The notes beneath the pieces are model-generated. The model saw nothing but the letters and a program-made list of their open reading frames with translations, was not told where the DNA came from and made no database searches. From IMG/VR virus record IMGVR_UViG_3300042308_001511, positions 62,001-126,000 of that record: a stretch of 64,000 bases of DNA; one strand, written 5' to 3'. Positions within the stretch are counted from its first letter, which is position 1; each line of letters begins with the position of its first letter. Both the position numbers and the translations under genes were made by a program. Below, one piece after another: positions 1 through 64,000 of the stretch.

Positions 1-170
1 CCATCCCACGATTTGTAGTCTGGGTGTCTTTGTGGATCATTCTCTTCACACGTTACATATTTCATAGGATTCTCCCAGTCGTAGTATTTTAGTTTTATTT
101 CTCCAGATTTGTCTACGTAGCTGGCTACCAGTTTTTTTGTATGTGTTAGGTATTGTGTCTCTATAAGCAT
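1..170 (-). CDS. N-terminal part of a gene running off the window, possibly a family-B DNA polymerase/exonuclease subunit
   Basis: Not in the ORF track. ATG at 170 reads MLIETQYLTHTKKLVASYVDKSGEIKLKYYDWENPMKYV...YKSWDG, open to the edge, with an AAAC-N17-TATAAA motif upstream. The PolB call rests only on recalled resemblance to huge-phage PolB N-termini; no catalytic motif is visible. Confidence 0.4.
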   Translation of the reverse strand, partial: MLIETQYLTHTKKLVASYVDKSGEIKLKYYDWENPMKYVTCEENDPQRHPDYKSWD

Positions 171-221
171 CTAATTGTGTATTTGTTGTTGTTTATATTT
201 TTGACTTTAACTATGTTTATG

Positions 222-734
222 TTAGAAGTCACAGTCGTAGTAATCCAATATTCCACCATCACTCTTTACGAATATTAGTTCGTCGCGTCTTACAAGTTGA
301 TAATCATAATGCCTTCCTAATTTGAACAGCGTTCTTATGAAAGGTATTCCTTCACCTTCGTTAACTTGTTTTTCTTCTATCATTAGACAAAGTATTTTTC
401 TGTCTTCCTCAGGATTGTAATTAACTACTTCATCTTCATGATCTCTTTCGAGTCCTTTTTTACCATATGTTATGAATGTTGATTCAAGTCTTTCACCACT
501 AGGTGTATACTCTATCCATACGTTGTCACCTATTTTTATATTGACATCTTCATCCTTTAAATAAACCCTTGTCCAGAAGTATACTTTCTCAGGTGTTACT
601 TCTACCTGTATTTCACTTACATCGTCACTCAAATCGGTGGTATCTACATCCTGTAGTTGTTCTCTTACAAAGTCGTAAAGAGATATTGGATCTCCAGACC
701 CAATAATGTATTCCTTTTCAGTACTAGTTTCCAT
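222..734 (-). CDS. hypothetical protein (acidic)
   Basis: 170 aa ORF in a tight minus-strand operon. Confidence 0.7.
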   Translation of the reverse strand: METSTEKEYIIGSGDPISLYDFVREQLQDVDTTDLSDDVSEIQVEVTPEKVYFWTRVYLKDEDVNIKIGDNVWIEYTPSGERLESTFITYGKKGLERDHEDEVVNYNPEEDRKILCLMIEEKQVNEGEGIPFIRTLFKLGRHYDYQLVRRDELIFVKSDGGILDYYDCDF

Positions 735-1008
735 TTTTTTCGTTTGTTTTTTTATATTCTAACCAAGACTCCAAACTTTCGTAGTCTCTTGATTTACCCG
801 CATCAAATGCTGCATTCAATTCTTTATAATTGTATTTTGGTATCGTCTTTGGTATTTCATAATTGTGGTTTCCATTCGACACAAAAGCTTGAAATAGTTT
901 CATCTCCTCATTATATGGTCCATATTTTTCCTCGTTACGGTTGTTTATTTCGATTACGATTTGGTGTGAAGGATTGTTAGGGTCAAGACCCTCGTTCAAT
1001 TTGCTCAT
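724..1008 (-). CDS. hypothetical protein
   Basis: 94 aa ORF overlapping both neighbours. Confidence 0.65.
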   Translation of the reverse strand: MSKLNEGLDPNNPSHQIVIEINNRNEEKYGPYNEEMKLFQAFVSNGNHNYEIPKTIPKYNYKELNAAFDAGKSRDYESLESWLEYKKTNEKNGN

Positions 1009-1571
1009 ATTATCTCGTTTATTTTTTTGTTTCTTACATATGCCTTAGTCCACTCTTCAAGACTCAACACACCGAAGTCTGGATCCTCCACGTTGTGCTC
1101 ACTACGTACAGGTGATCTAGGCAGCAAAGTAGCATACCTATTTTCCTGGTGTCGTATGTATTTGTCATAGTTTATACAATAACCTTTGTCGGTATTGTTG
1201 TTTTTGTCAGTATCCAATAAAAACTCTAAAACAAATACATCACACGGAATACTCCTAATAAGACGTACATACTCTACAAACGGATAGTCATCTATCAGAT
1301 TGTGTATCATAAGACCTTCAACAAATACAAAAGTGTTAGGTTCCTTCTCTACGAGTTCACGGACTAATGTCAATCTTTTTGAGTCCTCAACTATGTCGGT
1401 TGAAAGAGTGAATTTCCACGTGAACTTCGAGTCAGGATATGGCATAACCTTCTGAACTTCTCTATGTGTGAGAAGAATAGATTGGTAGCCAGAGGTTTCA
1501 AGTCTCTTAGTCATCTCGATAAAAAAATAGGTCTGACTATTTGTGTCAAGCTTTATTAGTGTGTTCGGCAT
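1005..1571 (-). CDS. hypothetical protein with C-terminal RxxxIxxI motif
   Basis: 188 aa, ends YVRNKKINEII; AAAC-N18-TATAAT-N4-ATG upstream. Confidence 0.7.
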   Translation of the reverse strand: MPNTLIKLDTNSQTYFFIEMTKRLETSGYQSILLTHREVQKVMPYPDSKFTWKFTLSTDIVEDSKRLTLVRELVEKEPNTFVFVEGLMIHNLIDDYPFVEYVRLIRSIPCDVFVLEFLLDTDKNNNTDKGYCINYDKYIRHQENRYATLLPRSPVRSEHNVEDPDFGVLSLEEWTKAYVRNKKINEII

Positions 1572-1603
1572 GACTATTATAAAGAGTAATCAACGGTAAG
1601 TTT

Positions 1604-2389
1604 TTAGTAGGGACAATACGGAATCCACTTTTCTTCAAACCAGAAAGTTCTTCCGGTGCTATCCTTTACCCCAACTCCTTTTTGGTAGAATACCCACTCA
1701 GAAAAGTCTTTTACATCACCACCGTTAGGATTATGCCAGTCTCTGAGTTGACCTCCATTATATTTGTATGCTTGTAATGGAATATCACAACACATATCGA
1801 GTATGTCTGGTCTTTTGTTTATAACATCTCTGGCTTTATCGAACGGATTTTCACCTAAGTAATAAAGTATAGTCGAACGAAGATAGTTGCCAATTCCATT
1901 AAAGTATTTCTGATCCAACAACGCCTCACAGATTGGTTTGTCGAATACCTTTTTGTGTAGGTTATTTAGTACATTTTCTTTAAAAACATCAAATTCTTTA
2001 GTCGGATCGGGACCTCTTTTTGTCGCAAATCCACCTACTTTATATTTAGGACCCATATAAGATCCATAAAGAAGTAATGAATATCCATCATCTGTATCGA
2101 GTCGGAAACGAACGAACCTGGTATCGTTCCACTTATCGGTAGTAACGAAAGCCCAGTTACCGGACATACCCATAAAAACGTGTACGTTTATCGATTTGTT
2201 CTCACTGTGTAGTCCTATTATAAGTTCTTTACCGAATGATTCCGCACTAACTATAAAGTCACCTTCTATGATGTTTGATTGTGTTGGTATATTACCTTTG
2301 GTAACGTCATATACCGTAGTGTATTTTCGTTTTTGAGACTTCGAGTTAATGAAGTCTGACATAATTTTCAATTCTGCTAATTCTGGCAT
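1604..2389 (-). CDS. nei: Fpg/Nei-family DNA glycosylase/AP lyase, NEIL1-like
   Basis: N-terminal MPE catalytic motif, GKEL, MGMSG, H2TH motif LLDQKYFNGIGNYLRS, and zincless-finger-type GRTFWF with no 4-Cys finger. Confidence 0.9.
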   Translation of the reverse strand: MPELAELKIMSDFINSKSQKRKYTTVYDVTKGNIPTQSNIIEGDFIVSAESFGKELIIGLHSENKSINVHVFMGMSGNWAFVTTDKWNDTRFVRFRLDTDDGYSLLLYGSYMGPKYKVGGFATKRGPDPTKEFDVFKENVLNNLHKKVFDKPICEALLDQKYFNGIGNYLRSTILYYLGENPFDKARDVINKRPDILDMCCDIPLQAYKYNGGQLRDWHNPNGGDVKDFSEWVFYQKGVGVKDSTGRTFWFEEKWIPYCPY

Positions 2390-2433
2390 GAAATAATCTA
2401 TTAGATTATTTATATACTATAATTAGAATCTGT

Positions 2434-3069
2434 TTAGAACTTATAGTTTTTTGTAGGTTTTCTACACTTCACTTGACTTTTTATATTGTTTAGCTCGGTG
2501 TTTCCAATCTCTAACCTTGCATTTTTTCTTTTTAGTACCAACCCTTCAACCATATCTATTTTAGTTATTTCATCATACTTATCTTTGAATTTATTAAGGT
2601 ATGATTTAACCCGGTATACATTTTCTGATACTGAGTAAAGGTATTCGTGTTCTGATGAATTTACACCAAACATTTCGTCAAGTATGTTAGATCTTTGTTC
2701 AAACGTTTTTGTTATTAGGTAGTCACCATCATTTACGAGTATATCGAATATAACCAGTTTGTGATTGAATGTTTTTCCAGTTCCGTCTCTTTTTGATTTA
2801 TTCATATACTCTCCGTTTATTACGGTCCAACCACCAGTGCCTTTATACAATTTTAGTATTTCTTCACTAGGTATCTCGAATTTCGTAAGAGGTTGTGAGT
2901 GTCTATTCATAACCTTTATATTCTTACCATCTGTAAATATTAAACAATTTGAACCATCCAATTTAGGTTGTCCAAACATTGTGTTGTTATCATATGAGTT
3001 CAAATCCAAAGAAGGTATTGCATTCTTCGGTCTTGGAGGATAGATGTATCTATATACTGGATATTTCAT
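2434..3069 (-). CDS. minimal ATP-dependent ligase (nucleotidyltransferase domain only)
   Basis: Motif I QPKLDG, III NGEY, IIIa FDIL, IV EGLVLK, V VKCRK; no OB domain. Confidence 0.8.
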   Translation of the reverse strand: MKYPVYRYIYPPRPKNAIPSLDLNSYDNNTMFGQPKLDGSNCLIFTDGKNIKVMNRHSQPLTKFEIPSEEILKLYKGTGGWTVINGEYMNKSKRDGTGKTFNHKLVIFDILVNDGDYLITKTFEQRSNILDEMFGVNSSEHEYLYSVSENVYRVKSYLNKFKDKYDEITKIDMVEGLVLKRKNARLEIGNTELNNIKSQVKCRKPTKNYKF

Positions 3070-3102
3070 TTGTCTGTTTTTGACAAATGTAAGGAAATTT
3101 TC

Positions 3103-3903
3103 TTATAGATTTATATAAATATGTTTTTCTAAACGTTCTATCAACTCACCTTTTCCGATACTTTTTGGACCTGCTGTATTATTGTGTTCCCATTCTATCG
3201 AATCTATCGCCGATATTAATTTGGGTAAATCTATTTTAGATTTTATAAAATAATGTGATTGTTCTGATTTGTTATCGACTTCTAAGTAGTGTCTACCGGC
3301 ATAAAACCCAACTCTTCTGAATGCAAAGTCGGCTTCTGATTTATTTACAAATTCAAATAGATTGCTAGACTTTTTATAAACCTTTAATTCTCTAAGATAA
3401 TCTAATCTGTTCCATATTTGGAAAACACAAGGTACTTTATATACGTTTCCTTCCAATGTGAAAGAATCATCTGGAAGATCCATCTCGTATATTAAATGAT
3501 ACTCTAATGGTATTTTGTTTTTTATAGTGTCTTTTTTGAAAGACTTTGGAAGTATGAATGCTATAGTTTCTGCACCAATATCTGCAGCTTTTTTCAAAAA
3601 CTTAAGTGCCAGAGTTCCCTGATTACCGAAAGGTGGATTACCGACAACGAGTATTTTACCTGATAAATCCGAAGGATCAAATTCTAACCAATTTTGTTTT
3701 TTGACTCGTTTTGATTCTGGTGCAATATCAAATGATAATAGGTTTGTGTGATTTATCTTTTCTGTGAATGCACCACCTCCGGCAGATGGCTCTATAACGA
3801 CGTCAAAATTATTAAGTTCGATTTTAGAAAGAACATCTAATACGGTTTTTTCTTTTGTGTAGAATTTATCGTTCTCATTTCTTTTGTTACGGTTGTATGC
3901 CAT
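3103..3903 (-). CDS. N6-adenine/N4-cytosine DNA methyltransferase
   Basis: EPSAGGG SAM-binding motif and GNPPF catalytic motif. Confidence 0.85.
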   Translation of the reverse strand: MAYNRNKRNENDKFYTKEKTVLDVLSKIELNNFDVVIEPSAGGGAFTEKINHTNLLSFDIAPESKRVKKQNWLEFDPSDLSGKILVVGNPPFGNQGTLALKFLKKAADIGAETIAFILPKSFKKDTIKNKIPLEYHLIYEMDLPDDSFTLEGNVYKVPCVFQIWNRLDYLRELKVYKKSSNLFEFVNKSEADFAFRRVGFYAGRHYLEVDNKSEQSHYFIKSKIDLPKLISAIDSIEWEHNNTAGPKSIGKGELIERLEKHIYINL

Positions 3904-3965
3904 CTATATTATAGATATATATTCACCAATTTGTTTAGATAAAATAACAAACATTAAATTACTTT

Positions 3966-4148
3966 TTAAATTCCGATAGATACCAAAACATCGTTTCTTT
4001 TCTCGGCCTTTGTTTTCTCGACCGGACGAATCTCGTGGTAGCAGTTGATACAATCGCGAACATATTTCTTAGCATCAGATATGCTCTCAAACTCTCCAAA
4101 TCTGAAGAAATTCGTACTCGTTCCGAGCCAAAGTTCACATTTCTTCTT
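3966..4148 (-). CDS. small hypothetical protein with C-terminal RxxxLxxIGI motif
   Basis: Ends EKRNDVLVSIGI; true start probably MAAKKK (ATG near 4157), so the start coordinate is approximate. Confidence 0.55.
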   Translation of the reverse strand, partial: KKKCELWLGTSTNFFRFGEFESISDAKKYVRDCINCYHEIRPVEKTKAEKRNDVLVSIGI

Positions 4149-4159
4149 AGCCGCCATAA

Positions 4160-4351
4160 TCAGAAAGGTAAGTCGTTTTCGATAGGTTTGAAAATACCAC
4201 ATTTAGACTTCAAATGACAATCAATCTTATTGACCTCATCCATATACTGTTGTGCCTTCCAGTCGTCCATCATTCTCAATAAGTCAACCATTTGTTGATC
4301 ATCAATTGGTCTTTCTAATAAATCGTATGCTATGTTATCAATGTTTGTCAT
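4160..4351 (-). CDS. hypothetical protein
   Basis: 63 aa; TATATTCG box upstream. Confidence 0.5.
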   Translation of the reverse strand: MTNIDNIAYDLLERPIDDQQMVDLLRMMDDWKAQQYMDEVNKIDCHLKSKCGIFKPIENDLPF

Positions 4352-4407
4352 ATCTTTTTCTTTTTACGAATATACGGAACTTTGTATTTCTTTTTAATAT
4401 AAAGTGC

Positions 4408-5025
4408 ATGAGAATTGAGGATTTTTTTGTCGAGGTAAAATCTCCTATATCCTGCCATAGTGGTGGAGCAGAAGGAGCAGACACTGAGTTTGAACTCGGA
4501 TGTGTCAATATGGGAATACCTGTTTATGCATACTCCTGGAAGACGGAAAGACATAAATCACCCAACAAAGTAGAGATTTCATTAGATGATTTCAGAGAAG
4601 GATCTGAAAAAGTTAAGTCTGCTGCAAAAAGTATTGGAAGAAAAGGTGTAGAAAGACACATAAATCTTTTGGCACGTAACTGGGCACAGGTTAAATATTC
4701 TATGCAAGTCTTTGCAGTATCAACTATAGTTGCACCAGGGCATACTGAACCGAAAGGTCGAGTATCCACCGCTAAGAAAGAAATTGTTGCAGGTGGGACA
4801 GGATATGCTGTGGAGATGGCAATATTACACGAAAGAGAAGTATATGTGTTTGATCAGGTAAAGTGTGAATGGTTTGTGTGGTCTTATTCTTCTGAACGCT
4901 TCGTTCCATCTAAAGAACCATTAGTAACCAAACCATTTGCAGGAATTGGTTCTCGGCAGTTAACTCTGGAAGGAACCGAAGCCATAAAATCATTGTTAAA
5001 AAGGAGCTTCAGTTCTACTAAATAG
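4408..5025 (+). CDS. SLOG/DprA-like nucleotide-binding fold protein
   Basis: HSGGAEGAD and GGTGYAV motifs; start reassigned to ATG 4408 after TATAAA-N4. Confidence 0.6.
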   Translation: MRIEDFFVEVKSPISCHSGGAEGADTEFELGCVNMGIPVYAYSWKTERHKSPNKVEISLDDFREGSEKVKSAAKSIGRKGVERHINLLARNWAQVKYSMQVFAVSTIVAPGHTEPKGRVSTAKKEIVAGGTGYAVEMAILHEREVYVFDQVKCEWFVWSYSSERFVPSKEPLVTKPFAGIGSRQLTLEGTEAIKSLLKRSFSSTK

Positions 5026-5028
5026 TAT

Positions 5029-5880
5029 ATGGCAACATTAGTAATATATTCAAACAAAGCATACGAACATATGGTCGACTCATTTTTGGCGTCTAGGTCA
5101 TATGCTGATGCAGAGTCTCATACCGTCGTTTTTTATATGATAGGTTATGATTCCGATATAGAATACCCAAATTTGGTCAAACGTAGGTGGGATCCACCGG
5201 TCGAAAGACAAAACTTTCAATTCTACAAACCACACATAATGTTACAATCATTAGAGTTTGAAGGTGATCTTATATACTTTGACACCGATATACTAATTGG
5301 TAAAAGGTTCAATCCCTCAAAACTGACTACTGAAAAGGATTACCCTATAGCATGTGCGGGTCCTCTAAACTTTGTTTACTATTGGGAGATGCACCAAGAT
5401 GGAACTACCTCACAGTATGACGAATCTATGCTTAAGGAATATCTTGGTGTAAGTGATAGAACAACACACTACCTTTGGACTTCTATGTTGTGTTACAATT
5501 CTTCGTGTAGAGACTTCTTACAGGAGTGGTGTTCTATCGTTGATAATAGTTATTTTCACCGAGACGGAAAGTCCAGACACTATTTCCCATTTGGAGATGA
5601 AACTGCGTTTAACGTTCTTATATGGAAAAGAGGCTACACAGATTTTCTACCAAGATATTTCGTTAACACAACGGTATTCGAAACATTGGTTGAAGTAGAA
5701 AGTGATGACTCCTACAATTACTACCTCGATAACACATTCAATAATCATACTCCACTCTATGAGATATATGAGAGATGTGACGATTCGAGTATTGTTCAGT
5801 TCTACCACGGTATAAAAGATCCAGGTCAAATAATAAAGGTGATGTCTTGGATGATTGTAAACAAAAAATCCTTATATTAG
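5029..5880 (+). CDS. GT-A-fold glycosyltransferase-like protein
   Basis: KP motif, YFDTD (DxD), GDETAFN and C-terminal FYHG, as in GT8/GT77-like enzymes. Confidence 0.6.
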   Translation: MATLVIYSNKAYEHMVDSFLASRSYADAESHTVVFYMIGYDSDIEYPNLVKRRWDPPVERQNFQFYKPHIMLQSLEFEGDLIYFDTDILIGKRFNPSKLTTEKDYPIACAGPLNFVYYWEMHQDGTTSQYDESMLKEYLGVSDRTTHYLWTSMLCYNSSCRDFLQEWCSIVDNSYFHRDGKSRHYFPFGDETAFNVLIWKRGYTDFLPRYFVNTTVFETLVEVESDDSYNYYLDNTFNNHTPLYEIYERCDDSSIVQFYHGIKDPGQIIKVMSWMIVNKKSLY

Positions 5881-5884
5881 CAGT

Positions 5885-7222
5885 ATGGTAAAAGTAGTAG
5901 AAATTGTAAAGATAACAAGACTGGTTCCGGTTTATAAGGACGGTCAAGAAGCGAACTCAATCTCGGTTGCTAAGTTCGAGTTTGCTGATGGAGGTGAATG
6001 TGGGTTCAATGTAATCGCACAGAAAGGTTTGTATGAGATTGGTTCTAAGGCCGTTTACATACAACCAGATTATTGTTTGTCTGATAATGAATTGTTTTCC
6101 AGTTTTATTGCACCTGGTGGTGAACCGAAAAAAAGTAGACTTGGAAAACAAAACAGAATACGTGCAATCAAATTTAACTTCCAATTTGAAGGAAGTAGTG
6201 ATCCAATTTATTCAAATGGTATTCTTATGCCACTTTCAGAAGTAGAAGATTTTCTAAATAATTCGGATCCTGAAAACTATTGTTTTTATAGTGATTTACC
6301 TTCACCGAATGCTTATTCTAAAATAGAAGATATAGAAGATTTGGCAGAGAAACTCGGTGTTACAAAATATGAAGAACCGGAAAGTGCGGGGTCAGGATTG
6401 GCTGCTGGTGAATTCCCTTCATTTATGTATAAAACGGATGAACCGAATGCGCTCAATTTAGTTTCACATATCAAACGTGTAATTGAGGAAGGACAAGAAC
6501 TTGGTATAACAATCAAAAGAGATGGTTCTTCACATACAACATACTTCAAATTAAAAGATGATGAGTGGAAAGTTGGTGTTTGTTCACGTTCTATGGAAAA
6601 GAAGATGGAACAATTACAAACAACTGGATACGTTTCATCAGAGGGTTTAGAGTATAGAAAACACTTTGATCGTGATACTATGACGAAAGGTTGGTTCTGT
6701 GAGACGAACGGTGAGTTTATTACTGATAATATCGCAGAGGAGACACTAACACCTATACAGAAAGAGGTGAAAGACTCCTGGGTAGAACTGGCTAAAAACT
6801 CAGGATTACTCGATAAAGGACTCGAATATTGTAAAGAGTATGGTGTTCAACTAGCATTCCGTGGAGAGATTATAGGACAGGGATTGAAAGGATCAGGAAA
6901 CAAAGTGAATCCAGATGCAAACGAAAAACAAAAACTCGTTCTTTTCGGAATTGATGATTTATCTGAGGGATATTCTAAGAGAATCAACTACTCTTCTCCA
7001 CACAATTTGAGATATGTTGCAAATCTTCTTGGTGTTGAATACACACAGGCACACATCGCGAAGTTTCCGACTTACGAGGCATTGTGTGAATATTGTGAAG
7101 GTATATTTGTGAAAGAGAAAGCAGAAGGAAGAATCATCGAAGGTGTCGTAATACGAACGATGTATACCAACGATTTATCTTGCAAATATATGAACGCGGA
7201 GTATGACAGTCTTAAGAAGTAG
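5885..7222 (+). CDS. RNA ligase, DRB0094/Rnl5-like family
   Basis: N-terminal OB-like domain, KRDGSS (motif I), VCSR, FRGEI, EGVVIR, CKYMNAEY. Confidence 0.85.
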   Translation: MVKVVEIVKITRLVPVYKDGQEANSISVAKFEFADGGECGFNVIAQKGLYEIGSKAVYIQPDYCLSDNELFSSFIAPGGEPKKSRLGKQNRIRAIKFNFQFEGSSDPIYSNGILMPLSEVEDFLNNSDPENYCFYSDLPSPNAYSKIEDIEDLAEKLGVTKYEEPESAGSGLAAGEFPSFMYKTDEPNALNLVSHIKRVIEEGQELGITIKRDGSSHTTYFKLKDDEWKVGVCSRSMEKKMEQLQTTGYVSSEGLEYRKHFDRDTMTKGWFCETNGEFITDNIAEETLTPIQKEVKDSWVELAKNSGLLDKGLEYCKEYGVQLAFRGEIIGQGLKGSGNKVNPDANEKQKLVLFGIDDLSEGYSKRINYSSPHNLRYVANLLGVEYTQAHIAKFPTYEALCEYCEGIFVKEKAEGRIIEGVVIRTMYTNDLSCKYMNAEYDSLKK

Positions 7223-7231
7223 GAGTTATAT

Positions 7232-7477
7232 ATGACAAAGAACGATTTCATAGAGTTGTTGAAGAGCCACGCCGATAACGCTGGCTCTAGTCGTGGAAGA
7301 TTCGTCACCTACGGTCAGAACGAGAACAACTGGTCTTACGTAAGACCTACGGTAGATTGTTTCGAGCCGACCATAAATCTTACTAAAGAGGGTTCTGTTG
7401 AGTATTGGAACTACGGGTCCGAAACTCCGGATGTCTACACATACGAAGATTTTGCAAAGATGTATTACCTTATTTGA
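7232..7477 (+). CDS. hypothetical protein
   Basis: 81 aa ORF in operon. Confidence 0.6.
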   Translation: MTKNDFIELLKSHADNAGSSRGRFVTYGQNENNWSYVRPTVDCFEPTINLTKEGSVEYWNYGSETPDVYTYEDFAKMYYLI

Positions 7478-7499
7478 TTATTATAACTATATTAGCAAT

Positions 7500-7922
7500 A
7501 TGGAAAAAAACTTATACATAGTGAGGGGATTGCCAGGATCCGGTAAGTCAACACTGGCATTATCTTTGGTGTATCACGATTTCCTCGTTTGTGAAGCAGA
7601 TAAATACTTCATTGATAAAGAGACTGGTGAGTACAAGTTCGATGCGAAGTTCATAAAGAACGCACACGATTTTTGTAGAAACACCGTCGAACAATATATG
7701 AAAGATAATCAGGTGAATGATCAATTCTACACCAGGATTGCAGTTTCCAACACATTCACTCAGGAGTGGGAGATGGAGCCATACTTTGAACTTGCTAAGA
7801 AATATGGATACAGGGTTTTTTCAATTGTAGTTGAGAACAGACACGGTGGAAAAGACATACATAATGTTCCGCAAGCAGCATTAGATGCTATGGAGAATAG
7901 ATTTCAGCTTAAGTTGATATGA
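7500..7922 (+). CDS. AAA_33/N4BP2-like P-loop kinase (putative polynucleotide kinase)
   Basis: RGLPGSGKST Walker A, EADKYF, VSNTFTQEWE, HNVP; start moved to ATG 7500. Confidence 0.8.
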   Translation: MEKNLYIVRGLPGSGKSTLALSLVYHDFLVCEADKYFIDKETGEYKFDAKFIKNAHDFCRNTVEQYMKDNQVNDQFYTRIAVSNTFTQEWEMEPYFELAKKYGYRVFSIVVENRHGGKDIHNVPQAALDAMENRFQLKLI

Positions 7923-8359
7923 AACTTGGATTAGATATACACGGTGTAATAGACAAAAAACCAGAGGACTTTGCTTCTCTGGCTTCTGCCGTTATTTGGA
8001 CCGGAGGTGAGGTACATATAATAACCGGTGGTTCGGTGACCGAAGATATGAAAGAGAAGGTCAAAGCCTTTGGTGTTGCTTGGACACATTTCTTCTCGGT
8101 GTATGATTATATGGAATCTATTGATGAGCAACAAGTTGGTGTTATACAGTTTCCAGATGGGACGGTTCAGAAGAAATTCGATCCTGAAAAATGGGATATG
8201 GTAAAGGCCGATTATTGCAAGAGGAATTCAATAGACCTACACATCGATGATACAGATACATATGGTGTTCATTTCAAAACACCATTTATGTTGTTCTCTG
8301 CAAACGACGGAAGTGAGAAAATATCACACGTCGAGATAATGAAATGTTTATGTCCTTAA
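7919..8359 (+). CDS. HAD-superfamily phosphatase-like protein
   Basis: LGLDIHGVI (atypical motif I), ITG, K, HIDD. Confidence 0.65.
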   Translation: MKLGLDIHGVIDKKPEDFASLASAVIWTGGEVHIITGGSVTEDMKEKVKAFGVAWTHFFSVYDYMESIDEQQVGVIQFPDGTVQKKFDPEKWDMVKADYCKRNSIDLHIDDTDTYGVHFKTPFMLFSANDGSEKISHVEIMKCLCP

Positions 8360-8733
8360 AGAAGTATAAAAAACTGAACAGGAATGAGTCTGGATTGACA
8401 CCGAAGAGGATTGTCGGGCACACTAACATCTGTTACTTTCTCGAGTTCGGTGATGGTATTAGTTACTATGACTACTATTGGTATAATGAAGATGTATCAT
8501 ATTGGGAACCAGATTACTACGACAATGATTTTGAAATACCTGTTTATGTAGAGTGGATCGAAAAACGTGGAGGACGTGTAACAATCGACAAAAGAAAGAT
8601 TGGCTCTTATATACCCGAGGAGGCCTGGTTGGGAAAGGATGGTCGTAGGAATAAGTTGATTGACTCGCTATTCGAGGACGTGCCGAATAATAAAAATACC
8701 ATTGGAAACATAACTGGGTTTGGTGAGAATTAA
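8344..8733 (+). CDS. hypothetical protein with near-C-terminal RxxxIxxL motif
   Basis: GRRNKLIDSLFED. Confidence 0.55.
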   Translation: MFMSLKKYKKLNRNESGLTPKRIVGHTNICYFLEFGDGISYYDYYWYNEDVSYWEPDYYDNDFEIPVYVEWIEKRGGRVTIDKRKIGSYIPEEAWLGKDGRRNKLIDSLFEDVPNNKNTIGNITGFGEN

Positions 8734-8769
8734 ATGTTTTGCTATATTCGTATTCTAAAAACAATAGAT

Positions 8770-9003
8770 ATGGCAACCAAAGGAACACTATTATCATACA
8801 AACAGAAAGAATACTCTGGTGTTGTTAAAGAGATGAAAGAAAACTGCATCGTTGAGTATCCTGCTAAAGACGACGGTGAGAATGGAATTAGTTCTGTGGT
8901 GATTGAGGCACCAATAGACTTCGTTGATAAGATGTTACAGGAATACACTGGTCAGAATGTTACTATCAAAGTAACCGTAGAGATTACATCTAACACCATC
9001 TGA
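8770..9003 (+). CDS. hypothetical protein
   Basis: Start MATKG downstream of TATATTCG box. Confidence 0.6.
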   Translation: MATKGTLLSYKQKEYSGVVKEMKENCIVEYPAKDDGENGISSVVIEAPIDFVDKMLQEYTGQNVTIKVTVEITSNTI

Positions 9004-9005
9004 TT

Positions 9006-9284
9006 ATGTATAATGAGGAACAAAAGGAGAGTATATTAAGACTCGCCAATACCATAGACAAATTCCTTACCGACAAAGGAGTCAAGCCCGCATGTCCTAC
9101 GATTGATGCTGAGAAGATTATTGTTGAGAATAAACAACATCTTACCTTCTACGTAAATCCACACAACTTAGGTTGGTACGTCGATAGTCAATTCCGTCGT
9201 GTACATGGCGAGACACTGCTCGTAGACGGAAGTGTAATAGAGACTTCATTGAGGGAAATTGCATTGAATAGTATTGGTATATGA
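9006..9284 (+). CDS. hypothetical protein with C-terminal RxxxLxxIGI motif
   Basis: Ends SLREIALNSIGI. Confidence 0.65.
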   Translation: MYNEEQKESILRLANTIDKFLTDKGVKPACPTIDAEKIIVENKQHLTFYVNPHNLGWYVDSQFRRVHGETLLVDGSVIETSLREIALNSIGI

Positions 9285-9315
9285 AAAAAAACCACCGGAA
9301 TGGGTGGTTTTTTTT
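9284..9315. terminator. bidirectional intrinsic terminator
   Basis: A8-CCACC-ggaatg-GGTGG-T8 between convergent genes. Confidence 0.85.
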
Positions 9316-10048
9316 ATTTTAACATTTCTCTAAATACTTCTTCGTTTATGTTGTATCTGTTTAGAAAATCATCATCAAATACCATATCACCTGGTATTTT
9401 ATAGAATTTTTTCAATTTATTAATAATATCATCGTATGGATATTCATTCCAGAAAATTATTATATTATCATCATTTGTGAATGTGAATAATTCGGTATCA
9501 CTTGTAAGTGATTTGAAGACCATACTACTCCATATAGATGCTTTATTTGAGTTGAATGAGGATATATAATCGAAATCCTTTATTATTTTCTTATATATTT
9601 TTACACCTAGGCCACAATTTCTTAAGAATGGTGGTAGAGAGTTGTTCACATCTATTTTATTTAGACGTTTTTCATCTAATGAAATATTTAGAAATATCTC
9701 CCTTATATTATAGTCTGAACCAAATAAATCAAATTCTAATTTTTTATTTCTATTTCCTACAACTTCTCTTTTGAGATCGGTGATCATAATATATAAATCA
9801 TTGTCGTATAATATGTCTATATCATCTATTGATTTTTCATCATAGTTTATATTATCATAATGTATGTTTGGTGCAACATTTTTAATATCATCTATCATTG
9901 TACTAAATTCGGATAATAGGGACTTATAATCACCGGCATCACGAAAACGTTTTATGGTATTTCTCTTTTCTTCTGATAATGATTTCTCATTCAATCTGAG
10001 TTTTTTTAGATCGTTAAGTTGATCAGAATATGTTCTTATTAATCTCAT
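9314..10048 (-). CDS. putative GNAT-fold protein, possibly virion-associated
   Basis: LPPFLRNCGLGVKIY resembles the acetyl-CoA-binding RxxGxG motif; very AT-rich; start MRLIRTY. Confidence 0.45.
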   Translation of the reverse strand: MRLIRTYSDQLNDLKKLRLNEKSLSEEKRNTIKRFRDAGDYKSLLSEFSTMIDDIKNVAPNIHYDNINYDEKSIDDIDILYDNDLYIMITDLKREVVGNRNKKLEFDLFGSDYNIREIFLNISLDEKRLNKIDVNNSLPPFLRNCGLGVKIYKKIIKDFDYISSFNSNKASIWSSMVFKSLTSDTELFTFTNDDNIIIFWNEYPYDDIINKLKKFYKIPGDMVFDDDFLNRYNINEEVFREMLK

Positions 10049-10068
10049 TTTATAAATATTTTTATAAT

Positions 10069-10095
10069 AAAAAACCACCTATTCGGGTGGTTTTT
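10069..10095. terminator. intrinsic terminator after uvsX
   Basis: AAAAAACCACC-tattcg-GGTGGTTTTT. Confidence 0.8.
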
Positions 10096-10100
10096 ATTTT

Positions 10101-11327
10101 CTATCCGAAGAAGTCTGCTGCGTCTCCGTCTACGTATCCATCGTTGTTGTCTTCATCATCAGAACCTACAATCTGTTCAAATTCTTTCTCTACTTGCTCA
10201 ATCTCATCGAGTGATTTGAATCTGAAATAATCATTGATAATAGGTGCCATTGAATTTAATACATCTTCTGTGAAAATTTCTGGTGTAAATAATTGTTTGG
10301 TTGTAACTGATTTACCTAAGTGTCTAATATACCATCTCAAGCCACCAGGTGTAAATGTCATCTCACCAGTTTTCTTATCAACTTCCATCTTACCTTTTGC
10401 GATACCGACTTCTTCGAAGAATTCTGGGCGACAGAATCCATCTAAACCAGTGTATGGGTTCATACCATTTACAAAAGAAATATCGAATCTTATTTTCTTT
10501 GGTTTTGCCATACGGTTTTTTGCTGTTTTGAATAAAACGGTAATACCAGATTGTCCTAAATCCATATCATCTTCATTTCCATCTTTAAGTTTCGATTTTG
10601 ACATGAATCCAATTACTGACGCAGAATAAAGTAATCCATTTCCTCCACGTAATTTTTCTTGTGGGTAGAGATCTAAAGTTAGATATGTGTGGTTTGCTAC
10701 AAGTAAAGGAATGTCGAGGTATCCTAAATCTGTGTTTATAGAACGGAACATAGATCCGAGAGCCTTTGCTTTGGTCATATCCTGTTTGATGTCACCTTTC
10801 AATAAATCCTCTTTCTCTTTGTTTGATGCCATCTGTCCTAATGAATCTAAAACTAACATAATTTTAGGTATTTCGTATCCTGCTAACTTCTGTTGTTTGA
10901 GTTCATCAACTAATTGAGTGAGTGTGATATTAACGTCCTCTACTTTGTTCGATCTTATTAGTCTTAGTTTTTCAAGTGAATTATCAACACCAAATTTAGG
11001 AAAGTCTTCAAGGTCAATTGCCTGTTCTGTGTCGATGTAGATGACGAAGTAACCTAACTTCTGTGCCTGCTTAACACATGAGTAACAGAGGAAAGATTTA
11101 CCTGATCCAGATTCACCAGCAAATGCAGTTATACGGTTTGTTGCGATACCACCACCTAATAACTTTCCTGATAGTGCCGCATCGAGGAGGTAAACACCTG
11201 TTGATATGAATGTCTTTTCTTTAATCTCTTTCTCTACAACGATTGGAACTGATTTAGCGATATTATCTAATATTCCTCCTATTTTACTAATCTCAAATTT
11301 TTTTATTTCTTTTGCTTGTTTTGCCAT
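10101..11327 (-). CDS. uvsX: RecA-like recombinase (UvsX type)
   Basis: ISTG, AGESGSGKS Walker A, YIDTE, LVLDS Walker B, VANHTY, GG...YSAS, KNR; acidic tail. Confidence 0.93.
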   Translation of the reverse strand: MAKQAKEIKKFEISKIGGILDNIAKSVPIVVEKEIKEKTFISTGVYLLDAALSGKLLGGGIATNRITAFAGESGSGKSFLCYSCVKQAQKLGYFVIYIDTEQAIDLEDFPKFGVDNSLEKLRLIRSNKVEDVNITLTQLVDELKQQKLAGYEIPKIMLVLDSLGQMASNKEKEDLLKGDIKQDMTKAKALGSMFRSINTDLGYLDIPLLVANHTYLTLDLYPQEKLRGGNGLLYSASVIGFMSKSKLKDGNEDDMDLGQSGITVLFKTAKNRMAKPKKIRFDISFVNGMNPYTGLDGFCRPEFFEEVGIAKGKMEVDKKTGEMTFTPGGLRWYIRHLGKSVTTKQLFTPEIFTEDVLNSMAPIINDYFRFKSLDEIEQVEKEFEQIVGSDDEDNNDGYVDGDAADFFG

Positions 11328-11407
11328 AATAAAATGAACTTTTTTTTTGTATTAATTATACAGTTCGGTAATGGCTTTGTTGATTTAAATAGTTGTGAAT
11401 GTGGTTG

Positions 11408-11935
11408 TTATTTGAGATTGAACTTAGCACCGACCCACGACCAGTTATCTGTGTCTTTCAGGTCTTCGGTGATTTCTGTTTGTGTCGTTTCACCTCTCTC
11501 TGTACCGATAAGGCATTCGAGTTCGATGTTGTCACATTGGTACTTAAGGTACTCCTCAATGCCCTCCATTATAGGCCACAACTCTTTCAGGTCTATACCA
11601 TCGTAATCTTCTGATGTGTCTAATATGATTGCTATGTTCCACTTACTCGCAATTCCTACTAGTGATCTTCTTCCGTCTATCTGTGCAGAGTATGTCTCGT
11701 ACTTAAATCTGTCACCGTTTGGATCAATGTCTTGTAACTGTACCCTTACGAACTCGTCGAGTTCTTCGAGTTGTTCCTGTATCTGTTTCTCCTTCGTCAC
11801 ACGCCAATCTCTGAGTGCGTCGGCCCTCTCGTCTTTATTCGCCTTGTCACTATGTCTCATCTTGTAGGCAGCGTTGGCCAAGGTCTCTGGACTTAGTTCT
11901 TCGTTGAACTTCTGATATCCTTTAAGTTTTCTCAT
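11408..11935 (-). CDS. putative head-internal virion protein
   Basis: Starts MRKLKGYQKFNEE. Confidence 0.6.
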   Translation of the reverse strand: MRKLKGYQKFNEELSPETLANAAYKMRHSDKANKDERADALRDWRVTKEKQIQEQLEELDEFVRVQLQDIDPNGDRFKYETYSAQIDGRRSLVGIASKWNIAIILDTSEDYDGIDLKELWPIMEGIEEYLKYQCDNIELECLIGTERGETTQTEITEDLKDTDNWSWVGAKFNLK

Positions 11936-11936
11936 C

Positions 11937-12383
11937 TTAGTAGTTTCTTTTGTCGTCGCCTCCACCCATATTCGTCAGTCCTATACCGATTAACGTAGAT
12001 ATTATTCCTACTATTACGAATAGTGGTTGGTTGTTAAATCCACCGTATATCATTGATCCCAATCCTCCTAATAATGTGGTTAATATTGATCCAAGTCCCA
12101 GGAAGGCACCTATTTTATCAAGACGTGAACTTTCGTTGATGATGGACTCGCCGATCATCTTCTCTGCCGTCTCAGGGTTCTCTGCCAGTTTGTCGAGTTT
12201 ACTCTTTGCACTTTCAAGCCTTGCTCTTTGTTCTGTTGTTAGCTTCTCTATTTTGTGTGCCACCTCGTCGATTATCTCAGGATTCTCGGATATGTATTCT
12301 TTGGCCATCTCCTGTCCTTTTCTGAAGTTCTCTTTAGCCTTATTGAAGTAGAAGAACTCGTTTATGCTCTTTACGTGTTTCAT
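11937..12383 (-). CDS. putative virion protein with two C-terminal hydrophobic segments
   Basis: Starts MKHVKSINEFF; internal IINES; Gly-rich hydrophobic helices. Confidence 0.65.
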   Translation of the reverse strand: MKHVKSINEFFYFNKAKENFRKGQEMAKEYISENPEIIDEVAHKIEKLTTEQRARLESAKSKLDKLAENPETAEKMIGESIINESSRLDKIGAFLGLGSILTTLLGGLGSMIYGGFNNQPLFVIVGIISTLIGIGLTNMGGGDDKRNY

Positions 12384-12390
12384 CTTATTT

Positions 12391-13257
12391 TTAATTTTTT
12401 TCGTTTATGGACATTATTACCTTTATCGTCAACTTGTTTCCTAGCACACTACTTATTGTACAAGACTCAGTCATCTCTAGCTTGACTTCTGGATACTCGT
12501 CCTGTGTTCGCTGGCATGCTATGTATATCTCCTCTACGAAGTCAGTCCTTTTTTTGAAGTCCTCGTATAAATTCTCGGGTTTTGTGTACGTGACTGATCT
12601 CATACCGTCGTTCACCCACTCGCCGGTTTTTATAGTGAAATTGTAAATGACGGACTTCTTGTAAATAGTTGGTCGGTAATCTCTCGTTACATCGAAACGA
12701 TCTTCTATCTCTGCATCGGACATAAGGTCAGCAAAGGCCATCTCCTGTGGTAGGTAGTCACCATTGGTGAAGTTGGTGAACTTCTCGTCAAATTTCTTTA
12801 TTCTCATAACGTATATATTATTTTGTTTTGATATACTTTCGAATGTCATTATTCTTTCCATAGTGACTCTCGGTTCGACAAAGACGAAGTCCTGTGTACC
12901 TGATTGTACAATTTCCAGTTTGGCACCTGGTTGATTCGGATCTTCCATACAGTACATCAGAGGTCCCCAAGGTCCTTTCACCTTTCCAATCTCGTTACAT
13001 ATCTGCATAAACTCATGCACTATTGGTTCGATACCTTCCAGTTCACCCCAGTTTATTCCAACCATTACCAGTCCATCGCCTTTGTTGTATTGGAACTTCC
13101 TGAGTAGGAACGGTATTACGTTGTATTCCAGGTTGAATCCTTCCAGTTCTCTTTCGAGTGACTCTTGTGTTGCGTTATCCCAGTCTATTAAGGAAACTAT
13201 GGCACCTGTATCTCGTAGTTCCTGTGCTCTTTCGTCTATTTCTTCGATTATGCTCAT
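12391..13257 (-). CDS. putative virion protein(s); probable internal start at 12807
   Basis: In-frame TAATATATA-N4-ATG giving MRIKKFDEKF. Confidence 0.6.
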   Translation of the reverse strand: MSIIEEIDERAQELRDTGAIVSLIDWDNATQESLERELEGFNLEYNVIPFLLRKFQYNKGDGLVMVGINWGELEGIEPIVHEFMQICNEIGKVKGPWGPLMYCMEDPNQPGAKLEIVQSGTQDFVFVEPRVTMERIMTFESISKQNNIYVMRIKKFDEKFTNFTNGDYLPQEMAFADLMSDAEIEDRFDVTRDYRPTIYKKSVIYNFTIKTGEWVNDGMRSVTYTKPENLYEDFKKRTDFVEEIYIACQRTQDEYPEVKLEMTESCTISSVLGNKLTIKVIMSINEKN

Positions 13258-14276
13258 TTCTTACACCATTTTATTGTTATTTCCAGGAAGCCGTCAGGAT
13301 AATTCTTTTGTGCATATTCGAGTACTGCGTAGACGTCATCGCCACTTCTTCCACTTATATTTTCCTGGAACCAGAACTCATTGAACGGATCTGAAAGTAT
13401 AGACAACAGGTTTGACTTACATCTCATCACGTTTATAGAGATCCAGTTACCTTCGTCTTCGAGGGTACGACATGTGTCGATTATCCTTTCTAAAAGGTCG
13501 TTCTCGGAGTGTAGTGTCCAACTAAGATGGTTTACGTCCATTGTCGTCTCGTGTCTGGTGAACGGATTAGTTGGTCTGATTGATATGGCATTTACGTTGT
13601 TATCCAAATTTTTGTCCCAGTGTGATTTTAACTGTTTAACTTCTACTTCTCCTTTGAATTCGTCGAACAATGAAGTGATGTCATTATCATGACTATTGCT
13701 CTCGTTGACGTGCTCCTTCCCGTGCTCCTCGATGAAGTCGTTTATTATGTCCACTATTACCATAGACATGTTCGGCACGTCGTATATGTCTTTGTTGCAG
13801 TCTGCCAGGTTGTTGTCCTCCATATCGTAGACGCTGCCGCTTTCGGATGAGTAGTAGACTATGTCGGTAGCGAAGTTCGATGTGTCTGATGTGAGTTCTA
13901 GTAGGTATCTTTCCATGCTGGTCTCGTTACGGAACTGGTATTCCAATGTCTGTTCGACCGATTCCAGGTCCCAGTTTCCGCTGTCCCATCTGTTTAGTAC
14001 GTATATCTCCTCTGCGGTGCTCTTCCCGGTCACTCCCTTTTTGGTGCCCTTCGGCTTTCTCTGTATAATCACGACGTGCTTGCCCTTGTGATAGTCCTCC
14101 CACTCGTGGATGTCGTCGTTTATGCACCACTGGCATTTGTTTGCGTACTTCCTGAGTGCGGTGTGTGTCAGTGGCATAACGACTATTATGTCATCGTTCC
14201 TGAACACGTCGAGTCTTTCCGACCTCTTCACACGTCCCTCGTTGAGAATCTCACCGTATTTCTTCAGGTATCTCAT
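13254..14276 (-). CDS. putative head-internal virion protein
   Basis: Starts MRYLKKYGEILNEG; internal VNES. Confidence 0.65.
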   Translation of the reverse strand: MRYLKKYGEILNEGRVKRSERLDVFRNDDIIVVMPLTHTALRKYANKCQWCINDDIHEWEDYHKGKHVVIIQRKPKGTKKGVTGKSTAEEIYVLNRWDSGNWDLESVEQTLEYQFRNETSMERYLLELTSDTSNFATDIVYYSSESGSVYDMEDNNLADCNKDIYDVPNMSMVIVDIINDFIEEHGKEHVNESNSHDNDITSLFDEFKGEVEVKQLKSHWDKNLDNNVNAISIRPTNPFTRHETTMDVNHLSWTLHSENDLLERIIDTCRTLEDEGNWISINVMRCKSNLLSILSDPFNEFWFQENISGRSGDDVYAVLEYAQKNYPDGFLEITIKWCKK

Positions 14277-15043
14277 TCTCTCGTCACGAATTTTATGACA
14301 ATCTGCCTGTCTCCTCCTCCTATACTAAGTTTCAGTCCTTCTTCCCAGGCCTCGTCTCTTATTTCTTTCAGTGCCTTCACGTATGCTGCCTGTTGAGGGG
14401 AGCTTACCTCTTCGTGTGTCCCATCTGCAATCTTACTGAGTCTTATTTTAGTACCCCATTCCATATCACTCTGAGATGGCGAGTATCTGAACTCTAACCA
14501 GTTGTCCTTTAATACCGGTCTTTTCTTTTGGTATCCTGCTATGAGGTCCGCCATCCTTTTGAGCCATCCATTGACCTTCGGCATCTTGTCCTCTTTCTTC
14601 TCGATGTCCGGTCCCACAACCACAAACATTAACACGAGTACACCATTATCGTTCTCTATGTTGAAGTTGACGTTGTTGTCGTTCCTGGCGATGTAGAACC
14701 TCTGTACGATTTCTATCGCTTCCTGTAACTTGTCTAGGTCGGTCATACACGTACCAGTGTTGAATGTTAACTGCGACTCGACTTCGTCTATTCCGGTCTC
14801 GTTTGACATGTCGAACTTAAGCTCTACGAGTTTCGCGACAGCGGTTCTGTTAGTACCGAAATTTACACCCTTCTTTATGACTAATCTACCTTCTTTGTAC
14901 ATTCCGTTGTACTCAACGTGACAGTCTGTTATCTTTAGTGTATCGTCGTCTTGGTCGGTGTACTCTGAAAAAAGAAGTCTTATGTCATTCTCGACGTTGT
15001 CCCAATTTTCGGTGGCGGCTTCGTTAAATCTTCTTATCCTCAT
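14273..15043 (-). CDS. putative head-internal virion protein
   Basis: Starts MRIRRFNEA. Confidence 0.65.
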   Translation of the reverse strand: MRIRRFNEAATENWDNVENDIRLLFSEYTDQDDDTLKITDCHVEYNGMYKEGRLVIKKGVNFGTNRTAVAKLVELKFDMSNETGIDEVESQLTFNTGTCMTDLDKLQEAIEIVQRFYIARNDNNVNFNIENDNGVLVLMFVVVGPDIEKKEDKMPKVNGWLKRMADLIAGYQKKRPVLKDNWLEFRYSPSQSDMEWGTKIRLSKIADGTHEEVSSPQQAAYVKALKEIRDEAWEEGLKLSIGGGDRQIVIKFVTRE

Positions 15044-15044
15044 A

Positions 15045-15677
15045 TCATTTTACTGGTTTTCCTGCGGTTATTCTGACCTCGTGGATTCTGACCTCGTGGT
15101 TTGGTTTGTCCTTCAGCTCCCTAACCATCTTCGGTATGTATTTCTTTTCGACTTTTGTCCTCTTCCTGGTCCGCTTAATGATTTTGTCCTCTTCCTTGGT
15201 GACGTTCGTCCAGGTAATCTCGAAGATGTTAGTGAGTCCTTGTTCGTTGAGCATTATAGCGATGGACTGTAGCCTTTCGACGAACTCTTCGCCAATCATT
15301 ATGTAGTTGCCTGTTTTGAGGTCATCGAGTGTGTTTATAGGCCTGTGTGGTGGCCTTATTTCCACGTACAGGATGTTGTTCTTGTCAATCTCAATCTTCT
15401 TCTTTATCTCGTCTCCGAACTCCCACAGAAGCTCCTTCACGTATTGTGCTGCTTGTGCGACATCGTCTGTATTATTAATTGATTCCTCTATTGTTTTTTC
15501 AGCTTCTTCTCTTTCTTTTTGCTCCCTATCGAGTTCCTTTAATCTCATCTTCCTTTGGTCTTCGGCGTCCAGATAATTTCTTAAGTTTATATCCTTTGGT
15601 GTTTCGTTCGTGAAATCTTTTGCAAATTCAGGTGCAAAATTGGTGAAGTCGCTTATTATTCTTTTTTTCTTTCTCAT
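15045..15677 (-). CDS. putative virion protein, first gene of a late operon
   Basis: TATATA-N4-ATG; starts MRKKKRIISDFTNF. Confidence 0.6.
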   Translation of the reverse strand: MRKKKRIISDFTNFAPEFAKDFTNETPKDINLRNYLDAEDQRKMRLKELDREQKEREEAEKTIEESINNTDDVAQAAQYVKELLWEFGDEIKKKIEIDKNNILYVEIRPPHRPINTLDDLKTGNYIMIGEEFVERLQSIAIMLNEQGLTNIFEITWTNVTKEEDKIIKRTRKRTKVEKKYIPKMVRELKDKPNHEVRIHEVRITAGKPVK

Positions 15678-15744
15678 GTAGTATATATAAAAATATCATG
15701 TATTTTTCCTATATTTGTTTTATATTTGTTAAAAAAATAAAAAC

Positions 15745-16026
15745 ATGAAAAAGATTCTGGATTTCGGTAAGTTTGTGGAGATAAACAATTCCAGACTCGA
15801 TGTTATAAAAACAGAGAAGTCGGACGACGAAGTTCGATACGATGTAAGACTTCGTATTAACGAACAAGTTGTAAAGGGCCAGATATTCGTAGATGGACAG
15901 GGTGAACTTGAGTGTTGGCAACTCTATGACTCAGAGGGTAGATGTCTTTCAGAGACATATGGACAAGATAATATAGATAAATTAGTAAATAAAAAAATTA
16001 AAAAGATTAGGAAGAATGAGGCATGA
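15745..16026 (+). CDS. hypothetical protein
   Basis: Starts MKKILDFGKFVE; two TATATTTG boxes upstream. Confidence 0.6.
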   Translation: MKKILDFGKFVEINNSRLDVIKTEKSDDEVRYDVRLRINEQVVKGQIFVDGQGELECWQLYDSEGRCLSETYGQDNIDKLVNKKIKKIRKNEA

Positions 16027-16621
16027 TACTCAGGACATATTTTTCATAAGTGATTTACACGTTGGTCATGCCAATGTTATAAAGTTTGACGGTAGACCAT
16101 TTCAAAACACAGATGAGATGCACGTCGAATTGATAAAAAGGTGGAACTCGGTGGTTGGTTCTGATAGTATTGTTTACTTTTTAGGAGACCTTTCATTTGC
16201 AAGGTCTGGACTTACTAAATGGTTCGTAAGTCAACTAAATGGTAAGATATATGCAATAGCTGGTAACCACGATAAACCGGAAGATTTGAGAAGATTGGAT
16301 CGTTTCGAAGAAGTTTATGATTATGGAACTGAAATTGGTGTTTATGATGAAGATAGTCTTCAATCGAGAGGATCTCAGGGATATCAAAAGATAATAATGG
16401 CACATTATCCAATATTGTCTTGGAACAAAGCACACTATGGTAGTTATATGTTACACGGACATTGCCATGGTGGTTTAGTTAAGACTATGCCAGAATACTA
16501 CAAAAGGAAGGTAATGGATGTGGGTTGTAATATGATTGATTATACACCAATCTCATATTCACAGGTAAAGGAAGTGATGAATAAAAGAGTAATTAGTAAA
16601 GTTGATAATCATGGTGAATGA
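16016..16621 (+). CDS. calcineurin-like metallophosphoesterase
   Basis: SDLH, LGD, GNHD, HYP, HGHCH motifs. Confidence 0.92.
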   Translation: MRHDTQDIFFISDLHVGHANVIKFDGRPFQNTDEMHVELIKRWNSVVGSDSIVYFLGDLSFARSGLTKWFVSQLNGKIYAIAGNHDKPEDLRRLDRFEEVYDYGTEIGVYDEDSLQSRGSQGYQKIIMAHYPILSWNKAHYGSYMLHGHCHGGLVKTMPEYYKRKVMDVGCNMIDYTPISYSQVKEVMNKRVISKVDNHGE

Positions 16622-16799
16622 TATGGATAAGGTGGGTAAAATTACTACAGAGAACAATTTGGTTTGCGTCTCTGTAAAAACACAGATATTGGAAGAGGAT
16701 GGTTCTTTGGTGGTTTTGGTAACTGAAAAAGTAACCTCTAAGATTACTGGAAAAACGGTAACTAAAACTGTTTACCGTAGAGAAATTGTAAACTTATAA
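16602..16799 (+). CDS. hypothetical protein
   Basis: Short ORF in operon. Confidence 0.45.
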   Translation: MIIMVNDMDKVGKITTENNLVCVSVKTQILEEDGSLVVLVTEKVTSKITGKTVTKTVYRREIVNL

Positions 16800-16810
16800 A
16801 AACAAAACAT

Positions 16811-16984
16811 ATGAAAAACATTTTTTTTATTGCGACATTACTAGGTATAGTATGTTTCTTCACATCTGAGACAAAAACTGAAATGTTGGCATGGGGTGCT
16901 GCAATTTGTTTCGGATTATCATCTGCGTTACTGGCTAGTGAAAATGAAAAGTTGAAAAAAGAGAAAGACGATGAAGGACGTTAA
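16811..16984 (+). CDS. small two-TM membrane protein (not in ORF track)
   Basis: MKNIFFIATLLGIVCFFTSETKTEMLAWGAAICFGLSSALLASENEKLKKEKDDEGR; A-rich leader. Confidence 0.6.
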   Translation: MKNIFFIATLLGIVCFFTSETKTEMLAWGAAICFGLSSALLASENEKLKKEKDDEGR

Positions 16985-17834
16985 GAGTTTTTGTAAACTA
17001 TTTGATCTAAACGTACCTAGTTACGATGACTTCGATTACTACCGGTCTCTGTATAAAAGGGTTGGTCGTCATTCGGATATAGATGAACTCGTTTCGATGT
17101 ATGAAGAATTGGAGAATGAGGTAGGTGATATGTTTGCATATAGAATAGAATGTACTGACTTACTGGTCAAATACATAGAGTCAACTCGTGCATTCAATGA
17201 TTTGAATTTAGATCCTATGGTACCAGACCTACCTGTCGACAAAAACTTTCGTTATGTTGAAGGTAAATACTATGTTTCATTTGATTTGATAAAAGCGAAT
17301 TGGCAAGCTGTGAAATCCTACGATCCAGACTTTTTGAATGAGATGAAAGGTAGTTGGGAAGAGTTAGTATCTTATTTGGGAATACCACCTCTTTTTTCTA
17401 GGTCTAAACAATTACGTCAATATGTTTTTGGTAATTTGAATCCGAAACGTCTTATGAGGGTACAACGTAAGATGATACAATCAATTCTTGAAAAACTACC
17501 TAAACCAGATTGTATAAAACATGATGAAGTCATTTTCTCTTTTGATAATCTTCATTTGGCATATGAATTCGTAAAATTCGTAACACCTGAAAAATTCAGA
17601 ACTAAAGTTTTCACAGTTGATGTTAGAGATGGTTATCGTATAAACAACTATATTGACATTGATGGTGTGGTTTATGATAGTGAACCAGTTGGATGTAACG
17701 GACACAAATACTTTATGGTTTTAAAAAATGATATTTTTGATGAACCTATGGATGTAAGGGATCTCTATTTCAGAATGGATGGTGAACTATCTGTGTGGAT
17801 GATACCAGGACTTGAATTAATATTAAATAAATGA
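16971..17834 (+). CDS. hypothetical protein, possible polymerase-palm-like fold
   Basis: YVSFDLIKAN and IKHDEVIF resemble palm motifs A and C. Confidence 0.5.
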   Translation: MKDVKSFCKLFDLNVPSYDDFDYYRSLYKRVGRHSDIDELVSMYEELENEVGDMFAYRIECTDLLVKYIESTRAFNDLNLDPMVPDLPVDKNFRYVEGKYYVSFDLIKANWQAVKSYDPDFLNEMKGSWEELVSYLGIPPLFSRSKQLRQYVFGNLNPKRLMRVQRKMIQSILEKLPKPDCIKHDEVIFSFDNLHLAYEFVKFVTPEKFRTKVFTVDVRDGYRINNYIDIDGVVYDSEPVGCNGHKYFMVLKNDIFDEPMDVRDLYFRMDGELSVWMIPGLELILNK

Positions 17835-17838
17835 TAAT

Positions 17839-18420
17839 ATGAGATTATTGATTTTACCATTCTTGTTATTTAAGGGACTTTTAGTAAACAATCCGTTCAA
17901 AACTATTATTTTAGTACTTTGTATTTTTTGTTGGTATCACGCGGGAACACTAAAAAAACAAAGGTTCGAGACACGAATATACCACGAATTTGAAATTAAC
18001 GGACAATGGTTTGGTATTTATGGTGATAGTGATCCTGATATTTTGGTCTTCAACGAGAAGCCTTTACTTGTGGGTAAACAAAAGAACATATATGTCAGTT
18101 ATAACTACCATCCAGGAAACGCTTTTCTTTGGTTAGGTTTTGGTATATCTTTATTCATTCTAATTGTAGGTACTTTTGTAGAGGATGGATGGGAATTAGA
18201 AAGTGTTTTAAAAATGGGTCTATCAGTTTTTGTACGATGTGATATAGAAGATGGTGTTTTTGTGTATACTATTTTCGGAAGGTTGTTGGCTAAGTATAAA
18301 AATCAGGTGGAGACGACGAACTTTCATCAGTTGCGTTCAATTTCATCTATACTAACACTTCCAAAATACGAAACTAAAATGTCGAGGAGAGAAAGATTAC
18401 TTAGAATAATTGGAATATGA
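17839..18420 (+). CDS. membrane protein with C-terminal RxxxLxxIGI motif
   Basis: Hydrophobic segments; ends SRRERLLRIIGI. Confidence 0.65.
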   Translation: MRLLILPFLLFKGLLVNNPFKTIILVLCIFCWYHAGTLKKQRFETRIYHEFEINGQWFGIYGDSDPDILVFNEKPLLVGKQKNIYVSYNYHPGNAFLWLGFGISLFILIVGTFVEDGWELESVLKMGLSVFVRCDIEDGVFVYTIFGRLLAKYKNQVETTNFHQLRSISSILTLPKYETKMSRRERLLRIIGI

Positions 18421-18539
18421 ATGATAAAAATAGGTTGGTTAACTTCGACTACACAAGTCTATATCCGTCGTCTATACATATAAAAAGTTATAGAATGTTG
18501 CTTGTTTCAATGAATAGGAAGAAGGTCATAGAGTATTGA
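18417..18539 (+). CDS. 40-aa micro-ORF containing a PolB motif A-like sequence (not in ORF track)
   Basis: MNDKNRLVNFDYTSLYPSSIHIKSYRMLLVSMNRKKVIEY; ATGA overlap with the upstream stop; terminator follows. Confidence 0.55.
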   Translation: MNDKNRLVNFDYTSLYPSSIHIKSYRMLLVSMNRKKVIEY

Positions 18540-18543
18540 AAAT

Positions 18544-18577
18544 AAGAATGCTTATCCGTTTGGATAAGCATTCTTTT
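18544..18577. terminator. intrinsic terminator
   Basis: AAGAATGCTTATCC-gttt-GGATAAGCATTCTT-TT perfect hairpin between convergent genes. Confidence 0.85.
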
Positions 18578-18588
18578 GTAAATCGTTA

Positions 18589-18906
18589 TTATTTAGTTTT
18601 TTCAATTAAATCATCATTAGCTTCTTTTGGTGAATTATATTCAATAACATAATTCTTAAGTTTTTTATCTGGTATATAATATAAAATAGTTAATTTCTTT
18701 TTGAAATTACCAACAGGGAATATGGCTATTTCATCATCAGAATTATTTTTGTAATTATGTCTATCATAATTTTCATCATACCCAGTATATTCATACCCGG
18801 CAGCTGTTAAAGTTTTATCTAACTTATCTAATTCCGCTGGTAATTTTGATTTTTTATCTGGTGTTTCATCTGGAGTATACTCTTCAAATAACTTTATGTA
18901 TTTCAT
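18589..18906 (-). CDS. putative head-internal virion protein
   Basis: Starts MKYIKLFEEY; TTTTATATATA upstream. Confidence 0.7.
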   Translation of the reverse strand: MKYIKLFEEYTPDETPDKKSKLPAELDKLDKTLTAAGYEYTGYDENYDRHNYKNNSDDEIAIFPVGNFKKKLTILYYIPDKKLKNYVIEYNSPKEANDDLIEKTK

Positions 18907-19020
18907 ATTTTATTTCTTTTTTATAAAACTATATATAAAATTTTTTACCTTATATTTGTAATGTAGGAACAATTCAGATACTACACACGCCTGGGCAACG
19001 ATTTGGATACAAAGGCGTTT

Positions 19021-19130
19021 AGTCAGGTGGCGGAAACTCGGGAATCGCACCCGTATAAAAACGGTGGTACTGTTTCGACACAGTTGATCAGGTGAAAGGC
19101 ACCAAACAGGTTCGAATCCTGTCCTGACTA
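19021..19130 (+). tRNA. tRNA-like RNA (Leu-type framework, aberrant anticodon and variable arms)
   Basis: Acceptor AGTCAGG/CCTGACT-A, TGGCGGAA D-arm start, T-arm ACAGG-TTCGAAT-CCTGT; TATATTTG box at 18951. Confidence 0.65.
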
Positions 19131-19263
19131 CAAAAGTGATGAAAGAAGTATAATAAATTGGTGTAAGACCCGTCAACTACTGAGAGAGTAGTCATTGTAA
19201 GGGATTTGAGTATGGTTGGCACGTCATCATTTTTTTATAAAAATAGTCTAAAAGATAAATATT

Positions 19264-19413
19264 ATGTTCGACAAAAACGAGAAATCAAAAGAGCAGAAGG
19301 AACTTGATTCCTATCTTGAGTACCTGAACAGTGCTATGGCACCTTTCGAGATGAGAAAGTTGAAAGAACTAATTGATAAGACTATCAAATCCAAAGTTGA
19401 ATCGGTAAAATAA
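19264..19413 (+). CDS. small hypothetical protein (not in ORF track)
   Basis: MFDKNEKSKEQKELDSYLEYLNSAMAPFEMRKLKELIDKTIKSKVESVK. Confidence 0.5.
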   Translation: MFDKNEKSKEQKELDSYLEYLNSAMAPFEMRKLKELIDKTIKSKVESVK

Positions 19414-19423
19414 TATATAGTGA

Positions 19424-19930
19424 ATGATGAAATTCAAATCATTTACTGAGGCCAGGTTATCCGATGTACTTAATATAAAGGGTAATGGTGAGATTTCGGA
19501 TAATATTCGGAAAATGAAGGATAAACAATTTGAGTTCAATAGTAAATTGGTTAGTCTTATAACTCTTAAAAAGAGAGTGGGTGGTAAAAAGATTCAATTG
19601 AAAGTTGAATGGAATGATTCTGCAACACATGATCTGATACAAAGGGTCAGTAATCGTACATCATTTACTTCAATTGAAGAGTTTAACAATTTCTTCAAAG
19701 ATTTTGTAAATCGTATATTTCCTGATAAAGTTGGTAAAGAATTGTTTAGTGGTAAATACGCTTTTTATAGTGTTGAGTATAACATAACAATCATAATGGA
19801 GTTCAACATAGATAGATACCAAAAGGGTGATTACGCGATCCGTGTAGTTACACTTCTTCCGGGAAGAATTGCAAAAAATATTGTGGACTTTATCGATATC
19901 AATGAAAGTTTTGCTATATTTGATGTATGA
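19424..19930 (+). CDS. putative head-internal virion protein
   Basis: TAATATATA-N4-ATG; starts MMKFKSFTEA. Confidence 0.65.
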   Translation: MMKFKSFTEARLSDVLNIKGNGEISDNIRKMKDKQFEFNSKLVSLITLKKRVGGKKIQLKVEWNDSATHDLIQRVSNRTSFTSIEEFNNFFKDFVNRIFPDKVGKELFSGKYAFYSVEYNITIIMEFNIDRYQKGDYAIRVVTLLPGRIAKNIVDFIDINESFAIFDV

Positions 19931-20172
19931 ACAATAAGCAAGATATAAAACAAGACTTCGTAAAAATGTGTGGTATGATATTCGTGAACTCTAAGGGTTC
20001 TTTATCATTTCCTTTCGAATCTATCGAACACGACCCAACTTATGATTACTTAGTAGAAGGTGAGAACTACTCTGTTTTGAAATCAAAAATGTCTAGCCTT
20101 ATCGAAATGATTAATAAAGATGCGTCTATCTTAGAGAAAGATATTGAAACAGAAATCTGGGATATTTTGTAG
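19927..20172 (+). CDS. hypothetical protein
   Basis: TATATTTG-N4-ATG. Confidence 0.6.
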   Translation: MNNKQDIKQDFVKMCGMIFVNSKGSLSFPFESIEHDPTYDYLVEGENYSVLKSKMSSLIEMINKDASILEKDIETEIWDIL

Positions 20173-20202
20173 AACATTTACTACATTCAAAGATAGAATA
20201 GT

Positions 20203-21105
20203 ATGAATGTACTATCACTATTCGATGGAATGTCCTGTGGACAAATCGCACTATCCAGACTCGGTAAAAAAGTAGATAAATACTACGCCTCCGAGGTCGA
20301 TAAACAAGCAATCTCTATAACACTTAAGAACTTTCCTGATACATTACAATTAGGTAGTGTCATTGATGTAGACTCTAAGAATCTACCAAAGATTGATTTA
20401 CTTATAGGTGGAAGTCCTTGTCAATCATTCACCTTTGCCGGTAAGAGAAAGGGTATGAGTACAAAATGTAAAGTTGATATACTAACACTCGAACAATATC
20501 TCGAAATGAAAAAAAGTAATTTTGAGTTCGAAGGTGAATCATACTTATTCTGGGAATATGTCAGACTTCTTACCGAACTTAAACCAAAGTATTTTCTATT
20601 AGAAAATGTTAAGATGGAATCGAGATGGAAGACTTTAATCTCAAAGACCTTAGGTGTAGAACCTATATTCATCAATAGTAACGTATTTGGTCCACAGAAC
20701 AGGCAGAGACTTTACTGGACTAACATACCGGTTGATGAAATACCTACGTACAACGATGCTGTAATTGGTGACGTTCTCGTAGATGATTCTGAAATCATTC
20801 CAAAATTTTACCTAACTGCTAAACATCATGCTGCATTTTTGAAGAGTTATAAATGGAAACACAATCCAATTGATACCAAATCAAAACCTTTGCTAGCATC
20901 CTATCATAAACAACCACCACACTGTCCTTATGTTCCATGTAAGGATAGTGATAGTGGATTCCGTAGACTTCTTCCGATTGAGTGTGAGAGATTACAGGGT
21001 GTTTCCGATGGTTACACTGAAGGTGTAAGTGACACACAAAGATATAGAATGCTTGGAAATGGCTGGACCGTTCCAGTTATTATGCATATATTCAAAAATA
21101 TATAA
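20203..21105 (+). CDS. DNA (cytosine-5) methyltransferase
   Basis: SLFDG, GGSPCQ, LENV, QNRQRLYW, ERLQ, GNGW motifs. Confidence 0.93.
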   Translation: MNVLSLFDGMSCGQIALSRLGKKVDKYYASEVDKQAISITLKNFPDTLQLGSVIDVDSKNLPKIDLLIGGSPCQSFTFAGKRKGMSTKCKVDILTLEQYLEMKKSNFEFEGESYLFWEYVRLLTELKPKYFLLENVKMESRWKTLISKTLGVEPIFINSNVFGPQNRQRLYWTNIPVDEIPTYNDAVIGDVLVDDSEIIPKFYLTAKHHAAFLKSYKWKHNPIDTKSKPLLASYHKQPPHCPYVPCKDSDSGFRRLLPIECERLQGVSDGYTEGVSDTQRYRMLGNGWTVPVIMHIFKNI

Positions 21106-21133
21106 AAAAGAGGGTTTATAAACCCTCTTTTTT
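21104..21133. terminator. intrinsic terminator
   Basis: AAAAAGAGGGTTT-at-AAACCCTCTTTTT. Confidence 0.75.
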
Positions 21134-21215
21134 CATTTCATTCGTTGTGTAGTTCATTTACTTATTTAACTGACAAAATATTTTATATATAGTAAAAAAA
21201 CTGACAAAATTTCAG

Positions 21216-21401
21216 TTGAGAGTTTTTAAGAGAAAAGTTGATGGAATGCTTTACGTTATACACGTAATAGAAAAAGACGGTGTAAACTTATACACCGCCG
21301 TTCCTTATAGACATTCATCTTGTGCAGTGAAAGGTGTTTCTTTAGAAGATTTTACAATTCACTCATCAGTTCCAGGTGCCCCGAATATGGGCTTTATATG
21401 A
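21216..21401 (+). CDS. hypothetical protein
   Basis: TTG-start 61 aa ORF after TTTTATATATA. Confidence 0.45.
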   Translation: MRVFKRKVDGMLYVIHVIEKDGVNLYTAVPYRHSSCAVKGVSLEDFTIHSSVPGAPNMGFI

Positions 21402-21402
21402 T

Positions 21403-22059
21403 TTATACGTATATTTTTATTGATGCTTCTATAGATGCTGCTACATCTCTCTCACAATATTCTTTAATGTTCTCGAGATCACCTCTGTAATATGCATCGT
21501 GTACTTGAGAACCATCGAAACTTTCTTTGGGTGAGTCTACACCAAGCTCGTAACACATTTCGTCAAAACTATAAGAGTATGCGAACTTCTGTTTCCAATC
21601 GTCTGCCATATCCACAATTCTCATATCCCATGGTTTTTTATCATAAGGATCAATAATTGCTGCTGGCTTTATTCCGTATTTGTGTAATTTATGAAGTACC
21701 CAAGGAATGTCGAAATGGTTAATTCTGAAACCAGATATTTTAAAACTCTTCTTCTCAATCTTCTTAAGTAACTCGTTGAAATCATTCACAATTTCCTTCT
21801 CATCTGTTCCGTAGAAGCTCTTTATCAATTTATTTCCATCTTCACCTAAATATCCACATGATATACAACAGATTCTACCATAGGTTGAAATTATACCACA
21901 TTGGTCACTATAAGAGTCTTCAAGTGAGAATTTTTTATCCCAACCCATACGTGTCCATTTACCCTCAAAGAGTTTAGCACCCCTTTCGTCATTGTTTTTG
22001 AATTCATTGTAGTCGCGATACTGACCAGCCGTTTCGATATCAAAGTGAAAAAGTTCCAT
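21403..22059 (-). CDS. PolB-type 3'-5' exonuclease (DEDDy), standalone
   Basis: FDIET (ExoI), FDIP (ExoII), YCERDV (ExoIII). Confidence 0.88.
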   Translation of the reverse strand: MELFHFDIETAGQYRDYNEFKNNDERGAKLFEGKWTRMGWDKKFSLEDSYSDQCGIISTYGRICCISCGYLGEDGNKLIKSFYGTDEKEIVNDFNELLKKIEKKSFKISGFRINHFDIPWVLHKLHKYGIKPAAIIDPYDKKPWDMRIVDMADDWKQKFAYSYSFDEMCYELGVDSPKESFDGSQVHDAYYRGDLENIKEYCERDVAASIEASIKIYV

Positions 22060-22110
22060 ATAAAATTTTTATTTTTCTATAAGGAATTTAGACGTTAGTT
22101 GAATAATAAT

Positions 22111-22142
22111 AAAAAAAGAGGCATTTAGCCTCTTTTTTTTTT
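22111..22142. terminator. intrinsic terminator
   Basis: A7-GAGGC-attta-GCCTC-T run. Confidence 0.8.
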
Positions 22143-22704
22143 AGTCTCTATCGTAATTTTCTGGGAGTGGTTGATCTTCGTTTTTCAAAACGTGTTCTAC
22201 CACCTGATCAATCAATATGTCATACACGGACTCGTTTCCATTTCCGGTCATAATTATGTTTCTTACTGCATCGACTGTACGTCTAGCCTCAGGTACGTTT
22301 TCTTCGATTATGTCTAAGAACTTTGCGTAGAACTCGCTAACCTCTGCGTCATCCTCGATTTTACCCTCACCCCAGCACTCAGGACATTCCTCGTATCCAG
22401 CGTCTTCCTCGTCGTCGTAAGATTGTGCTTCGACTTCACCACTACCACTACAATGACTACAATGGTCATAGTTATCTGACTTTGCGTTGAAGTTTCCGTT
22501 GTTAAAATTCTCGTGGTACAACCTTGATACTGCACGAATAAGTTCACCGTTAAGTGTCTCGGATGATCCACTATCACCCACTAACTCTGCGTAGAGTTTG
22601 TCGTATTCCTCTTGATGTTTTCCTACACCATTCCAATATAGGTGTTTGCTTTCTACCGACTCATTAGTTAGTTTGAAGTCGTTGAATTTCTTAAGTTTAC
22701 TCAT
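22141..22704 (-). CDS. putative virion protein with DnaJ-type zinc finger
   Basis: Starts MSKLKKFNDFKLTNES; CSHCSGSG and CPECWGEG. Confidence 0.65.
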   Translation of the reverse strand: MSKLKKFNDFKLTNESVESKHLYWNGVGKHQEEYDKLYAELVGDSGSSETLNGELIRAVSRLYHENFNNGNFNAKSDNYDHCSHCSGSGEVEAQSYDDEEDAGYEECPECWGEGKIEDDAEVSEFYAKFLDIIEENVPEARRTVDAVRNIIMTGNGNESVYDILIDQVVEHVLKNEDQPLPENYDRD

Positions 22705-22750
22705 CTTATTTTTTGTAAGTTTTATGTATATATTACAATCTAAAACTCGT

Positions 22751-22912
22751 TTAGTAATCCTCTTTACTGAATATCCAAATAAGTATATAAATGAGTGTTC
22801 CACCGAACATAAAGAATCCTATACGCCAGAATATTGCATCTATACCAGTGTACTCACCTAAGCCGGCACAAACACCACCGATGTATCCTTTTTTTCTTAC
22901 GAATCTTTTCAT
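22751..22912 (-). CDS. pspC: PspC-domain membrane protein (not in ORF track)
   Basis: MKRFVRKKGYIGGVCAGLGEYTGIDAIFWRIGFFMFGGTLIYILIWIFSKEDY matches the PspC signature GGVCxGLxxY. Confidence 0.85.
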   Translation of the reverse strand: MKRFVRKKGYIGGVCAGLGEYTGIDAIFWRIGFFMFGGTLIYILIWIFSKEDY

Positions 22913-23027
22913 AATAACTCTTTTTTTATGCTAATATAAGTATTAATGCAACATCATGATATACTATTATAATTATCGTGCGTTTTTTTTATTTTATATA
23001 TACCTGTGGTAAAATATTTACAATTTT

Positions 23028-25280
23028 ATGATAAATGTGGATTACAATAACGGGACTATAGTTGTCTCAGACTCTTTTGATTTGTTAGCGGCAACAGGTT
23101 CAGTTTCTGCCGCACCTGCTTTCAATTCTATCGGCGCTGAGTATGTTCTCACTTTTTCGAATATAACAGGTTTCGCTTGTTTCAACAAATTTTTTTATGA
23201 TACATTAGGTCTTACATCTAACCGTTATTTAGAGACACATTATAGGGTTTCACGAGATGGTAATGCATATAGTGAATGGTTTCCACTTTCGGCAAACGTA
23301 AAAGACTTTCCATCATTGGATACACTTCACCTTCAAATTAGGTGGAGACGTGCTGGTGTATCTACTATAGGCTCCATAAGACTATTAGAATATAGTATAT
23401 CAGGAGAAGTTGAACGAAAAGTGATAGAGGATGATGGTGTTGCATATGTTCTTCCTGGTGAATCTGTTATTGTGAAAGCACCTTATATCTATAAAGTATT
23501 CAAACTTACCGGACATGAAGTAATTGCGGGTGGTGTATTAGAGGACGCTACACTTAAGTGGAGGTATTCTCAAGACAATAGTCGTACTTGGTCAAAATGG
23601 GAACCACTAACAGATCCAAATGTATCTACTGCTAAAATAAATCCAATAAGATTTTTTCAAGTTGAGTTTTTGGTAGAGAATGGTGGAAACTCACCACTTT
23701 CTGTAAGGGATATAAACCTTTTGGGTGATTTCCAAAATGTAAGTAAAGACTATTTTAAAAGTAACCTTATGGGTATAAGGGATAATTGTATGAGTAATAT
23801 GGTCAATGCTGGATATTATGATCAATCTGGAAACTTTGTACCTTATGCAAATCCATCTGGTGTACAAGGTAATGTATCTACCGGATTATCTGGTGATAAT
23901 TGTCAAACTGATCAACATGGTTCTACACTTCCGGCGATGAGTAATGAGAATAAAGCAGGTCTTTATAATCCATATCAACAGAATGCGGCGATGTCTCTTC
24001 TTAATAAACTAAGTACAGATGCTGCAGAGGTTTTTGGCCATCGAGTTATTTACTTTGCAACTGATCCTGATAGGAAAGGTACTGATATGACTATGCATGA
24101 ATATCAACTTTATAACGTTTCGTGTGAGGGTGAACTTAAAATTTCGGTTGAGGGAAATAATTTTCCTGATAGTCAGATTGTTATGAATCAATTTGACTTG
24201 AATCTTTTTTCAACTATGGAAGTTCACATAACCAAAAAAATGTTCAAAGAAGTTTTTGGTCCACAACGTAGACCATCAAAAGAGGACTTTATTTACTTTT
24301 GTCAGTTGAATCGTATGTATTCGGTTGATCATGCACAACAATTTAGGAATTTCAATAATTCTGCGGTTTCTTATAAACTAATACTCAAAAAGTACAACAA
24401 AGCGGCAAACTTCGATATTCAAGATTCGGATATAAGAGACAAAATAAAACAGCTCACAAAAAATTCTACTTTGGACGAGCTTATGGGTATAGAGAAGGCA
24501 GAAGACAAAGTATCTATTGCAAACAAACAACAATTTGCACCATTAACTAGAGATCCTATAAGACACAATATTGTAGCTAAGATAAAAAGAGAGTTAATTG
24601 AGAATTCTTCTACTATAATATCTAAGTCACATTATGACTTATCTACTGTAGAGTTAGGTGAGACGGCAGTTTCTTATAATAATGTTAATCCTTACTTTAG
24701 GGAGACTGACAATTTAGGTTATATGATTTGGTTCAATATAAACAATTATGTTTTTGACGATGTATATTACTTCTTTAGTTATTACGACCAGGCAAATTCA
24801 TTAGGTTGGCAGGTTAGAATGTCTAATGACAGAGTTTCCGTAGTTCTAAATGGTGTTGAATATGATTGGGATTTACTCGGTGTACAGACAAACGACGCGA
24901 CGGCATTAGACGAAGAGGTATGGTATTGTTATGTACTGAATTTGGATCAAAGACAGCGGACTATGTCACAATGGATTTATAAACGTGATGTTGATGACGA
25001 GTCTAAGGCAGGTATGATTAATAGTACTATACTTAGAAAGGTTTATTCGGATTCACGTGATATGGTTCCATTTGAAGCTTTGGTAGAGGGTGCAGATTGT
25101 TTAGTTATTGCATCTGATATGAGGGCTACTAATATCAGATTGTTTAACGATGTAATACCTGAAGATTATCACGACAAACTACTAAATCAAATGATAGTTG
25201 GTAATGATTCGAGACATCTCGTTTTTGCAGATAATGCTAATATGAGAATAGATCTTCCTAGGTATCCACTTAATGAGTAA
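23028..25280 (+). CDS. large virion structural protein with T4 gp14-like neck/head-closure domain
   Basis: Central GHRVIYF...F...PSKEDFIYF...MYSV resembles gp14; late-type promoter upstream. Confidence 0.55.
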   Translation: MINVDYNNGTIVVSDSFDLLAATGSVSAAPAFNSIGAEYVLTFSNITGFACFNKFFYDTLGLTSNRYLETHYRVSRDGNAYSEWFPLSANVKDFPSLDTLHLQIRWRRAGVSTIGSIRLLEYSISGEVERKVIEDDGVAYVLPGESVIVKAPYIYKVFKLTGHEVIAGGVLEDATLKWRYSQDNSRTWSKWEPLTDPNVSTAKINPIRFFQVEFLVENGGNSPLSVRDINLLGDFQNVSKDYFKSNLMGIRDNCMSNMVNAGYYDQSGNFVPYANPSGVQGNVSTGLSGDNCQTDQHGSTLPAMSNENKAGLYNPYQQNAAMSLLNKLSTDAAEVFGHRVIYFATDPDRKGTDMTMHEYQLYNVSCEGELKISVEGNNFPDSQIVMNQFDLNLFSTMEVHITKKMFKEVFGPQRRPSKEDFIYFCQLNRMYSVDHAQQFRNFNNSAVSYKLILKKYNKAANFDIQDSDIRDKIKQLTKNSTLDELMGIEKAEDKVSIANKQQFAPLTRDPIRHNIVAKIKRELIENSSTIISKSHYDLSTVELGETAVSYNNVNPYFRETDNLGYMIWFNINNYVFDDVYYFFSYYDQANSLGWQVRMSNDRVSVVLNGVEYDWDLLGVQTNDATALDEEVWYCYVLNLDQRQRTMSQWIYKRDVDDESKAGMINSTILRKVYSDSRDMVPFEALVEGADCLVIASDMRATNIRLFNDVIPEDYHDKLLNQMIVGNDSRHLVFADNANMRIDLPRYPLNE

Positions 25281-25283
25281 AAA

Positions 25284-26114
25284 TTATACTGCTATTTCTA
25301 ACTTTTCTGAAAGTTTTTTAATTCCTTCAGTTCCTGTTATTGAAAAGTCATCGATGGTATAATCGTAGAAGTTTTTCATACCTAACAATTCTATCTTTGG
25401 GTAAGAATTTATCGATTCTCTTTCCATAATCTCTTTCACTGCATCGAAGTGTCTATCGTAGATATGTAGGTTCTGAACCATATGACAAAACTTACCAACT
25501 TTGAAACCACAATGAGTCGCAACCATCATCTGTAATGCAACATATTGTATTTTGTTGATGTAACCCGCCATAACGTAATCATTCGATCTTTGATCAAGTG
25601 TCATATCTAAGTAGAGCTCACCATCCTTTCTCCTAACCGAATACTTAGTCATAAATGCACAAGGGTGAAGTCCGGGTGTCTCCTTTAAGTCAGCATACTG
25701 ATACATATCGATTATGTGTCTTCTACCGAATGGGTCATTAATAAGACCATTCAATAAATCGTCCATAAGTCCATATCTTCTTATTGTGGCACCATATCTT
25801 TGACCAATTGTACCATCACCAATATCCCATTCGTCCCACCAGTTTATACCCATATCGTGTGCATCTGATAGTGAGTTTGATTGTTTTTGGTATATCCAAA
25901 GGATTTCTTTTATACCAGTTTTGATTGCAGTATTCCTGAGAGTTGTTATAGGAAACTCACCATTTTCTAAGTCGTATTCTTCGAACACACCAGTTATAAA
26001 TTTAGTATATGCTGGTGTTCCATCCTTCCAACTCGGGCGTGGCTTCTCATCCCAAGATCCTTCTTTTAAAATTTTATTGATGTTATCTTTGTAGTATTTG
26101 TCTGCCTTCATCAT
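25284..26114 (-). CDS. thyA: thymidylate synthase
   Basis: GRRHII, LHPC, QRSND, conserved Asn, HIYDRH. Confidence 0.95.
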   Translation of the reverse strand: MMKADKYYKDNINKILKEGSWDEKPRPSWKDGTPAYTKFITGVFEEYDLENGEFPITTLRNTAIKTGIKEILWIYQKQSNSLSDAHDMGINWWDEWDIGDGTIGQRYGATIRRYGLMDDLLNGLINDPFGRRHIIDMYQYADLKETPGLHPCAFMTKYSVRRKDGELYLDMTLDQRSNDYVMAGYINKIQYVALQMMVATHCGFKVGKFCHMVQNLHIYDRHFDAVKEIMERESINSYPKIELLGMKNFYDYTIDDFSITGTEGIKKLSEKLEIAV

Positions 26115-26302
26115 TTCTGTGTGTTGTTGTTTTGATTTTGACCGAGTGCTCTTTTCTTTTGTTGCCAAGCTTCCAGGTCTCTTTCCATAAATCTACGTAT
26201 ACGTTTGGATATGTTTATAGAGTTCTCCTCACAGAAAAGTCTGTATTCATCGAGCAGTTTGCTCGGTAGTCTAAGTGTGAACATTTTGTCTTTAGCTGGC
26301 AT
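26111..26302 (-). CDS. ribbon-helix-helix DNA-binding protein
   Basis: KMFTLRLPSKLLDEYRLFCEENSINISKRIRRFM strand-helix-helix pattern. Confidence 0.7.
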   Translation of the reverse strand: MPAKDKMFTLRLPSKLLDEYRLFCEENSINISKRIRRFMERDLEAWQQKKRALGQNQNNNTQK

Positions 26303-26346
26303 TTGTATTCCTTTTATATGTATATACATTTGCGACAAATAGGTTT

Positions 26347-26682
26347 TCAATCAACCTTCTTTTCGACGTAGGTAACGCTTTCACCTGAATCGAAACCTTT
26401 TTCCAATAATAGAGGAAGAGATGTTTCTTTACACCATGCATATACGGTCCAACCTTTATAGTTATCTTTCACATATTCCCACCTAGTCTCCCAAAGTGCA
26501 CGGTAAAGACCTTTCCTTCGGTGGTTCTCTTCGACCCAGGCATCTAAGAATTTTATCTTTTGATTAGGTTCTATTGACATAAATATGTGACCGATGGCCT
26601 CATTACTTGTTTTGTCGTATGCAATCCACATCTCTACATTCTGTGCATTGGGTTTTATGTGTACTATTTTGGTATTTTTCAT
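26347..26682 (-). CDS. GNAT acetyltransferase
   Basis: WVEENHRRKGLYRAL and LLEKGF motifs. Confidence 0.8.
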   Translation of the reverse strand: MKNTKIVHIKPNAQNVEMWIAYDKTSNEAIGHIFMSIEPNQKIKFLDAWVEENHRRKGLYRALWETRWEYVKDNYKGWTVYAWCKETSLPLLLEKGFDSGESVTYVEKKVD

Positions 26683-28218
26683 TTATACGTATTTTCTAAT
26701 CATTGTGTTGTAGTTGGAAATAACTTCTGATTCTGTTAGTGATTTTTCATAAACAACAACGGATCCAATTATTCCCTGAAAGAACGCTCCCCACTCAACA
26801 CCTAATGTTGCGTACTTCCTTCCACCTAATGCGGCGTAGTCCACGTTAAGGTTCGGCGTTGCGTGTCCTGTACTTCCTGCCACGGTACTCTGCAAAACAC
26901 CGTTCAAATAAATGTTATAAGAGGATCCCTGCCAAACCATTGTTAGATTCTGCCATACTGCCTGTAATACCAAAGGTGATACAACGGAAGTGAACTTACC
27001 AGACCCCCAGATTGATATGACCTCATTTGTAACATTTGATGTCGTATCGCCGAGGAATATCACAAACGGTTGTGTAATTGCAGGCGATCCGAACTGCACG
27101 AGTGTCTGTCCAGGTGTCGTTGAGCTTATTTGTGTACTCGGCTTAAACCAGGCACTTACTGAGAAGACAGAAAATGTTGAGGATAAAGTACCTCCTATGA
27201 CCTCACTTTCAATTCCTGAAAAAACAAGTCCTCTTTCGTTTTTATCAAAATTTGTCGTACTGAATGGATATATTACGTTCATTTTCGAAGACATATCTTT
27301 AACCGGTTCTGGTCCAATCAAAAGATCTTGTATACTCGGTTCCAATCCGTCAACCAAATCTATCCTTGGGTAGATGAATGATTGAGTTGCTGTATCTGTT
27401 GAATAAAAGTGATATGCATTTAGTTGTGAAGTAACCGTTGAGTAGTTCCAAATAAAGTCTGTAAATCCTGAATTATTTAATATGGTTGATCCTATTAGGT
27501 TTCCTACCTTTCCGGAGTTTGTTGTCCAAACACCGGAATCTGGATGAGCGTAGTTTCTTGCCAAAGAACCGATTGCACTACCTGGTGTAATAACACCATA
27601 TGTACTTCCGACCGGCCAGACGTGTCCGACTGCTAATGTCCAAATATTAATACCTCCTAACCATGGTGGAGAAACATCTAATGTTGTACTTGGATTATTA
27701 TTTGGTGTATAGTGAAAATATGAATAGTAACTACTTGTGAGACCAAGTGTAGGAGATGAGTTCTTACTTGGTGCAAATTGTCTTGTCGATATATCATACA
27801 TATTTACTCCAAAATATAAAGATCCAGATGTAGTTAGACCTGTTGACATTGCATCTCTTTTTGTCCAAACTGAGAAACGGTACAATTTATTTTTATCAAT
27901 AGCGGCATTGCCGGTAAGAAATCCACCATCTGGATTAGAAAATTCTCCGACATAATCATCTTGTGATGATGATTTCCATACAACTGATTTGGCGTATCCA
28001 AATGGATTACTTTGTTCTACCCTTATATTCTCATTCGTAGTCGAACTCATATTAAAATTAGTAACACCATACTTTGTAGTATCTGATGCTATGTGTCCTG
28101 TACCTGTTGTCCAGGAAGAGTAATTAATTAGGTTTGGTGCAAAACATTTACGGTTGGCGAAGTCCACATGGAACACAATTGAATCTGAAACTATTTTACT
28201 TCCTATTTTTATTGACAT
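26683..28218 (-). CDS. LamG/concanavalin-A-like virion appendage protein
   Basis: FSVSAWF, WQNL, IYLNG, VYEKSLTESEV..NY LamG pattern; late-type promoter. Confidence 0.75.
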   Translation of the reverse strand: MSIKIGSKIVSDSIVFHVDFANRKCFAPNLINYSSWTTGTGHIASDTTKYGVTNFNMSSTTNENIRVEQSNPFGYAKSVVWKSSSQDDYVGEFSNPDGGFLTGNAAIDKNKLYRFSVWTKRDAMSTGLTTSGSLYFGVNMYDISTRQFAPSKNSSPTLGLTSSYYSYFHYTPNNNPSTTLDVSPPWLGGINIWTLAVGHVWPVGSTYGVITPGSAIGSLARNYAHPDSGVWTTNSGKVGNLIGSTILNNSGFTDFIWNYSTVTSQLNAYHFYSTDTATQSFIYPRIDLVDGLEPSIQDLLIGPEPVKDMSSKMNVIYPFSTTNFDKNERGLVFSGIESEVIGGTLSSTFSVFSVSAWFKPSTQISSTTPGQTLVQFGSPAITQPFVIFLGDTTSNVTNEVISIWGSGKFTSVVSPLVLQAVWQNLTMVWQGSSYNIYLNGVLQSTVAGSTGHATPNLNVDYAALGGRKYATLGVEWGAFFQGIIGSVVVYEKSLTESEVISNYNTMIRKYV

Positions 28219-28298
28219 ACACTATATATAAAAACCAAATCTTTATAAAGAAAATAACAATATTATTGTTAATTTAGCTATCTTAGCAAAAATAGATA

Positions 28299-28685
28299 GT
28301 GATGACGATAGACTTCGGTACTGCGATATTATGTGATGGTGACTTCACCAGAAGTGATAACTACTCAGACCTTATAGAGAACTCTGATCATATAACATTA
28401 GATGAATCTTGGATGAACTTTACGGTCGAAGGACTTGAAGATGGTCTATTAGTTGAGTTTACACAGGATTTTGAGGGTTATTGGACACATTGTCCTGGTG
28501 ACTATTGGACACCACCTGATAGCGATTTTGAATTAATAAAAGATGAATTATTCATAAATCGTGTTCTTTTAGACGATATAGAGGTGGAAATGACAACTGA
28601 GTTAGAAAGACTTATAATGATACTTGTTATAAATGAGATAGAAAACTCCAATCGTAGAAATTCAAAAATTTATATACGAGTTTGA
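28299..28685 (+). CDS. hypothetical protein
   Basis: PGDYWTPP; TATCTTAG box upstream. Confidence 0.6.
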   Translation: MMTIDFGTAILCDGDFTRSDNYSDLIENSDHITLDESWMNFTVEGLEDGLLVEFTQDFEGYWTHCPGDYWTPPDSDFELIKDELFINRVLLDDIEVEMTTELERLIMILVINEIENSNRRNSKIYIRV

Positions 28686-28703
28686 TCAGTTAATATATAA
28701 CTT

Positions 28704-29567
28704 ATGATTATAAGAAAAATAGGTGATAAGAAACCGAATGTACTCGTTTTTCAAGGTTCACCACGAGATTTAGATACTTGTCCTGGTATGGAATCAAAAA
28801 CCGATAAGATATTAAAAGCGACGATTGAGAGATACTCGCCTTTTATTGATTTTACAATTATTGACCTATCAGTTAACACATCTAAGAAACCGAATATACA
28901 ACCATGTAAAGGTTGTGTATCTACTGCGGGTGGATATCATTGTCACTTTCCGTGTTCCTGTTATTTTAAAGGTGGTAAGACTACAGATTTATTAGCAGAG
29001 TTAGATGTATATGACAGATTACAAAAATGTGATGCATTTCTTATATTTTCTCCTATACACTGGCATTCACTAACATCACAAATAAAAACGCTTTTCGATA
29101 GATTGGTTTGTATAAACCAGACATTAACTATAGATGATGCTAAAAAGATAACCGGTGATGAAATAAAAAATGTTGAAAAAACTGGGAAATTAGCAAGGAG
29201 TGGTAAGTATGACGGAATGTTAAGAAATCATCTTGAAGGTAAGGTATGTGGATTCTTTGTACATGGTGATGATGGTGCAGACGATTATGATGGAAAAAAA
29301 CTTCCTGATTCGTATGACGTTTTAAATGATAATTTTTCATTAGATCCTAAGAGTGTGGTTATGCCTTATGTTATGCAGATGAAATATTCTGGAGTTTTCG
29401 TTCCTGATGAGTTAATAGAGGTATTTTATATGAATAAAGGGATTGACTATAACACTGCAAATAGAACACTTGTTAAGAATAAAGAACCTTTTGATAGAGC
29501 ATTCACATTGATAGAAAGATTATTAGAATATTTAGATGTGAGAAGTAAAGAAAACAAATTGATCTAA
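28704..29567 (+). CDS. flavodoxin-like/iron-sulfur flavoprotein (FMN reductase family)
   Basis: QGSPR, PCKGC...C..PC.C, SPIHW, KTLFDRL. Confidence 0.85.
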   Translation: MIIRKIGDKKPNVLVFQGSPRDLDTCPGMESKTDKILKATIERYSPFIDFTIIDLSVNTSKKPNIQPCKGCVSTAGGYHCHFPCSCYFKGGKTTDLLAELDVYDRLQKCDAFLIFSPIHWHSLTSQIKTLFDRLVCINQTLTIDDAKKITGDEIKNVEKTGKLARSGKYDGMLRNHLEGKVCGFFVHGDDGADDYDGKKLPDSYDVLNDNFSLDPKSVVMPYVMQMKYSGVFVPDELIEVFYMNKGIDYNTANRTLVKNKEPFDRAFTLIERLLEYLDVRSKENKLI

Positions 29568-29609
29568 AACGTATAGTATAAGGATAGATTTTTTTTTACT
29601 ATATAACAG

Positions 29610-30053
29610 ATGAATTTTTACCAAGAGATGGCAATGTTTTTGCCAATTGCATTTAAAGTGCTAATAGCCACAATATGTGGTGCTATAGTAGGATATGAAC
29701 GTGAACTTAAAAATAAAAGTGCAGGTCTTAGAACAATTATATTGATTTGTGTTGGATCGTGTCTTTTCACAGTTGCATCGTTTGTTGCTGCTAAATATAC
29801 GGGTGACCCAACACGTATACTCTCAACAATTGTAACCGGTATCGGATTTTTAGGAGGTGGTGTAATTATGCAACATGAGGACAAACTTGTTGGTATAACA
29901 ACTGCCGCCTTTATATGGGTTGTTTCTGCCATTGGTATATTATGTGGACTTGGTATGGTTATGCCGCCAATTATCCTTACATTAGGCCTCGTCGGAATGT
30001 CAACATTTCTGGCTAAATATGAAAGAAAGATAAGAAAGGATGATAGAGATTGA
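29610..30053 (+). CDS. mgtC: MgtC/SapB family membrane protein
   Basis: GYERE...AGLRT, DPTRI, TGIGFLGGG, GITTAA.IW. Confidence 0.92.
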   Translation: MNFYQEMAMFLPIAFKVLIATICGAIVGYERELKNKSAGLRTIILICVGSCLFTVASFVAAKYTGDPTRILSTIVTGIGFLGGGVIMQHEDKLVGITTAAFIWVVSAIGILCGLGMVMPPIILTLGLVGMSTFLAKYERKIRKDDRD

Positions 30054-30528
30054 GAGAAAGTTCCTACTGAAGTCATTACCGGATATAGAACCGGTTGACA
30101 AAATAAAAATTTGGCAATACTACTACAAAAACTCGGAAGGTATCTGGGAAAGAGCTAGACAGATGGATTCCAAAGTAAAGGGTAAGAAGTTTGTACACAC
30201 TGTTAAGACTCGTATATCTGATATGTCGAATGATGAACAAGAGAAAGAGCTCACAAAAGCAGAGTTCTACGACTTCAGAAGGAGGTGTGTTAAATATCCT
30301 GGTAGTTCGAAGATGTTGAAAAAAACCCGACACATATATACCGATGGTGAATTGAAGTGGGAGGTAGATCTTTTTACGGAATCTGCCACACTTATTATAG
30401 CCGAAGTCGAAATACCGTCAGAAGATTATGATTTACAAATTCCAGACTTCATAACAAAAAAGATGCTTCTTGAAGTAACTACAATGAAACAATTTGGTAA
30501 CAGAAGTATTGCAAATAAAATAAGATAG
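30040..30528 (+). CDS. CYTH-domain triphosphatase/adenylate cyclase-like protein
   Basis: EIERKF, KTRH, WEVD, AEVE. Confidence 0.9.
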   Translation: MIEIERKFLLKSLPDIEPVDKIKIWQYYYKNSEGIWERARQMDSKVKGKKFVHTVKTRISDMSNDEQEKELTKAEFYDFRRRCVKYPGSSKMLKKTRHIYTDGELKWEVDLFTESATLIIAEVEIPSEDYDLQIPDFITKKMLLEVTTMKQFGNRSIANKIR

Positions 30529-30567
30529 ATTTTTCGAAACTATACCTATGTGACAGGTATAATTCAT

Positions 30568-31152
30568 ATGGAAGATAAACTTGAACTTAGGATGTATGGA
30601 ATAGTTCCATACAATATATCCGCGATCCAACAGGCAATACAGTTTGGTCATGCTACTGTCGAGTATGGTCAGATGGTCAAAAGGGAAAAAACTGATGTAC
30701 TTTATAACGATTGGGCAGACAACTGGAAAACGTTTATAATTTTAAACGGAGGAACTTCTAACCATAGTCAGAACCGATATCATGAAGGTGAATTTACTGG
30801 AAGTATGGAGGGACACCTTATAACACTCAATGAGATTGGTATACCGAATGCCACGTTTTATGAGCCAGATTTGAATGATATGCTTTCTGCGGTTGTTTTT
30901 ATAGTGGACGAGAGAGTATTCAATCGTAAGAAATACTTAGACCTGGGTGACTGGATCTGGATGAACAAAAGTGAATATCTCACAGATAGAATGATTACAA
31001 CACAAAAGATTGACAAAATGTACAGGAACGGTTATTTTCAGACAGACGCTAACAAAGATGAAAGAGAAATCTACGAAGAGTGGGTGAATTCAATTGGTGG
31101 TGAGAAGAATGTAAGACTTCGAGACTTTTTATCAGGATTGAAATTGGCCTAA
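30568..31152 (+). CDS. peptidyl-tRNA hydrolase 2-like protein
   Basis: QAIQFGHA, W...KTFIIL, FYEPDL..MLSAV. Confidence 0.6.
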   Translation: MEDKLELRMYGIVPYNISAIQQAIQFGHATVEYGQMVKREKTDVLYNDWADNWKTFIILNGGTSNHSQNRYHEGEFTGSMEGHLITLNEIGIPNATFYEPDLNDMLSAVVFIVDERVFNRKKYLDLGDWIWMNKSEYLTDRMITTQKIDKMYRNGYFQTDANKDEREIYEEWVNSIGGEKNVRLRDFLSGLKLA

Positions 31153-31433
31153 TGGATATAGATGAAAGACTTAGTGTATATTTGGTTGATATCATACAGA
31201 ATTATGAGCAAATGAATAATCAGTACCAAGACGTTGAAAACGTTAATATAACTGAGTTTAAACGAACTGAAATAATGGGCGAGGTAAAAGTACAGGCTGA
31301 ATATGTTTACGACCTATATAGTAGGTTTGATCGTAAGTGGCATCTTAAAGGTAAGCCGGGTAGAATAAGTTTAACTGATAGTGATTTTAAAAGTTACTAC
31401 AGGGATATAAAGATAGACCAATTGTTCGAATGA
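31152..31433 (+). CDS. hypothetical protein with C-terminal RDxKIxxL motif
   Basis: Ends YYRDIKIDQLFE. Confidence 0.65.
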   Translation: MDIDERLSVYLVDIIQNYEQMNNQYQDVENVNITEFKRTEIMGEVKVQAEYVYDLYSRFDRKWHLKGKPGRISLTDSDFKSYYRDIKIDQLFE

Positions 31434-31798
31434 TGGAATGGATGAAAATAGATGGTGAAACTTATATGATAGAAGCCATAACAACGCAGTTTAGTGAGGA
31501 TCAACACAACATAAAATCTGTTGTGTTTGTAAAAGATTTAGTATCGGAACAGAAAATAATTGACTTATATGAGTCTGGTAATAGTTTTGAATTTGAGACT
31601 AATAAATGGAAATTTACTGGGTCACGAATAAAATCTATAACTTTCGACACATCAGGTGTCGTATTCGACATCGTCTCCAGGAATGGTGGTATGAAGTCAA
31701 TACAATATGAGAGGGATAAAAGAATAGATGAATTATTCGGATATGAAACTCCGGACGACATTAATGATATAAACACAGAACCAAAAAACCATAAATAG
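31430..31798 (+). CDS. hypothetical protein with RDxRIxxL motif
   Basis: YERDKRIDELFG near C-terminus. Confidence 0.65.
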   Translation: MMEWMKIDGETYMIEAITTQFSEDQHNIKSVVFVKDLVSEQKIIDLYESGNSFEFETNKWKFTGSRIKSITFDTSGVVFDIVSRNGGMKSIQYERDKRIDELFGYETPDDINDINTEPKNHK

Positions 31799-31801
31799 TA
31801 T

Positions 31802-33922
31802 ATGGATAAAAATATGCAAAAAGAAAACGAGTATATCAAACGCCAACACGAGGTGAGGGCCGCGATAGAAGACGATGACGATGACGATAAACCTTTTGGT
31901 TCATCTTCGTCCAAAAAACCAGATTCTAAGTCTAAGACTCCAGTGCTTGATACTTATAGCCGAGATCTTACAAAGATGGCAGAAGAAGGTAAATTAGACC
32001 CAATCGTAGGTCGTGAGAAAGAGATTGAGAGAGTTTCTCAAATACTTTCAAGAAGAAAGAAAAACAATCCTATTCTAATTGGTGAACCGGGTGTTGGTAA
32101 GTCATCTGTAGCAGAAGGTCTTGCACTTCGAATTGTTCAGAGGAAAGTTTCCAGAATACTCTTTAATAAAAGAGTGGTTATGTTGGACCTTGCTTCGATG
32201 GTAGCTGGGACAAAATATCGTGGTCAGTTCGAAGAAAGAATTAAAGCACTTATGGGTGAGGTTGAGAAGAACCCTGATGTTATTCTTTTTATTGATGAAA
32301 TACACACTATGATTGGTGCTGGTGGTGCCTCTGGATCTATGGATGCGAGTAATATGTTCAAACCTGCATTATCGAGAGGTGAGATTCAAATTATTGGTGC
32401 TACAACACTTGATGAATACCGTAAACACATTGAGAAGGATGGTGCATTAGAGAGAAGGTTTCAAAAAGTAATGATTGAACCTGCTAGTCCAGAAGAGACA
32501 ATTGAAATCATCGGTAACATTAAAGACAAATATGAGTCGCACCACAATGTTAATTATACAGAGGCCGCAATAAAGGCTTGTGTTGATCTTACATCAAGGT
32601 ATATTACTGATAGGTTCCTTCCTGATAAAGCTATTGATGCACTTGACGAGGCAGGATCCAGAGTACACATATCTAATATTGTTGTTCCTAAGGAGATTAC
32701 TGATATTGAGAAACAGATATTTGACATCAAAGATAAAAAACACGATGTAATTAGATCTCAGAAGTATGAAGAAGCTGCAAAACTTAGAGACGTTGAACGT
32801 AAGTTGAATGAGGCACTTGATAAAGCGAGAAAAGAGTGGGAGTCTGAATCTGAGAAGAATAGACAGACTGTTACTGAAGACAACGTTGCAGAGGTTGTTT
32901 CAATGATGACTGGAATTCCACTTCAAAAAGTGGGTGAAAAGGAGAATGAGAGACTTTCTAGGATGTATTCTGAAATTGCTGGTAAAGTTGTTGGTCAGGA
33001 TGAGGCTGTAAGAAAAGTGGTTCGTGCTATACAAAGAGGTCGAGTTGGAATGAAAGACGCTAACAAACCTGTGTTCAGTGGTATGTTGATTGGTAACTCA
33101 GGTGTTGGTAAAACAGAATTAGCTAAACAAATTGCTAAGTATTTATTTGACTCTGAGGATTCTATGATTAGATTAGATATGTCTGAATATATGGATAAGA
33201 TATCTATGACTAAAATACAGGGATCTGCACCAGGATACGTTGGGTATGAAGATGCGAATATTCTTGATAGAATTAGAAGAAAACCTTATTCTGTTGTCTT
33301 ATTTGATGAGATTGAAAAGGCGCACCCAGAAGTATTCAACATATTTTTACAGATGCTTGACGATGGACATGTTACAGACTCACACGGAAGAAAAGTAAGT
33401 TTCAAAAATTGTATCATACTTATGACTTCCAACGTAGGAACTAGACAAGTCAAAGATTTTGGAACTGGTGTTGGTTTCTCTACAAAAAACAGAGAATCGA
33501 TGAAAGAAGATGAAATCAAATCTATTCTTGAGAAAGAATTGAAAAATAAATTCGCACCTGAGTTTATAAACAGACTTGATGACATCATCTACTTCAAAGA
33601 TCTTGGTAAGGGTGAGATAATGAAGATTGTTGATTTAGAACTTACTAAAACTATCAAGAGAGCATCTGATATAGGATTTCCTATTGAACTCACAGAAACA
33701 CTCAAAAACCATTTGGTTGAGGTTGGATATGATCCTAAGTATGGTGCTAGACCACTTAAGAGAGCAATTCAAAGATGGGTTGATGACGTTATAACAGACT
33801 TCATAATAGAGACAAACCCTGCAGAGGGAACTAATCTATACCTTGATTATGACTCTGAGAAGGAAGAGACTATAATAAAGTCTGAAAAACCTAAGAAGAA
33901 AAGGAGTAAAAAATCTAACTAA
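31802..33922 (+). CDS. clpC: ClpC-type AAA+ unfoldase lacking the N-terminal Clp repeat domain
   Basis: Two AAA+ modules (GEPGVGKS, GNSGVGKT), GTKYRG pore loop, UVR middle domain YEEAAKLRD, VGF ClpP-docking loop, GARPL. Confidence 0.92.
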   Translation: MDKNMQKENEYIKRQHEVRAAIEDDDDDDKPFGSSSSKKPDSKSKTPVLDTYSRDLTKMAEEGKLDPIVGREKEIERVSQILSRRKKNNPILIGEPGVGKSSVAEGLALRIVQRKVSRILFNKRVVMLDLASMVAGTKYRGQFEERIKALMGEVEKNPDVILFIDEIHTMIGAGGASGSMDASNMFKPALSRGEIQIIGATTLDEYRKHIEKDGALERRFQKVMIEPASPEETIEIIGNIKDKYESHHNVNYTEAAIKACVDLTSRYITDRFLPDKAIDALDEAGSRVHISNIVVPKEITDIEKQIFDIKDKKHDVIRSQKYEEAAKLRDVERKLNEALDKARKEWESESEKNRQTVTEDNVAEVVSMMTGIPLQKVGEKENERLSRMYSEIAGKVVGQDEAVRKVVRAIQRGRVGMKDANKPVFSGMLIGNSGVGKTELAKQIAKYLFDSEDSMIRLDMSEYMDKISMTKIQGSAPGYVGYEDANILDRIRRKPYSVVLFDEIEKAHPEVFNIFLQMLDDGHVTDSHGRKVSFKNCIILMTSNVGTRQVKDFGTGVGFSTKNRESMKEDEIKSILEKELKNKFAPEFINRLDDIIYFKDLGKGEIMKIVDLELTKTIKRASDIGFPIELTETLKNHLVEVGYDPKYGARPLKRAIQRWVDDVITDFIIETNPAEGTNLYLDYDSEKEETIIKSEKPKKKRSKKSN

Positions 33923-33925
33923 TTG

Positions 33926-33955
33926 AAGGAGAGTTAAAAACTCTCCTTTTTTTTT
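33926..33955 (+). terminator. intrinsic terminator
   Basis: AAGGAGAGTT-aaa-AACTCTCC-T run. Confidence 0.8.
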
Positions 33956-33980
33956 CAATATAAAAAACAAAAACTTTTAT

Positions 33981-34694
33981 ATGATACACTTACTATGGTG
34001 TACTTTGAGACCATCTCAGTTCAATCATGCACACGCACAATGGATTGAGAGAGCTGATAATTCTGAAGTTGTTACCACTTATGTGGCAGTTAATTGGAAA
34101 GAACATGCGGATGAGGTCAAACAGTACCTTGATACATCCAGAAATTATGTTATGGTAGTTAACACTAACCAAATAGGCGTTTGTTATCCATCTTACCAAT
34201 TGAGTTCCTCATTGGGAACAAAGATGGGTTCATGTGTAGATGAAGACATTGTTGTTTTTGCAAGTGATGACTTCCTTCCACCTATGGGATGGGATACCTA
34301 TCTCTTAGAACAATTGTCTGGTAAAGGAGAAGCAGCATTGATGGTACGTGATGGGTACCAATTACCGGATTCATCTAATATGTTACATCCTGCAGTTACT
34401 ATTCCAATTATGACATATTCGTGTCTTAGAAGGATGAATGGTGTTATATACCACCCTTCTTATGGACATATGTTCAGTGATTGTGAACTTTATAATAACT
34501 TAGTAGATCTTGGTCTTTTGATTGATAATCGTATGTCGGACGAGACGGTTTTTGAACATATGCATCATGCTGCTGGTAAAAGGAATGCGGACCAGGCGGA
34601 TCAGATGTATCATATGAGGTGGGCACAAGATGAGGTCAATTGGAACAAAAGACGTGTACTCTCTATTGAGGATAGAATAAAAATTGAAATATGA
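33981..34694 (+). CDS. GT2-like glycosyltransferase
   Basis: ASDDF (xDD), FSDCEL, FEHMH. Confidence 0.65.
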   Translation: MIHLLWCTLRPSQFNHAHAQWIERADNSEVVTTYVAVNWKEHADEVKQYLDTSRNYVMVVNTNQIGVCYPSYQLSSSLGTKMGSCVDEDIVVFASDDFLPPMGWDTYLLEQLSGKGEAALMVRDGYQLPDSSNMLHPAVTIPIMTYSCLRRMNGVIYHPSYGHMFSDCELYNNLVDLGLLIDNRMSDETVFEHMHHAAGKRNADQADQMYHMRWAQDEVNWNKRRVLSIEDRIKIEI

Positions 34695-35431
34695 AAATAA
34701 CATTTTTTACAACCTCAACTTTCTCTGATATACAGGAATATCAAACTGCATGTATAAGGAAATTCTTTCCTCAATCTCAACACATAAAGTTTGATGGACG
34801 AAATGGCTGGTTTTCTGTTTGGTACAGATGGTTGGATTACTCAATGTCGGTTGATTCTGATTGGTATGTTCATATAGATGAGGATTGCTTTATAACTTCA
34901 GCGGATCAAATATTAGAGCTTATTTCGGATATGGAGAAAAATGGTATCGATATTGCAGGTCCACCTGACGGTCACTTCGAATATAGATCCGGAAACCATA
35001 TGGCATTGAATGCATTTTTTATGGTTATGAATCGTCGATGTATAGAAGCTTGGGCAAATAGAGTAATTATTCCTCAGTTTCGAGAAGAATGGATAGAAGA
35101 ATATCCTTTTGATAAAAGGAATGGTACTCGTTATGAGTATGATATGGAGTTTGGATCTTCCGGAAAACCATTGGGTATGATATGGAAGCCAGAGACAGAA
35201 CCTTACTATGATTTCTTTTGGGTTTTGAAGGATGCAGGTTTAAAATTCCGTTATCTCGAACCGGTATTTGGTGAAGAACTTCAGACTACTGATTTGTTGG
35301 CAGGTTCTGTAACACATCTGTGGCATCAGAGAGAGAGGTTTGCGGATTATGTAGTTTCTCCACTACATAGTATGACAAATCGTAATAGGTACGAACTTAT
35401 GATAGATAAAATTAAAAAAACTATTCTCTAA
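34691..35431 (+). CDS. GT-A-like glycosyltransferase
   Basis: HIDEDCF DxD motif; THLWH. Confidence 0.55.
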   Translation: MKITFFTTSTFSDIQEYQTACIRKFFPQSQHIKFDGRNGWFSVWYRWLDYSMSVDSDWYVHIDEDCFITSADQILELISDMEKNGIDIAGPPDGHFEYRSGNHMALNAFFMVMNRRCIEAWANRVIIPQFREEWIEEYPFDKRNGTRYEYDMEFGSSGKPLGMIWKPETEPYYDFFWVLKDAGLKFRYLEPVFGEELQTTDLLAGSVTHLWHQRERFADYVVSPLHSMTNRNRYELMIDKIKKTIL

Positions 35432-35435
35432 AAAT

Positions 35436-36125
35436 ATGAAAACATATGTTTATATAAATGTGGCAGTTATGGGTACGGTCAACTCGGTTCTCTCAAAACT
35501 TTTGTCTAATGTAAGAAAAAGTGGTCTGTACGAATTCTGTGATGGAATATATTTAGTTGTTAATGGTGATAGGTCTTTGTTGAATGTAGATTTATCCGGT
35601 GATAAGATTAACGTGATTGAAAACGGAAATGATCTCTCTGTGTGTGAGTTTCCAACTATAACAAAAATTTTCGAACATTCATTGAAAGAGGATTTCCGTG
35701 TTCTTTATATACACACAAAAGGTGTATCAAAGGGACATCCCTTCATTGAAGATTGGACAAGCCTTTTGGCATACTTCAACGTTACTAAATGGAAGGATCG
35801 TCTATCCGAATTAGAATCAAATGATTGTACCGGTATAAACCACTTCGGTAATAAAGAGGATGTTTACACACATCCTGCATACTGGGGATATGGGAAGACT
35901 CCTGTACATTATAGTGGAAACTTCTGGTGGTCAAAATCAGAACATATAAGAACTCTTGCACACCCGATAAGTTGGGCACCAGATGGTAATCTTTTTAGGT
36001 GGAGGATGATGGCAGAGATGTGGGTATGTTCCAGTAGTGTTGGTAAGTACCATTGTGCGTATAACTCTAACGTCGACCACTATCAGAACCCTTATCCTGC
36101 ATCTATATATGAACTAAACGATTAG
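35436..36125 (+). CDS. glycosyltransferase-like protein
   Basis: YIHTKG, HYSGNFWW, AEMW motifs; lies in the GT cluster. Confidence 0.5.
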   Translation: MKTYVYINVAVMGTVNSVLSKLLSNVRKSGLYEFCDGIYLVVNGDRSLLNVDLSGDKINVIENGNDLSVCEFPTITKIFEHSLKEDFRVLYIHTKGVSKGHPFIEDWTSLLAYFNVTKWKDRLSELESNDCTGINHFGNKEDVYTHPAYWGYGKTPVHYSGNFWWSKSEHIRTLAHPISWAPDGNLFRWRMMAEMWVCSSSVGKYHCAYNSNVDHYQNPYPASIYELND

Positions 36126-36800
36126 AGATTCTAACATAGCTATCATCTTTGGTTGTGGCGATATGTCTGTTTTATCTCTTCTGTAAGAATTATGAGTATA
36201 AACACCAGGTACTCCTTTCAGAGCATTTGCTGACACGTCCCACATATCTGATGGTTTATATTCTAAAGGAATTCCATAAGTATTATTCCAATGTACTAAT
36301 AATTGTCTAACTGATTCAATTTGTGCGTCTGTATAAGCGTGATAATACTTATGTCCTTTATAAGGTTTATCCAATTCACATACTTGTGAATTGGGTATTT
36401 CTCTATTAACGTAGTTTATAAATTTATTACCTACTTTTGTCAATGGTCCCCAGTTACAAATCTCAATACCAATAGATATCTTATCAATATTTTGATAAGG
36501 CACACCTACCGATTTAAATACATCGGGTTTGATACCCAAATGATATGCCCAATACTTAGATGAAAATGCTTGACAAATTTCTCCATCAAAAGTATCTTTG
36601 GATAATCCATTACCTGAAATTGTAACACACGTTGCAATTCTACCTCTATCATCAGAATCCCACATTTTTATTGTTGCTGGTCCGGATGAGTTTCCTGCGG
36701 TATGGTGTAATACAATCTGAAATTTCTTAGTTTCTTCCTTAATGTATTGGACTTCCATCATTGGAATCTGTTTAATATTTTTAGTATCTAACTTTTTCAT
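36114..36800 (-). CDS. N-acetylmuramoyl-L-alanine amidase (putative endolysin)
   Basis: IVLHHTA, WAYH, SIGIEI, YTDAQI, TH...KTD Amidase_2 motifs. Confidence 0.88.
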   Translation of the reverse strand: MKKLDTKNIKQIPMMEVQYIKEETKKFQIVLHHTAGNSSGPATIKMWDSDDRGRIATCVTISGNGLSKDTFDGEICQAFSSKYWAYHLGIKPDVFKSVGVPYQNIDKISIGIEICNWGPLTKVGNKFINYVNREIPNSQVCELDKPYKGHKYYHAYTDAQIESVRQLLVHWNNTYGIPLEYKPSDMWDVSANALKGVPGVYTHNSYRRDKTDISPQPKMIAMLESLIV

Positions 36801-36805
36801 TTTTG

Positions 36806-37450
36806 TTAACGTTTTTTCTTCCAGTGTTCGACTAGGAAATTATCTTTTATGTTGTTATTGTTTAATATGGTAGGTATATCATTATCAATTAATATTTTCC
36901 TTTGATCCATCAAAAATTCTATGTCATAGAAGTTGAAGTGGAAGTTCATAGTGAAGTCTTTTGCAGTTATTTTCTGTTGTGAGTAGTTAAAAGTATTTTC
37001 CTGAAGTCCTTTTATGATTATTTCGAAGAACTTTATTCTGTATATGGCGTCTCTATGTATGTCAACACACGTTATTGTAAATGGCATAACGTATTGATTC
37101 TGTAAATCAAGGTAGTGTTTTGTTATTATGTCAAACATTAACCAATAATTCAAATCTGAATCTACCGATCTAAAAGTAACGGTGAGGTCGTGTGTTGTTG
37201 TTATATCCTGAACGTTTTTTGCTGGTTTGTATTGCCTTTCTTTTCCTCTTGGTAGTATTTGTTTTGGCATTTCGAAACTTATTCCCGGAAAATTAACACT
37301 TTTTATAGTTGAACTTAAGTAGTCTATTACGTTTTCGTATTGTACAAAGTTCTTTTCGAGTATTCCTTGATAATATTCTATAGTCTCCGGTTTCAAAAAA
37401 TCTGTTGGAAGATTGAATACAAATTGTGACGACTGTGAACTAATTCTCAT
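36806..37450 (-). CDS. tail-tube-fold protein (T4 gp3/gp19-like)
   Basis: IKSVNFPGISF, LTVTF...NY, FTMNF.F pattern. Confidence 0.55.
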   Translation of the reverse strand: MRISSQSSQFVFNLPTDFLKPETIEYYQGILEKNFVQYENVIDYLSSTIKSVNFPGISFEMPKQILPRGKERQYKPAKNVQDITTTHDLTVTFRSVDSDLNYWLMFDIITKHYLDLQNQYVMPFTITCVDIHRDAIYRIKFFEIIIKGLQENTFNYSQQKITAKDFTMNFHFNFYDIEFLMDQRKILIDNDIPTILNNNNIKDNFLVEHWKKKR

Positions 37451-37471
37451 TTTCTTTACTTATGTTTTTTT

Positions 37472-39364
37472 CTACGGTTTTTTGTTCGGTGTCGTCGATT
37501 GAGTTACCTGTTTATAAGTTACCGTTGCGGTTTCTTTTCCGTAGTTAGGATCTGTTTTAGTCGTAGGTTGTGTGGTTGTTGCAGCAGCAGTTTGTGTTGC
37601 GTTATTCAACGTTCCTATGTTAGTTGTTGTGTCGTATATCTGATATAAACCATTATATACCTGTGTCGAACCTCCTGCATTTGTGGCGGTTATATAGAAT
37701 ATATTATTACCTGTAGAGAAAATCTTCTTTATAGATAGAAACCTGGATTCTGGTATTTTGAAAACAATAACACCGCCTGCGGTGTTTATCTCATTTGATT
37801 GTGTCATTATTGGAAACTCTTCTTTGGCGGAATCGTTTTTGAATACTATTTTTATTTCACCCAATCCACTCATATCTAGGTAATTTGGTGCTGTTGAATC
37901 TCCAGTTGCTATAACAAACTTAAGTATGTTGTCAAACGGATATATCTTTATGACCATTTTGCCCTCTCCGAAAAATAGGTTGTTGTTTATTATTACATTA
38001 TCAGATTTTCCGATAACGTTAAACTTCTCTACCAATACTGGATATGGTTCCTTAACTACGGTTGTAGTATTTCCACCGGTTCCTATTCCACCCATTGCAT
38101 TTCCATTTCCGGTCGATGCACCTTTGGCGAATGCTGGTCCTTTTTTATATCCTATTCCGGTTCTTCCTCTGGATGCGTTTGGAAGACCTAATGCGTTAGT
38201 CTTGCCTAAAAGAGATGCGTCTATACTATTTTTAATGTTGTATATCTTTGGTTTGTTGGCATTCTCTAGGTTTATCTTTGTGAGATTCATACTGTATTTA
38301 GAAACCTCGTCTTGTAACATACCGTATGATGCTCTTCTTATTATGGTGCTTTTATCGGCATCATCTATTAATCTCATTTCAACATCTATTATTGCAGTTG
38401 TTGTGGAGTATTTTATTATTGGTCTATAGTCTATAGTCTCGTTGAATCCCTCTGTTACCGTGAATGTTATAGTCTTTCCCCTTACATTCTGTTCGAACAT
38501 AGTTACTGAATATTCTATGTAATATCTCTGTCCCATCCTGTATGAGTCGTCGAGAAACTTTTTGAATTCTGTTATGTTTTCATTGAATGTTCCGAATATC
38601 TCGAAGTAATCTCCATTTTTTGAATGTTGTACTTTAACTGCTAAATCTTCGTACTCTGGAGTCTGAGGTACACTGGTGGTAAGTTTATCACCAAGTGTGT
38701 ATGATTTTATACCATTTATTGTTTGTTTTCCTCCTATGAATACAAAGTCAATGAATATAGGTGATGTTGGACTAAGTCCGAGACCACCAGATAGATTTTG
38801 GTTTATACTATTCGGTTTTGGTTCTCCGTTTGCAAGTTGAGAAGAAACTCCTGCAGCTGACGGTATTTCAACTACTACTGCCTTTCCCCATAGTTTCTCT
38901 TGGAAGAGAAGTGGTGGTGCAGAGTATTTCATCAGATATTGCTGAGACGAATCAGTCATATCGAAGAAGAAGTTTGAAAGATTTATCTCAATACTTCCAG
39001 TTGCATCCATAACATAAGACCTCATATAGAAGCCTATGTACTCACCAAAGTTCCAGTTTATAGGAAGGTGTATCTTTATTGTGTCGTGACGAGTTGGTGT
39101 GCCTGATGCATAATCACTCACTTGTTGATATGAGTAGTAATCAGGATTCATAACACCATATCTTGTACCTGTAAAGTCGAGATTTATTATTGTATTTAAC
39201 GATGTGTTTCCTGTGGTACTCGTATCTGCTGCAATATAAGATCTTGTACGTGTTCTTGTGTCGGTAAGTATTTTGTACCTGTCGTTTATTAGGTTTGTGT
39301 CGTTATAGACGTACTCCATTAGCACGTCTTTGTCTAGTTTTATAAACTTTGAAAGCTTAGACAT
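37472..39364 (-). CDS. putative virion structural protein
   Basis: 630 aa, beta-rich, late-type promoter, co-transcribed with the tail gene. Confidence 0.6.
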   Translation of the reverse strand: MSKLSKFIKLDKDVLMEYVYNDTNLINDRYKILTDTRTRTRSYIAADTSTTGNTSLNTIINLDFTGTRYGVMNPDYYSYQQVSDYASGTPTRHDTIKIHLPINWNFGEYIGFYMRSYVMDATGSIEINLSNFFFDMTDSSQQYLMKYSAPPLLFQEKLWGKAVVVEIPSAAGVSSQLANGEPKPNSINQNLSGGLGLSPTSPIFIDFVFIGGKQTINGIKSYTLGDKLTTSVPQTPEYEDLAVKVQHSKNGDYFEIFGTFNENITEFKKFLDDSYRMGQRYYIEYSVTMFEQNVRGKTITFTVTEGFNETIDYRPIIKYSTTTAIIDVEMRLIDDADKSTIIRRASYGMLQDEVSKYSMNLTKINLENANKPKIYNIKNSIDASLLGKTNALGLPNASRGRTGIGYKKGPAFAKGASTGNGNAMGGIGTGGNTTTVVKEPYPVLVEKFNVIGKSDNVIINNNLFFGEGKMVIKIYPFDNILKFVIATGDSTAPNYLDMSGLGEIKIVFKNDSAKEEFPIMTQSNEINTAGGVIVFKIPESRFLSIKKIFSTGNNIFYITATNAGGSTQVYNGLYQIYDTTTNIGTLNNATQTAAATTTQPTTKTDPNYGKETATVTYKQVTQSTTPNKKP

Positions 39365-39407
39365 TTCGGAATTTAATTTTCCATATATATAAAAAAAAGG
39401 CTTCTCA

Positions 39408-39833
39408 TTAGAGAAGCCCTTCTTTTTCTATCCTTTGTATTACGATTCGTTTTATCTCTTCGTCTTTTAGGTCAGGGTGTTTTTGATTTATTAGTCGTTT
39501 TAGTTCTATTTCCTCCTTAATAAGTTTTTCATTCTTTTCATTTATATCCTTTATATAGTTTTCGAGAGATTCACCTTCATCTTCAATCTCTTGTAGAATT
39601 GAAATCATCTCATCGGACTTTGCTTTAACATAAGGATCTAAGTTTTCTTCCAACTTTCGTTTCTTTTGTTTTAGTTCTATGTCTTTAATTATTTTAGACA
39701 TTTTACTTTCGGCATCAGATAGTTTTTGTTTGGTTATATCTAATCTTTTAGTCGATCTTTCTATATCCATTAAGTTTTCGATATACTTTTTCCTTATCTC
39801 TACTGCTGCATCTAAAAAAATTTTATTGATCAT
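39408..39833 (-). CDS. coiled-coil hypothetical protein
   Basis: K/E-rich heptads. Confidence 0.65.
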   Translation of the reverse strand: MINKIFLDAAVEIRKKYIENLMDIERSTKRLDITKQKLSDAESKMSKIIKDIELKQKKRKLEENLDPYVKAKSDEMISILQEIEDEGESLENYIKDINEKNEKLIKEEIELKRLINQKHPDLKDEEIKRIVIQRIEKEGLL

Positions 39834-40785
39834 CAGTGATTGTCTTTTTTCTTTGACGTGTTTTTGTACCAGAGGTCTTTCTTACAGGTTTCTCACCTAT
39901 TGCAGTGTTTGGTTTAGGTGTTCTTTTAGTTGTTGTTCTTTTAGTTGTTGTTTTAGTTGTTGTTTTAGTTTTTAAAACTTCGCCGTAAACCATCTCGCGT
40001 ATTTTTGCTTCGATACTACCCCTTAGAGTTTCCGGATTTCTTAGTATCTCATGTGTTATATCTTGTGCTAAGAATTCTATAATACTTTTATCATATGACT
40101 CCTCCATCATTTCTATGAACTCTAATTTTGGTATTTTGTTAGTAAGTGGTAAATCTAATTTGAATTCAATTCCTCTCTTTATACCACGAAACATTTCCCA
40201 AGGATCCTTCTTTTCCGTTGTAATTTTATTTACTACATCGTTGGCTAAAACATCTCCAGTTGAATCGTCCCTTACGACTTCAACTCTTTGAACATTCTCG
40301 TTTGGAGTGTACTTTTTTACTACTGGTAACTCATCTACTGAGTCTTCTCCTAATAATCGTGAGAATGCCTCATTCTGTCTATTCTGTTCCATAGTGTTGT
40401 CTATAGAAACCCCATATTTTTTTGCGAGTTCTGCCTTCTCATCTTCGATAGATGATGTGTAGACTACAGGTTCGTCGAAATTTCTATTAGTAGTTGTCAT
40501 ATTATTATCGGGTGTAACTCTTATTTCTCCATCTACTTCATCAAATTGTATATTATTTGTTGGTATAGATTTTATAGATTCAAAAATAGAATTATGAATA
40601 TTACTTGATGTGTTATCTATGAATTTTTTCGGATCTATGTATTCGGTGTAATGTTCCGAGTTTAGTAGTCTCCTAACATCAACTTTAGTTTTATTCTCCA
40701 GTATGGCTATGTTTTCAAAGGAGTCTATCACCTTTATTACCTCTCCGGTTCTGTTGTCCATAAAGGATCTGTTAGCTAGATTCAT
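39823..40785 (-). CDS. hypothetical protein with basic K/T-rich tail
   Basis: 320 aa; KTTT repeats. Confidence 0.7.
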   Translation of the reverse strand: MNLANRSFMDNRTGEVIKVIDSFENIAILENKTKVDVRRLLNSEHYTEYIDPKKFIDNTSSNIHNSIFESIKSIPTNNIQFDEVDGEIRVTPDNNMTTTNRNFDEPVVYTSSIEDEKAELAKKYGVSIDNTMEQNRQNEAFSRLLGEDSVDELPVVKKYTPNENVQRVEVVRDDSTGDVLANDVVNKITTEKKDPWEMFRGIKRGIEFKLDLPLTNKIPKLEFIEMMEESYDKSIIEFLAQDITHEILRNPETLRGSIEAKIREMVYGEVLKTKTTTKTTTKRTTTKRTPKPNTAIGEKPVRKTSGTKTRQRKKTITDDQ

Positions 40786-40871
40786 GTTCTTATAAGTTTT
40801 TTTTCGCTTCTTTTTATATTGGTTATCAATACCTTTGTTTAGATATATTTAGTATGTGTTTTCCTTTAAAC

Positions 40872-40898
40872 AAAAAAACCACCAATTGGTGGTTTTTT
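40872..40898. terminator. intrinsic terminator after SSB gene
   Basis: A7-CCACC-aatt-GGTGG-T6. Confidence 0.8.
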
Positions 40899-40912
40899 AA
40901 TATATTTCTGTT

Positions 40913-41896
40913 TTAGAAATCTGAGAAGAAGTCGTCTTCTTCTGTTGTTGCAGAAGCTACACTTTGGTTTGAAGTGAAGTTTTCGTCGAACTCGAAGTCT
41001 TCAGTTGAAGGCTTGGCCGTGTTCGTCTTATTCGCGTTGAATGATCCCGAAGATTTTCCTAACAAAAAGTTAGTAATTTCATTAATCTTACCTTGTTGCT
41101 CATCATTGAGTTTCTTAGGTGCGAAATCTTCAATATCGTGTTCTCTATCAAGAAGGAAGTCTTTAACTTTTCCTTGTGCTTCTGGATTTACAACCAATTT
41201 TCCACCATCGTTAGTTGTAGTAGGTACGTTTTTGAAAGCGTTTTTATCTTTGAAATAGATAGGAAGTGAACTCTTTTCTGGTTTGAACATACTTTGTTTG
41301 TAATCAGGGTATTTTTCGTCACCTTGTCCAGTTTCTTTCACAACAAGTACAAAGTCTTTACCTTCTGCTAAATCGAAAACGTTACATGATGTTCCAGAAA
41401 TCTCACCTGATTTTTCTACTCCGATTTTGTCTTTGATAGTCTTACCGTATTGGAAAATCATAATTTTACCAACTAATTCTGGTTGTTGCTCGTCTTCTAA
41501 TACTAATACATAAGAGTAGTATTTACGTGAGAAGTTTAATTGTTTTGATTTTTCAATCAACATAGCATTTTTAGAGTTCTGCATGTTGTAGTAAAGATCT
41601 GTAAGTGGACATTTCTCTCCGAAATTTTTAGGTGAGTCGAACCATCCGCTTAACTCTTTCATATTTTTGATGTTAACATAGTGTGTAATTTTCTCTACAG
41701 TCACCTGTCCAACTTTTCCTTCTTTGGATAAGTTTGGTAAAAACCTAACCACTGATCTCCATCCTTTTTTCTTGTCTTTTACTTTTGAAAGATCTACTCT
41801 GTAGATACCATCATTGTTAGTTACCGTTTTTTGCTCGTTAAGGAAGTCCATTTTGCTGTCTAAACCTCCGTTAAACAAATCATCAAATTCTGCCAT
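40913..41896 (-). CDS. single-stranded DNA-binding protein (T4 gp32-like)
   Basis: VRFLP, CP, YYSYVLV, GKIMIFQYGKTIKDKI, FDL.EGKDF, YP.Y..S.F, acidic tail DDFFSDF. Confidence 0.88.
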   Translation of the reverse strand: MAEFDDLFNGGLDSKMDFLNEQKTVTNNDGIYRVDLSKVKDKKKGWRSVVRFLPNLSKEGKVGQVTVEKITHYVNIKNMKELSGWFDSPKNFGEKCPLTDLYYNMQNSKNAMLIEKSKQLNFSRKYYSYVLVLEDEQQPELVGKIMIFQYGKTIKDKIGVEKSGEISGTSCNVFDLAEGKDFVLVVKETGQGDEKYPDYKQSMFKPEKSSLPIYFKDKNAFKNVPTTTNDGGKLVVNPEAQGKVKDFLLDREHDIEDFAPKKLNDEQQGKINEITNFLLGKSSGSFNANKTNTAKPSTEDFEFDENFTSNQSVASATTEEDDFFSDF

Positions 41897-41978
41897 TTTG
41901 CTTTTTATTTTTTTAGTTATTCAGGCACCATTGCCTAATGATTATTATATTAGTTTTACTACTAAAAGTTTAGTTTGA

Positions 41979-42230
41979 TTATGTTTTTTTGATAAAAAAT
42001 GATACAATAACAACTATTGAACCCAAAATTGTCCAGATGATATCAAGCCAATCGAATCCCGAACCGTAAAATAGGTCCCAAACCTCCTTAAGTATTGCAA
42101 TTGCAGTACATAATAGGAAAGATGAAAGTGGTGAAACACCAAAAATCAAAGATGTGAGTGTAATCAAAGAACCGTAAATAAAGTGGTTTGCTTTATCTTT
42201 TTCTACCTCGAATTTTTCGAAACTAAACAT
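41979..42230 (-). CDS. small membrane protein
   Basis: DKANHF, KE..D and D motifs with three hydrophobic segments. Confidence 0.65.
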   Translation of the reverse strand: MFSFEKFEVEKDKANHFIYGSLITLTSLIFGVSPLSSFLLCTAIAILKEVWDLFYGSGFDWLDIIWTILGSIVVIVSFFIKKT

Positions 42231-42259
42231 ATAGTTTATATCGAATGTGTTTGGTAAGT

Positions 42260-42553
42260 TTATTTGTTTTGTTTATTATCTTCTCCTTTGAATGGACCTA
42301 ACATACCTTTCAGATTCCAAGATGATACGAATTTTTTGTTATGTTTCTCATAATCTTCATATGATTCGATGCCTGTATCGATTGGGTTTTGAATATATTG
42401 TATGTTAGCACCCTGCTTATTCATATCAGAAATTCTATTTCCAATATCGGTTTTTGCCGATTGTTTCATAACCCTTTTTAGTTTTTCTACTGAATTTTGA
42501 CGTGGTAGTGCCTCGTTCAACATATCAAACTCTTCAAATTTTAATATTCTCAT
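42260..42553 (-). CDS. putative head-internal virion protein
   Basis: TAATATATA-N4-ATG; starts MRILKFEEFDMLNEA. Confidence 0.7.
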   Translation of the reverse strand: MRILKFEEFDMLNEALPRQNSVEKLKRVMKQSAKTDIGNRISDMNKQGANIQYIQNPIDTGIESYEDYEKHNKKFVSSWNLKGMLGPFKGEDNKQNK

Positions 42554-42612
42554 AACCTATATATTAACTTAATCTTATATAAAACCATTACGTTATATAG
42601 AATATAACAGTC

Positions 42613-44565
42613 ATGAGAATTGTATACATAACACCACACCTTTCCACAGGAGGAATGCCAGAATACCTTAGGAGAAAAGTTGAACTACTAAAAGATGACC
42701 ATGATGTGTGGGTGGTCGAGAAAAGTTTTGAACCTGCGTATAGATCGATAAGAGATAAAATAGAGTCTCTTATTGGTGAAAGACTTGTATCTCTAAATGG
42801 TAATAACGAAATTTTACTAAAACTAATTTCCGAGGTAAACCCAGATGTTATACACTTTGAGGAGTTATCCGATTATCACTTTGAACCGGCACTTCTTGAC
42901 CTTATATACACACCTGATCGTGAATATTTAATATTTGATACACTACACGATTCTTCGATAGATTATACCGAGAAAAGGTACATACCTGACAAAATGTTAG
43001 TTGTTAGTCCTTGGCAGGTTAAGAACTTCTTACCGCTCGGTATACCGGTTGAGATGTTAGAACATGAAATTTTAGCAGGTGAAAGAAATCGTGGTTTACT
43101 TTCTGAACTAGGTTTAGATCCTTCCCGTAAGCATATACTTCAGGTTGGTTTATTCTCACGTAGAAAGAATCAATCTGAGACAATAGAATTAGCCAAACTT
43201 ATGCCTGGTGTAGATTTTCACTTTGTTGGAAATCAAACAGACAATTACAGACAATATTGGGAACCTTTGTTGAATAATCTTCCATCTAATTGTAAGATAT
43301 GGGGTGAGAGATCGGATGCTGAAAAATTCTACTCTTGTATGGATTGTGTAATATTTCCATCGAGAGGTGAGTATGGTGACCGGGAGACTAACCCTTTAGT
43401 AATAAGGGAAGCAATGGCTTGGAATGTTCCACTTTTCTTACGTGATAGAGACTTCTATATGGGTATGTATTCGGAGTCTTCAATGGTTAGATTTATGCAC
43501 GAAGAAGTAGAAAAAAATGTGATAGAACTCACAGATTTTATAAAATTAGAAAATAAAGAAATTATGAAAACAGAAAACTTAACAGATGAATTCTTCAAAA
43601 GAAAACTTTTTGAAATATCATTTTCATCGGAAACTAACCAAATAGACTTCAAATATTTAGAACAACCGACACTGGAATGTATGGTTTGTATAAGAGACAT
43701 CGATACAGAGGTGCCAATTTATTCTTTTGATTCTAAATTTGAATCTGGTTCTACCGTTTGGTGTGTTCCTATACCAAAACCATACTACGACTTCCAGGAC
43801 AATCCTAACTTTGGTGGTTTTCTATATGACTTCTACATCGATGGTGAGAGAAAGTATGTTCAGACAACTAGAATAAAACCGGCGTCGATAATCAAAGAAA
43901 AATTCAGAGTCGAATCGTTTGAACCAATATTCGTTAACTACGAACAGTTCTTCACCGACAAAATTTATGACAATTTCCTATTAGGTGGAGAGATAGGAAC
44001 AGTATTAGACATCGGTGCTAACATAGGTCTATTCACAGAACTTGCTATTCGTAAAGGTGCATCTGAGGTTGTTTCAGTAGAGATAAACGAAAATGCAATT
44101 GGTATATTCGAAGATATTCACTCGGGTAGAGAAAATGTAAGACTAGTTAAGAAGGCAGTATACGACAAAACTGGTGAAATGGAAATACACACAGATCCTA
44201 ACAACTCATTAGTGGGTTCGGTTTTTCACGATCACACTGCTGGTTTATCAGAGACAGTTATTGTTCCATCAATAAGTATCGATGATCTTATGGCTGAGTA
44301 TAATTTGGAAGATATTGGTCTTGTTAAGATAGATGTAGAAGGATCAGAATATGCCATATTTGATGGTATGTCTGACGAAACACTTGACAAACTGAATAAT
44401 ATAATACTTGAATTCCACGATAACTTTGGAGGTAGACTTAGAGACTCAATAACAAAAAGATTAGATGGTAAATTTGATTACAAAATATACCAGGACGATT
44501 GTAAAAATCCTGCAAGTGAGTGGGAAGAAAGAGGTACAATATTCGCTAAAAAACATATTAAATAA
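42613..44565 (+). CDS. GT4-type glycosyltransferase fused to FkbM methyltransferase
   Basis: PHLSTGGMP, RKNQ, FPS...E.NPLVIREA; LDIGANIG, KIDVEGSE, EFH. Confidence 0.88.
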   Translation: MRIVYITPHLSTGGMPEYLRRKVELLKDDHDVWVVEKSFEPAYRSIRDKIESLIGERLVSLNGNNEILLKLISEVNPDVIHFEELSDYHFEPALLDLIYTPDREYLIFDTLHDSSIDYTEKRYIPDKMLVVSPWQVKNFLPLGIPVEMLEHEILAGERNRGLLSELGLDPSRKHILQVGLFSRRKNQSETIELAKLMPGVDFHFVGNQTDNYRQYWEPLLNNLPSNCKIWGERSDAEKFYSCMDCVIFPSRGEYGDRETNPLVIREAMAWNVPLFLRDRDFYMGMYSESSMVRFMHEEVEKNVIELTDFIKLENKEIMKTENLTDEFFKRKLFEISFSSETNQIDFKYLEQPTLECMVCIRDIDTEVPIYSFDSKFESGSTVWCVPIPKPYYDFQDNPNFGGFLYDFYIDGERKYVQTTRIKPASIIKEKFRVESFEPIFVNYEQFFTDKIYDNFLLGGEIGTVLDIGANIGLFTELAIRKGASEVVSVEINENAIGIFEDIHSGRENVRLVKKAVYDKTGEMEIHTDPNNSLVGSVFHDHTAGLSETVIVPSISIDDLMAEYNLEDIGLVKIDVEGSEYAIFDGMSDETLDKLNNIILEFHDNFGGRLRDSITKRLDGKFDYKIYQDDCKNPASEWEERGTIFAKKHIK

Positions 44566-44577
44566 TTCGAAAAGGTA

Positions 44578-45252
44578 ATGATTGTAGGTAATGGACTTAT
44601 TGCAAAATCTTTCTCTATTTTTAGAGAGGATAGTAATATTATTATTTTCGCATCTGGTGTTTCTAGCTCTTTGTGTGATGACCCTTTTGAATTCAAAAGG
44701 GAGATAGATATGTTATGTGGATTGAACCAAAATTGTAGGATTATTTACTTTAGTACTGCTTCTTTGTCGGATGGTAGTTTTGAAAGTCCTTATATACGAC
44801 ATAAAATTGAAATGGAACGTATTTTAATGGATAGATTCAAAAATTATTTGATACTTAGATTACCCACGGTTGTCGGTAGTGGTGGAAATTCAACAAACCT
44901 TTTCAATCATTTTATAAATTGTATATCAAATGATTTGTGTATAAAGGTTAATGTGAATCAATATAGATCATTAATCGATGCAGATGACCTTTATACATTA
45001 ACAAAAGGTATTATACTTTCTGATTTCTTAGGTATTGTTGATATATCATTGGATAACCAGTCTACTGTTGGTGAAATTGTTGCTGATATAGAGAGTGTTT
45101 TAGGAATAAATTTCAGAAAAGAGCTTATAAATTCTCATCAAAACCACCCGATATCCAATCAACTATTAAAGGATTTGATACGTGAAGACTTCTATAAAAT
45201 AGACAGACCGGACTATAATATAAGGTTGATAAAAAAATATCAAAATAAATGA
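44578..45252 (+). CDS. NAD-dependent epimerase/dehydratase-like protein
   Basis: IVGNGLIA, FASGVS, YFST, YIRHK (YxxxK), LRLP. Confidence 0.75.
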   Translation: MIVGNGLIAKSFSIFREDSNIIIFASGVSSSLCDDPFEFKREIDMLCGLNQNCRIIYFSTASLSDGSFESPYIRHKIEMERILMDRFKNYLILRLPTVVGSGGNSTNLFNHFINCISNDLCIKVNVNQYRSLIDADDLYTLTKGIILSDFLGIVDISLDNQSTVGEIVADIESVLGINFRKELINSHQNHPISNQLLKDLIREDFYKIDRPDYNIRLIKKYQNK

Positions 45253-45956
45253 AACTCAGTGTTATAATACCGTGTTACAACTTCGAATCATATCTTGATA
45301 AGTGTATACAGAGTGTTCTCGAACAGGAAACAAATTTCTATTACGAAATAATAGTTGGTGATGACTGTTCTTCGGATTCATCAGCAACAATACTTTCGAA
45401 TTATATCGGTCGTATATCATACTATGTGAATCAAAATAACTTTGGTTATGGTGAAAATACGGTAAAGTTAATAAGTCTATGTAGAGGCGAATACATAACT
45501 TATCTCGATGGAGATGATTTCCTTACAGATAATCAAAAGTTCCAAAAACAGATTGACTTTTTAGACGCAAATCCAGAATATGTAATGCATAGTACTGGTT
45601 GTTTCTATGCAACACCAGAGGGAGAATTTTCTGGAACTATAATAACACCTGTGATTGAGGAGCCAACAACAGAAGAACTTTTATCGACTAATTACGTAGG
45701 ATTTGGAAGAACTTTCCGAAATATTAAAAATATTTCGTTTGAGTGGATGAAGGATATTAAGTTTCATGATTGGGCCATTAATTTCGAACTATCTTTGTTA
45801 GGAAAGATAAGGTGTGAGAATTTTGTATCTGGTGGATATAGGATATCCGGTAATGGCATAATAACTAGTCTCGATGATGGTGATATCTATAATCATAATC
45901 AAATTTGTATGGAAAAACTAGCTTACAGACTAAACGATTTTAAAAATAAGAATTGA
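45249..45956 (+). CDS. GT2 glycosyltransferase
   Basis: SVIIPCYN, GDDCSSD, LDGDD. Confidence 0.92.
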   Translation: MKLSVIIPCYNFESYLDKCIQSVLEQETNFYYEIIVGDDCSSDSSATILSNYIGRISYYVNQNNFGYGENTVKLISLCRGEYITYLDGDDFLTDNQKFQKQIDFLDANPEYVMHSTGCFYATPEGEFSGTIITPVIEEPTTEELLSTNYVGFGRTFRNIKNISFEWMKDIKFHDWAINFELSLLGKIRCENFVSGGYRISGNGIITSLDDGDIYNHNQICMEKLAYRLNDFKNKN

Positions 45957-45960
45957 TAAT

Positions 45961-48276
45961 ATGAATGTTCAAAAGATAATACAAGTAACTCCGGGTGTAA
46001 TGCAAATACCACCAACAGGATGGGGTGCGGTAGAAAAAATTATATGGGAGTATACTAAATCTCTTCGTTCGGTTGGATATGACGTGGAAATACTTTATAC
46101 AGATGATGTTTCTAATAGTGATAATCAAATTGTACATGTTCATATGGCAAATCTTGCGAATATTCTAAATGAAAGAGGAATTGAATATGTTTTTTCACTA
46201 CACGACCACCACGTAGAACATTTTGGTAAAGACTCTCAATGTTATAAAGATAACTATGATGCTATCAAAAATTCGAAAATTACATTCGTTCACTCACCAC
46301 ATCTTATTGAGTATTTCGATAATATGTCTAACATAGTTTATTTACAACATGGTGTGAACAACGAAGACTACATATTTTTAGATCGTTCGGAGATGGTTCG
46401 TAGGTCTCCTGGTATTGTTATGATGGCTAATAACGGACTCGGTGGTGATTCACTTTATGATAGGAAAGGATTTTTGATTGGAATTGATGCTGCCAATAGG
46501 TTACAACTTCCTATTACTATAATATGTCCAAGTAGTAACCGTGAATTCTTTGAATATCACAAAGTATCTTATGATAAACTTCAGATTATTTACGATTTGA
46601 ATTACGAAGATTCAATTAAAGAGCTTTCTAAACATACATTATTCTTAAATCCTTCGATTATAGAAGCAGGTCATCCTAACCTAACGGTTGTTGAGTCTTT
46701 ATCGTGTGGAATACCTGTTGTTGGTACATCTTATGTAGATGTCCCGGGACTTATTAGATGTAGTAGAGATTTAGAGGATGTAGTTTTGAAAATTGATGAG
46801 TGTCTATTTAAATATGATGGTTTGGTTGAATCTATAAAACAAACTAGAGAATCTTTGTCGTGGAATATTGTTGTCACTAAAATGTTACAATATTATAAAC
46901 GTGTTTATGAAATTTCGGAAAAATCACAATTAGAATGGCAATACAAAAACACAAAAATACTTAGACTACCTAAACAGGAAAAATCAGGAATTCAGGTTGA
47001 TTTCAAAAACGGAAGAACATTTGTTAAAACATCACTACACTCTCAGGGACTCAGTGCAGTTTTCCGTGACAACAAAACCAACTCTATAATATTTGAAACT
47101 ACCATAGGTAAAACTCCGGGTAATTGGGCGTATATGTATACACCGGTTGACCGATTTGTGGATTGGGAGGTTTCTGTTAACTTTGGAACAATTCCTTTAC
47201 ACGTAGAGCGTATGGATCTAAAAAGAAAGAAGGTTCTTGTCACTGGAAATCCTGACATATCATCTTTAGTTGAATTCAGTCTAAAAACTGGTGCATTTTT
47301 GACTCTAAGAGATTTTAAAAACGGATACTTCTGTTACGACCCTGATGCTAATTCGGATGATTTCTATACTGTATTTAATGAACAACAGATTAAAGACTAC
47401 TTCACAATTTGTCCTAGAGTAGTGGATAAGTTACTTCTAAAATCAGGATCTGCGGCACTGGGTGATACAATAGCATTTATACCATATGCACAGAAGTGGG
47501 CAGCCAGTAAAGGTATTGTTGCCGATGTAGATTGTGCTTGGTCTGATATATTTAAATCTACAGAGTATCCAAACCTTTGTTTCGTTGGAAGGGATGTTTC
47601 GATAGAGAACTATTCAAATATTTGGAGATTTGAATATCTATTTGATCGTCCATTACAGAAAGGATACTCGGATCAGTTCGGTTTAGAATATAAAGAGATT
47701 CCTGCAATGATAAGGAAATCAGGTAAAGATAATCCTGTTAATGAAAGATATGTTTGTCTGGGTGTTCAGACTACAACACAGTGTAAGTATTGGAATCGTG
47801 TTGGTGGATGGGATAAACTTTGTGAGATGTTGGAGTCTGAAGGTATAAAAGTTGTTTCGTTGGATAAATATGAAGTTTTTGGAATTGATGGTTATTGGAA
47901 TAGTCTTCCTGAAAAATCCGACAAAAAAGTAGGTATGGAATTCTCCGAGGTTATAAGATATATCGAACATTGTGATGCTTTCATAGGTGTTAGTAGTGGA
48001 TTGGGATGGTTAGCATATGGTCTCGATAAACAAGTGGTTATGATATCCGGAACAACTGTAAAAAATAATGAATTTACTATAAACAACCACCGTGTGTCAC
48101 CACCGGATAATGTTTGTAATGGTTGTTTCAACAAACCACACCTTTATAATTTTGATGCAGGAAACTGGTTATGGTGCCCGGTCTATTCCGGAACTGATAA
48201 AAGGTTTGAGTGTACAACTTCTATTTCACCAGAGATGGTATTCGAGGCGGTTATGGCGGCACTTGGTGAGTCTTAA
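45961..48276 (+). CDS. GT4-like domain fused to autotransporter-heptosyltransferase (TibC/Aah)-like domain
   Basis: IPP.GWGAVE, EAGHPNL; ALGDTIAFIP, KYWN..GW, FIGVSSGLGWLA, CNGC...CP...FECT four-Cys cluster. Confidence 0.8.
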   Translation: MNVQKIIQVTPGVMQIPPTGWGAVEKIIWEYTKSLRSVGYDVEILYTDDVSNSDNQIVHVHMANLANILNERGIEYVFSLHDHHVEHFGKDSQCYKDNYDAIKNSKITFVHSPHLIEYFDNMSNIVYLQHGVNNEDYIFLDRSEMVRRSPGIVMMANNGLGGDSLYDRKGFLIGIDAANRLQLPITIICPSSNREFFEYHKVSYDKLQIIYDLNYEDSIKELSKHTLFLNPSIIEAGHPNLTVVESLSCGIPVVGTSYVDVPGLIRCSRDLEDVVLKIDECLFKYDGLVESIKQTRESLSWNIVVTKMLQYYKRVYEISEKSQLEWQYKNTKILRLPKQEKSGIQVDFKNGRTFVKTSLHSQGLSAVFRDNKTNSIIFETTIGKTPGNWAYMYTPVDRFVDWEVSVNFGTIPLHVERMDLKRKKVLVTGNPDISSLVEFSLKTGAFLTLRDFKNGYFCYDPDANSDDFYTVFNEQQIKDYFTICPRVVDKLLLKSGSAALGDTIAFIPYAQKWAASKGIVADVDCAWSDIFKSTEYPNLCFVGRDVSIENYSNIWRFEYLFDRPLQKGYSDQFGLEYKEIPAMIRKSGKDNPVNERYVCLGVQTTTQCKYWNRVGGWDKLCEMLESEGIKVVSLDKYEVFGIDGYWNSLPEKSDKKVGMEFSEVIRYIEHCDAFIGVSSGLGWLAYGLDKQVVMISGTTVKNNEFTINNHRVSPPDNVCNGCFNKPHLYNFDAGNWLWCPVYSGTDKRFECTTSISPEMVFEAVMAALGES

Positions 48277-48668
48277 ATGTTGAATATGTCGATGATTTCA
48301 TCGTCTAATATCTGATTTAGTGCCAGTTCTCTACTTCTCTGTGTGAATGTCTGTATAAAGGTTAGTTCTATGAATTCGAGTATCAGACCTTCTTCACGTG
48401 ACTTTGTGAATATGGCGGTGAACTCATACTCACCCTCTGGTTGACCTTTTGTGTCTAGGTAGATGTCGTACAATTCCTGTTCGATATCGTTGTCGAACCC
48501 ACTCCATAACCAGAACCAGTCTTTCTGATCCGATTTGAACCCCATATCACCATATCCACCCTTTATAACGTCGCCAATACCCTGCACGACGGTGTATGTC
48601 TTATTGGTCTCTATTATGTCGTGCATCAAATCACGGTAGTGTTCTTCACTCTTTGTCAGTTTCTCCAT
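48273..48668 (-). CDS. hypothetical protein with RExxLxxIL motif
   Basis: RSRELALNQILDD near C-terminus. Confidence 0.65.
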   Translation of the reverse strand: MEKLTKSEEHYRDLMHDIIETNKTYTVVQGIGDVIKGGYGDMGFKSDQKDWFWLWSGFDNDIEQELYDIYLDTKGQPEGEYEFTAIFTKSREEGLILEFIELTFIQTFTQRSRELALNQILDDEIIDIFNI

Positions 48669-48906
48669 CGATTTTATGTATTATAACCTCGGCTTCTGTT
48701 TCAATGACCACTCTAGCACCACAACTCAATATTGGTTTTTGATTACCGGATCCACAATACAACACTCTGCTCGGGCCGAGTATTTCGACCTCGTTGCAGT
48801 ATGTGTTTTTCTTACCCTGTTTCACCGTTATCACTGGTAGATCAGTCCCTTTAGTTTTATTGGAACGTATGTGATGTTGGTTTATGTGTATTCTGGTTTT
48901 CATCAC
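48646..48906 (-). CDS. conserved phage hypothetical protein
   Basis: RIHINQH.IR.N...PVITVK...LSCGARV. Confidence 0.7.
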   Translation of the reverse strand: MMKTRIHINQHHIRSNKTKGTDLPVITVKQGKKNTYCNEVEILGPSRVLYCGSGNQKPILSCGARVVIETEAEVIIHKIDGETDKE

Positions 48907-49304
48907 TTCAGTTTTGCAAAGGCAGCACCAACTACCTTTTTATCTGCAGGTAAGTCTGTAAATGCTTTCATCACCATTCCAATGTTATTTACACCATCAG
49001 ATATCAGTTGTCTAACTTTATCTTCAATCTCTTCTACCGACATCTGTTTTGGTAGGTATGTTTCAATTATAGCTAGTTCTGTTGTAGTCTCGTCGGATGG
49101 AAATTTAGAATTCGTTTCATCAAGACTCTTTTTTGTTTTTGTTATAATTTTCAGTACGTCTTCATCAGACATATTTTCAATACCTGTATTTTTTTCAATA
49201 GTTTGTATCTCTCCTTTGATAACAGATAAGAGATTTTTACTCACGCTGTCTTTTGCTTTGAATGCAGTCATATAGTCTGCATTGATTCTTTCTTTTAGTG
49301 TCAT
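48903..49304 (-). CDS. GatB/YqeY domain protein
   Basis: LKERI..D...A.KAKD, YLPKQMS.EEI, G.VMK, AD.K.V. Confidence 0.88.
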   Translation of the reverse strand: MTLKERINADYMTAFKAKDSVSKNLLSVIKGEIQTIEKNTGIENMSDEDVLKIITKTKKSLDETNSKFPSDETTTELAIIETYLPKQMSVEEIEDKVRQLISDGVNNIGMVMKAFTDLPADKKVVGAAFAKLK

Positions 49305-49324
49305 TTTTTATTATTTTTTTGTTA

Positions 49325-50530
49325 TTATTGTTTTGTCATTATATTTGGATCTATACCCTTCAATATCAACCTTGCATTCTCTAATCTGTAGGTCTCTTTG
49401 GCAAGTTTCTCCTTAACTATGCCATAAACATCTTTACCCTGTATCAACGCCATAACTGCAGAAAAGTTTTCACTCTTCCTGTATAATTGTGCGTACCTTT
49501 TTCTCATAAGACCTTCTCTCACAGAATTATCCCAATCAAAACCATCTGCCATAGTCTGATAAACTTCGTAGTCACTCATTATAGAATTTACTCTTCTATC
49601 AACCTCTTTAGTAACTGCGGCTATTATCTGCTCTACCCTTATGTGAGACTCTTTATCTTCCTCCGGTATCTGTGCCATAACATCATCTATTTGCTCATCT
49701 AATATGTAAGCTATTAGTCTGTTCTCACGGTAAAGATCGTCTGTTAGAAGTCCGTGTAGTGAAAAATACCAAGCGGTTTTCATCTTCACAAATAATCCAT
49801 CCAAATCCACTACCCATCCTTCCATATCTTCAACGGACTTACACATCTCTACAAGTTCATCAAGAGTATAATCATATTTCACGGCAGTTCTTATAGAACC
49901 TATTTTATCCTTATAGTCGTCCAAGTCTAAATACTCACCAGTTTTGTTGTTTCTAAGTCTAAGTAGTATTAGCTCTTCTTTGGCATACCTAAGTACTATT
50001 CTATTGCTTGGTGCAACATATTCAAATACTGCAACGAGGTCGTTATCAATAGACCAGTCAACAAATTTCTTTATTTCATAGTTATTGTTGTATATAGAAA
50101 GCATTCCTACCGCTTGGTCGGACTCGAATGACATTTTAGACTTAGCAAACACATTTCCGTTTGGTAGTCTTATGAAAGATCCAACAGAACCGTCCTCTTT
50201 AGAATATACAGATTTTACTTTTCTATCTTTTACTAAGGAATATTGTGTTTCTTCAACTTGGTTTAGATTGAAGAATTTGTGAAGTAGTCTGTATGTTTTG
50301 TAATTTCCGTCGTAATCGAAAACATAAACGAGACCTCGCATTTCCCATGCTAAGTTATCGTTGAAATCTTTGTATGATGCCAATCTATAATTGAATATAG
50401 ACACATTATACCCATCTACTATGAGTTTAGCCTCATAGAAAGCAGCATCGAGATACTGGTCTATTTCTGCCACGTATCTTTTGCCGATAGTCATAGCCAC
50501 AGCTTCTTCGTATGTTGGTATTTTATACAT
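49325..50530 (-). CDS. rnlA: T4 Rnl1-like RNA ligase
   Basis: EMRG, KFFNLNQ, KEDGS, FEY..P.NRIV, EGWV, VKMKT.WY..LH. Confidence 0.9.
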   Translation of the reverse strand: MYKIPTYEEAVAMTIGKRYVAEIDQYLDAAFYEAKLIVDGYNVSIFNYRLASYKDFNDNLAWEMRGLVYVFDYDGNYKTYRLLHKFFNLNQVEETQYSLVKDRKVKSVYSKEDGSVGSFIRLPNGNVFAKSKMSFESDQAVGMLSIYNNNYEIKKFVDWSIDNDLVAVFEYVAPSNRIVLRYAKEELILLRLRNNKTGEYLDLDDYKDKIGSIRTAVKYDYTLDELVEMCKSVEDMEGWVVDLDGLFVKMKTAWYFSLHGLLTDDLYRENRLIAYILDEQIDDVMAQIPEEDKESHIRVEQIIAAVTKEVDRRVNSIMSDYEVYQTMADGFDWDNSVREGLMRKRYAQLYRKSENFSAVMALIQGKDVYGIVKEKLAKETYRLENARLILKGIDPNIMTKQ

Positions 50531-50560
50531 AATGCAAATATAATAAATAATATATAAAGA

Positions 50561-51205
50561 ATGAAACATTTAGACACATTTCAACTTTTTAATGAGAAAA
50601 TGGTGCTTGATAATTATGATGAGTATGCCAAATTAGTAGCGGATGCCTACGAAGCAGCACCAGAATATGATGAAACAATGATATCATCATATAAATCTCT
50701 TATAAATCACGCAGTTAATAAACTATATCCACAAATAATTGGTATGGGTATTGATATACAATTTGTTGACTATGATCCATATAGTAGTAGAAATGATATG
50801 GCAGAAGATGTTGAAAAGAATAAGCTACTAAGAATAAGTTCATTATTCAACGAACATCCTGGTATTGATAAAAAGATATTTACCAAAGAAGATAATTTGA
50901 AATTTAGAGCTGTACACGATTGGTATACACATATAATATGTAATCAAGATTTTGGTCTAAAAGGAGAACTAAAGGCATATAATACACACGCCACATTGGC
51001 ACCACCCGATGCACTTCCTGCACTATTTACCGAAGTAGTCGGACAAGCTTGTTATGCAATTGATAGAGGTAGTGTTGGTGAAAATGGTGATTTTATACCT
51101 GGATTCGGTGGGCAAAAGTTTGCCAGATTGAATGGATTTGATTATGGAAATGTTGGTATTGTTTCTGGATATGATATTTCGGGTAAAAAACTTTTCAAAA
51201 AATAA
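50561..51205 (+). CDS. putative head-internal virion protein with HDxxxH motif
   Basis: TAATATATA-N4-ATG; starts MKHLDTFQLFNE; FRAVHDWYTH...GE..AY..H...TEVVGQ. Confidence 0.65.
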   Translation: MKHLDTFQLFNEKMVLDNYDEYAKLVADAYEAAPEYDETMISSYKSLINHAVNKLYPQIIGMGIDIQFVDYDPYSSRNDMAEDVEKNKLLRISSLFNEHPGIDKKIFTKEDNLKFRAVHDWYTHIICNQDFGLKGELKAYNTHATLAPPDALPALFTEVVGQACYAIDRGSVGENGDFIPGFGGQKFARLNGFDYGNVGIVSGYDISGKKLFKK

Positions 51206-51233
51206 AGATAGCCCTTCGGGGCTATCTTTTTTT
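51204..51233 (+). terminator. intrinsic terminator
   Basis: AAAGATAGCCC-ttcg-GGGCTATC-T run (UUCG tetraloop). Confidence 0.9.
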
Positions 51234-51266
51234 AACTATATTTGTAGAAACTAAAATAAATAAGGT

Positions 51267-51593
51267 ATGCAAACAGTAGATATTTTTGAGAAGTTCAAAG
51301 AATTTTTAGGTAAGGGTCAATATGTAAAAGATGTTTTCCCTGAGATTTTGGAAAAACACAAAGCCGCTGATATTACTTCCGGATTGGCGGACAAATTAGA
51401 TGGTATTTCAGATCCGTTCGAAAGATTAGTGGTGGGTGTTCATGCAGTTGACCAGTTGGATACTGGGGCGACGAGTGAGGTGAAAGCATTGTCGGATCGT
51501 CACGAACCTTTACTTAGAATCTCTTTATATTTCAACTCTGGACGTGATGAAATGGCAAAAAAATACTTCGAAAAATATTTGGCACAGTTCTAA
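51267..51593 (+). CDS. hypothetical protein
   Basis: TATATTTG box upstream. Confidence 0.65.
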   Translation: MQTVDIFEKFKEFLGKGQYVKDVFPEILEKHKAADITSGLADKLDGISDPFERLVVGVHAVDQLDTGATSEVKALSDRHEPLLRISLYFNSGRDEMAKKYFEKYLAQF

Positions 51594-51630
51594 TAACAGC
51601 ACTTCGGTGCTTTTAATTTTTTTTTTGGTT

Positions 51631-52101
51631 ATGGAAAGAGTATTCAGACTTATGTCGACACATACTAATGTGGAAACCCAAATTGGTATAAATAATATTA
51701 CAAAGTCAGAATTTGACTTTATGCAGGATTTATTAAGTAATGATTATTGTATTGACTTAAAATATGATGGAATTAAGTACAATCCGGAAGGACATATTGA
51801 AGTATTGTTGACTCGTTTTGATGATGATGAGTTAGAGAAGTTTTTAGATATTGATAAAAAACTACACGTAAATTCTTTGGGTTACACAAAAGTAGAAGAC
51901 ATAACCAAAGAAGTTTTATACACAATGCACGATACGAGTGTATACGGTATTTTCGAACAGGATGTATTGGAAATGTTCTATAACTATAAATCGGACTACG
52001 TGACGAAAGATGACATACTTGAAAAAATATTAGAATACGGTATTTCATCTATAACAGAGAATGATAAAAACATATTACACGATTTACCATTAGAATTATA
52101 A
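51631..52101 (+). CDS. hypothetical protein
   Basis: Start probably MERVF; C-terminal DDILEKI..GISSIT..DK.IL helix pair. Confidence 0.6.
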   Translation: MERVFRLMSTHTNVETQIGINNITKSEFDFMQDLLSNDYCIDLKYDGIKYNPEGHIEVLLTRFDDDELEKFLDIDKKLHVNSLGYTKVEDITKEVLYTMHDTSVYGIFEQDVLEMFYNYKSDYVTKDDILEKILEYGISSITENDKNILHDLPLEL

Positions 52102-52105
52102 TCAG

Positions 52106-52279
52106 ATGAATAAGTTTAGACTACCTAGAAAGACAAAAAAGAAACTTAGGGGTTTCTATCTACTTCCTCCTGATAAAAATGGAAACAGACAATGGTGTAA
52201 TCCTAAGGCATCACAGGAAGAATATAACGATGTTAAGTCCGGAAAGGCAGAAGATATGATGAAGACATGGGTGAAATAA
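52106..52279 (+). CDS. small basic protein (not in ORF track)
   Basis: MNKFRLPRKTKKKLRGFYLLPPDKNGNRQWCNPKASQEEYNDVKSGKAEDMMKTWVK. Confidence 0.55.
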   Translation: MNKFRLPRKTKKKLRGFYLLPPDKNGNRQWCNPKASQEEYNDVKSGKAEDMMKTWVK

Positions 52280-52355
52280 AATTGGCAGCTTATGTGCAAA
52301 GAATCGGAAGAAATAAATTTAGAGTATTTGTATAATTTATCCAGACGTATTCTAA

Positions 52356-52772
52356 TTATTTAACTTTGTTATGTCTTTCAATAACACGTCCTCTTAGTTC
52401 TGTTGTAGAAAATGAGTGTCTACGCTCATTGTAGTGTGTATCTATATGAGTGAGTTCCTTTCCTGTGAAATCTTTTTCCCTATACTCCTCACCTACGACT
52501 CTTATATTTATTGGATAAGAAAGAAGTATATCCATAAGTTCTTTCTCAGTCTGGTATATTACAATCTCATCTACGTATTTACAAGCGTCTAATTGTACGA
52601 ATCTCTCAAAAACTGATTGTATAGGTCGGTTCTTCTCAGGTCTATCTATAGTAGGGTCTGTTTGGAGTCCTACTATTAGGTAATCACATACACTCTTCGA
52701 CTCTTTTAACATCATTATGTGTCCTGCGTGAAACAGGTCAAAACACGAACAGGTGAATCCAACTTTTTTCAT
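52356..52772 (-). CDS. HxGH nucleotidyltransferase (TagD / HldE domain II-like)
   Basis: FDLFHAGH, LIVGL, K.RP....ER, VDE, FSTT. Confidence 0.88.
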   Translation of the reverse strand: MKKVGFTCSCFDLFHAGHIMMLKESKSVCDYLIVGLQTDPTIDRPEKNRPIQSVFERFVQLDACKYVDEIVIYQTEKELMDILLSYPINIRVVGEEYREKDFTGKELTHIDTHYNERRHSFSTTELRGRVIERHNKVK

Positions 52773-52990
52773 AGAGGTCTTATGTTTTCTGGAAGTTCCT
52801 TCTCGTCAATCTGGTATTCACTAACGGAATTTTTTGTGTGTCTTACCATCAGGAATATAAAGTCTGTTTGACCGTCTTTCTTCACTCTTGTGTGGTAATA
52901 CTCATTTATTGTGCCCATAGCATGCACGGTCCCTAATAAATTTCTATCCTCTAGTGACTGAGGATCTCTTTTGTAAATTCTTGTACTCAT
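52769..52990 (-). CDS. hypothetical protein
   Basis: 73 aa, ATGA overlap. Confidence 0.55.
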   Translation of the reverse strand: MSTRIYKRDPQSLEDRNLLGTVHAMGTINEYYHTRVKKDGQTDFIFLMVRHTKNSVSEYQIDEKELPENIRPL

Positions 52991-53020
52991 ACGAATTATT
53001 ATTAAAATAATTCAAAAAGT

Positions 53021-53209
53021 TTAGTCTAAAGAACCTTTTACTGCCTCATATTGTTTTTCTGTTAGTAGTTTAACGGTTTTTCCATCGTATTCTACACGTT
53101 CTACGAATTTTCCGGTTTTAAGTGTTTTTTGTAGTGATATTATAAAACCATTAGTACCTTCATACTTCCTAATCCTCTTGTTGAGTTCCATTTTTTCCTG
53201 TATATCCAT
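53021..53209 (-). CDS. hypothetical protein
   Basis: YEGTNGFIISL...LTEKQ. Confidence 0.6.
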   Translation of the reverse strand: MDIQEKMELNKRIRKYEGTNGFIISLQKTLKTGKFVERVEYDGKTVKLLTEKQYEAVKGSLD

Positions 53210-53504
53210 ACTTCTTATCAATTTCAATTTGAATCTTATTCAACTCCTCTACGACTTCCTGTTCAACATCGGAATCTATATCATTTAGTATCTGATGTGC
53301 TCGGTGGTTTGCACGAACCATTATCTCAGTGAAATCGAGAACGTTTTGTTTATCTATTTCCATAACCAAGTCTTCTTCTAATATAGACTCACGGAAATAG
53401 AAGGCAATCTTTATTATTTCCGCGAGTTTGGTGGTCTGAGTGTCTGTTTGTTCGATACGCCACTTCATTTTGTTTATGATTGGTTGTAAATAGTTATCTT
53501 TCAT
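53169..53504 (-). CDS. hypothetical protein
   Basis: Start probably MKDNYLQ. Confidence 0.55.
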   Translation of the reverse strand: MKDNYLQPIINKMKWRIEQTDTQTTKLAEIIKIAFYFRESILEEDLVMEIDKQNVLDFTEIMVRANHRAHQILNDIDSDVEQEVVEELNKIQIEIDKKYGYTGKNGTQQED

Positions 53505-53547
53505 ATTTTTTTTATAAACATAATTAAAAAAAGACTGTAAAACAAGC

Positions 53548-54156
53548 ATGAGATTCGAAGATTTTAATACAAATCCAAACTGGGATGAATCCATACTTAT
53601 GAATTATAGATGTTTCTATGATGAAATATGGAATGGTGGTGAATATGAGAGATATGATGTAGGTATAATGCCTGGTGATGTCGTTGTGGATTGTGGTGCT
53701 AGTATCGGTATATTTACCAGATATGCTCTTAGTAGAGGAGCCAGTCGTGTTATTTCTATAGAAGCTGATACTGATGTACATAAATATTTAGTAATAAATA
53801 CAGAAGGTCAAAATGTACTTTCGTTAAATGGAACGGTTGGTGGAGATTGGGATATTGAATCTATTATGAATACGGCGGGAATAGAAAATATTGATTTTTT
53901 GAAAATTGATATAGAGGGTTGGGAGTTTGACCTTCTTTCTAAAATAAGTGAAGACACACTTTCCAAAGTACGTAAAATATCGATGGAGGTTCACTTATGG
54001 GGAGTTTTTGAATACATATCAGAAGTACAGACTGCTGCAAATTCGTGTTTAAGACTCACTTCATTATTAGAAAGACTTACGAAGGCCGGATTCCGAATTT
54101 CTTTTGAAAGAGCACACACGAACACGTGTCTCTATATGTTATACGCAAAGCGTTAG
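53548..54156 (+). CDS. FkbM-family methyltransferase
   Basis: VVDCGASIG, FLKIDIEGWE, MEVH. Confidence 0.85.
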   Translation: MRFEDFNTNPNWDESILMNYRCFYDEIWNGGEYERYDVGIMPGDVVVDCGASIGIFTRYALSRGASRVISIEADTDVHKYLVINTEGQNVLSLNGTVGGDWDIESIMNTAGIENIDFLKIDIEGWEFDLLSKISEDTLSKVRKISMEVHLWGVFEYISEVQTAANSCLRLTSLLERLTKAGFRISFERAHTNTCLYMLYAKR

Positions 54157-56096
54157 ATACGAAAGTCGTTGAATCCTGAGATCCAGGACTCGTTCTTCTT
54201 CTTTCCCTTCTTCTTTCCCTTCTTCTTCACTGGCTCCTCTCTCTTCTCGTAAGGATTGACCTCACCATCAGGGCCCAAAGATTCTTCAGTCACATCTACT
54301 ATATTCTCGTCGAACGCACTAGCTATGCCTTCCGCCTTCTCTGTGTCAATAGTACCGACGTATGCCGTCGATCCGGAATAATAAGAAGATGGTGCCGACA
54401 CGTATACCGGAATTTCCGTTTGATCGAAATACTCGTAGTCGAATATTTTCTGTAATAACCCACTCTCACTATCCTCATGTATAAAGAGTAACATGTGTAC
54501 GTCATCTAACTTGCTTACGTAAGCCCTATCATCTTCGTTTTGATCTTCTACTCCGAAGAAGAAAGTCTCGTCTAATTCGACGTTCCACTTCTTCATACTT
54601 TCAAGCTTGTTCCTGAAGAAGTAAGTACCTGCTATCTCCTTCAGGAAAGGAATGACCTCCGGTCTACGATTTATAATCTCGAAAATAACTTTTTGATTAG
54701 GATCCTCGTGCATGTACTTTCTGATTTCCCAGTAGAACACAAGTGCTGACTTACCAAGTTTGTTCTTCTCTGCCGCAACGACCGACCAGAATAGTTCCTC
54801 GTCGAGTTGCTGTTCGGACATAACACACTGCATATAAGTCGCCCTGATACCAGGATATTCCCTCACTTTAGATATGTATTTACCTGCCGCTTTCAGTACC
54901 TTTTCATAACCTTCTTTTCCCCGAAGCGTGTCAAGAATATTCTCTATGTGTTTTACCTGATCTTCGAATTCTTCTTCCAGACCTTCCTTTCGGATTAACC
55001 TCTCTATACCTGCAACCGTTTCTACCTTTCCAACCAACTGGTTAGGATCCATCCTGTAATACGTTTCATCAGAATCCGCATATAACACAGGGTTCAGTGT
55101 GAACCTTCCATATTTGGCACCGTTCACCTCGTCTAACCAAGCATCTACCGTCGATTTGAAAACAGAAACCTTCTTACCGTACATTTCCGTATCGGAAACT
55201 AGCACGAAGTCGTCTTTGTCAACCTCTTTGTCATCCTCTACCTCTCTTATGTAAGGCTTTATGTTCAGAACCGAAACAGGGTTCTTTATATCTAAGTCGT
55301 CTTTCCTCACCAGGTAAGAAACCAAAGATCCTTCCTTCACATCATAAAGTAAATATTTTGCATTCACACCGGTCTCTGTTCTATCATCAATATCACTTTC
55401 GAGTGATCTTATTCTATCATTTATATTAGTTTCCTTTTCCTGTAACTCACTGAGTTTTTTTTCCTTATCAATGTTAGGAACAAATCTATTAATCTTATCC
55501 TTACTTAGTTTTATTTCGTCTATCTCTTGTTCTAAGGTCTGCCATTCTTGTTTGACTTTTCTTAGTTCTCTTCTGAGTTTTTCTACCTCGTCCTGTTTTT
55601 TGGTTACTCTCTCAGAAGTACCGTGTGCCATAGTCATACAGTTCGTCCAGTCTCTATCGGTATCAGCACCTGCGATATCATATGGGTGTCTTGATATTAC
55701 AACCATTAGTTGTTCTTTCGATCCAGCTTTCCTGTTTTCATCCTCTACAAAGGATTTCATAAGTCTTTTTGCTTCGTTGTCTTTGGCACCTAATTTGGTG
55801 AGCACCTGACCAATCTTAGATGTATTTTTGGCATCTTTGAATTTACAAATACCTTTCACATAATCAATAACCTCGTAACCTGCATTGATTAAATAATCGG
55901 TTACTTCTTTCTCAGTACCGGTATTATTAACGAGTGTTTCACCCTTCAATGGTAGATAAATTCGATAATGGTTCTTATCACCATTATATTTTTTGAATAT
56001 TTCTACATACCTTTCTTTATTGAAAGCTTGTACAAATCTACGGAATTGTGAAGGTTTGAGTGCCTCTGTAAAAGTTTTGAAATTTATTATTTTCAT
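54153..56096 (-). CDS. large putative head-internal virion protein
   Basis: TATATA-N5-ATG; starts MKIINFKTFTEA; central coiled coil; ends KKNESWISGFNDFRI. Confidence 0.7.
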   Translation of the reverse strand: MKIINFKTFTEALKPSQFRRFVQAFNKERYVEIFKKYNGDKNHYRIYLPLKGETLVNNTGTEKEVTDYLINAGYEVIDYVKGICKFKDAKNTSKIGQVLTKLGAKDNEAKRLMKSFVEDENRKAGSKEQLMVVISRHPYDIAGADTDRDWTNCMTMAHGTSERVTKKQDEVEKLRRELRKVKQEWQTLEQEIDEIKLSKDKINRFVPNIDKEKKLSELQEKETNINDRIRSLESDIDDRTETGVNAKYLLYDVKEGSLVSYLVRKDDLDIKNPVSVLNIKPYIREVEDDKEVDKDDFVLVSDTEMYGKKVSVFKSTVDAWLDEVNGAKYGRFTLNPVLYADSDETYYRMDPNQLVGKVETVAGIERLIRKEGLEEEFEDQVKHIENILDTLRGKEGYEKVLKAAGKYISKVREYPGIRATYMQCVMSEQQLDEELFWSVVAAEKNKLGKSALVFYWEIRKYMHEDPNQKVIFEIINRRPEVIPFLKEIAGTYFFRNKLESMKKWNVELDETFFFGVEDQNEDDRAYVSKLDDVHMLLFIHEDSESGLLQKIFDYEYFDQTEIPVYVSAPSSYYSGSTAYVGTIDTEKAEGIASAFDENIVDVTEESLGPDGEVNPYEKREEPVKKKGKKKGKKKNESWISGFNDFRI

Positions 56097-56180
56097 AGTA
56101 CTATATATAAAAACGTTTGACCTGATAAAAAACATTTTCTCTATGTAAAACTATAATAGGACGACAAAAAATATTTTGCA

Positions 56181-56672
56181 TTGATGAAAATAAAGATTTA
56201 CCCCGAAGACATAGTACGTAGGTGCTTATGGGACAACTACGTTTACTACATACTCGCTGGTTCCGATAAGGAAGCAGAGAAGATTCTTGCAGAGAATCAA
56301 GAGATGGATATTACAGAAAAGGATGCACTTGTAATTGGACTTTTGAAGGTTATAGAGACTGACAATCTAATACACAAGTTCAACGGATATGTAGTAGAGT
56401 TTCTAACCAATAAATCTATTAAACACACAGATTTACTTTTGGCAAGAAAGAAGACATTTGATACTGCTGTTGATAAATTCCTTGATAAATTTCCAGATTA
56501 TTGGGAGCCAAAGTCTACATATGTGGGTTCTTTGGCGGAATTGGTAGAGTACGTAAACTCAATGAAGACTGATTTAGAATCATTAGAGGTTCATAAAGTA
56601 GTTGATAAAAATGTCACTTATGAATTCTACAATAGTGCTGCAATACGAAAATTATTAAAATTCAATTATTAA
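56181..56672 (+). CDS. hypothetical protein
   Basis: AAAC-N18-TATAAT upstream; heads the grpE-dnaJ operon. Confidence 0.7.
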   Translation: MMKIKIYPEDIVRRCLWDNYVYYILAGSDKEAEKILAENQEMDITEKDALVIGLLKVIETDNLIHKFNGYVVEFLTNKSIKHTDLLLARKKTFDTAVDKFLDKFPDYWEPKSTYVGSLAELVEYVNSMKTDLESLEVHKVVDKNVTYEFYNSAAIRKLLKFNY

Positions 56673-56677
56673 TAAAA

Positions 56678-57217
56678 ATGGAGGATAAAAATAAAATTAG
56701 TGAGGAACTAAAAACCAAAGAAATGAAAATAGATAGTAATACTATTGGACTTGATTTGACTGGTGAAAATGCAACAGAGTTTGTATTAGAAGACAATCCA
56801 ATTGTACATGTTTCTGTATTAGAAGAACAATTAAAAGAAGCAAATAATAAATATATGCTTCTTTATGCAGACTTAGAGAACTACAAAAAGAGAGTCACTA
56901 AGGAAAAAGAAGAAATTAAAAGTAATACAAAGGTTTCTATGTTATCTGCGATATTAGATATGGATAACGACATCGCGTTGGCAATTAAGAATATAAAAGA
57001 TGAAACTGCGAGAGATGGTGTTAGTCTAATTGCCGGAAAATTAGAGAACTTCTTAAAGTTACAAGGTATTGAGCCAATTCAAACTGAGACTTATGACGAA
57101 GATTTACATGAAGTAGTTACTGTTATTGGTGAAGGTAAGAACGTGATTGATGTTATATCAAAAGGATACACACTTTCTGGTAAACCATTCAGATATCCAA
57201 AAATAGTTATTGGGTAA
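56678..57217 (+). CDS. grpE: nucleotide exchange factor GrpE
   Basis: ADLENYKKR..KE, D...HE, KGYTL.G...R...VI. Confidence 0.92.
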   Translation: MEDKNKISEELKTKEMKIDSNTIGLDLTGENATEFVLEDNPIVHVSVLEEQLKEANNKYMLLYADLENYKKRVTKEKEEIKSNTKVSMLSAILDMDNDIALAIKNIKDETARDGVSLIAGKLENFLKLQGIEPIQTETYDEDLHEVVTVIGEGKNVIDVISKGYTLSGKPFRYPKIVIG

Positions 57218-57762
57218 TGAAACAGAGAGCCTACAACACTAGGTTCACTGAAGGATTGAACCATGCTTACTTCATAAATGGTCTTATAACCTCCTATACT
57301 GATAAAGTACAGGATGAAAGTATGCGTGAACAAATTAGTAGAGATCTCGAACATCTGATTGACGAAAGAAGAGAGTTGTTCAAAGAAGGTCCTTTATCCG
57401 GTTATATGCACGAAATTGACGAGGATTCCACTGAGGAGTTCCTCGTCAGATGTGTATATGAAGCTTGGGAAAGTATGGTACTAAATCCACCCGGTTTATT
57501 CCGTATAAACCCAGGTGATACTAGAAGAGAGATGTTATCACTTATGTGGGACGTTGATCACTTTTTAGACACTATTTCTGTGTGGGCAGCAGATGTAGAT
57601 GGTCTGTTAGACCGTTTCGAACACTTAGACAAAACATCTGATACGATGCGTTTAATAACGCAGAATTATGTTAATATGATGATTAAAAAGTGTCAGGGAC
57701 ACACTAAACAAGAGCAGGAAATTATACTAAGAGACTTAAGGATAGAAAAGACACTGAAATGA
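57217..57762 (+). CDS. hypothetical protein with C-terminal RDxRI motif
   Basis: Ends ILRDLRIEKTLK. Confidence 0.65.
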   Translation: MKQRAYNTRFTEGLNHAYFINGLITSYTDKVQDESMREQISRDLEHLIDERRELFKEGPLSGYMHEIDEDSTEEFLVRCVYEAWESMVLNPPGLFRINPGDTRREMLSLMWDVDHFLDTISVWAADVDGLLDRFEHLDKTSDTMRLITQNYVNMMIKKCQGHTKQEQEIILRDLRIEKTLK

Positions 57763-58088
57763 AACTTAGATGGCATTTAGAGATATCACCACACGTAGAT
57801 ACACTAAAATACAGAAAGACCGTTGAGGATTTAGTTGGTCCTATTATGGACTGGTTATGTGAAAGAGTGGTCGAAAATGACCTCACTACATTCGAAAAAG
57901 TAGAGGATCTTTTTAAACAAATAATGGATGAGCTTCCAATAATGCGATTGTTGCGTAGATCCGATTACAACGAACACTACGTCGGACCGGACTTCTTTAT
58001 ACAATACAACAAAAACACCGATATTATCTTTGAAGATAATGTGGCTTGTATACGAAGAGAACTTATAATAGACAACCTACTGAAATGA
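57759..58088 (+). CDS. hypothetical protein with C-terminal RExxIxxLL motif
   Basis: Ends IRRELIIDNLLK. Confidence 0.65.
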   Translation: MKLRWHLEISPHVDTLKYRKTVEDLVGPIMDWLCERVVENDLTTFEKVEDLFKQIMDELPIMRLLRRSDYNEHYVGPDFFIQYNKNTDIIFEDNVACIRRELIIDNLLK

Positions 58089-58384
58089 GAAAGATGAAAA
58101 GATACGATGACTTCAAAAGTCCAGAGAACGAAACTCCATACTTAACAAAGGAGGAGTTAGCTAATGTAAAGTGGACAAAATACGTTATTGTGGTTCCTAC
58201 CGAGGAAGACCGTGAAGAGTTGATGGATGCGTTTGAACACATACACCACTCTGACATAGATACAGACAACGTCGCAGTGAATCAATTAGCACACGAATAT
58301 CTTAACGAAGATAGACAACCAGGAACATACAACAACATAGTTGTGGATTCTGATGCATATGAAAAACTAAGAGTGAAGAGATGA
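58085..58384 (+). CDS. hypothetical protein
   Basis: Starts MRKMKRYDDF; ATGA overlap. Confidence 0.6.
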   Translation: MRKMKRYDDFKSPENETPYLTKEELANVKWTKYVIVVPTEEDREELMDAFEHIHHSDIDTDNVAVNQLAHEYLNEDRQPGTYNNIVVDSDAYEKLRVKR

Positions 58385-58638
58385 TACACACGTCAATCCC
58401 CAACTTGAAGCCGTCTAATACATTCGTGTTTTCTGTCGGCAACATACCTGCCAAAAGGAAGAAGTGGTGGCAGTTCTGGAGGAAGAAAGGAGACTCAGCA
58501 GAGGAGCAGATGGAGAAGCTTGTAAAATCGTACTCGGCCTTCAACTTTAACCGATATCTCCGTAAGGCGAAGGCGTGCGAGCTCTGGGGCATACACAGAC
58601 CTGACTGGGAGAAAGAACTCTGGTTTCCAAATAAATAG
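58381..58638 (+). CDS. hypothetical protein
   Basis: [12 protein letters not shown] motif. Confidence 0.55.
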
Positions 58639-58658
58639 AAAAAAATTCACATAAAGAA

Positions 58659-59705
58659 ATGAGTAAGGACTATTACAGCACACTCGGCGTAAATAAAGGC
58701 GCCACAGAAGAAGAAATAAAGAAAGCTTACAGAAAACTTTCTAAGAAATATCACCCGGATATAAATAAAGATGCCGGTGCAGAAGATAAATTTAAAGAGG
58801 TCTCCGAAGCGTATGAGACACTCTCAGATTCTGGTAAGAGGTCAAACTATGACCGTTTCGGAACCGCAGATCCACGAGGTGGTGGTAACCCGTTTGGTGG
58901 TGGCCATGGATTCAATATGGATGATATCTTCTCTCAGTTCGGGGATATGTTTGGTGGAGGTTCTTTCGGTGGTAGACAGATGAGGAAGAAAGGCTCTGAT
59001 TTAAGAATAAAGGTTGTTCTGAACATAGATGAAATTCTGAACGGATGTACTAAAACATTGAAATATAAAAAGAAAACATCGTGTAGTTCTTGTAATGGAC
59101 AAGGTGGTCATGATGTTAGAACATGTCTAACGTGTAATGGTGCAGGTCAAAGAATTGTTCTACAAAATACTCCATTTGGACAAATTAGGACACAATCAAC
59201 CTGTCCGGATTGTAGTGGTTCTGGTCAACAAATAAGTAGAAAGTGTGGATATTGTCATGGTGAGGGTACAACACTGATTGATAGTACTGTAAATGTGGAT
59301 ATACCTGCAGGTGTGGCAGAAGGTGCACAAATGGGACTACAGGGTTATGGTAACGAGATTAGTGGTGGAATTTCGGGTGACCTTTATATAACTATTGAGG
59401 AAAAACCGGATTCTAGCTATCGTAGAGAAGGAAACAATATAATTGTTGATAAAGAAATTTCAATTGTTGATGCGATATGTGGAGCTAGTGTTAATGTAAG
59501 TACACCTCGTGGAGATTTGAATATAAATATATCTGCAGGTACCGATCATGGACACCTAATAAGGATGAGTGGGAAGGGAATTCCTGATATGAACAGAGGT
59601 TTAGGTGACCTTTACGTTAAGATATTGGTGAAAATACCTAAGAACGTATCTCTCGATGAGAGACATGCGATTGAGAAACTCAGAGAGATGAATTGTTTCA
59701 AATAA
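58659..59705 (+). CDS. dnaJ: class A J-domain chaperone DnaJ
   Basis: HPD motif, G/F region, four CxxCxGxG repeats, C-terminal domain. Confidence 0.96.
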
Positions 59706-59734
59706 AAAATGCCGTGTAATACACGGCATTTTTT
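59704..59734. terminator. bidirectional intrinsic terminator
   Basis: AAAAATGCCGTGT-aat-ACACGGCATTTTT. Confidence 0.88.
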
Positions 59735-59737
59735 ATA

Positions 59738-59908
59738 TCAATATTGTAATTTATGTTTTTCTTTTCTGGTATAAGTCTTTGTAGATTTATGCACACGGTG
59801 ATGACATTGGCGAAGTCCTGATGCGATTTCCAAATCTCTGGATACAGAACGTTCTATTCTAAGAACTTCTTCTTGTGCTATACTCATTATGTGTCTTTCC
59901 TTTCTCAT
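59738..59908 (-). CDS. small basic protein
   Basis: TATATTAG-N4-ATG; HRVHKS.K.Y.RK.KHK. Confidence 0.6.
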   Translation of the reverse strand: MRKERHIMSIAQEEVLRIERSVSRDLEIASGLRQCHHRVHKSTKTYTRKEKHKLQY

Positions 59909-59933
59909 ACTGCTAATATAAGTAAAAAAAAAA

Positions 59934-62900
59934 TTAACGACCATACTTAATCCTATCAAACTCGAAGTTTTCTTTTACTTCATTCGTAGTTAGTGCTGTG
60001 TTATAGAACCTACAAATTGATATAAAACCACCAAAAACACGTTTATAAACACTTGATTGTCCTATCAGTATTTTAGATCCTATGGGTACAGCTAAGGATG
60101 TTGCAGTACCATCAATCGTCAAATTTGTGTATAATGTACCATTTATGTAAAAATTAAAAGAGTTTATACTATTGATTACAACACAGATATGATACCACTG
60201 ACCCTTCTGTATAATATAATTGGTTGTGTTAATAGATTTACGATTACCAGAGCTACTACCAACATTATCTCCCAAATTCACAACTACTTTATACGTGTCT
60301 GTGTCGTTTGGGTTTCTAATAATAACCATATCTATTCCTGAATAATTAGAATTCAATGTAGTTGATACACCCACTGCAAGAATACCTCTTGATGTATTTA
60401 CACTCGCGGTTCCAAATGATGGATTGAACCAAGATTCTATTGTATATGGATATGAATTAGAAACATTTGTAGTTGTAGATGTACCAAAATCTATGTAAGA
60501 GTCTGCATTAAAGTTTGTAGTCGACATAGTACCATTGAAAAGAATTGCATTACTACTGAACGTAACACCTGATAATAAAGTTCCGGATGTATTGTTTATT
60601 AGGTTATATCCAACAGTACCAGTACCTTTATAAGACAATTTATTATTTGTGTTAAAGTGGAAGATTAAGTTTCGAGTTGTTACACCACTATATGTAGACC
60701 ATATGTTGGATCCTGGCGTATTCTCCCAACTCAAATCTGGATCATCCCAAGGGTTTGGTTTGTTCCACGTTTGAATGTTAGATAATTGTGCAACCTGTCT
60801 GAAAGCTCTTACTTTGTAACTTGTCGACATTGAAGTCCTTATTTGTGTTCCAGTACTACCAGATGAATCTATATTGAATGCGTATGCATAATAACTGAAA
60901 TCACCATTAGTATTAGTAGAAGACCAATATGTACCAGAAAATGCTTTACCTAATACGTAACCAGTCGATGATAGTGAGTTGTATGCCTGTGAGAGTTCAA
61001 ATAATGCGGGTAAGTACCAGTCTGTGAATCCACCACCTGTATAGTCATCACATAATTTGGCAGCAGATGTTGTATGATTGGGTCTTGAAATTATGTTTTG
61101 ACTATTAGTTGCACCGTTATAATCGTTAGTTAAACCTGTTGGCATATCGTTACTAATTGATATACTAACCGGATAGAATCCAAATAAACCAGAGCTAACA
61201 ATTGATGTGTTAACACGGTTGAAAAATCCACCGACCATTACAGATCCATTTGTATGTGTTGCAAGCACTCTACAATATGCAAAGGCTGACGGATTCCAAG
61301 AAATTGTAGGCATCGATGTATCTCTTGTACCTGTAGACTGAAGAACTGCTAAACCGGTAGCAGATGAACCATTACATAAAGTAAAAACACCTGCTATAAT
61401 TATTCTTCCACTATAAACTAAAACAGAATTAACAGTATCATTCGTCGATGCTGAAAATGTGGTATCATTCGCACCCGTTGTTGTTAGACGGGCAATGTAA
61501 CTTGCTGGCGAACTGAACCTACCACCAATTATTATCTTACCATCGGTCTGTATTGATATTGATCGAACTGCGCAAGATGGGTCACTACCAAAAGAAACAC
61601 TTCCTGTGAATGTGCCGTCTAATGTACCATTACTATTAAGACGTAAAATTCTATTCTTACTCGTACCATTGAAAGATATGAATTCACCACCTAAAATTAT
61701 TTTATTATCAGATTGAACTGCAATTGTATTTACCACAGTAGGACTTGCTCCAGTACCTAGGTTATTTGTAAATGTAGAATTTCTTGTTCCATCAAAGTTT
61801 AACTTGATTATACCAGGTGCTAAAGACGAAGCACTATTATATGTATATTGACTTAATGAGCCACCGACCAGTATGCCATCAGATATTATTTGTATATCAA
61901 ATACACTACCACTAGGTACCCCGAAGTTAGCACCAGAACTATTTCCAGCCCAAAAACTAGTATCAATTGATCCATCCGCGTTCAACCTTATTATTTTGTT
62001 AGCTGGTATGGCAGTGCCTCCTGGTGTTGCATAATAATTAGAAAATGCACCACCGACCAATATCTTACCGTCATCCTGTAACTCTATACTATATGCCACA
62101 TCATCGAATCCACATGTAAAAGTAGTATCTAAACTACCATCACTATTTAACCTTGCAAACCTACTTCTACTTACATCTTTATAAGTGGTAAAATTACCAC
62201 TTATAAGTACTTTACCGTCAGTTTGTGCTTTAATAGTTTCTACACTAATAGATGAAACATTCCAATTTGAAGAAGAAGTGTCGAAAATTGTATTAATTGA
62301 ACCAGCAGTGTTTGATGTGTCACTCGAAAGGTTACTCCATACTGATCCGGCACTTATATCCACCGTCGACATTATTAGGTACCTATTTACGTTTGATGGG
62401 TATTTCCATTTCGAAACTATAATCCCACCACCAAAGATGTCACCCACATTCAAATCATTGTCAGATTTATTGAAAAGATATCTTTTATCAACCCAGGATG
62501 TGTTTCCACTTGAATCCGTCCTCAAAATTTTATCATTTCGTTTACCCGTTATATTGAGTGAAAGATTTTGTGATACTGATAGTGATAAAGGGTCAATAGT
62601 GTGTGTATTGGTGATACCTATATCAAACTTTCTCTTTTGTGAGTTGTAATTCTTCAATATCTCATCCGCAGTAAGCGAACGGTTATAAATTCTAAATACT
62701 GCCAAATCCATTGGATTTAGGTAATTTGTATTAAGACGATGTGTACCTATCCTACCATTACCCGAATTGAAGATTCTTTTTGTTGGATCTTCTGTACCTA
62801 ATTGTTGACTTAGAGTTTGTTCTTGTCCATCAATATATATTTTGTTGTTTGTATAAGAAACGTCAGTTCTCATCTCAAAAACATAATGTGCCCACCTGTC

Positions 62901-64000
62901 GAATAAACCGAGTGTTGTGACCTGTGTCGCAGAAATTCCGTAACTATCAGTATTGTTAGTATTGTAACCCAATGTTCCACTTAGTAGATATACAGTATAT
63001 CCATTCCAACCAAAGATCATTTTACCCGTTGATCCTGGTTTAAGTCTGGCCCATATCTCAACGGTTAGTGTGTTTGTTGTACCGATAGGTGCAGAAAAAT
63101 CAATGTACTGGTTTCCAAAAAAAGAAAGATAACCATCATTTTCGGTTGAGTATGTAAGACCTACTGCGTTAGTAGACTGAAACTGAAATGCATATGATGA
63201 TGTTGCTCCAGCATTCACGACATCTCCAACTTTATTACTTCTAATTAAGTCGTTATAAGATTTCTTATTTGACATATCTATTGAGAAGACTAGACCATTA
63301 CCAACCAATTTACTCTCCATCCTAACATATCTAACACGTGCTGTAGTAGTCTTCACTGTATTCTCAAAGAATCCAGTTGTTAAGTTTAGTAACCAAGCGT
63401 TTGATGCTGATATCTCAGTAGATGTCCAATACTTTGCATTGGCTCCGGTCTGTCTTGATCCAACTTTGAAGTTGTCTTCACCAAGAACACGATTTATAAT
63501 ACCTGCGGATTGATAGATTGATTTCATCTCGTTTAAAGATGGTAGATACCAATCTCCATATCCGTTTAAAAGTGTTTCACTATACCCACCATCCGCAGCT
63601 TTTGTGGACCACCTTCCTGATGTACGTGCAATTACGAAAGTTAAAAAACCAAGGTTGTTCACATTCGAATTCACATTGGTGGTTATTAGATTCGTATTAG
63701 ACTTTCCGTTATACAAACTAGTTGCTCCTGCTAAAGACGTATCATTAAAACTCCATTTAGGATTATTATCAAACGCATCATCTGGTACAGTTCCGTCAGC
63801 ACTATATGGTATCTGTACGTCTGTTAGACTGGCAATCAAAACTTTTTCGTCTTGTCCCTCATACCATATATCAACAACTATTCCACCACCATAAAGTTCG
63901 CCAATATATCTACCCGTTTTGAAAAGTGTTTTCGGGTCGGTCCATCTAACTAAACCATTTGATCCGGAAGTAAGTATTCTTCCCGCGGCCTCATTGCCGT
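59934..64000 (-). CDS. tail fibre/receptor-binding protein: two Lcl(DUF1566)-like domains, two LamG domains, delta-60 beta-propeller repeats; 5' end outside the window
   Basis: Frame stays open to 64000 (…RYIGELYGGGIVV…); DWYLP..E / YWxST / VR..R twice; QxDGKIxxGGxF...RLNxDGSLDxTF repeats; LamG YNRxLT..E..N. Confidence 0.85.
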   Translation of the reverse strand, partial: GNEAAGRILTSGSNGLVRWTDPKTLFKTGRYIGELYGGGIVVDIWYEGQDEKVLIASLTDVQIPYSADGTVPDDAFDNNPKWSFNDTSLAGATSLYNGKSNTNLITTNVNSNVNNLGFLTFVIARTSGRWSTKAADGGYSETLLNGYGDWYLPSLNEMKSIYQSAGIINRVLGEDNFKVGSRQTGANAKYWTSTEISASNAWLLNLTTGFFENTVKTTTARVRYVRMESKLVGNGLVFSIDMSNKKSYNDLIRSNKVGDVVNAGATSSYAFQFQSTNAVGLTYSTENDGYLSFFGNQYIDFSAPIGTTNTLTVEIWARLKPGSTGKMIFGWNGYTVYLLSGTLGYNTNNTDSYGISATQVTTLGLFDRWAHYVFEMRTDVSYTNNKIYIDGQEQTLSQQLGTEDPTKRIFNSGNGRIGTHRLNTNYLNPMDLAVFRIYNRSLTADEILKNYNSQKRKFDIGITNTHTIDPLSLSVSQNLSLNITGKRNDKILRTDSSGNTSWVDKRYLFNKSDNDLNVGDIFGGGIIVSKWKYPSNVNRYLIMSTVDISAGSVWSNLSSDTSNTAGSINTIFDTSSSNWNVSSISVETIKAQTDGKVLISGNFTTYKDVSRSRFARLNSDGSLDTTFTCGFDDVAYSIELQDDGKILVGGAFSNYYATPGGTAIPANKIIRLNADGSIDTSFWAGNSSGANFGVPSGSVFDIQIISDGILVGGSLSQYTYNSASSLAPGIIKLNFDGTRNSTFTNNLGTGASPTVVNTIAVQSDNKIILGGEFISFNGTSKNRILRLNSNGTLDGTFTGSVSFGSDPSCAVRSISIQTDGKIIIGGRFSSPASYIARLTTTGANDTTFSASTNDTVNSVLVYSGRIIIAGVFTLCNGSSATGLAVLQSTGTRDTSMPTISWNPSAFAYCRVLATHTNGSVMVGGFFNRVNTSIVSSGLFGFYPVSISISNDMPTGLTNDYNGATNSQNIISRPNHTTSAAKLCDDYTGGGFTDWYLPALFELSQAYNSLSSTGYVLGKAFSGTYWSSTNTNGDFSYYAYAFNIDSSGSTGTQIRTSMSTSYKVRAFRQVAQLSNIQTWNKPNPWDDPDLSWENTPGSNIWSTYSGVTTRNLIFHFNTNNKLSYKGTGTVGYNLINNTSGTLLSGVTFSSNAILFNGTMSTTNFNADSYIDFGTSTTTNVSNSYPYTIESWFNPSFGTASVNTSRGILAVGVSTTLNSNYSGIDMVIIRNPNDTDTYKVVVNLGDNVGSSSGNRKSINTTNYIIQKGQWYHICVVINSINSFNFYINGTLYTNLTIDGTATSLAVPIGSKILIGQSSVYKRVFGGFISICRFYNTALTTNEVKENFEFDRIKYGR

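What the first reader, a model, noticed from the sequence alone, without database searches (positions are those of the whole stretch)
190..56157. Bipartite AAAC-N17/18-TATAA(T) motif before replication, repair and chaperone operons: probable phage-sigma middle promoter
Seen in sequence: [ACG]AAC followed 17-19 nt later by TATAA[TAC] or TAGAAT, upstream of the edge gene (about 190-220), 1571, nei (about 2410-2435), the MTase at 3903, 4408, uvsX (about 11355-11382), the C5 MTase at 20203, 30568, the GT operon at 33981, 40785, SSB (about 41944-41972), 42230, 42613 and the grpE-dnaJ operon (56130-56157). It differs from both the host-type box and the late box. AAC at -35 recalls ECF-type sigma recognition. 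Inference: a three-tier transcription programme that needs a phage-encoded sigma factor located outside this window.
Basis: partly seen in the sequence, partly recalled or inferred. Interest (0 to 1): 0.6.

Follow-up and report, generated by a model that had tools for sequence, protein, structure and literature searches.

The report
Phage ECF-sigma promoter class (AAAC-N17/18-TATAA)
A huge freshwater phage marks its DNA-replication, repair, DNA-modification and chaperone genes with a two-part promoter (AAAC, 17-18 bases, TATAA) that is most likely read by the phage's own ECF-type sigma factor, a known kind of phage gene switch in a family where it had not been described.

Summary
An unbiased dyad search on all 233 upstream regions of the 344-kb phage genome ranks AAAC-N18-TATA first. 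Sites just upstream of genes spike only at spacings 17, 18 and weakly 19 (19, 16 and 8, against about 2 elsewhere).

The motif is conserved upstream of gp32 in 52 of 53 related phages. A 597-kb relative shows the same genome-wide spike.

The predicted sigma factor exists outside the window. It is a 203-aa ECF-type sigma (regions 2 and 4.2, nearest solved structure B. subtilis SigW). Its own gene carries the motif here and in 19 of 20 relatives, the usual autoregulation signature of ECF sigmas.

Two other promoter classes exist: a Bacteroidota-host box (TAtATTTG) and a single-element box (tAATATATA). They are discrete from this class.

Genes behind the motif are replication, repair, methylase, glycosyltransferase and chaperone genes, with no recognisable virion gene.

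Not shown: that this sigma reads the motif, or that the class is temporally "middle". No transcript 5' ends or time course are available. The ATATATA ("late") box also precedes ribonucleotide reductase and topoisomerase genes and swaps with this motif between relatives.

Verdict: a new member of a known kind.

The parts
192..218 (-). M promoter AAAC-N17-TATAAA, 21 nt before the ATG of the edge gene. That gene is the N-terminal part of a family-B DNA polymerase (genome 60644-62170).
1576..1603 (-). M promoter AAAC-N18-TATAAT, with the hexamer 4 nt before ATG 1571 (leaderless layout). The gene 1005-1571 has no family hit.
2409..2435 (-). M promoter AAAC-N17-TATAAA, 19 nt before the ATG of the Fpg/Nei glycosylase gene (1604-2389).
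3908..3936 (-). M-like site AAAC-N19-TATAAT, hexamer 4 nt before ATG 3903. The gene 3103-3903 gives a weak, sub-cut-off methyltransferase-like match. The N19 spacing makes this site less certain.
4377..4403 (+). M promoter GGAACttt-N-TATAAA (GAAC, N17), hexamer 4 nt before ATG 4408. ATG 4408 is probably the true start of ORF 4252-5025.
11355..11382 (-). Weak variant CAAC-N18-TATAAT, 27 nt before the uvsX/RecA-like gene (10101-11327). In relatives this gene mostly uses the ATATATA box instead.
20172..20199 (+). Weakest variant GAAC-N18-TAGAAT, 3 nt before the ATG of the C5 cytosine methylase gene (20203-21105).
30537..30563 (+). M promoter AAAC-N17-TATAAT, hexamer 4 nt before ATG 30568. ATG 30568 is probably the true start of ORF 30550-31152.
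31746..31773 (+). It lies 28 nt before the ClpA/ClpC-like double-AAA+ chaperone gene (31802-33922). The orthologue in relative G014 also has an M site.
33938..33964 (+). M promoter AAAC-N17-TATAAA, 16 nt before ATG 33981. The AAAC lies in the descending arm of the preceding terminator-like hairpin. The three downstream genes have no family hits.
40813..40840 (-). M promoter AAAC-N18-TATAAA, 27 nt before ATG 40785 (gene 39823-40785, unknown function). The orthologue in G014 also has an M site.
41944..41971 (-). M promoter AAACtttt-N-TATAAT (AAAC, N18) of the gp32 single-strand-binding protein gene (40913-41896). It is conserved in 52 of 53 relatives.
41897..41943 (-). gp32 5' leader. A hairpin begins at the 6th nt after the -10 hexamer. 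The same position, with different stem sequences, is seen in most relatives.
42235..42261 (-). M promoter AAAC-N17-TATAAA, hexamer 4 nt before ATG 42230 (83-aa gene).
42582..42608 (+). M promoter AAAC-N17-TATAAC, hexamer 4 nt before ATG 42613. It heads the glycosyltransferase/methyltransferase cluster 42613-48276.
52068..52096 (+). Possible site AAAC-N19-TAGAAT, 9 nt before the small ORF 52106-52279. Weak.
56130..56157 (+). M promoter AAAC-N18-TATAAT before the operon that holds GrpE (56678-57217); DnaJ (58659-59705) lies further downstream. The first-gene orthologue in G014 also has an M site.

Best explanation
The motif is a promoter class of a huge (at least 344 kb) freshwater phage that infects a Bacteroidota host. 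I propose that the phage's own ECF-type sigma factor reads it. That gene is at genome 14784-15395, 203 aa, about 47 kb left of the window.

Proposed mechanism (inferred):
- The sigma binds the host RNA polymerase core.
- Its region 4.2 contacts the -35 element AAAC(ttt).
- Its region 2 contacts the -10 element TATAA(A/T/C), 17-18 bp downstream.
- Transcription starts about 5 nt after the hexamer.

That start position gives either leaderless mRNAs (hexamer, 4 nt, ATG) or leaders of 16-28 nt. The sigma gene is a single-gene unit with its own copy of the promoter and a terminator, so it should amplify its own expression.

The regulon covers DNA replication, recombination and repair (DnaB-like and XPD-like helicases, PolB, gp32, UvsX, Nei, RNase H-like, PD-(D/E)XK nuclease). 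It also covers DNA methylases, glycosyltransferases and chaperones (the GrpE operon, ClpA/C-like, OmpH-like). This content suggests a delayed-early or middle class.

Shown: the motif, its spacing, its position before genes, its conservation, the sigma gene and its type, and the motif before the sigma gene. Inferred: that this sigma reads it, the start site, and the timing.
For: Motif:
- Spacing-specific enrichment before genes.
- Top-ranked dyad in a blind search.
- 15 window matches against 3.5 in shuffles.

Sigma:
- It is the only sigma-like gene found in the genome, with Sigma70_r2 plus r4_2.
- It passes the TIGR02937 sigma70-ECF cut-off, and its best (sub-cut-off) match is SigW.
- The nearest solved structure is B. 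subtilis SigW, E 4e-17. From my own knowledge, SigW's -35 element is TGAAAC.
- The recognition helix of region 4.2 (LSTIKSQIRNGR) is nearly invariant across 42 family members, matching the invariant -35.

Autoregulation signature:
- AAAC-N18-TATAAA lies 89 nt before the sigma ATG.
- The same element lies 46-124 nt upstream in 19 of 20 relatives of 55-72% identity, with unconserved flanks.
- A terminator follows the gene.

Family-wide conservation:
- gp32 carries the motif in 52 of 53 relatives.
- G014 (597 kb, sigma 52% identical) shows a spike at N18 only: 33 upstream sites against about 4.
- All 6 near-complete relatives hold a sigma match.
- Regulon membership is shared with G014 (Fisher P 0.008 to 0.0003).

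A discrete class:
- Among hexamers placed 4 nt before an ATG, TATATA never has AAC at -35 (30 to 0).
- TATAA[ATC] nearly always does (8 to 2).

Start-site geometry: the leaderless spacing agrees with a gp32 leader hairpin that starts at the 6th nt after the hexamer.

Precedent: phage sigmas with region 4 read bipartite promoters (phage 7-11 gp47). Those without region 4 read single elements (phiEco32 gp36) (PMC8948821).

Gene content.
Against: - There is no direct evidence of transcription starts or of sigma dependence. The metatranscriptome contigs cover gp32 but are 150-350 nt long and show no 5' end.
- The -10 element TATAA is unlike the CGT-type -10 usual for ECF sigmas (my own knowledge).
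- No anti-sigma gene lies next to the sigma gene. Its downstream neighbour is a ClpP-like protease gene.
- The sigma promoters of relatives also contain an ATATATA box in the spacer (about 12 of 20), and some have a host-type TATCTTTG box upstream (about 6 of 20). The motif before the sigma gene is therefore not the only candidate driver.
- uvsX and topoisomerase II swap between this motif and the ATATATA box among relatives, which blurs any strict temporal separation.
- Some relatives carry a second, divergent ECF-like sigma.
Confidence: 0.65

Rival explanations
1. Sigma appropriation. The host primary sigma still reads the -10 element, and a phage DNA-binding activator bound at AAAC(ttt) replaces -35 recognition, as with T4 MotA/AsiA at middle promoters. 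The ECF-like sigma would serve another class.
For: The phage has T4-like replication genes (gp32, UvsX, PolB). The -35 word sits where a MotA box would. The ATATATA class has no assigned factor.
Against: No MotA or AsiA homologue was found. The host-type -7 box in this genome is TAtATTTG, and the TATAA hexamers lack TTTG, so host sigma-A is a poor fit. The spacing of 17-18 bp and the AAC core are those of sigma region 4 / -35 promoters. The motif sits before the sigma gene in 20 of 21 genomes.
Confidence: 0.1
2. The motif mimics the promoters of a host ECF (stress) sigma. The phage plugs its replication genes into a host regulon, and the phage sigma is a captured copy that merely boosts it.
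For: The phage sigma is a typical cellular-type ECF sigma. The AAC -35 element is general to ECF sigmas (my own knowledge).
Against: At least 1599 clusters at 90% identity are homologous to this sigma; the 120 closest listed share 72% identity or more, and several lie on very long contigs (up to 687 kb). One scan of 185,579 species genomes found only two weak hits. So the close family looks phage-borne rather than host-borne. TATAA at -10 is not a usual cellular ECF -10 element.
Confidence: 0.1
3. One phage sigma, two architectures. The same ECF-like sigma reads both the bipartite motif and the single-element tAATATATA box, where the extended -10 replaces the -35. The programme would then have two tiers, not three.
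For: Only one sigma gene is detectable. Both hexamers sit exactly 4 nt before leaderless ATGs. Orthologous genes swap between the two classes. Both classes precede replication-type genes.
Against: The two classes are sharply discrete, with no intermediates: TATATA with AAC occurs 0 times in 30, and TATAA[ATC] without AAC occurs 2 times in 10. The genome record is about 91% complete, and gp55-like minimal sigmas are hard to detect. Group-2 jumbo phages are reported to carry both a minimal and a complete sigma (PMC7824862).
Confidence: 0.12
4. Chance. In a 63% A+T genome, AAAC and TATAA co-occur often, and the reader picked favourable cases.
For: The loose pattern has about 17 chance matches per 64 kb, extrapolated from the off-spacing counts. 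The TATAA-type hexamers occur 2019 times in the genome.
Against: The spike is restricted to N17/18 and to gene-upstream positions. It is the top dyad in a blind search. None of 100 shuffles reaches the observed count. It is replicated in two other genomes and at orthologous positions in 52 of 53 relatives.
Confidence: 0.01

Closest known systems
Salmonella phage 7-11 gp47 sigma and its bipartite late promoters (GTAAtg-N16-aCTA)
   Same: A phage-encoded divergent sigma with region 4 directs the host core to a bipartite promoter unlike the host's (PMC8948821).
   Different: The sequence, spacing and gene class differ: late structural genes there, replication and repair genes here. The hosts differ (Enterobacteria against Bacteroidota). 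No self-promoter was found before gene 47 there, whereas the motif is conserved before the sigma gene here.
Bacillus subtilis SigW and other group-4 (ECF) sigmas
   Same: Same two-domain architecture (sigma-2 plus sigma-4). SigW is the best sequence match. Shared features are a -35 element with an AAAC/AAC core followed by T's, spacing of about 16-18, and an autoregulated gene.
   Different: The -10 element is TATAA, not CGTA. There is no adjacent anti-sigma gene. The protein scores far below the SigW equivalog cut-off (90.9 against 209 bits). It is phage-borne and its targets are phage genes.
Bacillus phage SPO1 gp28 middle-gene sigma, and the T4 MotA/AsiA middle promoters
   Same: A phage-specified change of promoter specificity that turns on replication-type genes after host-type early promoters.
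   Different: gp28 reads another motif. T4 uses an activator plus a remodelled host sigma rather than a new sigma. No MotA or AsiA is present here.
phiEco32 gp36 (tAATGTAtA) and T4 gp55 (TATAAATA) single-element promoters
   Same: These resemble the second phage class seen here (tAATATATA[ACG], no -35 element), not the motif under review.
   Different: The reviewed motif needs a -35 element. No gp55-like protein was detected here.
Bacteroidota primary-sigma promoters (-33 TTTG / -7 TAnnTTTG)
   Same: Present in this genome as a separate class of about 40 sites, TAtATTTGta, mostly before small genes.
   Different: The reviewed motif has neither TTTG element.

Membership tests
ECF (group 4) sigma-70 family: the proposed reader of the motif | Only regions 2 and 4, small size (about 200 aa) | tested here: met
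   203 aa. Pfam Sigma70_r2 spans residues 26-98 and Sigma70_r4_2 spans 144-186, with no r1 or r3.
ECF (group 4) sigma-70 family: the proposed reader of the motif | Passes a curated ECF model | tested here: met
   TIGR02937 sigma70-ECF scores 75.7 bits against a cut-off of 42.9. No equivalog cut-off is reached (SigW 90.9 against 209).
ECF (group 4) sigma-70 family: the proposed reader of the motif | Own gene preceded by its target promoter (autoregulation) | tested here: met
   The motif lies before the sigma gene here and in 19 of 20 relatives. This is sequence evidence only.
ECF (group 4) sigma-70 family: the proposed reader of the motif | Co-transcribed anti-sigma factor | tested here: not met
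   A terminator follows the gene, then a ClpP-like protease gene. This feature is common among ECF sigmas but not universal.
ECF-type promoter | -35 element with an AAC core, spacer about 16-18 bp | tested here: met
   [A>G,C]AAC, often followed by ttt, with spacing 17/18.
ECF-type promoter | -10 element of the CGT type | tested here: not met
   The -10 element is TATAA[A/T/C].
Phage 'middle' temporal class | Transcripts appear after early genes and before late genes, and depend on an early phage product | not testable with these tools
   The phage is uncultured. Only short metatranscriptome contigs are available.
T4 MotA-dependent middle promoters | MotA box at -30 plus MotA and AsiA genes | tested here: not met
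   No MotA_activ or AsiA match at E<=10. The motif differs.
T4-type late promoters (gp55) | Single -10 element without a -35 element; gp55 sigma present | tested here: not met
   The motif is bipartite. phrog_234 and phrog_12791 are absent.
Bacteroidota sigma-A promoters | TAnnTTTG at -7 and TTTG at -33 | tested here: not met
   These form a separate class. The hexamers of the reviewed motif lack TTTG.

The most novel reading that the evidence does not exclude
An autoregulated ECF-type sigma carried by a very large family of freshwater huge phages gives Bacteroidota RNA polymerase an E. coli-like -10 element (TATAAT) together with an AAAC -35 element. This would be an orthogonal sigma/promoter pair for a phylum whose own promoters are unusual. 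It would drive many leaderless mRNAs. It would work beside a second, far more numerous promoter class (tAATATATA) whose specificity factor is not recognisable by sequence and may be a new kind of factor.
Probability: 0.3. Interest if true: 0.65.

Novelty: new member of a known kind. Interest (0 to 1): 0.5.

Why it matters
Transcription programmes of huge uncultured phages are almost unknown, and those of Bacteroidota phages especially so. This work gives three things that can be tested at the bench:
- a concrete promoter consensus;
- a named candidate sigma gene;
- a partly conserved regulon, across a phage family found in lakes and rivers of at least 12 studies.

It also provides three sequence-defined promoter classes that can be used to annotate operons and true start codons in these genomes. 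About a tenth of the genes appear leaderless. If the pair works as proposed, it is a compact orthogonal expression switch for Bacteroidota.

Tried and rejected
- RNA evidence. Four freshwater metatranscriptome runs were laid on 39001-45000. Only 150-350-nt contigs were found, mostly on gp32, with no 5' ends, so this is inconclusive.
- Virion genes for defining the late class. Pfam Gp23, Terminase_6C and Phage_sheath_1 gave nothing usable. PHROG scans of large proteins found a virion/tail-spike protein and a tape-measure-like protein, and Pfam found collagen-repeat and lectin-type fibre proteins; no capsid or terminase was found.
- A second sigma or activator. gp55 families, MotA, AsiA, and the divergent sigma of relatives G021/G002 were all absent from this genome.
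- G002 as a counter-example. It shows the motif spike but has no type-1 sigma. I rejected it because its contig begins inside the region homologous to our 21-37 kb, and nothing matches our first 21 kb. The sigma region is simply not on the contig.
- RNAalifold on the gp32 leaders failed because MAFFT misaligned the hairpins. I replaced it with single-sequence folds.
- A scan of species genomes for the sigma gave one 25-residue match in a Chitinophagaceae MAG and one distant hit. This is only a faint hint about the host.
- Sigma-70-type consensus scanning near the sigma gene gave no more hits than shuffles.

Full report
**Context.** The window is bases 62001-126000 of a single 344,083-bp virus record, 36.6% G+C, estimated about 91% complete. 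The same DNA occurs in lake and river metagenomes from 12 studies.

My own crude gene call gives 448 genes. Start codons have no Shine-Dalgarno sequence (30 of 446) but an A-rich stretch at -7 to -17. About 40 upstream regions carry TAtATTTGta, which is the -7 box of Bacteroidota primary-sigma promoters. One protein has a type-IX-secretion sorting domain. The host is therefore very probably a Bacteroidota. A 25-residue match in a Chitinophagaceae MAG is only a faint further hint.

- All 14 sites exist at the stated places.
- In a scan of spacings 8-30, the count of [ACG]AAC-Nx-(TATAA[TAC]|TAGAAT) sites ending no more than 40 nt before a start is 19, 16 and 8 at x = 17, 18 and 19. It is about 2 at every other spacing. 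TTGA-, GTTT- and TTTG-type upstream words show no such spike.
- A blind enumeration of all 4-mer/4-mer dyads at spacings 12-23 in the 233 upstream regions ranks AAAC-N18-TATA first (29 against 5.2, P about 5e-13). Shifted versions of the same dyad come next.
- In the window the strict pattern occurs 15 times against 3.5 +/- 1.9 in shuffles.
- The loose pattern is not specific on its own: 30 window matches, with about half expected by chance. The CAAC/GAAC/TAGAAT/N19 variants (uvsX, 20203, 3903) are enriched as a group but are individually uncertain.
- The sites at 4408 and 30568 show that the true starts of those genes are the ATGs 4 nt after the hexamer.

**Three discrete promoter classes.** Besides the host-type box (H), the most enriched upstream words form a single-element box t-A-ATATATA-[ACG] (A). 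It has 82 sites within 40 nt of starts and no -35 signal.

Both A and the reviewed motif (M) have a bimodal distance to the ATG: either the hexamer lies exactly 4 nt before the ATG, or 16-28 nt before it.

Taking every TATANN hexamer placed 4 nt before an ATG:
- TATATA never has AAC at -35 (30 to 0);
- TATAA[ATC] nearly always does (8 to 2).

The same holds in a relative.

**The sigma factor.** Searching the whole genome with Sigma70_r2, r4_2 and r4 gives one gene, at 14784-15395 on the plus strand, outside the window.

It encodes 203 aa with regions 2 and 4.2 only. It passes the curated ECF superfamily model and matches SigW best, without reaching any equivalog cut-off. B. subtilis SigW is also the nearest solved structure. 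At least 1599 clusters at 90% identity are homologous; the 120 closest share 72% identity or more, and several lie on very long contigs (up to 687 kb).

The gene is preceded by AAAC-N18-TATAAA, 89 nt before its ATG, and followed by an intrinsic terminator. In 19 of 20 related phage contigs (55-72% identity) the same [AC]AACtttt...TATAA[AT] lies 46-124 nt upstream, while the flanks are not conserved. A 597-kb relative has it with TATAAG.

A conserved target-type promoter before its own gene is the standard signature of ECF autoregulation. The region 4.2 recognition helix is almost invariant in 42 family members, which fits the invariant -35 word.

**Conservation of the motif.**
- Upstream of gp32, 52 of 53 related loci (43-87% identity) carry AAACttt-N17/18-TATAA[ATC], and the 53rd has TATAAG.
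- In the loci fetched from relatives, the pattern is also about twice as frequent at N17/18 as at other spacings away from the anchor genes.
- The 597-kb relative G014 (sigma 52% identical) shows a genome-wide spike at N18 only: 65 sites, 33 before genes, against about 4. It also has the A and H classes.
- G002 shows the spike at N17/18.
- All six near-complete relatives have a sigma match.
- G002, the apparent exception, has only a divergent sigma. Its contig lacks the whole region homologous to our first 21 kb, so it is not informative.
- Of 92 orthologue pairs with G014, 7-9 are M-driven in both genomes: DnaB-like helicase, PolB, gp32, the S1-domain protein, the first gene of the GrpE operon, the ClpA/C-like chaperone and others (Fisher P 0.008 to 0.0003).

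**What the class controls.** Genes directly behind M sites are:
- DnaB-like helicase, XPD-like helicase and PolB (N-terminal part);
- Fpg/Nei, UvsX, gp32, RNase H-like and a PD-(D/E)XK nuclease;
- three C5 methylases, one N6/N4 methylase and one weak methyltransferase-like match;
- several glycosyl- or sugar-transferases;
- a guanylate-kinase-like protein and an S1-domain protein;
- the GrpE operon (DnaJ lies further downstream), a ClpA/C-like AAA+ protein and an OmpH-like protein;
- the sigma gene itself.

None is a recognisable virion protein.

A sites precede a virion/tail-spike protein, a 2709-aa collagen-repeat fibre and a tape-measure-like protein. They also precede the ribonucleotide reductase large subunit, both topoisomerase II subunits, tRNA nucleotidyltransferase and homing-endonuclease-like genes.

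H sites precede mostly small genes: median 145 aa, against 237 for M and 220 for A.

This fits an order of H, then M, with A as a broad later or general class, but it does not prove it. uvsX uses the A box in 36 of 43 relatives, and topoisomerase II is M-driven in G014. So genes move between the two classes.

**Start-site geometry.** The leaderless layout (hexamer, 4 nt, ATG) predicts a start at the 5th nt after the hexamer. Independently, most of 40 distinct gp32 leaders fold into a hairpin whose first paired base is the 6th nt after the hexamer. The stem sequences differ widely and the mean z-score is -4.2. This is what a 5'-terminal stabilising stem-loop would look like. It is indirect support for these being real promoters with that start.

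**Rivals.** A MotA/AsiA-type mechanism finds no homologues, and the hexamer does not look like the host -7 box. Mimicry of a host ECF regulon cannot be excluded, but the sigma family looks phage-borne. One sigma reading both M and A is possible, because only one sigma is detectable. However, the classes have no intermediates. Published work on phiEco32 and phage 7-11 links single-element promoters to sigmas without region 4 and bipartite ones to sigmas with region 4 (PMC8948821). Group-2 jumbo phages are reported to carry a minimal and a complete sigma (PMC7824862). Chance is excluded.

**Limits.** No transcript 5' ends, no time course and no biochemical test are available. The RNA runs that hold this phage are kept only as short contigs. 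The sigma promoters of relatives also hold an A box in the spacer (about 12 of 20) and sometimes an H-like TATCTTTG box upstream (about 6 of 20). How sigma expression is first switched on remains open. My gene calls are heuristic.

**Verdict.** It is a new member of a known kind of system: phage-encoded sigma plus cognate promoters. Its unusual features are the TATAA -10 element for an ECF-type sigma, the frequent leaderless layout and the Bacteroidota host. The 'middle' label and the strict three-tier scheme remain hypotheses.

Noticed in passing
window 41897-41943 (-), and L044-L098: The gp32 leader carries a hairpin that starts at the 6th nt after the -10 hexamer in most of 40 distinct relatives. 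The stem sequences are quite different (compensatory changes), and an A-rich tract follows up to the ATG. It looks like a 5'-terminal stabiliser or an autoregulatory operator, as in T4 gene 32.
   Followed up: partly
whole genome; in the window e.g. ATG 1571, 3903, 4408, 15677, 20203, 28218, 28704, 30568, 42230, 42553, 42613, 50561: About 50 genes (roughly a tenth) have a TATANN hexamer exactly 4 nt before the ATG, in all three promoter classes. This implies leaderless mRNAs. The relative G014 has 87 such genes.
   Followed up: partly
whole genome; window sites before 15677(-), 18906(-), 19424(+), 23028(+), 28218(-), 28704(+), 42553(-), 50561(+): The single-element box tAATATATA[ACG] is the most abundant promoter-like motif: 82 sites here and 197 in G014. 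It often follows a terminator. No gp55-like or other factor for it could be found.
   Followed up: partly
genome 13600-14500 (outside the window; L001 240-1170): A GC-rich insert just upstream of the sigma gene holds two open frames. Their codon usage differs so much from the rest of the genome that my gene caller skipped them. It is probably a recent acquisition.
   Followed up: no
L157 (G002) 1417-2028 and L158 (G021) 1405-2016: Some relatives carry a second 203-aa ECF-like sigma, only 21-27% identical to the main one and with a different region 4.2 helix. It is absent from this genome.
   Followed up: partly
L024-L043, 5' leaders of the sigma gene: Repeated ACGGCA-like words (e.g. aacggcaattaacggc) lie between the promoter and the ATG of the sigma gene in many relatives. 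A similar '(c)ggcaattATG' context occurs before gp32. This may be a translational control site.
   Followed up: no
window 31802-33922, 56678-57217, 58659-59705; genome 206054-206566 and 15462-16028: The phage carries its own protein-folding and turnover set: ClpA/C-like AAA+, GrpE, DnaJ, an OmpH-like protein and a ClpP-like protease. No DnaK was recognised; the 660-aa gene 54153-56135 has no family hit.
   Followed up: partly
window 2434-3069, 5885-7222, 49325-50569; genome 11417-13426: Several ligases are present: an ATP-dependent DNA-ligase-like protein, two RNA-ligase-like proteins including a T4 Rnl1-type, and an NAD-dependent DNA ligase.
   Followed up: no
The real sugar-transferase cluster is 42613-48276 (GT1/FkbM, epimerase-like, GT2, GT9).
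   Followed up: yes

Follow-up and report, generated by a model that had tools for sequence, protein, structure and literature searches.

Short, portable recognition motifs placed at the termini of otherwise unrelated proteins have been described in several systems. In phage T4, the C-termini of gp43 (DNA polymerase), gp55 and gp33 carry an epitope that tethers these proteins to the sliding clamp gp45, and these motifs are portable and interchangeable (PMC2988020). The C-terminal degrons of AAA+ proteases, such as the ssrA tag, MuA-type ClpX signals and ClpCP-dependent C-terminal signals like that of SpoIIAB, mark unrelated proteins for one unfoldase; they are short, mostly nonpolar and need the free end. 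A capsid targeting sequence is a conserved short peptide on a diverse, fast-evolving set of phage proteins (PMC3012670). It is N-terminal, belongs to late-expressed proteins and is removed by the prohead protease. PIP boxes and bacterial beta-clamp-binding motifs are often C-terminal, whereas the UVR domain helix is found at the UvrB C-terminus and in the ClpC M-domain. The element analyzed here is a C-terminal helix of 10-14 residues, carried by about one in nine proteins in a 64,000-nucleotide stretch (the window; positions 62,001 to 126,000 of IMG/VR record IMGVR_UViG_3300042308_001511) of a huge phage genome of the Mahaphage clade of T4-like huge phages. No description of this tag was found in the literature, and it looks like an undescribed address or degradation tag on proteins that are, with rare exceptions, not preceded by a late box.

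The initial annotation listed ten full C-terminal R-[NDE]-x-x-[IL]-x-x-[IL] helices on unrelated proteins, and one truncated instance. This observation is confirmed, and the phenomenon is much larger than first noted. All ten full motifs are present, although the coordinates originally given are ORF edges rather than motif positions; the truncated RKKVIEY (ORF 18417-18539) does not score and is not supported. The ten instances, with matrix scores explained below, and the neighboring ClpC are as follows.

1008-1034, minus strand: RNKKINEII at the stop, end of the 188-aa ORF 1005-1571(-); 23.5 bits.
3969-3998, minus strand: RNDVLVSIGI at the stop, end of the 78-aa ORF 3966-4202(-); 14.7 bits.
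8647-8673, plus strand: RNKLIDSLF followed by a 19-aa polar tail, in the 129-aa ORF 8344-8733(+); 11.8 bits; a variant is kept in L006.
9252-9281, plus strand: REIALNSIGI at the stop, end of the 92-aa ORF 9006-9284(+); 11.5 bits; the orthologue in L006 keeps the tag, with substitutions outside the key positions.
18388-18417, plus strand: RERLLRIIGI at the stop, end of the 193-aa ORF 17839-18420(+), which also has hydrophobic N-terminal and central segments; 11.4 bits.
31401-31430, plus strand: RDIKIDQLFE at the stop, end of the 93-aa ORF 31152-31433(+), the second gene upstream of clpC, called as a gene by JGI; 22.2 bits.
31712-31738, plus strand: RDKRIDELF followed by a 19-aa acidic tail, in the 122-aa ORF 31430-31798(+), directly upstream of clpC; 18.9 bits.
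48306-48332, minus strand: RELALNQIL followed by a 10-aa acidic tail, in the 131-aa ORF 48273-48668(-); 17.8 bits.
57730-57759, plus strand: RDLRIEKTLK at the stop, end of the 181-aa ORF 57217-57762(+), just after grpE; 11.2 bits.
58056-58085, plus strand: RELIIDNLLK at the stop, end of the 109-aa ORF 57759-58088(+); 9.1 bits.
31802-33922, plus strand: ClpC without an N-domain (706 aa), a candidate receptor for the tag, inferred and not shown.

A similar motif frequency at internal positions or in shuffled sequences had been put forward beforehand as evidence that would overturn the motif, and neither was observed. In an 89-ORF set from the window, the pattern R[NDE]xx[IL]xx[IL] occurs 6 times within 2 residues of a stop, 3 more times within 25 residues, and 0 times at 17,414 internal positions, while 5,000 per-protein shuffles gave a mean of 0.06 C-terminal hits and a maximum of 2. 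To avoid post hoc bias, a 13-column scoring matrix was trained only on a different genome, the complete 642-kb relative LR756502.1. It assigns 9.1-23.5 bits to the C-terminal zone of exactly these ten ORFs; the next best ORF scores 5.5 bits, and only 1 of 16,969 internal positions reaches 8 bits. Genes were called by a greedy longest-ORF rule rather than a trained gene finder; however, C-termini do not depend on the choice of start codon, and the JGI gene calls agree for the carriers that were checked. The enrichment was likewise to be sought genome-wide and in related huge phages. The tag is found in 121 of 2,164 unique proteins from 90 related loci, with a per-position rate of 0.021 one residue from the end against 0.00011 internally, and in 146 of 995 ORFs of LR756502.1, where it sits 0-6 residues from the stop and is about 100 times enriched.

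The consensus is phi-R-[DNE]-x-K-[LI]-[ND]-x-[IL]-[LG]-x-stop, with Phe also found beside Leu and Gly after the last Ile/Leu. The synonymous codons vary, so that selection acts on the protein. Lys at +3 was not part of the search pattern, yet it is present in 85 of 133 tags. In the family directly upstream of clpC, whose orthologues keep both this position and the tag in many related loci and in LR756502.1, the tag Arg is invariant and the Ile/Leu pair nearly so, at 20-29% overall identity. For the window member of this family, AlphaFold2 predicts a beta domain at residues 3-88, the tag as a helix at residues 91-103, and a disordered tail. The carriers themselves are unrelated: no BLAST hits were obtained among those of the window, no Pfam or PHROG family is shared, and 137 of 146 LR756502.1 carriers have no paralogue once trimmed of the tag.

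These features make it unlikely that the helix lacks a common receptor and is instead an intrinsic stabilizing cap or self-association helix, inherited from one ancient small-protein superfamily whose other parts have diverged beyond recognition. In line with such an origin, carriers are small (median 118 aa) and lie in tandem same-strand arrays (49 adjacent pairs against 18 expected), and one recognizable family (small beta domain plus FxTLAEWRxKQIxxIL) has tandem paralogues and was the main return of the global profile search. On the other hand, conservation stops sharply at about -4, sizes range from 52 to 622 aa, one carrier has a riboflavin-kinase domain, and the lack of detectable paralogues noted above points the same way. 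Furthermore, invariant polar residues are not needed for a generic cap.

The side claims of the initial annotation also hold. Two carriers lie directly upstream of clpC and two lie between grpE and dnaJ, and no carrier in the window has a late-box-like [AT]TATATA within 45 nt upstream (0/10 against 12/79). In LR756502.1, the late box lies upstream of 1/133 carriers against 201/862 other genes (Fisher p = 4e-13), although the clpC operon of this genome, including its tagged neighbor, may itself be read from a late box. No carrier has the N-terminal tag, with 0 overlap among 146 and 57 genes in LR756502.1. This N-terminal tag is of the capsid targeting type and is carried by late genes of the same genomes, whereas the present tag is C-terminal, sits on genes that are not late and never occurs on the same protein.

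The interpretation offered by the initial annotation, a phage-wide short linear motif acting as a degron for the N-domain-less ClpC or as a docking helix for one hub protein, is partly supported. The motif is indeed short, linear and found across the phage, and in fact across the clade, but no function is shown, and the degron reading rests on circumstance only. A phmmer search against the Protein Data Bank aligns residues 35-690 of the phage protein in one stretch to S. aureus ClpC 149-803 (E 6e-214); the short M-domain is present and the ClpP-docking loop reads GTGVGFST, so this is a true ClpC that lacks its N-domain but keeps the VGF loop. Relatives also encode ClpP, and LR756502.1 encodes the same ClpC plus three ClpP-like genes, whereas pattern scans did not find ClpP on the window's own contigs. 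A tagged gene sits directly upstream of clpC across the subclade, and two small LR756502.1 proteins combine a copy of the ClpC M-domain helix with a tag or tag-like end. The UVR helix shares with the tag an Arg-Asp followed by spaced Ile/Leu residues, but, as read by eye from the alignments, its hydrophobic register is shifted by one residue and the preceding FExAA helix is absent from the tag. In contrast, the grpE/dnaJ neighborhood carries no weight, because in LR756502.1 the two genes are adjacent with no carrier between them.

Co-occurrence of the tag with the N-domain-less ClpC had also been proposed as a criterion. Distant relatives whose ClpC keeps its N-domain (825-842 aa) show no tags nearby. 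However, loci with an N-less ClpC at 59-63% identity showed none either, though these loci are mostly large, probably structural genes, and the 735-kb relative LR756501/3 has a Clp ATPase but showed no tags in the 100 kb sampled. Whether LR756504.1, which has a variant tag, encodes a ClpC was not established. As the link rests on neighborhood and co-occurrence within one clade, it is confounded by descent.

Collectively, the analysis itself demonstrates the existence of the tag, its roughly 100-fold enrichment at C-termini, its conservation at the protein and not the DNA level, its status as the best-conserved part of fast-evolving orthologues, its predicted helical fold after the globular domain, and its exclusion of N-terminally tagged genes and, almost without exception, of late-box genes. 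That all carriers present this helix to one shared receptor is an inference, considered likely (about 0.8); the conserved Arg, acidic/amide and Lys residues lie among the hydrophobic positions, as in a docking surface. The most likely reading of the receptor, also inferred and held only tentatively (probability about 0.35), is the phage's own Clp protease. The ClpC has lost the N-domain through which cellular ClpC receives adaptors and phospho-arginine substrates, yet it keeps the loop that docks on ClpP. In this view, the tag would be a built-in docking signal or degron, allowing the phage to remove, or hand to ClpC, its early proteins once they are no longer wanted. No binding or stability data exist, and no complex was predicted. 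About 10% of tags are followed by tails of 10-26 residues, so that, unlike in ssrA-type degrons, the free C-terminus is not strictly required, and conserved polar residues on an amphipathic helix suit a docking site better than a tag pulled in by the pore loops. To our knowledge, no virus has been shown to tag a large part of its own proteome.

An address read by some other receptor, either a phage scaffold or compartment protein or a host hub, remains equally possible, although it too is tentative. The tag would gather early proteins at one place, as the cytoplasmic counterpart of the N-terminal tag of late proteins. The share of the proteome (5-15%) is typical of sorting signals, and the two tags are strictly exclusive and split by expression class. 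The variant also differs between subclades, R[DNE]xK[LI][ND]x[IL][LG] here and R[NE]xIIx[DE]LL at the stop in LR756504.1, as expected if it coevolves with a receptor. The TM-like (hydrophobic-segment) content is similar in carriers and other proteins of like size (8.7% against 12%). No candidate receptor or compartment is known for these phages, and this is an explanation by exclusion.

The main named alternative, a sliding-clamp or replisome binding epitope with which many small proteins would ride on the clamp or compete for it, is considered unlikely. The T4 tails, gp43 KASLDFLFG, gp55 SPSLDFLYEAND and gp33 TNTLDFLL, each at the stop, share with tags such as RIDELFG and KIDQLFE the core hydrophobic-Asp-x-hydrophobic-hydrophobic, the near-terminal position and the optional short acidic tail. 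The phage is T4-like, with UvsX, gp32, gp41, gp44, gp46/47 and gp13 present. The conserved tail of the polymerase C-terminal half, [KR]RLSVVMDIF[GS]G, shares Arg(0), a hydrophobic residue at +4 and Asp-Ile-Phe-Gly-Gly with one tag subfamily, RDKKINDIFGG. Moreover, a small conserved ORF overlapping the end of the late-sigma gene ends in a tag-like RRKEKIQNIF (7-11 bits, about the 95th percentile).

Nevertheless, the two canonical clamp clients do not carry the tag: the polymerase C-half tail scores -7 bits, the median of non-carriers, in about 40 loci, and the gp55-like sigma (PHROG late sigma, E 2e-6) ends in GxGLHSL at the stop in 80 loci. The polymerase N-half and the RNase H homologue also lack it. 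The tag-defining Arg, Asp/Asn/Glu at +1 and Lys at +3 are absent from the T4 epitopes, the tag differs from them in being helical, and under the tag matrix T4 gp43 and gp55 score -9 bits and gp33 scores 0.4. About 146 clients for one phage clamp, rather than three, nearly all with no recognizable family or DNA-related domain, are hard to rationalize, and no clamp gene was identified in the clade. As for the PIP box, the spacing x-x-hydrophobic-x-x-hydrophobic-hydrophobic is the same if Asp/Asn/Glu at +1 is equated with the PIP Gln, but the tag has no Gln and no aromatic pair, and it has a conserved Arg and Lys.

Finally, it is very unlikely that the peptide acts while still inside the ribosome, as a nascent-chain effect on termination or on coupling to the next gene in tightly packed operons. 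The distance to the stop is sharply peaked, with 70 of 146 tags having exactly one residue after the nine-residue core, and carriers overlap the next gene more often than other genes do (53% against 35%). However, this distance still varies from 0 to 26 residues, the motif is a regular amphipathic helix, unlike known arrest peptides, and tight operon packing explains the overlaps.

The 64-kb window, positions 62,001-126,000 of a 344-kb metagenomic contig (JGI 3300042308 Ga0453162_0000001, also catalogued as IMGVR_UViG_3300042308_001511), has 35% G+C and a T4-like gene content. RNA and DNA ligases and thymidylate synthase are found together with gp13, which lies just outside the window, and with the following genes:

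10101-11327 (-), UvsX
40913-41896 (-), gp32
31802-33922, ClpC-like ATPase
56678-57217, GrpE
58659-59705, DnaJ

The DNA polymerase fragment just left of the window is 79% identical to that of two complete uncultured huge phages, LR756502.1 (642 kb) and LR745206.1 (635 kb), 40-42% identical to that of the 636-kb and 735-kb genomes, and 29% identical to that of the Prevotella Lak phages. This is the Mahaphage group of Al-Shayeb et al. 2020 (PMC7162821), which may overlap the "moraphages" described in 2025.

The initial annotation reported ten full copies of a C-terminal R-[NDE]-x-x-[IL]-x-x-[IL] motif on unrelated proteins, and this observation is confirmed: all ten are present, although the positions assigned to them are ORF edges rather than motif positions. 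An eleventh, "truncated" instance (18417-18539) is not supported. A comparable frequency at internal positions or in shuffled sequences had been named in advance as the outcome that would speak against the motif, and it was not observed. In a greedy set of 89 ORFs (20,351 aa), the pattern occurs 6 times within two residues of the stop and 3 more times within 25 residues, but never at 17,414 internal positions, and shuffled proteins give a mean of 0.06. Because the pattern was written after inspection of the data, a 13-column matrix was trained on the tags of a different genome, LR756502.1, and used to scan the window. The ten ORFs score 9.1-23.5 bits and the next ORF 5.5, and only one of 16,969 internal positions reaches 8 bits.

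The search of related huge phages, also proposed beforehand as a check, indicates that the tag is a feature of the whole clade. Thirty-two loci around clpC homologues and 59 loci around the polymerase, retrieved from IMG/VR, contain it on 121 of 2,164 unique ORF products, with a per-position rate of 0.021 one residue from the end against 0.00011 internally; one 22-kb stretch of a 508-kb contig has 14 carriers. In the complete LR756502.1, 146 of 995 ORFs carry the tag, 133 of them with at most six trailing residues and a mode of exactly one. Carriers cluster in same-strand arrays of small genes, especially at 1-20 kb (+) and 585-642 kb (-), with 49 adjacent carrier pairs against 18 expected. 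LR745206.1 and LR756504.1 are also tag-rich genomes. LR756504.1 has a variant, R[NE]xIIx[DE]LL-stop; its first 50 kb (1-50000) holds 151 very small ORFs (median 89 aa), many of which end in [DE]LL-stop or [DE]LI-stop. Two 50-kb samples each of the 735-kb genome and of Lak-A1 show no tags. A global profile search with the alignment of 39 carriers returned only 10 proteins at E <= 0.001, all of 76-99 aa and all matched to their last residues, a 14-residue motif being too short for a significant database-wide census. No description of the tag was found in the searchable literature, and the paper on moraphages, large aquatic Bacteroidota phages with DnaJ/DnaK and a Clp ATPase, does not use the term "C-terminal" at all.

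The logo derived from the 133 terminal tags shows a hydrophobic residue or Lys at -4, a hydrophobic residue at -1, Arg at 0, Asp/Asn/Glu at +1, Lys at +3 (85/133, although it was not in the search pattern), Leu/Ile at +4, Asn/Asp/Lys/Glu/Ser at +5, Ile/Leu at +7, Leu/Gly/Ile/Phe at +8, and often Ile at +9 when +8 is Gly. Conservation falls to background beyond -4. Codons for the same residues differ between copies, so selection acts on the peptide and a repeated DNA or regulatory element at gene ends is rejected. In the family directly upstream of clpC, the tag Arg is invariant and the Ile/Leu pair nearly so, although the proteins are only 20-29% identical. For the 122-aa protein at this position, AlphaFold2, with a ten-sequence alignment (mean pLDDT 75), predicts a beta-rich domain at residues 3-88, the tag as a helix at 91-103, and a disordered extra tail.

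Carriers are small (median 118 aa against 176 for all ORFs) but range from 52 to 622 aa. The descent of all carriers from one paralogous family is rejected, at BLAST-level sensitivity only: the window's carriers have no BLAST similarity to each other, 137 of 146 LR756502.1 carriers have no paralogue in the genome once the tag is trimmed, and in the multiple alignment only the C-terminus aligns. One genuine family exists, a small beta domain followed by FxTLAEWRxKQIxxIL. Searches of Pfam and PHROGs gave nothing shared for the 10 window carriers, for 39 carriers from relatives, or for 20 larger carriers; one carrier has a riboflavin-kinase domain and two are weak P-loop matches. The UVR domain, an FExAAxxRDx[IL]xx[IL] helix-loop-helix, does not account for the tag either, since no Pfam hit was obtained on the 39 carriers and, by eye, the register differs by one residue and the first helix is absent. 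The share of carriers with hydrophobic (TM-like) segments is similar to that of other proteins of like size. None of the recognisable replication, recombination, chaperone or structural proteins in the window carries the tag. LR756502.1 also contains a 44-member paralogous family of ORFs (e.g. 13051-16154(+)) without the C-terminal tag, which was not compared with the genes bearing an N-terminal tag, described next.

The late box of LR756502.1, the octamer AATATATA, or (TT)AATATATA, sits at a fixed 11-15 nt before the start codon in 112 genes and at about -30 in some 60 others, so that late transcripts would have almost no leader. Examples in the window, and the window gene with the N-terminal tag, are:

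28690-28699, late box
42558-42567, late box
22993-23002, late box
15682-15691, late box
18589-18906 (-), gene whose product begins MKYIKLFEEY

The octamer lies within 100 nt upstream of 1 of 133 carriers against 201 of 862 other genes (Fisher p = 4e-13). In the window, 0 of 10 carriers and 12 of 79 other ORFs have a late-box-like site within 45 nt. The tag therefore marks proteins that are not made late. In contrast, the octamer precedes 35 of 57 LR756502.1 genes (61%) whose products begin MK[HY]LKxYKxFES, and this N-terminal tag, of the general form MK[HY][IL]Kx[FY]Kx[FY]E[ST], never occurs on the same protein as the C-terminal tag. The N-terminal tag resembles the T4 capsid targeting sequence and ends in an I/L-x-E site like those cut by the T4 prohead protease, which would suggest that dozens of proteins are packaged into the capsid. 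The C-terminal tag, by its position and its near absence behind the late box, is not a sequence of that type.

Collectively, these findings show a real and statistically overwhelming signal, conserved across a clade of huge phages, which behaves as a short linear motif: a portable C-terminal helix under strong purifying selection on unrelated proteins that are not made late. That it is read by one common partner is inferred, although highly probable, and the identity of that partner is inference as well. The interpretation in the initial annotation, a phage-wide motif serving as a signal for ClpC or as a docking helix for one hub protein, is thus partly supported. Terminal recognition tags are already known as a kind; the sequence of this one, its scale and its pairing with a second, N-terminal tag in the same genomes are new. 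Huge phages carry hundreds of small genes that match no known family, and a tag shared by up to 15% of them is a handle on this dark matter, since it sorts unknown genes into a functional and temporal class from sequence alone and predicts a single receptor that can be fished out with one peptide. Among the candidate receptors, the phage ClpC-ClpP is tentatively preferred (about 0.35), an unidentified receptor is only slightly less likely, the clamp or replisome is unlikely, and the absence of any common receptor is a little less likely still. If the receptor is the clamp or another hub, the tag reveals an unusually large interaction network in a virus. Whether the receptor is the phage's own ClpC-ClpP or such a hub, the tag is short and portable, and could serve as a tool for controlled docking or turnover in Bacteroidota.

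In the preferred reading, the ClpC-ClpP without N-domain acts on the tag as a degron or docking signal. The window protein aligns in a single stretch (residues 35-690) to S. aureus ClpC 149-803 (E 6e-214); it lacks the N-domain, keeps the short M-domain, and has the ClpP-docking loop GTGVGFST. LR756502.1 has the orthologue plus three ClpP-like genes, so that an unfoldase and a peptidase are available in the same system, whereas two pattern scans of the window's own contigs found no ClpP, which leaves its presence in this genome undetermined. A tagged gene is conserved immediately upstream of clpC in the subclade, including LR756502.1. Three small ORFs of LR756502.1 resemble pieces of the phage ClpC:

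381760-382026 (+), 320919-321134 (+) and 154346-154507 (-), two resembling the first M-domain helix and one a D2 segment

Of the two copies of the M-domain helix (YExAAxLRD), one ends in the C-terminal tag and the other in a tag-like sequence. As for co-occurrence with an N-domain-less ClpC, a comparison suggested at the outset, distant relatives whose ClpC keeps the N-domain (825-842 aa) show no tags in the flanking 20 kb, but the 735-kb genome has a Clp ATPase and no tags in the samples, and tblastn searches did not establish whether LR756504.1 encodes a ClpC. All of this evidence is circumstantial and confounded by descent, and protein half-life was not measured. The dependence on a free C-terminus also received a divided answer: there is a strong peak at one trailing residue, yet about 10% of tags are followed by tails of 10-26 residues. 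The most far-reaching form of this reading, which is doubtful but not excluded, is that a huge phage marks a large block of its own early proteome (5-15% of genes) with a built-in degron read directly by a phage-encoded ClpC-ClpP protease that needs no adaptor, and thereby runs its own timed clearance of proteins, separate from host proteolysis and alongside an N-terminal tag that sends late proteins into the capsid. If the receptor is the phage's own ClpC-ClpP, this would be the first case of a virus of bacteria running a proteome-wide degradation programme that it addresses itself, and it would also explain why many jumbo phages carry Clp ATPases without an N-domain.

The neighbourhood of the chaperone genes was examined in the same context. 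A ClpS- or MecA-like adaptor upstream of clpC was considered, but the AlphaFold2 model of the 122-aa protein gave only weak Hcp/tube-like matches (none at E <= 0.001, TM about 0.5). The 200-aa protein before it (30550-31152(+)), conserved two genes upstream of clpC, matches a PHROG "hydrolase" (E 4e-16) and across relatives ends in ...GGEKNVFLRDxL....[KR]LA-stop, a non-polar end reminiscent of ssrA-type tails. The initial annotation also pointed to two carriers between grpE and dnaJ. In the window (56678-59705) four small ORFs, two of them tagged, lie between these genes, but in LR756502.1 the two genes are adjacent with no carrier between them; the link is therefore rejected, and the arrangement looks like a lineage-specific insertion.

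The sliding clamp was considered as a second candidate receptor, since the T4 clamp-binding tails, gp43 ...SLDFLFG-stop, gp55 ...SLDFLYEAND-stop and gp33 ...TLDFLL-stop, are portable and interchangeable (PMC2988020) and, like the tag, lie at or within a few residues of the C-terminus. The tag core [IL]-[ND]-x-[IL]-[LGF] resembles their L-D-F-L-[FYL] core, but under the tag matrix T4 gp43 and gp55 score -9 bits and gp33 scores 0.4, so that the similarity does not settle the matter in either direction. The clade's own clamp clients were therefore inspected:

L007 (locus just left of the window) 10565-12091, LR756502.1 120483-121907 (-) and locus L230, family-B DNA polymerase split into two distant genes, the C-half being at LR756502.1 120483-121907 (-)
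Loci L119-L198, e.g. L143 10001-10366 and 10320-10502, gp55-like late sigma and the ORF overlapping its end

The 508-aa N-half of the polymerase aligns to RB69 gp43 residues 108-492 and ends LDEIKxLExEL-stop in about 50 loci. The C-half, of about 470 aa, carries polymerase motifs B and C, ends ...[KR]RLSVVMDIF[GS]GF in about 40 loci, and scores -7 bits with the tag matrix; the C-half from the same sample as the window lies on a second contig, IMGVR_UViG_3300042308_001616 (249 kb), which is probably the rest of this phage's genome. The gp55-like late sigma (PHROG late sigma, E 2e-6) is truncated to only 121 aa and ends GxGLHSL-stop in 80 loci, and the RNase H homologue has no tag. The canonical clients thus do not carry the tag, which counts against its being a clamp-binding epitope; the clamp gene itself was sought without success, and binding to the clamp was not assayed.

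Two observations keep the clamp idea alive. The polymerase tail shares Arg(0), a hydrophobic residue at +4 and Asp-Ile-Phe-Gly-Gly with one tag subfamily, and a small ORF overlapping the end of the sigma gene ends in a tag-like RRKEKIQNIF. In most loci this conserved ORF of about 60 codons, in the +1 frame, finishes in ...RRKEKIQNIFKIKNPLN-stop and is followed by a terminator-like hairpin. Some loci have CTT TAA at the junction, which resembles a +1 frameshift site, while others have an in-frame ATG, so it could be either a separate small gene or a frameshift extension. Acidic-aromatic tails like that of the polymerase, and not the tag, are found on UvsX (...DGDAADFFG-stop), on gp32 (...EEDDFFSDF-stop) and on a 170-aa ORF at 222-734(-) (...DYYDCDF-stop), and these may form a separate replisome docking code.

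What the first reader, a model, noticed from the sequence alone, without database searches (positions are those of the whole stretch)
1569..59920. Promoter-like box exactly 4 nt before ATG at about 19 genes: widespread leaderless transcripts
Seen in sequence: TATATT[AT]G-N4-ATG at 5885, 7500, 19927, 50530(-), 59908(-); TATATA-N4-ATG at 12807(-), 15677(-), 19424, 28218(-), 28704, 29610, 42553(-), 50561; TATAA[TAC]-N4-ATG at 1571(-), 3903(-), 4408, 30568, 42230(-), 42613. No Shine-Dalgarno sequences. Established: the Bacteroidota -7 box places the start site a few nt downstream. Inference: transcription begins at or next to the A of ATG, so many mRNAs of all three classes would be leaderless. 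This could free the phage from host initiation control or mRNA-leader cleavage. Alternative: the boxes act as translation enhancers.
Basis: partly seen in the sequence, partly recalled or inferred. Interest (0 to 1): 0.7.

Follow-up and report, generated by a model that had tools for sequence, protein, structure and literature searches.

The report
Phage promoter boxes abutting start codons
A 344-kb freshwater phage of Bacteroidota places its two promoter boxes either 4 bases or about 20 bases before the ATG. So about half of its predicted transcripts probably start at the start codon with no leader, which is rare in the host phylum; no RNA data were available to confirm it.

Summary
The third subgroup, TATAA[TAC]-N4, is not enriched as a class.

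The boxes behave as promoters, not translation signals:
- They are almost always intergenic.
- They sit at first genes of transcription units.
- Box-to-ATG distances come in only two ranges: 4 (to 7) nt, or about 19-23 nt before an A-rich leader. Distances of 8-18 nt are near background.
- In the leadered copies, the 5th base after TATATA is A in 38 of 44. In the N4 copies that position is the A of ATG.
- This matches the published Bacteroidota -7 element geometry (-12 to -5, 4-5 nt to the start site).
- A huge-phage relative (53% protein identity) has the same consensus and the same two spacings.

The likely host is a freshwater member of the Flavobacteriales. No Shine-Dalgarno signal is present. 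No RNA run was listed, so start sites remain inferred. I predict about 65 leaderless or near-leaderless units out of about 131.

The parts
12805..12820 (-). Class A box plus start codon (TAATATATA-N4-ATG). It lies inside a longer 288-aa frame, so it may be an internal start.
15675..15690 (-). Class A box plus start codon (TTATATATA-N4-ATG), 210-aa gene with a divergent upstream neighbour.
19411..19426 (+). Class A box plus start codon (TAATATATA-N4-ATG), 168-aa gene.
28216..28231 (-). Class A box plus start codon, 511-aa protein with a laminin-G/ConA-like domain; divergent upstream neighbour.
28691..28706 (+). Class A box plus start codon, 287-aa FMN-reductase-like protein.
29597..29612 (+). 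Class A box plus start codon, 147-aa MgtC-family protein.
42551..42566 (-). Class A box plus start codon, 97-aa gene; 59-nt divergent spacer shared with the gene at 42613.
50548..50563 (+). Class A box plus start codon, 214-aa gene; back-to-back with the class B box at 50528-50544 in a 30-nt spacer.
5871..5887 (+). Class B box plus start codon (CTTATATTAGCAGT-ATG), 445-aa RNA ligase.
7486..7502 (+). Class B box plus start codon, 140-aa AAA_33 kinase-like protein.
19913..19929 (+). Class B box plus start codon (TATATTTG-N4-ATG), 81-aa gene; the box lies in the 3' end of the preceding gene.
50528..50544 (-). Class B box plus start codon (TATATTTG-N4-ATG), 401-aa T4 Rnl1-like RNA ligase.
59906..59922 (-). 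Class B box plus start codon, identical 14-mer to the one at 5871-5887; opens a 56-aa ORF.
1569..1584 (-). TATAAT-N4-ATG, 188-aa gene; weak-variant or chance site.
3901..3916 (-). TATAAT-N4-ATG, 266-aa gene; weak-variant or chance site.
4395..4410 (+). TATAAA-N4-ATG; weak-variant or chance site.
30555..30570 (+). TATAAT-N4-ATG, 194-aa gene; weak-variant or chance site.
42228..42243 (-). TATAAA-N4-ATG, 83-aa gene; weak-variant or chance site.
42600..42615 (+). AATATAAC-N4-ATG, 650-aa glycosyltransferase/methyltransferase. This is a plausible degenerate class A box, because the gene is divergent from 42553 with only a 59-nt spacer.
2387..2419 (-). Class A box with leader (TATATA-N21-ATG).
18904..18938 (-). 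Class A box with leader (TTATATATA-N23-ATG).
22702..22735 (-). Class A box with leader (TAATATATA-N22-ATG).
22994..23030 (+). Class A box with leader (TTATATATA-N25-ATG), 750-aa gene. Its orthologue in LR745206.1 has the N4 form.
39362..39392 (-). Class A box with leader (N19), directly after a terminator-like hairpin; 630-aa gene. The leadered form is conserved in the orthologue.
4349..4376 (-). Class B box with leader (TATATTCGTA-A-rich-ATG).
22910..22940 (-). Class B box with leader (CTTATATTAGCA-A-rich-ATG).
51235..51269 (+). Class B box with leader (TATATTTGTAGAAA...ATG).

Best explanation
The window belongs to a 344-kb phage whose likely host is a freshwater member of the Flavobacteriales (Bacteroidota). 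The phage has two families of -10/-7-type promoter boxes:
- Class A: (T/A)T(A/T)A-TATATA, with no detectable upstream -33/-35 element.
- Class B: TATATT-N-(G/A)-(C/T)-A, which resembles the host sigma-A -7 element TAnnTTTG.

Read as 8-mers, both occupy -12..-5 relative to a start site 5 nt after the box. That is the published geometry of Bacteroidota promoters.

Each box family is used in two discrete layouts:
- Leaderless layout: the start-site nucleotide is the A of the ATG (box-N4-ATG; a minority at N5-N7). The mRNA then has no leader, or at most 1-3 nt, and would be translated by the leaderless route, which recognises a 5'-terminal AUG.
- Leadered layout: the start site is followed by an A-rich, G-poor leader of about 15-19 nt (class A) or about 11-14 nt (class B), as in ordinary SD-less Bacteroidota mRNAs.

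Genome-wide I count about 65 short-type units (50 A, 15 B) and about 66 leadered units (44 A, 22 B).

Shown: the motifs, their spacing statistics, their location and their conservation.
Inferred: that RNA polymerase starts at the fifth nucleotide after the box; which sigma factor reads class A; and that ribosomes initiate on these 5'-AUG ends.
For: 1. Spacing peaks far above chance.

2. The extended box T[AT]ATATATA occurs 94 times. Of the 64 copies not at N4, 56 are intergenic, although only about 8% of the genome is intergenic.

3. The distance from TATATA to the next called start is bimodal. Counts are 35, 11, 10, 6 at 4-7 nt; near background at 8-18 nt; 7, 11, 10, 13, 7 at 19-23 nt; and only two copies in total at 0-3 nt (one at 1, one at 3). 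TATATT peaks at 6 nt (15) and at 17-20 nt.

4. In the 44 leadered class A copies aligned on the box, the 5th nucleotide after TATATA is A in 38 of 44. The three nucleotides just after the box are unconstrained, and an A-rich run begins there. In the N4 copies this position is the A of ATG.

5. Genes with the box are first in their units. The upstream neighbour is divergent in 57% (N4) and 45% (leadered) of cases, against 16% of genes without a box (Fisher P 3e-7). The upstream gap is 5 nt or less in 2/35 against 150/359 (P 6e-6).

6. Divergent gene pairs with only 23-43 nt between their ATGs carry one box next to each ATG, which leaves no room for leaders.

7. Terminator-like hairpins abut the box in several cases.

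8. In 200 kb of the huge phage LR745206.1 (53% identity in a 1052-aa protein), the same consensus TTAATATATAnnnT-ATG and the same two spacings are found. Among 59 reciprocal best hits, the box is present in both genomes for 13 of the 17 that have it in either (Fisher 2e-9). The layout is the same in 11 of those 13.

9. Published geometry: in Flavobacterium johnsoniae the -7 element is T-12 A-11 T-8 T-7 T-6 G-5, with 4 or 5 nt to the start site (PMC6847099). In F. psychrophilum it lies at -12 to -5 (PMC9723704).

10. The host phylum is Bacteroidota. The phage AdoHcyase is 85% identical to those of freshwater Flavobacteriales MAGs, and nearly all 80 best loci are Bacteroidota. Relatives infect Prevotella, Tenacibaculum, Chryseobacterium and Flavobacterium.

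11. There is no SD signal, and E. coli-type -35/-10 promoters are not enriched.
Against: - There is no direct 5'-end evidence. No RNA run was listed for this phage.
- My gene calls are home-made. I took the first ATG of each frame, with a few starts re-set to box-coupled ATGs, which adds some circularity for those 8 genes.
- Class A departs from the host consensus at two positions that are nearly invariant in hosts (A instead of T at -7, A instead of G at -5). Its reader is unknown, so the host geometry may not transfer to it.
- In class B, a conserved (C/T)A at -4/-3 could itself be the start site. That would give a 3-nt leader. It would also explain why class B leaders look about 4 nt shorter than class A leaders.
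- 15 class A genes have N5-N7 spacing.
- TATATA is a palindrome, so a few 'leadered' calls in tight divergent spacers are shadows of the neighbour's box.
- 121 of the 210 genes with at least 40 nt of upstream spacer have no exact box.
Confidence: 0.7

Rival explanations
1. The boxes are promoters, but the start site is a few nucleotides away from the A of ATG. For example, in class B it could be the conserved A at -3; in class A it could be at -1 or +2. The transcripts would then carry 1-5-nt pseudo-leaders, or would need another start codon, rather than a true 5'-AUG.
For: Class B keeps (C/T)A at -4/-3 in both layouts. If that A is the start site, class B leaders become 14-17 nt, close to class A's 15-19 nt. 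15 class A genes have N5-N7 spacing. Published host spacing is '4 or 5 nt', not a single value (PMC6847099).
Against: The sharp N4 and N6 peaks, with only two copies in total at N0-N3, fit selection for a 5'-terminal AUG better than for a fixed short leader. In leadered class A copies the conserved A is exactly at the N4 position. The ATGs are the first ATG of their frames, and orthologue alignments begin at residue 1.
Confidence: 0.17
2. The box acts at the RNA level. It would be a translation enhancer, or the operator of a phage RNA-binding repressor (as T4 RegA binds AU-rich sites overlapping start codons), or a processing site, on transcripts that start further upstream.
For: The position relative to the AUG is fixed. 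The sequence is AU-rich, in a phylum whose translation initiation depends on A-rich unstructured upstream sequence (PMC6847099).
Against: The box is almost absent before internal genes of co-directional runs (2/35 with a gap of 5 nt or less, against 150/359). It is concentrated at divergent junctions. The same box recurs 19-23 nt upstream of other genes, where it cannot contact the start codon. In 23-43-nt divergent spacers there is no upstream room for another promoter outside the neighbouring gene. The geometry equals that of host promoters.
Confidence: 0.07
3. The box is the DNA site of a phage regulator (repressor or activator) that overlaps promoters, and not the polymerase-recognition element itself.
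For: The TATATA core is palindromic and strictly invariant; single mismatches are rare. That is stricter than most -10 elements. No -33/-35 partner is seen.
Against: The flanks are asymmetric: T-rich upstream, unconstrained for three nucleotides and then A downstream. This argues against a symmetric dimer site. About 94 class A (TATATA-core) sites at nearly every identifiable unit start would be unusual for a regulator, and no other promoter-like element accompanies them.
Confidence: 0.05
4. The pattern is a by-product of AT-rich composition and the A/T-rich context of start codons.
For: The genome is 35.6% GC, and the region upstream of starts is A-rich. The TATAA[TAC] subgroup is indeed at background.
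Against: Shuffles and the spacing histograms reject this for the two main classes. The signal is also conserved in a relative whose proteins are only 30-60% identical.
Confidence: 0.01

Closest known systems
Leaderless genes marked by a TANNNT box about 12 nt before the start codon (Actinobacteria, Deinococcus-Thermus; Zheng et al. 2011, PMC3160421). The classic phage case, from my own knowledge and not checked here, is lambda cI from PRM.
   Same: A -10-type box lies at a fixed short distance from the start codon, there is no SD, and the start codon would be the 5' end of the mRNA. In class B the first T of TATATT is at -12, as in that survey.
   Different: The host phylum here is Bacteroidota, where measured leaderless fractions are only 3.7-5.5% (PMC7366714, PMC9723704). 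The phage has about 50% of its predicted units in this layout. The class A box is longer and stricter (TAATATATA). The same box is also used with a quantised leader of about 17 nt.
Bacteroidota primary sigma factor promoter: -7 element TAnnTTTG (TAHHTTTG) with a weak -33 TTTG.
   Same: The 8-mer occupies -12..-5, with 4-5 nt to the start site (PMC6847099, PMC9723704). Class B (TATATT-T/A/C-G/A) fits the consensus. The -33 element is weak or absent, as also reported for F. johnsoniae.
   Different: Class A has A at -7 and A at -5 and usually A or T at -12, so it differs at positions that are nearly invariant in host promoters. Generic TAnnTTTG other than TATATT-type shows no positional relation to phage gene starts.
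T4 late promoters (TATAAATA at -10, no -35, read by gp55 with gp33 and the sliding clamp). This comparison rests on my own knowledge.
   Same: An AT-rich 8-9-bp single-element promoter without an upstream element, used many times in a large phage genome.
   Different: T4 late mRNAs have SD-containing leaders. The only sigma gene I found here is ECF-like, with regions 2 and 4, and is not shown to be gp55-like. Class A also drives non-late genes such as ribonucleotide reductase.
phiKZ early promoters read by a virion RNA polymerase.
   Same: A jumbo phage with a conserved AT-rich promoter element (PMC8244752).
   Different: phiKZ has its own multisubunit polymerases, and dRNA-seq found no leaderless transcripts; its 5' UTRs are mostly 31-40 nt (PMC8244752). 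Pfam models found no beta/beta' or T7-like polymerase in this phage.

Membership tests
Leaderless mRNA genes | The transcription start site coincides with the first nucleotide of the start codon (or the 5' UTR is at most a few nt). | not testable with these tools
   No RNA run was listed. DNA contigs carry no 5'-end information. The only evidence is indirect: the conserved A at the 5th nt after the box in leadered copies and the host geometry (PMC6847099).
Leaderless mRNA genes | A -10-type promoter box at a fixed distance of about 10-12 nt upstream of the start codon. | tested here: met
   TATATA at -10..-5 in 35 called genes and TATATT at -12..-7 in 15, both far above other spacings.
Leaderless mRNA genes | AUG start codon and no Shine-Dalgarno sequence. 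| tested here: met
   Coupling is to ATG only, not GTG or TTG. The SD core is depleted genome-wide. SD absence is phylum-wide, so it does not discriminate.
Bacteroidota sigma-A promoter (-7 TAnnTTTG / -33 TTTG) | T-12, A-11, T-8, T-7, T-6, G-5 nearly invariant. | tested here: inconclusive
   Class B has T-12 A-11 T-8 T-7 fixed by the search pattern, T at -6 in 8/16 and G at -5 in 9/16, so it is compatible. Class A has A at -7 and A at -5, both invariant, and A or T at -12, so this feature is not met for class A.
Bacteroidota sigma-A promoter (-7 TAnnTTTG / -33 TTTG) | 4-5 nt between the 8-mer and the start site. | tested here: inconclusive
   The 8-mer ends 4 nt before the ATG in short copies, and 4 nt before a conserved A (38/44) in leadered class A copies. 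This is consistent, but no start site was measured.
Bacteroidota sigma-A promoter (-7 TAnnTTTG / -33 TTTG) | TTTG element near -33. | tested here: not met
   No information above background at -30..-40 in class A. Class B shows only a T-rich/TTTGT stretch directly upstream of the box. The element is also weak in F. johnsoniae (PMC6847099).
T4-type late promoter system | A gp55-like sigma factor (region-2-only) with co-activator and clamp dependence. | not tested
   The only sigma-family gene found has regions 2 and 4_2, i.e. it is ECF-like. No search for gp55 or gp33 homologues was made.
phiKZ-type phage-encoded multisubunit RNA polymerase transcription | Phage genes for beta/beta'-like subunits. 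| tested here: not met
   No match to RNA_pol_Rpb2_6 or RNA_pol_Rpb1_1 in the 344-kb record, although the controls matched. The giant proteins carry collagen, lectin or propeller domains. Very divergent polymerases could escape Pfam.

The most novel reading that the evidence does not exclude
The phage uses a promoter grammar of its own (TAATATATA, read by host polymerase redirected by a phage factor). This grammar hard-wires each transcription unit to one of two translation-initiation routes: a 5'-AUG leaderless mRNA or an A-rich leader of about 17 nt. By changing the ribosome or initiation-factor state of the infected cell, the phage could then switch whole gene sets on or off at the level of translation. 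The leaderless layout would be a recent invention of this subclade of huge Bacteroidota phages, because more distant relatives seem to keep only the leadered layout.
Probability: 0.15. Interest if true: 0.8.

Novelty: new variant of a known kind. Interest (0 to 1): 0.55.

Why it matters
Bacteroidota do not use Shine-Dalgarno pairing, and how their ribosomes pick start codons is still an open question. In the hosts, leaderless mRNAs are a small minority (3.7-5.5%).

If about half of a phage's transcription units are leaderless, that would show the route is efficient in this phylum. It would also give a natural paired set for testing what each route needs: the same box with either no leader or a leader of about 17 nt.

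Practically, the two boxes and their spacing rule give a way to call gene starts and transcription units in this uncultivated huge-phage clade. They also offer compact promoter and start cassettes for Flavobacteriia.

Tried and rejected
- RNA evidence: a search for RNA runs listed none. The 'any' search gave only DNA runs from lakes and rivers.
- Microdiversity: I laid contigs of four DNA runs on 26100-31900. No listed substitution or indel fell in a box or its spacer. But the strains differ by only about 1% and 257 variants were not shown, so this is uninformative.
- Close relatives in IMG/VR: a search with the CCA-adding enzyme as a single query found none.
- Phage polymerase: Pfam models for beta, beta' and T7-type polymerases were negative. 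The giant proteins are collagen, lectin or propeller proteins.
- 'AGAGA at -29' looked like a third promoter class. It is the coding 3' end of a paralogous gene family.
- Generic TAnnTTTG shows no positional signal apart from the TATATT-type.
- E. coli-type -35/-10 promoters are not enriched.
- More distant relatives: sampled stretches of PTm1, PAU, Lak-A1, LR756500, LR756501 and LR756504 show no N4 peak. LR756501 and LR756504 show only a hint of TATATA at about -28. These were 50-100-kb samples near the structural genes, so absence is not shown. For Lak-A1 only, I let ORFs run through TAG in that script, relying on my memory of published recoding. The code-independent histogram was negative as well.
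- PHROGs and Pfam left most box-coupled genes unannotated, so temporal class could not be inferred.
- Rfam found nothing in the window.

Full report
**What the window is.** The 64-kb window is bases 62001-126000 of a 344,083-bp IMG/VR virus record, 35.6% GC and estimated 91% complete.
- A conserved 1052-aa protein is 53% identical to those of the metagenomic huge phages LR745206.1 and LR756502.1. It is more distantly related to proteins of LR756501 (735 kb), the Lak phages of Prevotella, Tenacibaculum phages PTm1/PTm5, Sphingomonas phage PAU, and Chryseobacterium and Flavobacterium phages.
- The phage's S-adenosylhomocysteine hydrolase is 85% identical to those of freshwater Flavobacteriales MAGs. 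Nearly all of the 80 best genomic loci are Bacteroidota.
- DNA runs holding the sequence come from lakes and rivers.
- So the host is very probably a freshwater member of the Flavobacteriales. This matters because Bacteroidota have an unusual promoter (-7 TAnnTTTG) and no Shine-Dalgarno use.

**Checking the observation.** All 19 sites are present as described.

| Pattern | Window count | Window shuffles | Genome count | Genome background |
|---|---|---|---|---|
| TATATA-N4-ATG | 8 | 1.9 +/- 1.6 | 46 | 10.2 at other spacings, Poisson P about 2e-16 |

- 35 of the 46 N4 ATGs open frames of at least 60 aa, against 1-2 for spacings 0-3. GTG and TTG show no coupling.
Single-mismatch variants of TATATA are rare at -10..-5.
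- So 13 of the 19 sites are robust and 6 are doubtful.
- Upstream regions are A-rich and G-poor. SD cores occur before 22 of 468 genes, against 62 in control windows.

**Two motif classes.** I anchored on my own gene calls (468 genes, 91.7% coding).
- Class A has the consensus (A/T)-T-(A/T)-A-TATATA-NNN-T-ATG-A, with no information further upstream.
- Class B is TATATT-(T/A/C)-(G/A)-(C/T)-A-(A/G)-T-ATG, often preceded by an A-tract and TC-C.

**The key new result: the same boxes occur at a second, discrete distance.**
- The extended class A box T[AT]ATATATA occurs 94 times. Of the 64 copies not followed by N4-ATG, 56 are intergenic, in a genome that is only about 8% intergenic. Most of them lie 17-25 nt before a called start.
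- The distance from TATATA to the next gene start is bimodal. Counts are 35, 11, 10, 6 at 4, 5, 6, 7 nt; about background at 8-18 nt; 7, 11, 10, 13, 7 at 19-23 nt; and only two copies in total at 0-3 nt.
- TATATT peaks at 6 nt (15) and at 17-20 nt. In the leadered copies it continues as TATATT(T/C)GTA(G/A)AAA.
- I aligned the 44 leadered class A copies on the box. The three nucleotides after it are unconstrained. The fourth is never C. The fifth is A in 38 of 44, and an A-rich run begins there.
- In the N4 copies, that fifth nucleotide is the A of the ATG. This is what one expects if transcription starts there in both layouts.

**Promoter or RNA signal?**
- Genes with the box are first genes of units. 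The upstream neighbour is divergent for 57% (N4), 47% (N5-7) and 45% (leadered), against 16% of genes without a box (Fisher 3e-7).
- Only 2 of 35 N4 genes sit within 5 nt of a co-directional upstream gene, against 150 of 359 box-less genes (P 6e-6).
- Of 54 divergent gene pairs, 42 carry a recognised box. Pairs whose ATGs are only 23-43 nt apart have one box beside each ATG, for example window 50530(-)/50561(+) with a 30-nt spacer.
- Terminator-like hairpins run straight into the box in several cases.
- A translational enhancer or operator would be needed at internal genes too, and could not act from 20 nt upstream. The data therefore favour a promoter.

**Geometry.**
- In F. johnsoniae the -7 element is T-12 A-11 T-8 T-7 T-6 G-5, with 4 or 5 nt to the start site (PMC6847099). 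In F. psychrophilum the box lies at -12 to -5 (PMC9723704).
- Read as 8-mers, both class A ((A/T)ATATATA) and class B (TATATTNR) end at -5 relative to the A of ATG. That is exactly this geometry.
- Class B fits the host consensus. Class A differs at -7 and -5, and generic TAnnTTTG shows no positional signal. Class A may therefore need a phage factor.
- The phage encodes one sigma-70-family protein with regions 2 and 4_2, i.e. ECF-like (genome 14784-15395). Pfam models find no beta/beta' or T7-type polymerase. Which factor reads class A is unknown.

**Conservation.**
- In 200 kb of LR745206.1 (29% GC), TATATA-N4-ATG counts 30 against about 9 at other spacings. The consensus is the same, TTAATATATA-NNN-T-ATG, and so is the bimodal distance distribution.
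- Among 59 reciprocal best hits (24-62% identity), 17 have a box in one genome or the other, and 13 have it in both (Fisher 2e-9).
- The layout is kept in 11 of those 13 (6 leadered, 5 short) and switched in 2. Alignments mostly begin at residue 1, which supports the start codons.
- Sampled stretches of more distant relatives show no N4 peak. LR756501 and LR756504 show a hint of TATATA near -28. So the leaderless layout may be specific to this subclade, but the sampling was partial.

**Inventory and gene content.**
- Genome-wide I count 50 class A short units (35 at N4, 15 at N5-7), 44 class A leadered, 15 class B short and 22 class B leadered. That is about half of the recognised units and 14% of genes.
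- In hosts, 5' UTRs shorter than 10 nt make up 3.7% in B. thetaiotaomicron, and leaderless mRNAs make up 5.5% in F. psychrophilum (PMC7366714, PMC9723704). phiKZ has none (PMC8244752).
- Annotated short-type genes include two RNA ligases, a kinase-like ATPase, a polynucleotide kinase, a CCA-adding enzyme, an FMN reductase-like protein, an MgtC-family protein and a glycosyltransferase/methyltransferase.
- The neck protein, its structural-module neighbour (g006, unannotated) and ribonucleotide reductase use the leadered class A form.
- The claim that all three temporal classes are leaderless could not be tested.

**Limits.**
- No RNA run was listed, so every statement about start sites is inference.
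- For class B, the conserved (C/T)A at -4/-3 might be the start site, which would give a 3-nt leader. That would also remove the unexplained roughly 4-nt difference in leader length between class B and class A.
- The gene calls are mine. Eight starts were moved to box-coupled ATGs.
- 121 of the 210 genes with at least 40 nt of upstream spacer have no exact box, so other or degenerate promoters exist.
- Microdiversity from DNA contigs was uninformative.

**Verdict.** The finding is real, and its main reading is probably right. The signal is a pair of phage promoter boxes used in two quantised layouts, one of which puts the start site on the ATG. The mechanism itself is known from lambda cI, actinobacteria and Deinococcus (PMC3160421). 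Its scale in a Bacteroidota phage, the phage-specific class A box and the strict two-state leader length are new. Confidence is 0.7 that the N4/N6 units give mRNAs with leaders of 0-3 nt.

Noticed in passing
genome 286-339 kb (minus strand) and 196-203 kb (plus strand), outside the window; also uncalled ORFs at L004:13600-14530: At least 45 small genes (46-213 aa, about 10% of all genes) end in the same C-terminal peptide, R-(E/D)-x-(K/R)-(L/I)-x-(E/K)-(L/I)-G-(I/L). The stop codon often overlaps the next ATG (ATGA). Ten members gave no Pfam hit. This family produced a spurious 'AGAGA at -29' peak upstream of gene starts.
   Followed up: partly
L004:14784-15392 (+), with neighbours L004:11546-13423, 15462-16025 and L005:1048-2358: The phage encodes an ECF-like sigma factor (regions 2 and 4_2). 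It sits in a plus-strand block headed by a class B leadered promoter, together with an NAD-dependent DNA ligase, a ClpP protease and an AdoHcyase that is 85% identical to those of freshwater Flavobacteriales.
   Followed up: partly
window 5885-7922 and 49325-50530; L014:4497-5669; L018:8759-9988: There is a full RNA-repair set: two RNA ligases, a kinase-like ATPase, a polynucleotide kinase and a CCA-adding enzyme, all with short-type boxes. Yet ARAGORN finds no tRNA gene anywhere in the 344 kb, which is unusual for a phage of this size.
   Followed up: partly
window 12391-13257 (-): A perfect class A box plus ATG (ATAATATATACGTT-ATG at 12807) lies 150 codons inside a 288-aa frame whose own start overlaps the upstream gene (ATGA). 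This could be an internal leaderless start producing a 138-aa C-terminal isoform.
   Followed up: no
genome-wide, leadered boxes (e.g. window 4349-4376, 22910-22940, 51235-51269 compared with 18904-18938, 22702-22735): If both classes start 5 nt after the 8-mer, class B leaders (about 11-14 nt) are about 4 nt shorter than class A leaders (about 15-19 nt). This is unexplained. It may mean that class B starts at the conserved A of (T/C)GTA.
   Followed up: partly
L005:5299-13425 (-); window 59934-63998 (-): Two giant proteins. One is 2709 aa with 10 matched stretches of collagen triple-helix repeat. The other is 1376 aa with DUF5122 beta-propeller repeats, two laminin-G/ConA-like domains and Lcl C-terminal domains. 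They are probably fibres or adhesins.
   Followed up: no
window 28704-30053 (+): Two adjacent auxiliary genes: an FMN-reductase/flavodoxin-like protein and an MgtC-family membrane protein. Each has its own class A short-type box.
   Followed up: no
window 5871-5887 (+) and 59906-59922 (-): An identical 17-nt class B cassette (CTTATATTAGCAGTATG) heads both the RNA ligase gene and a 56-aa ORF 54 kb away.
   Followed up: no
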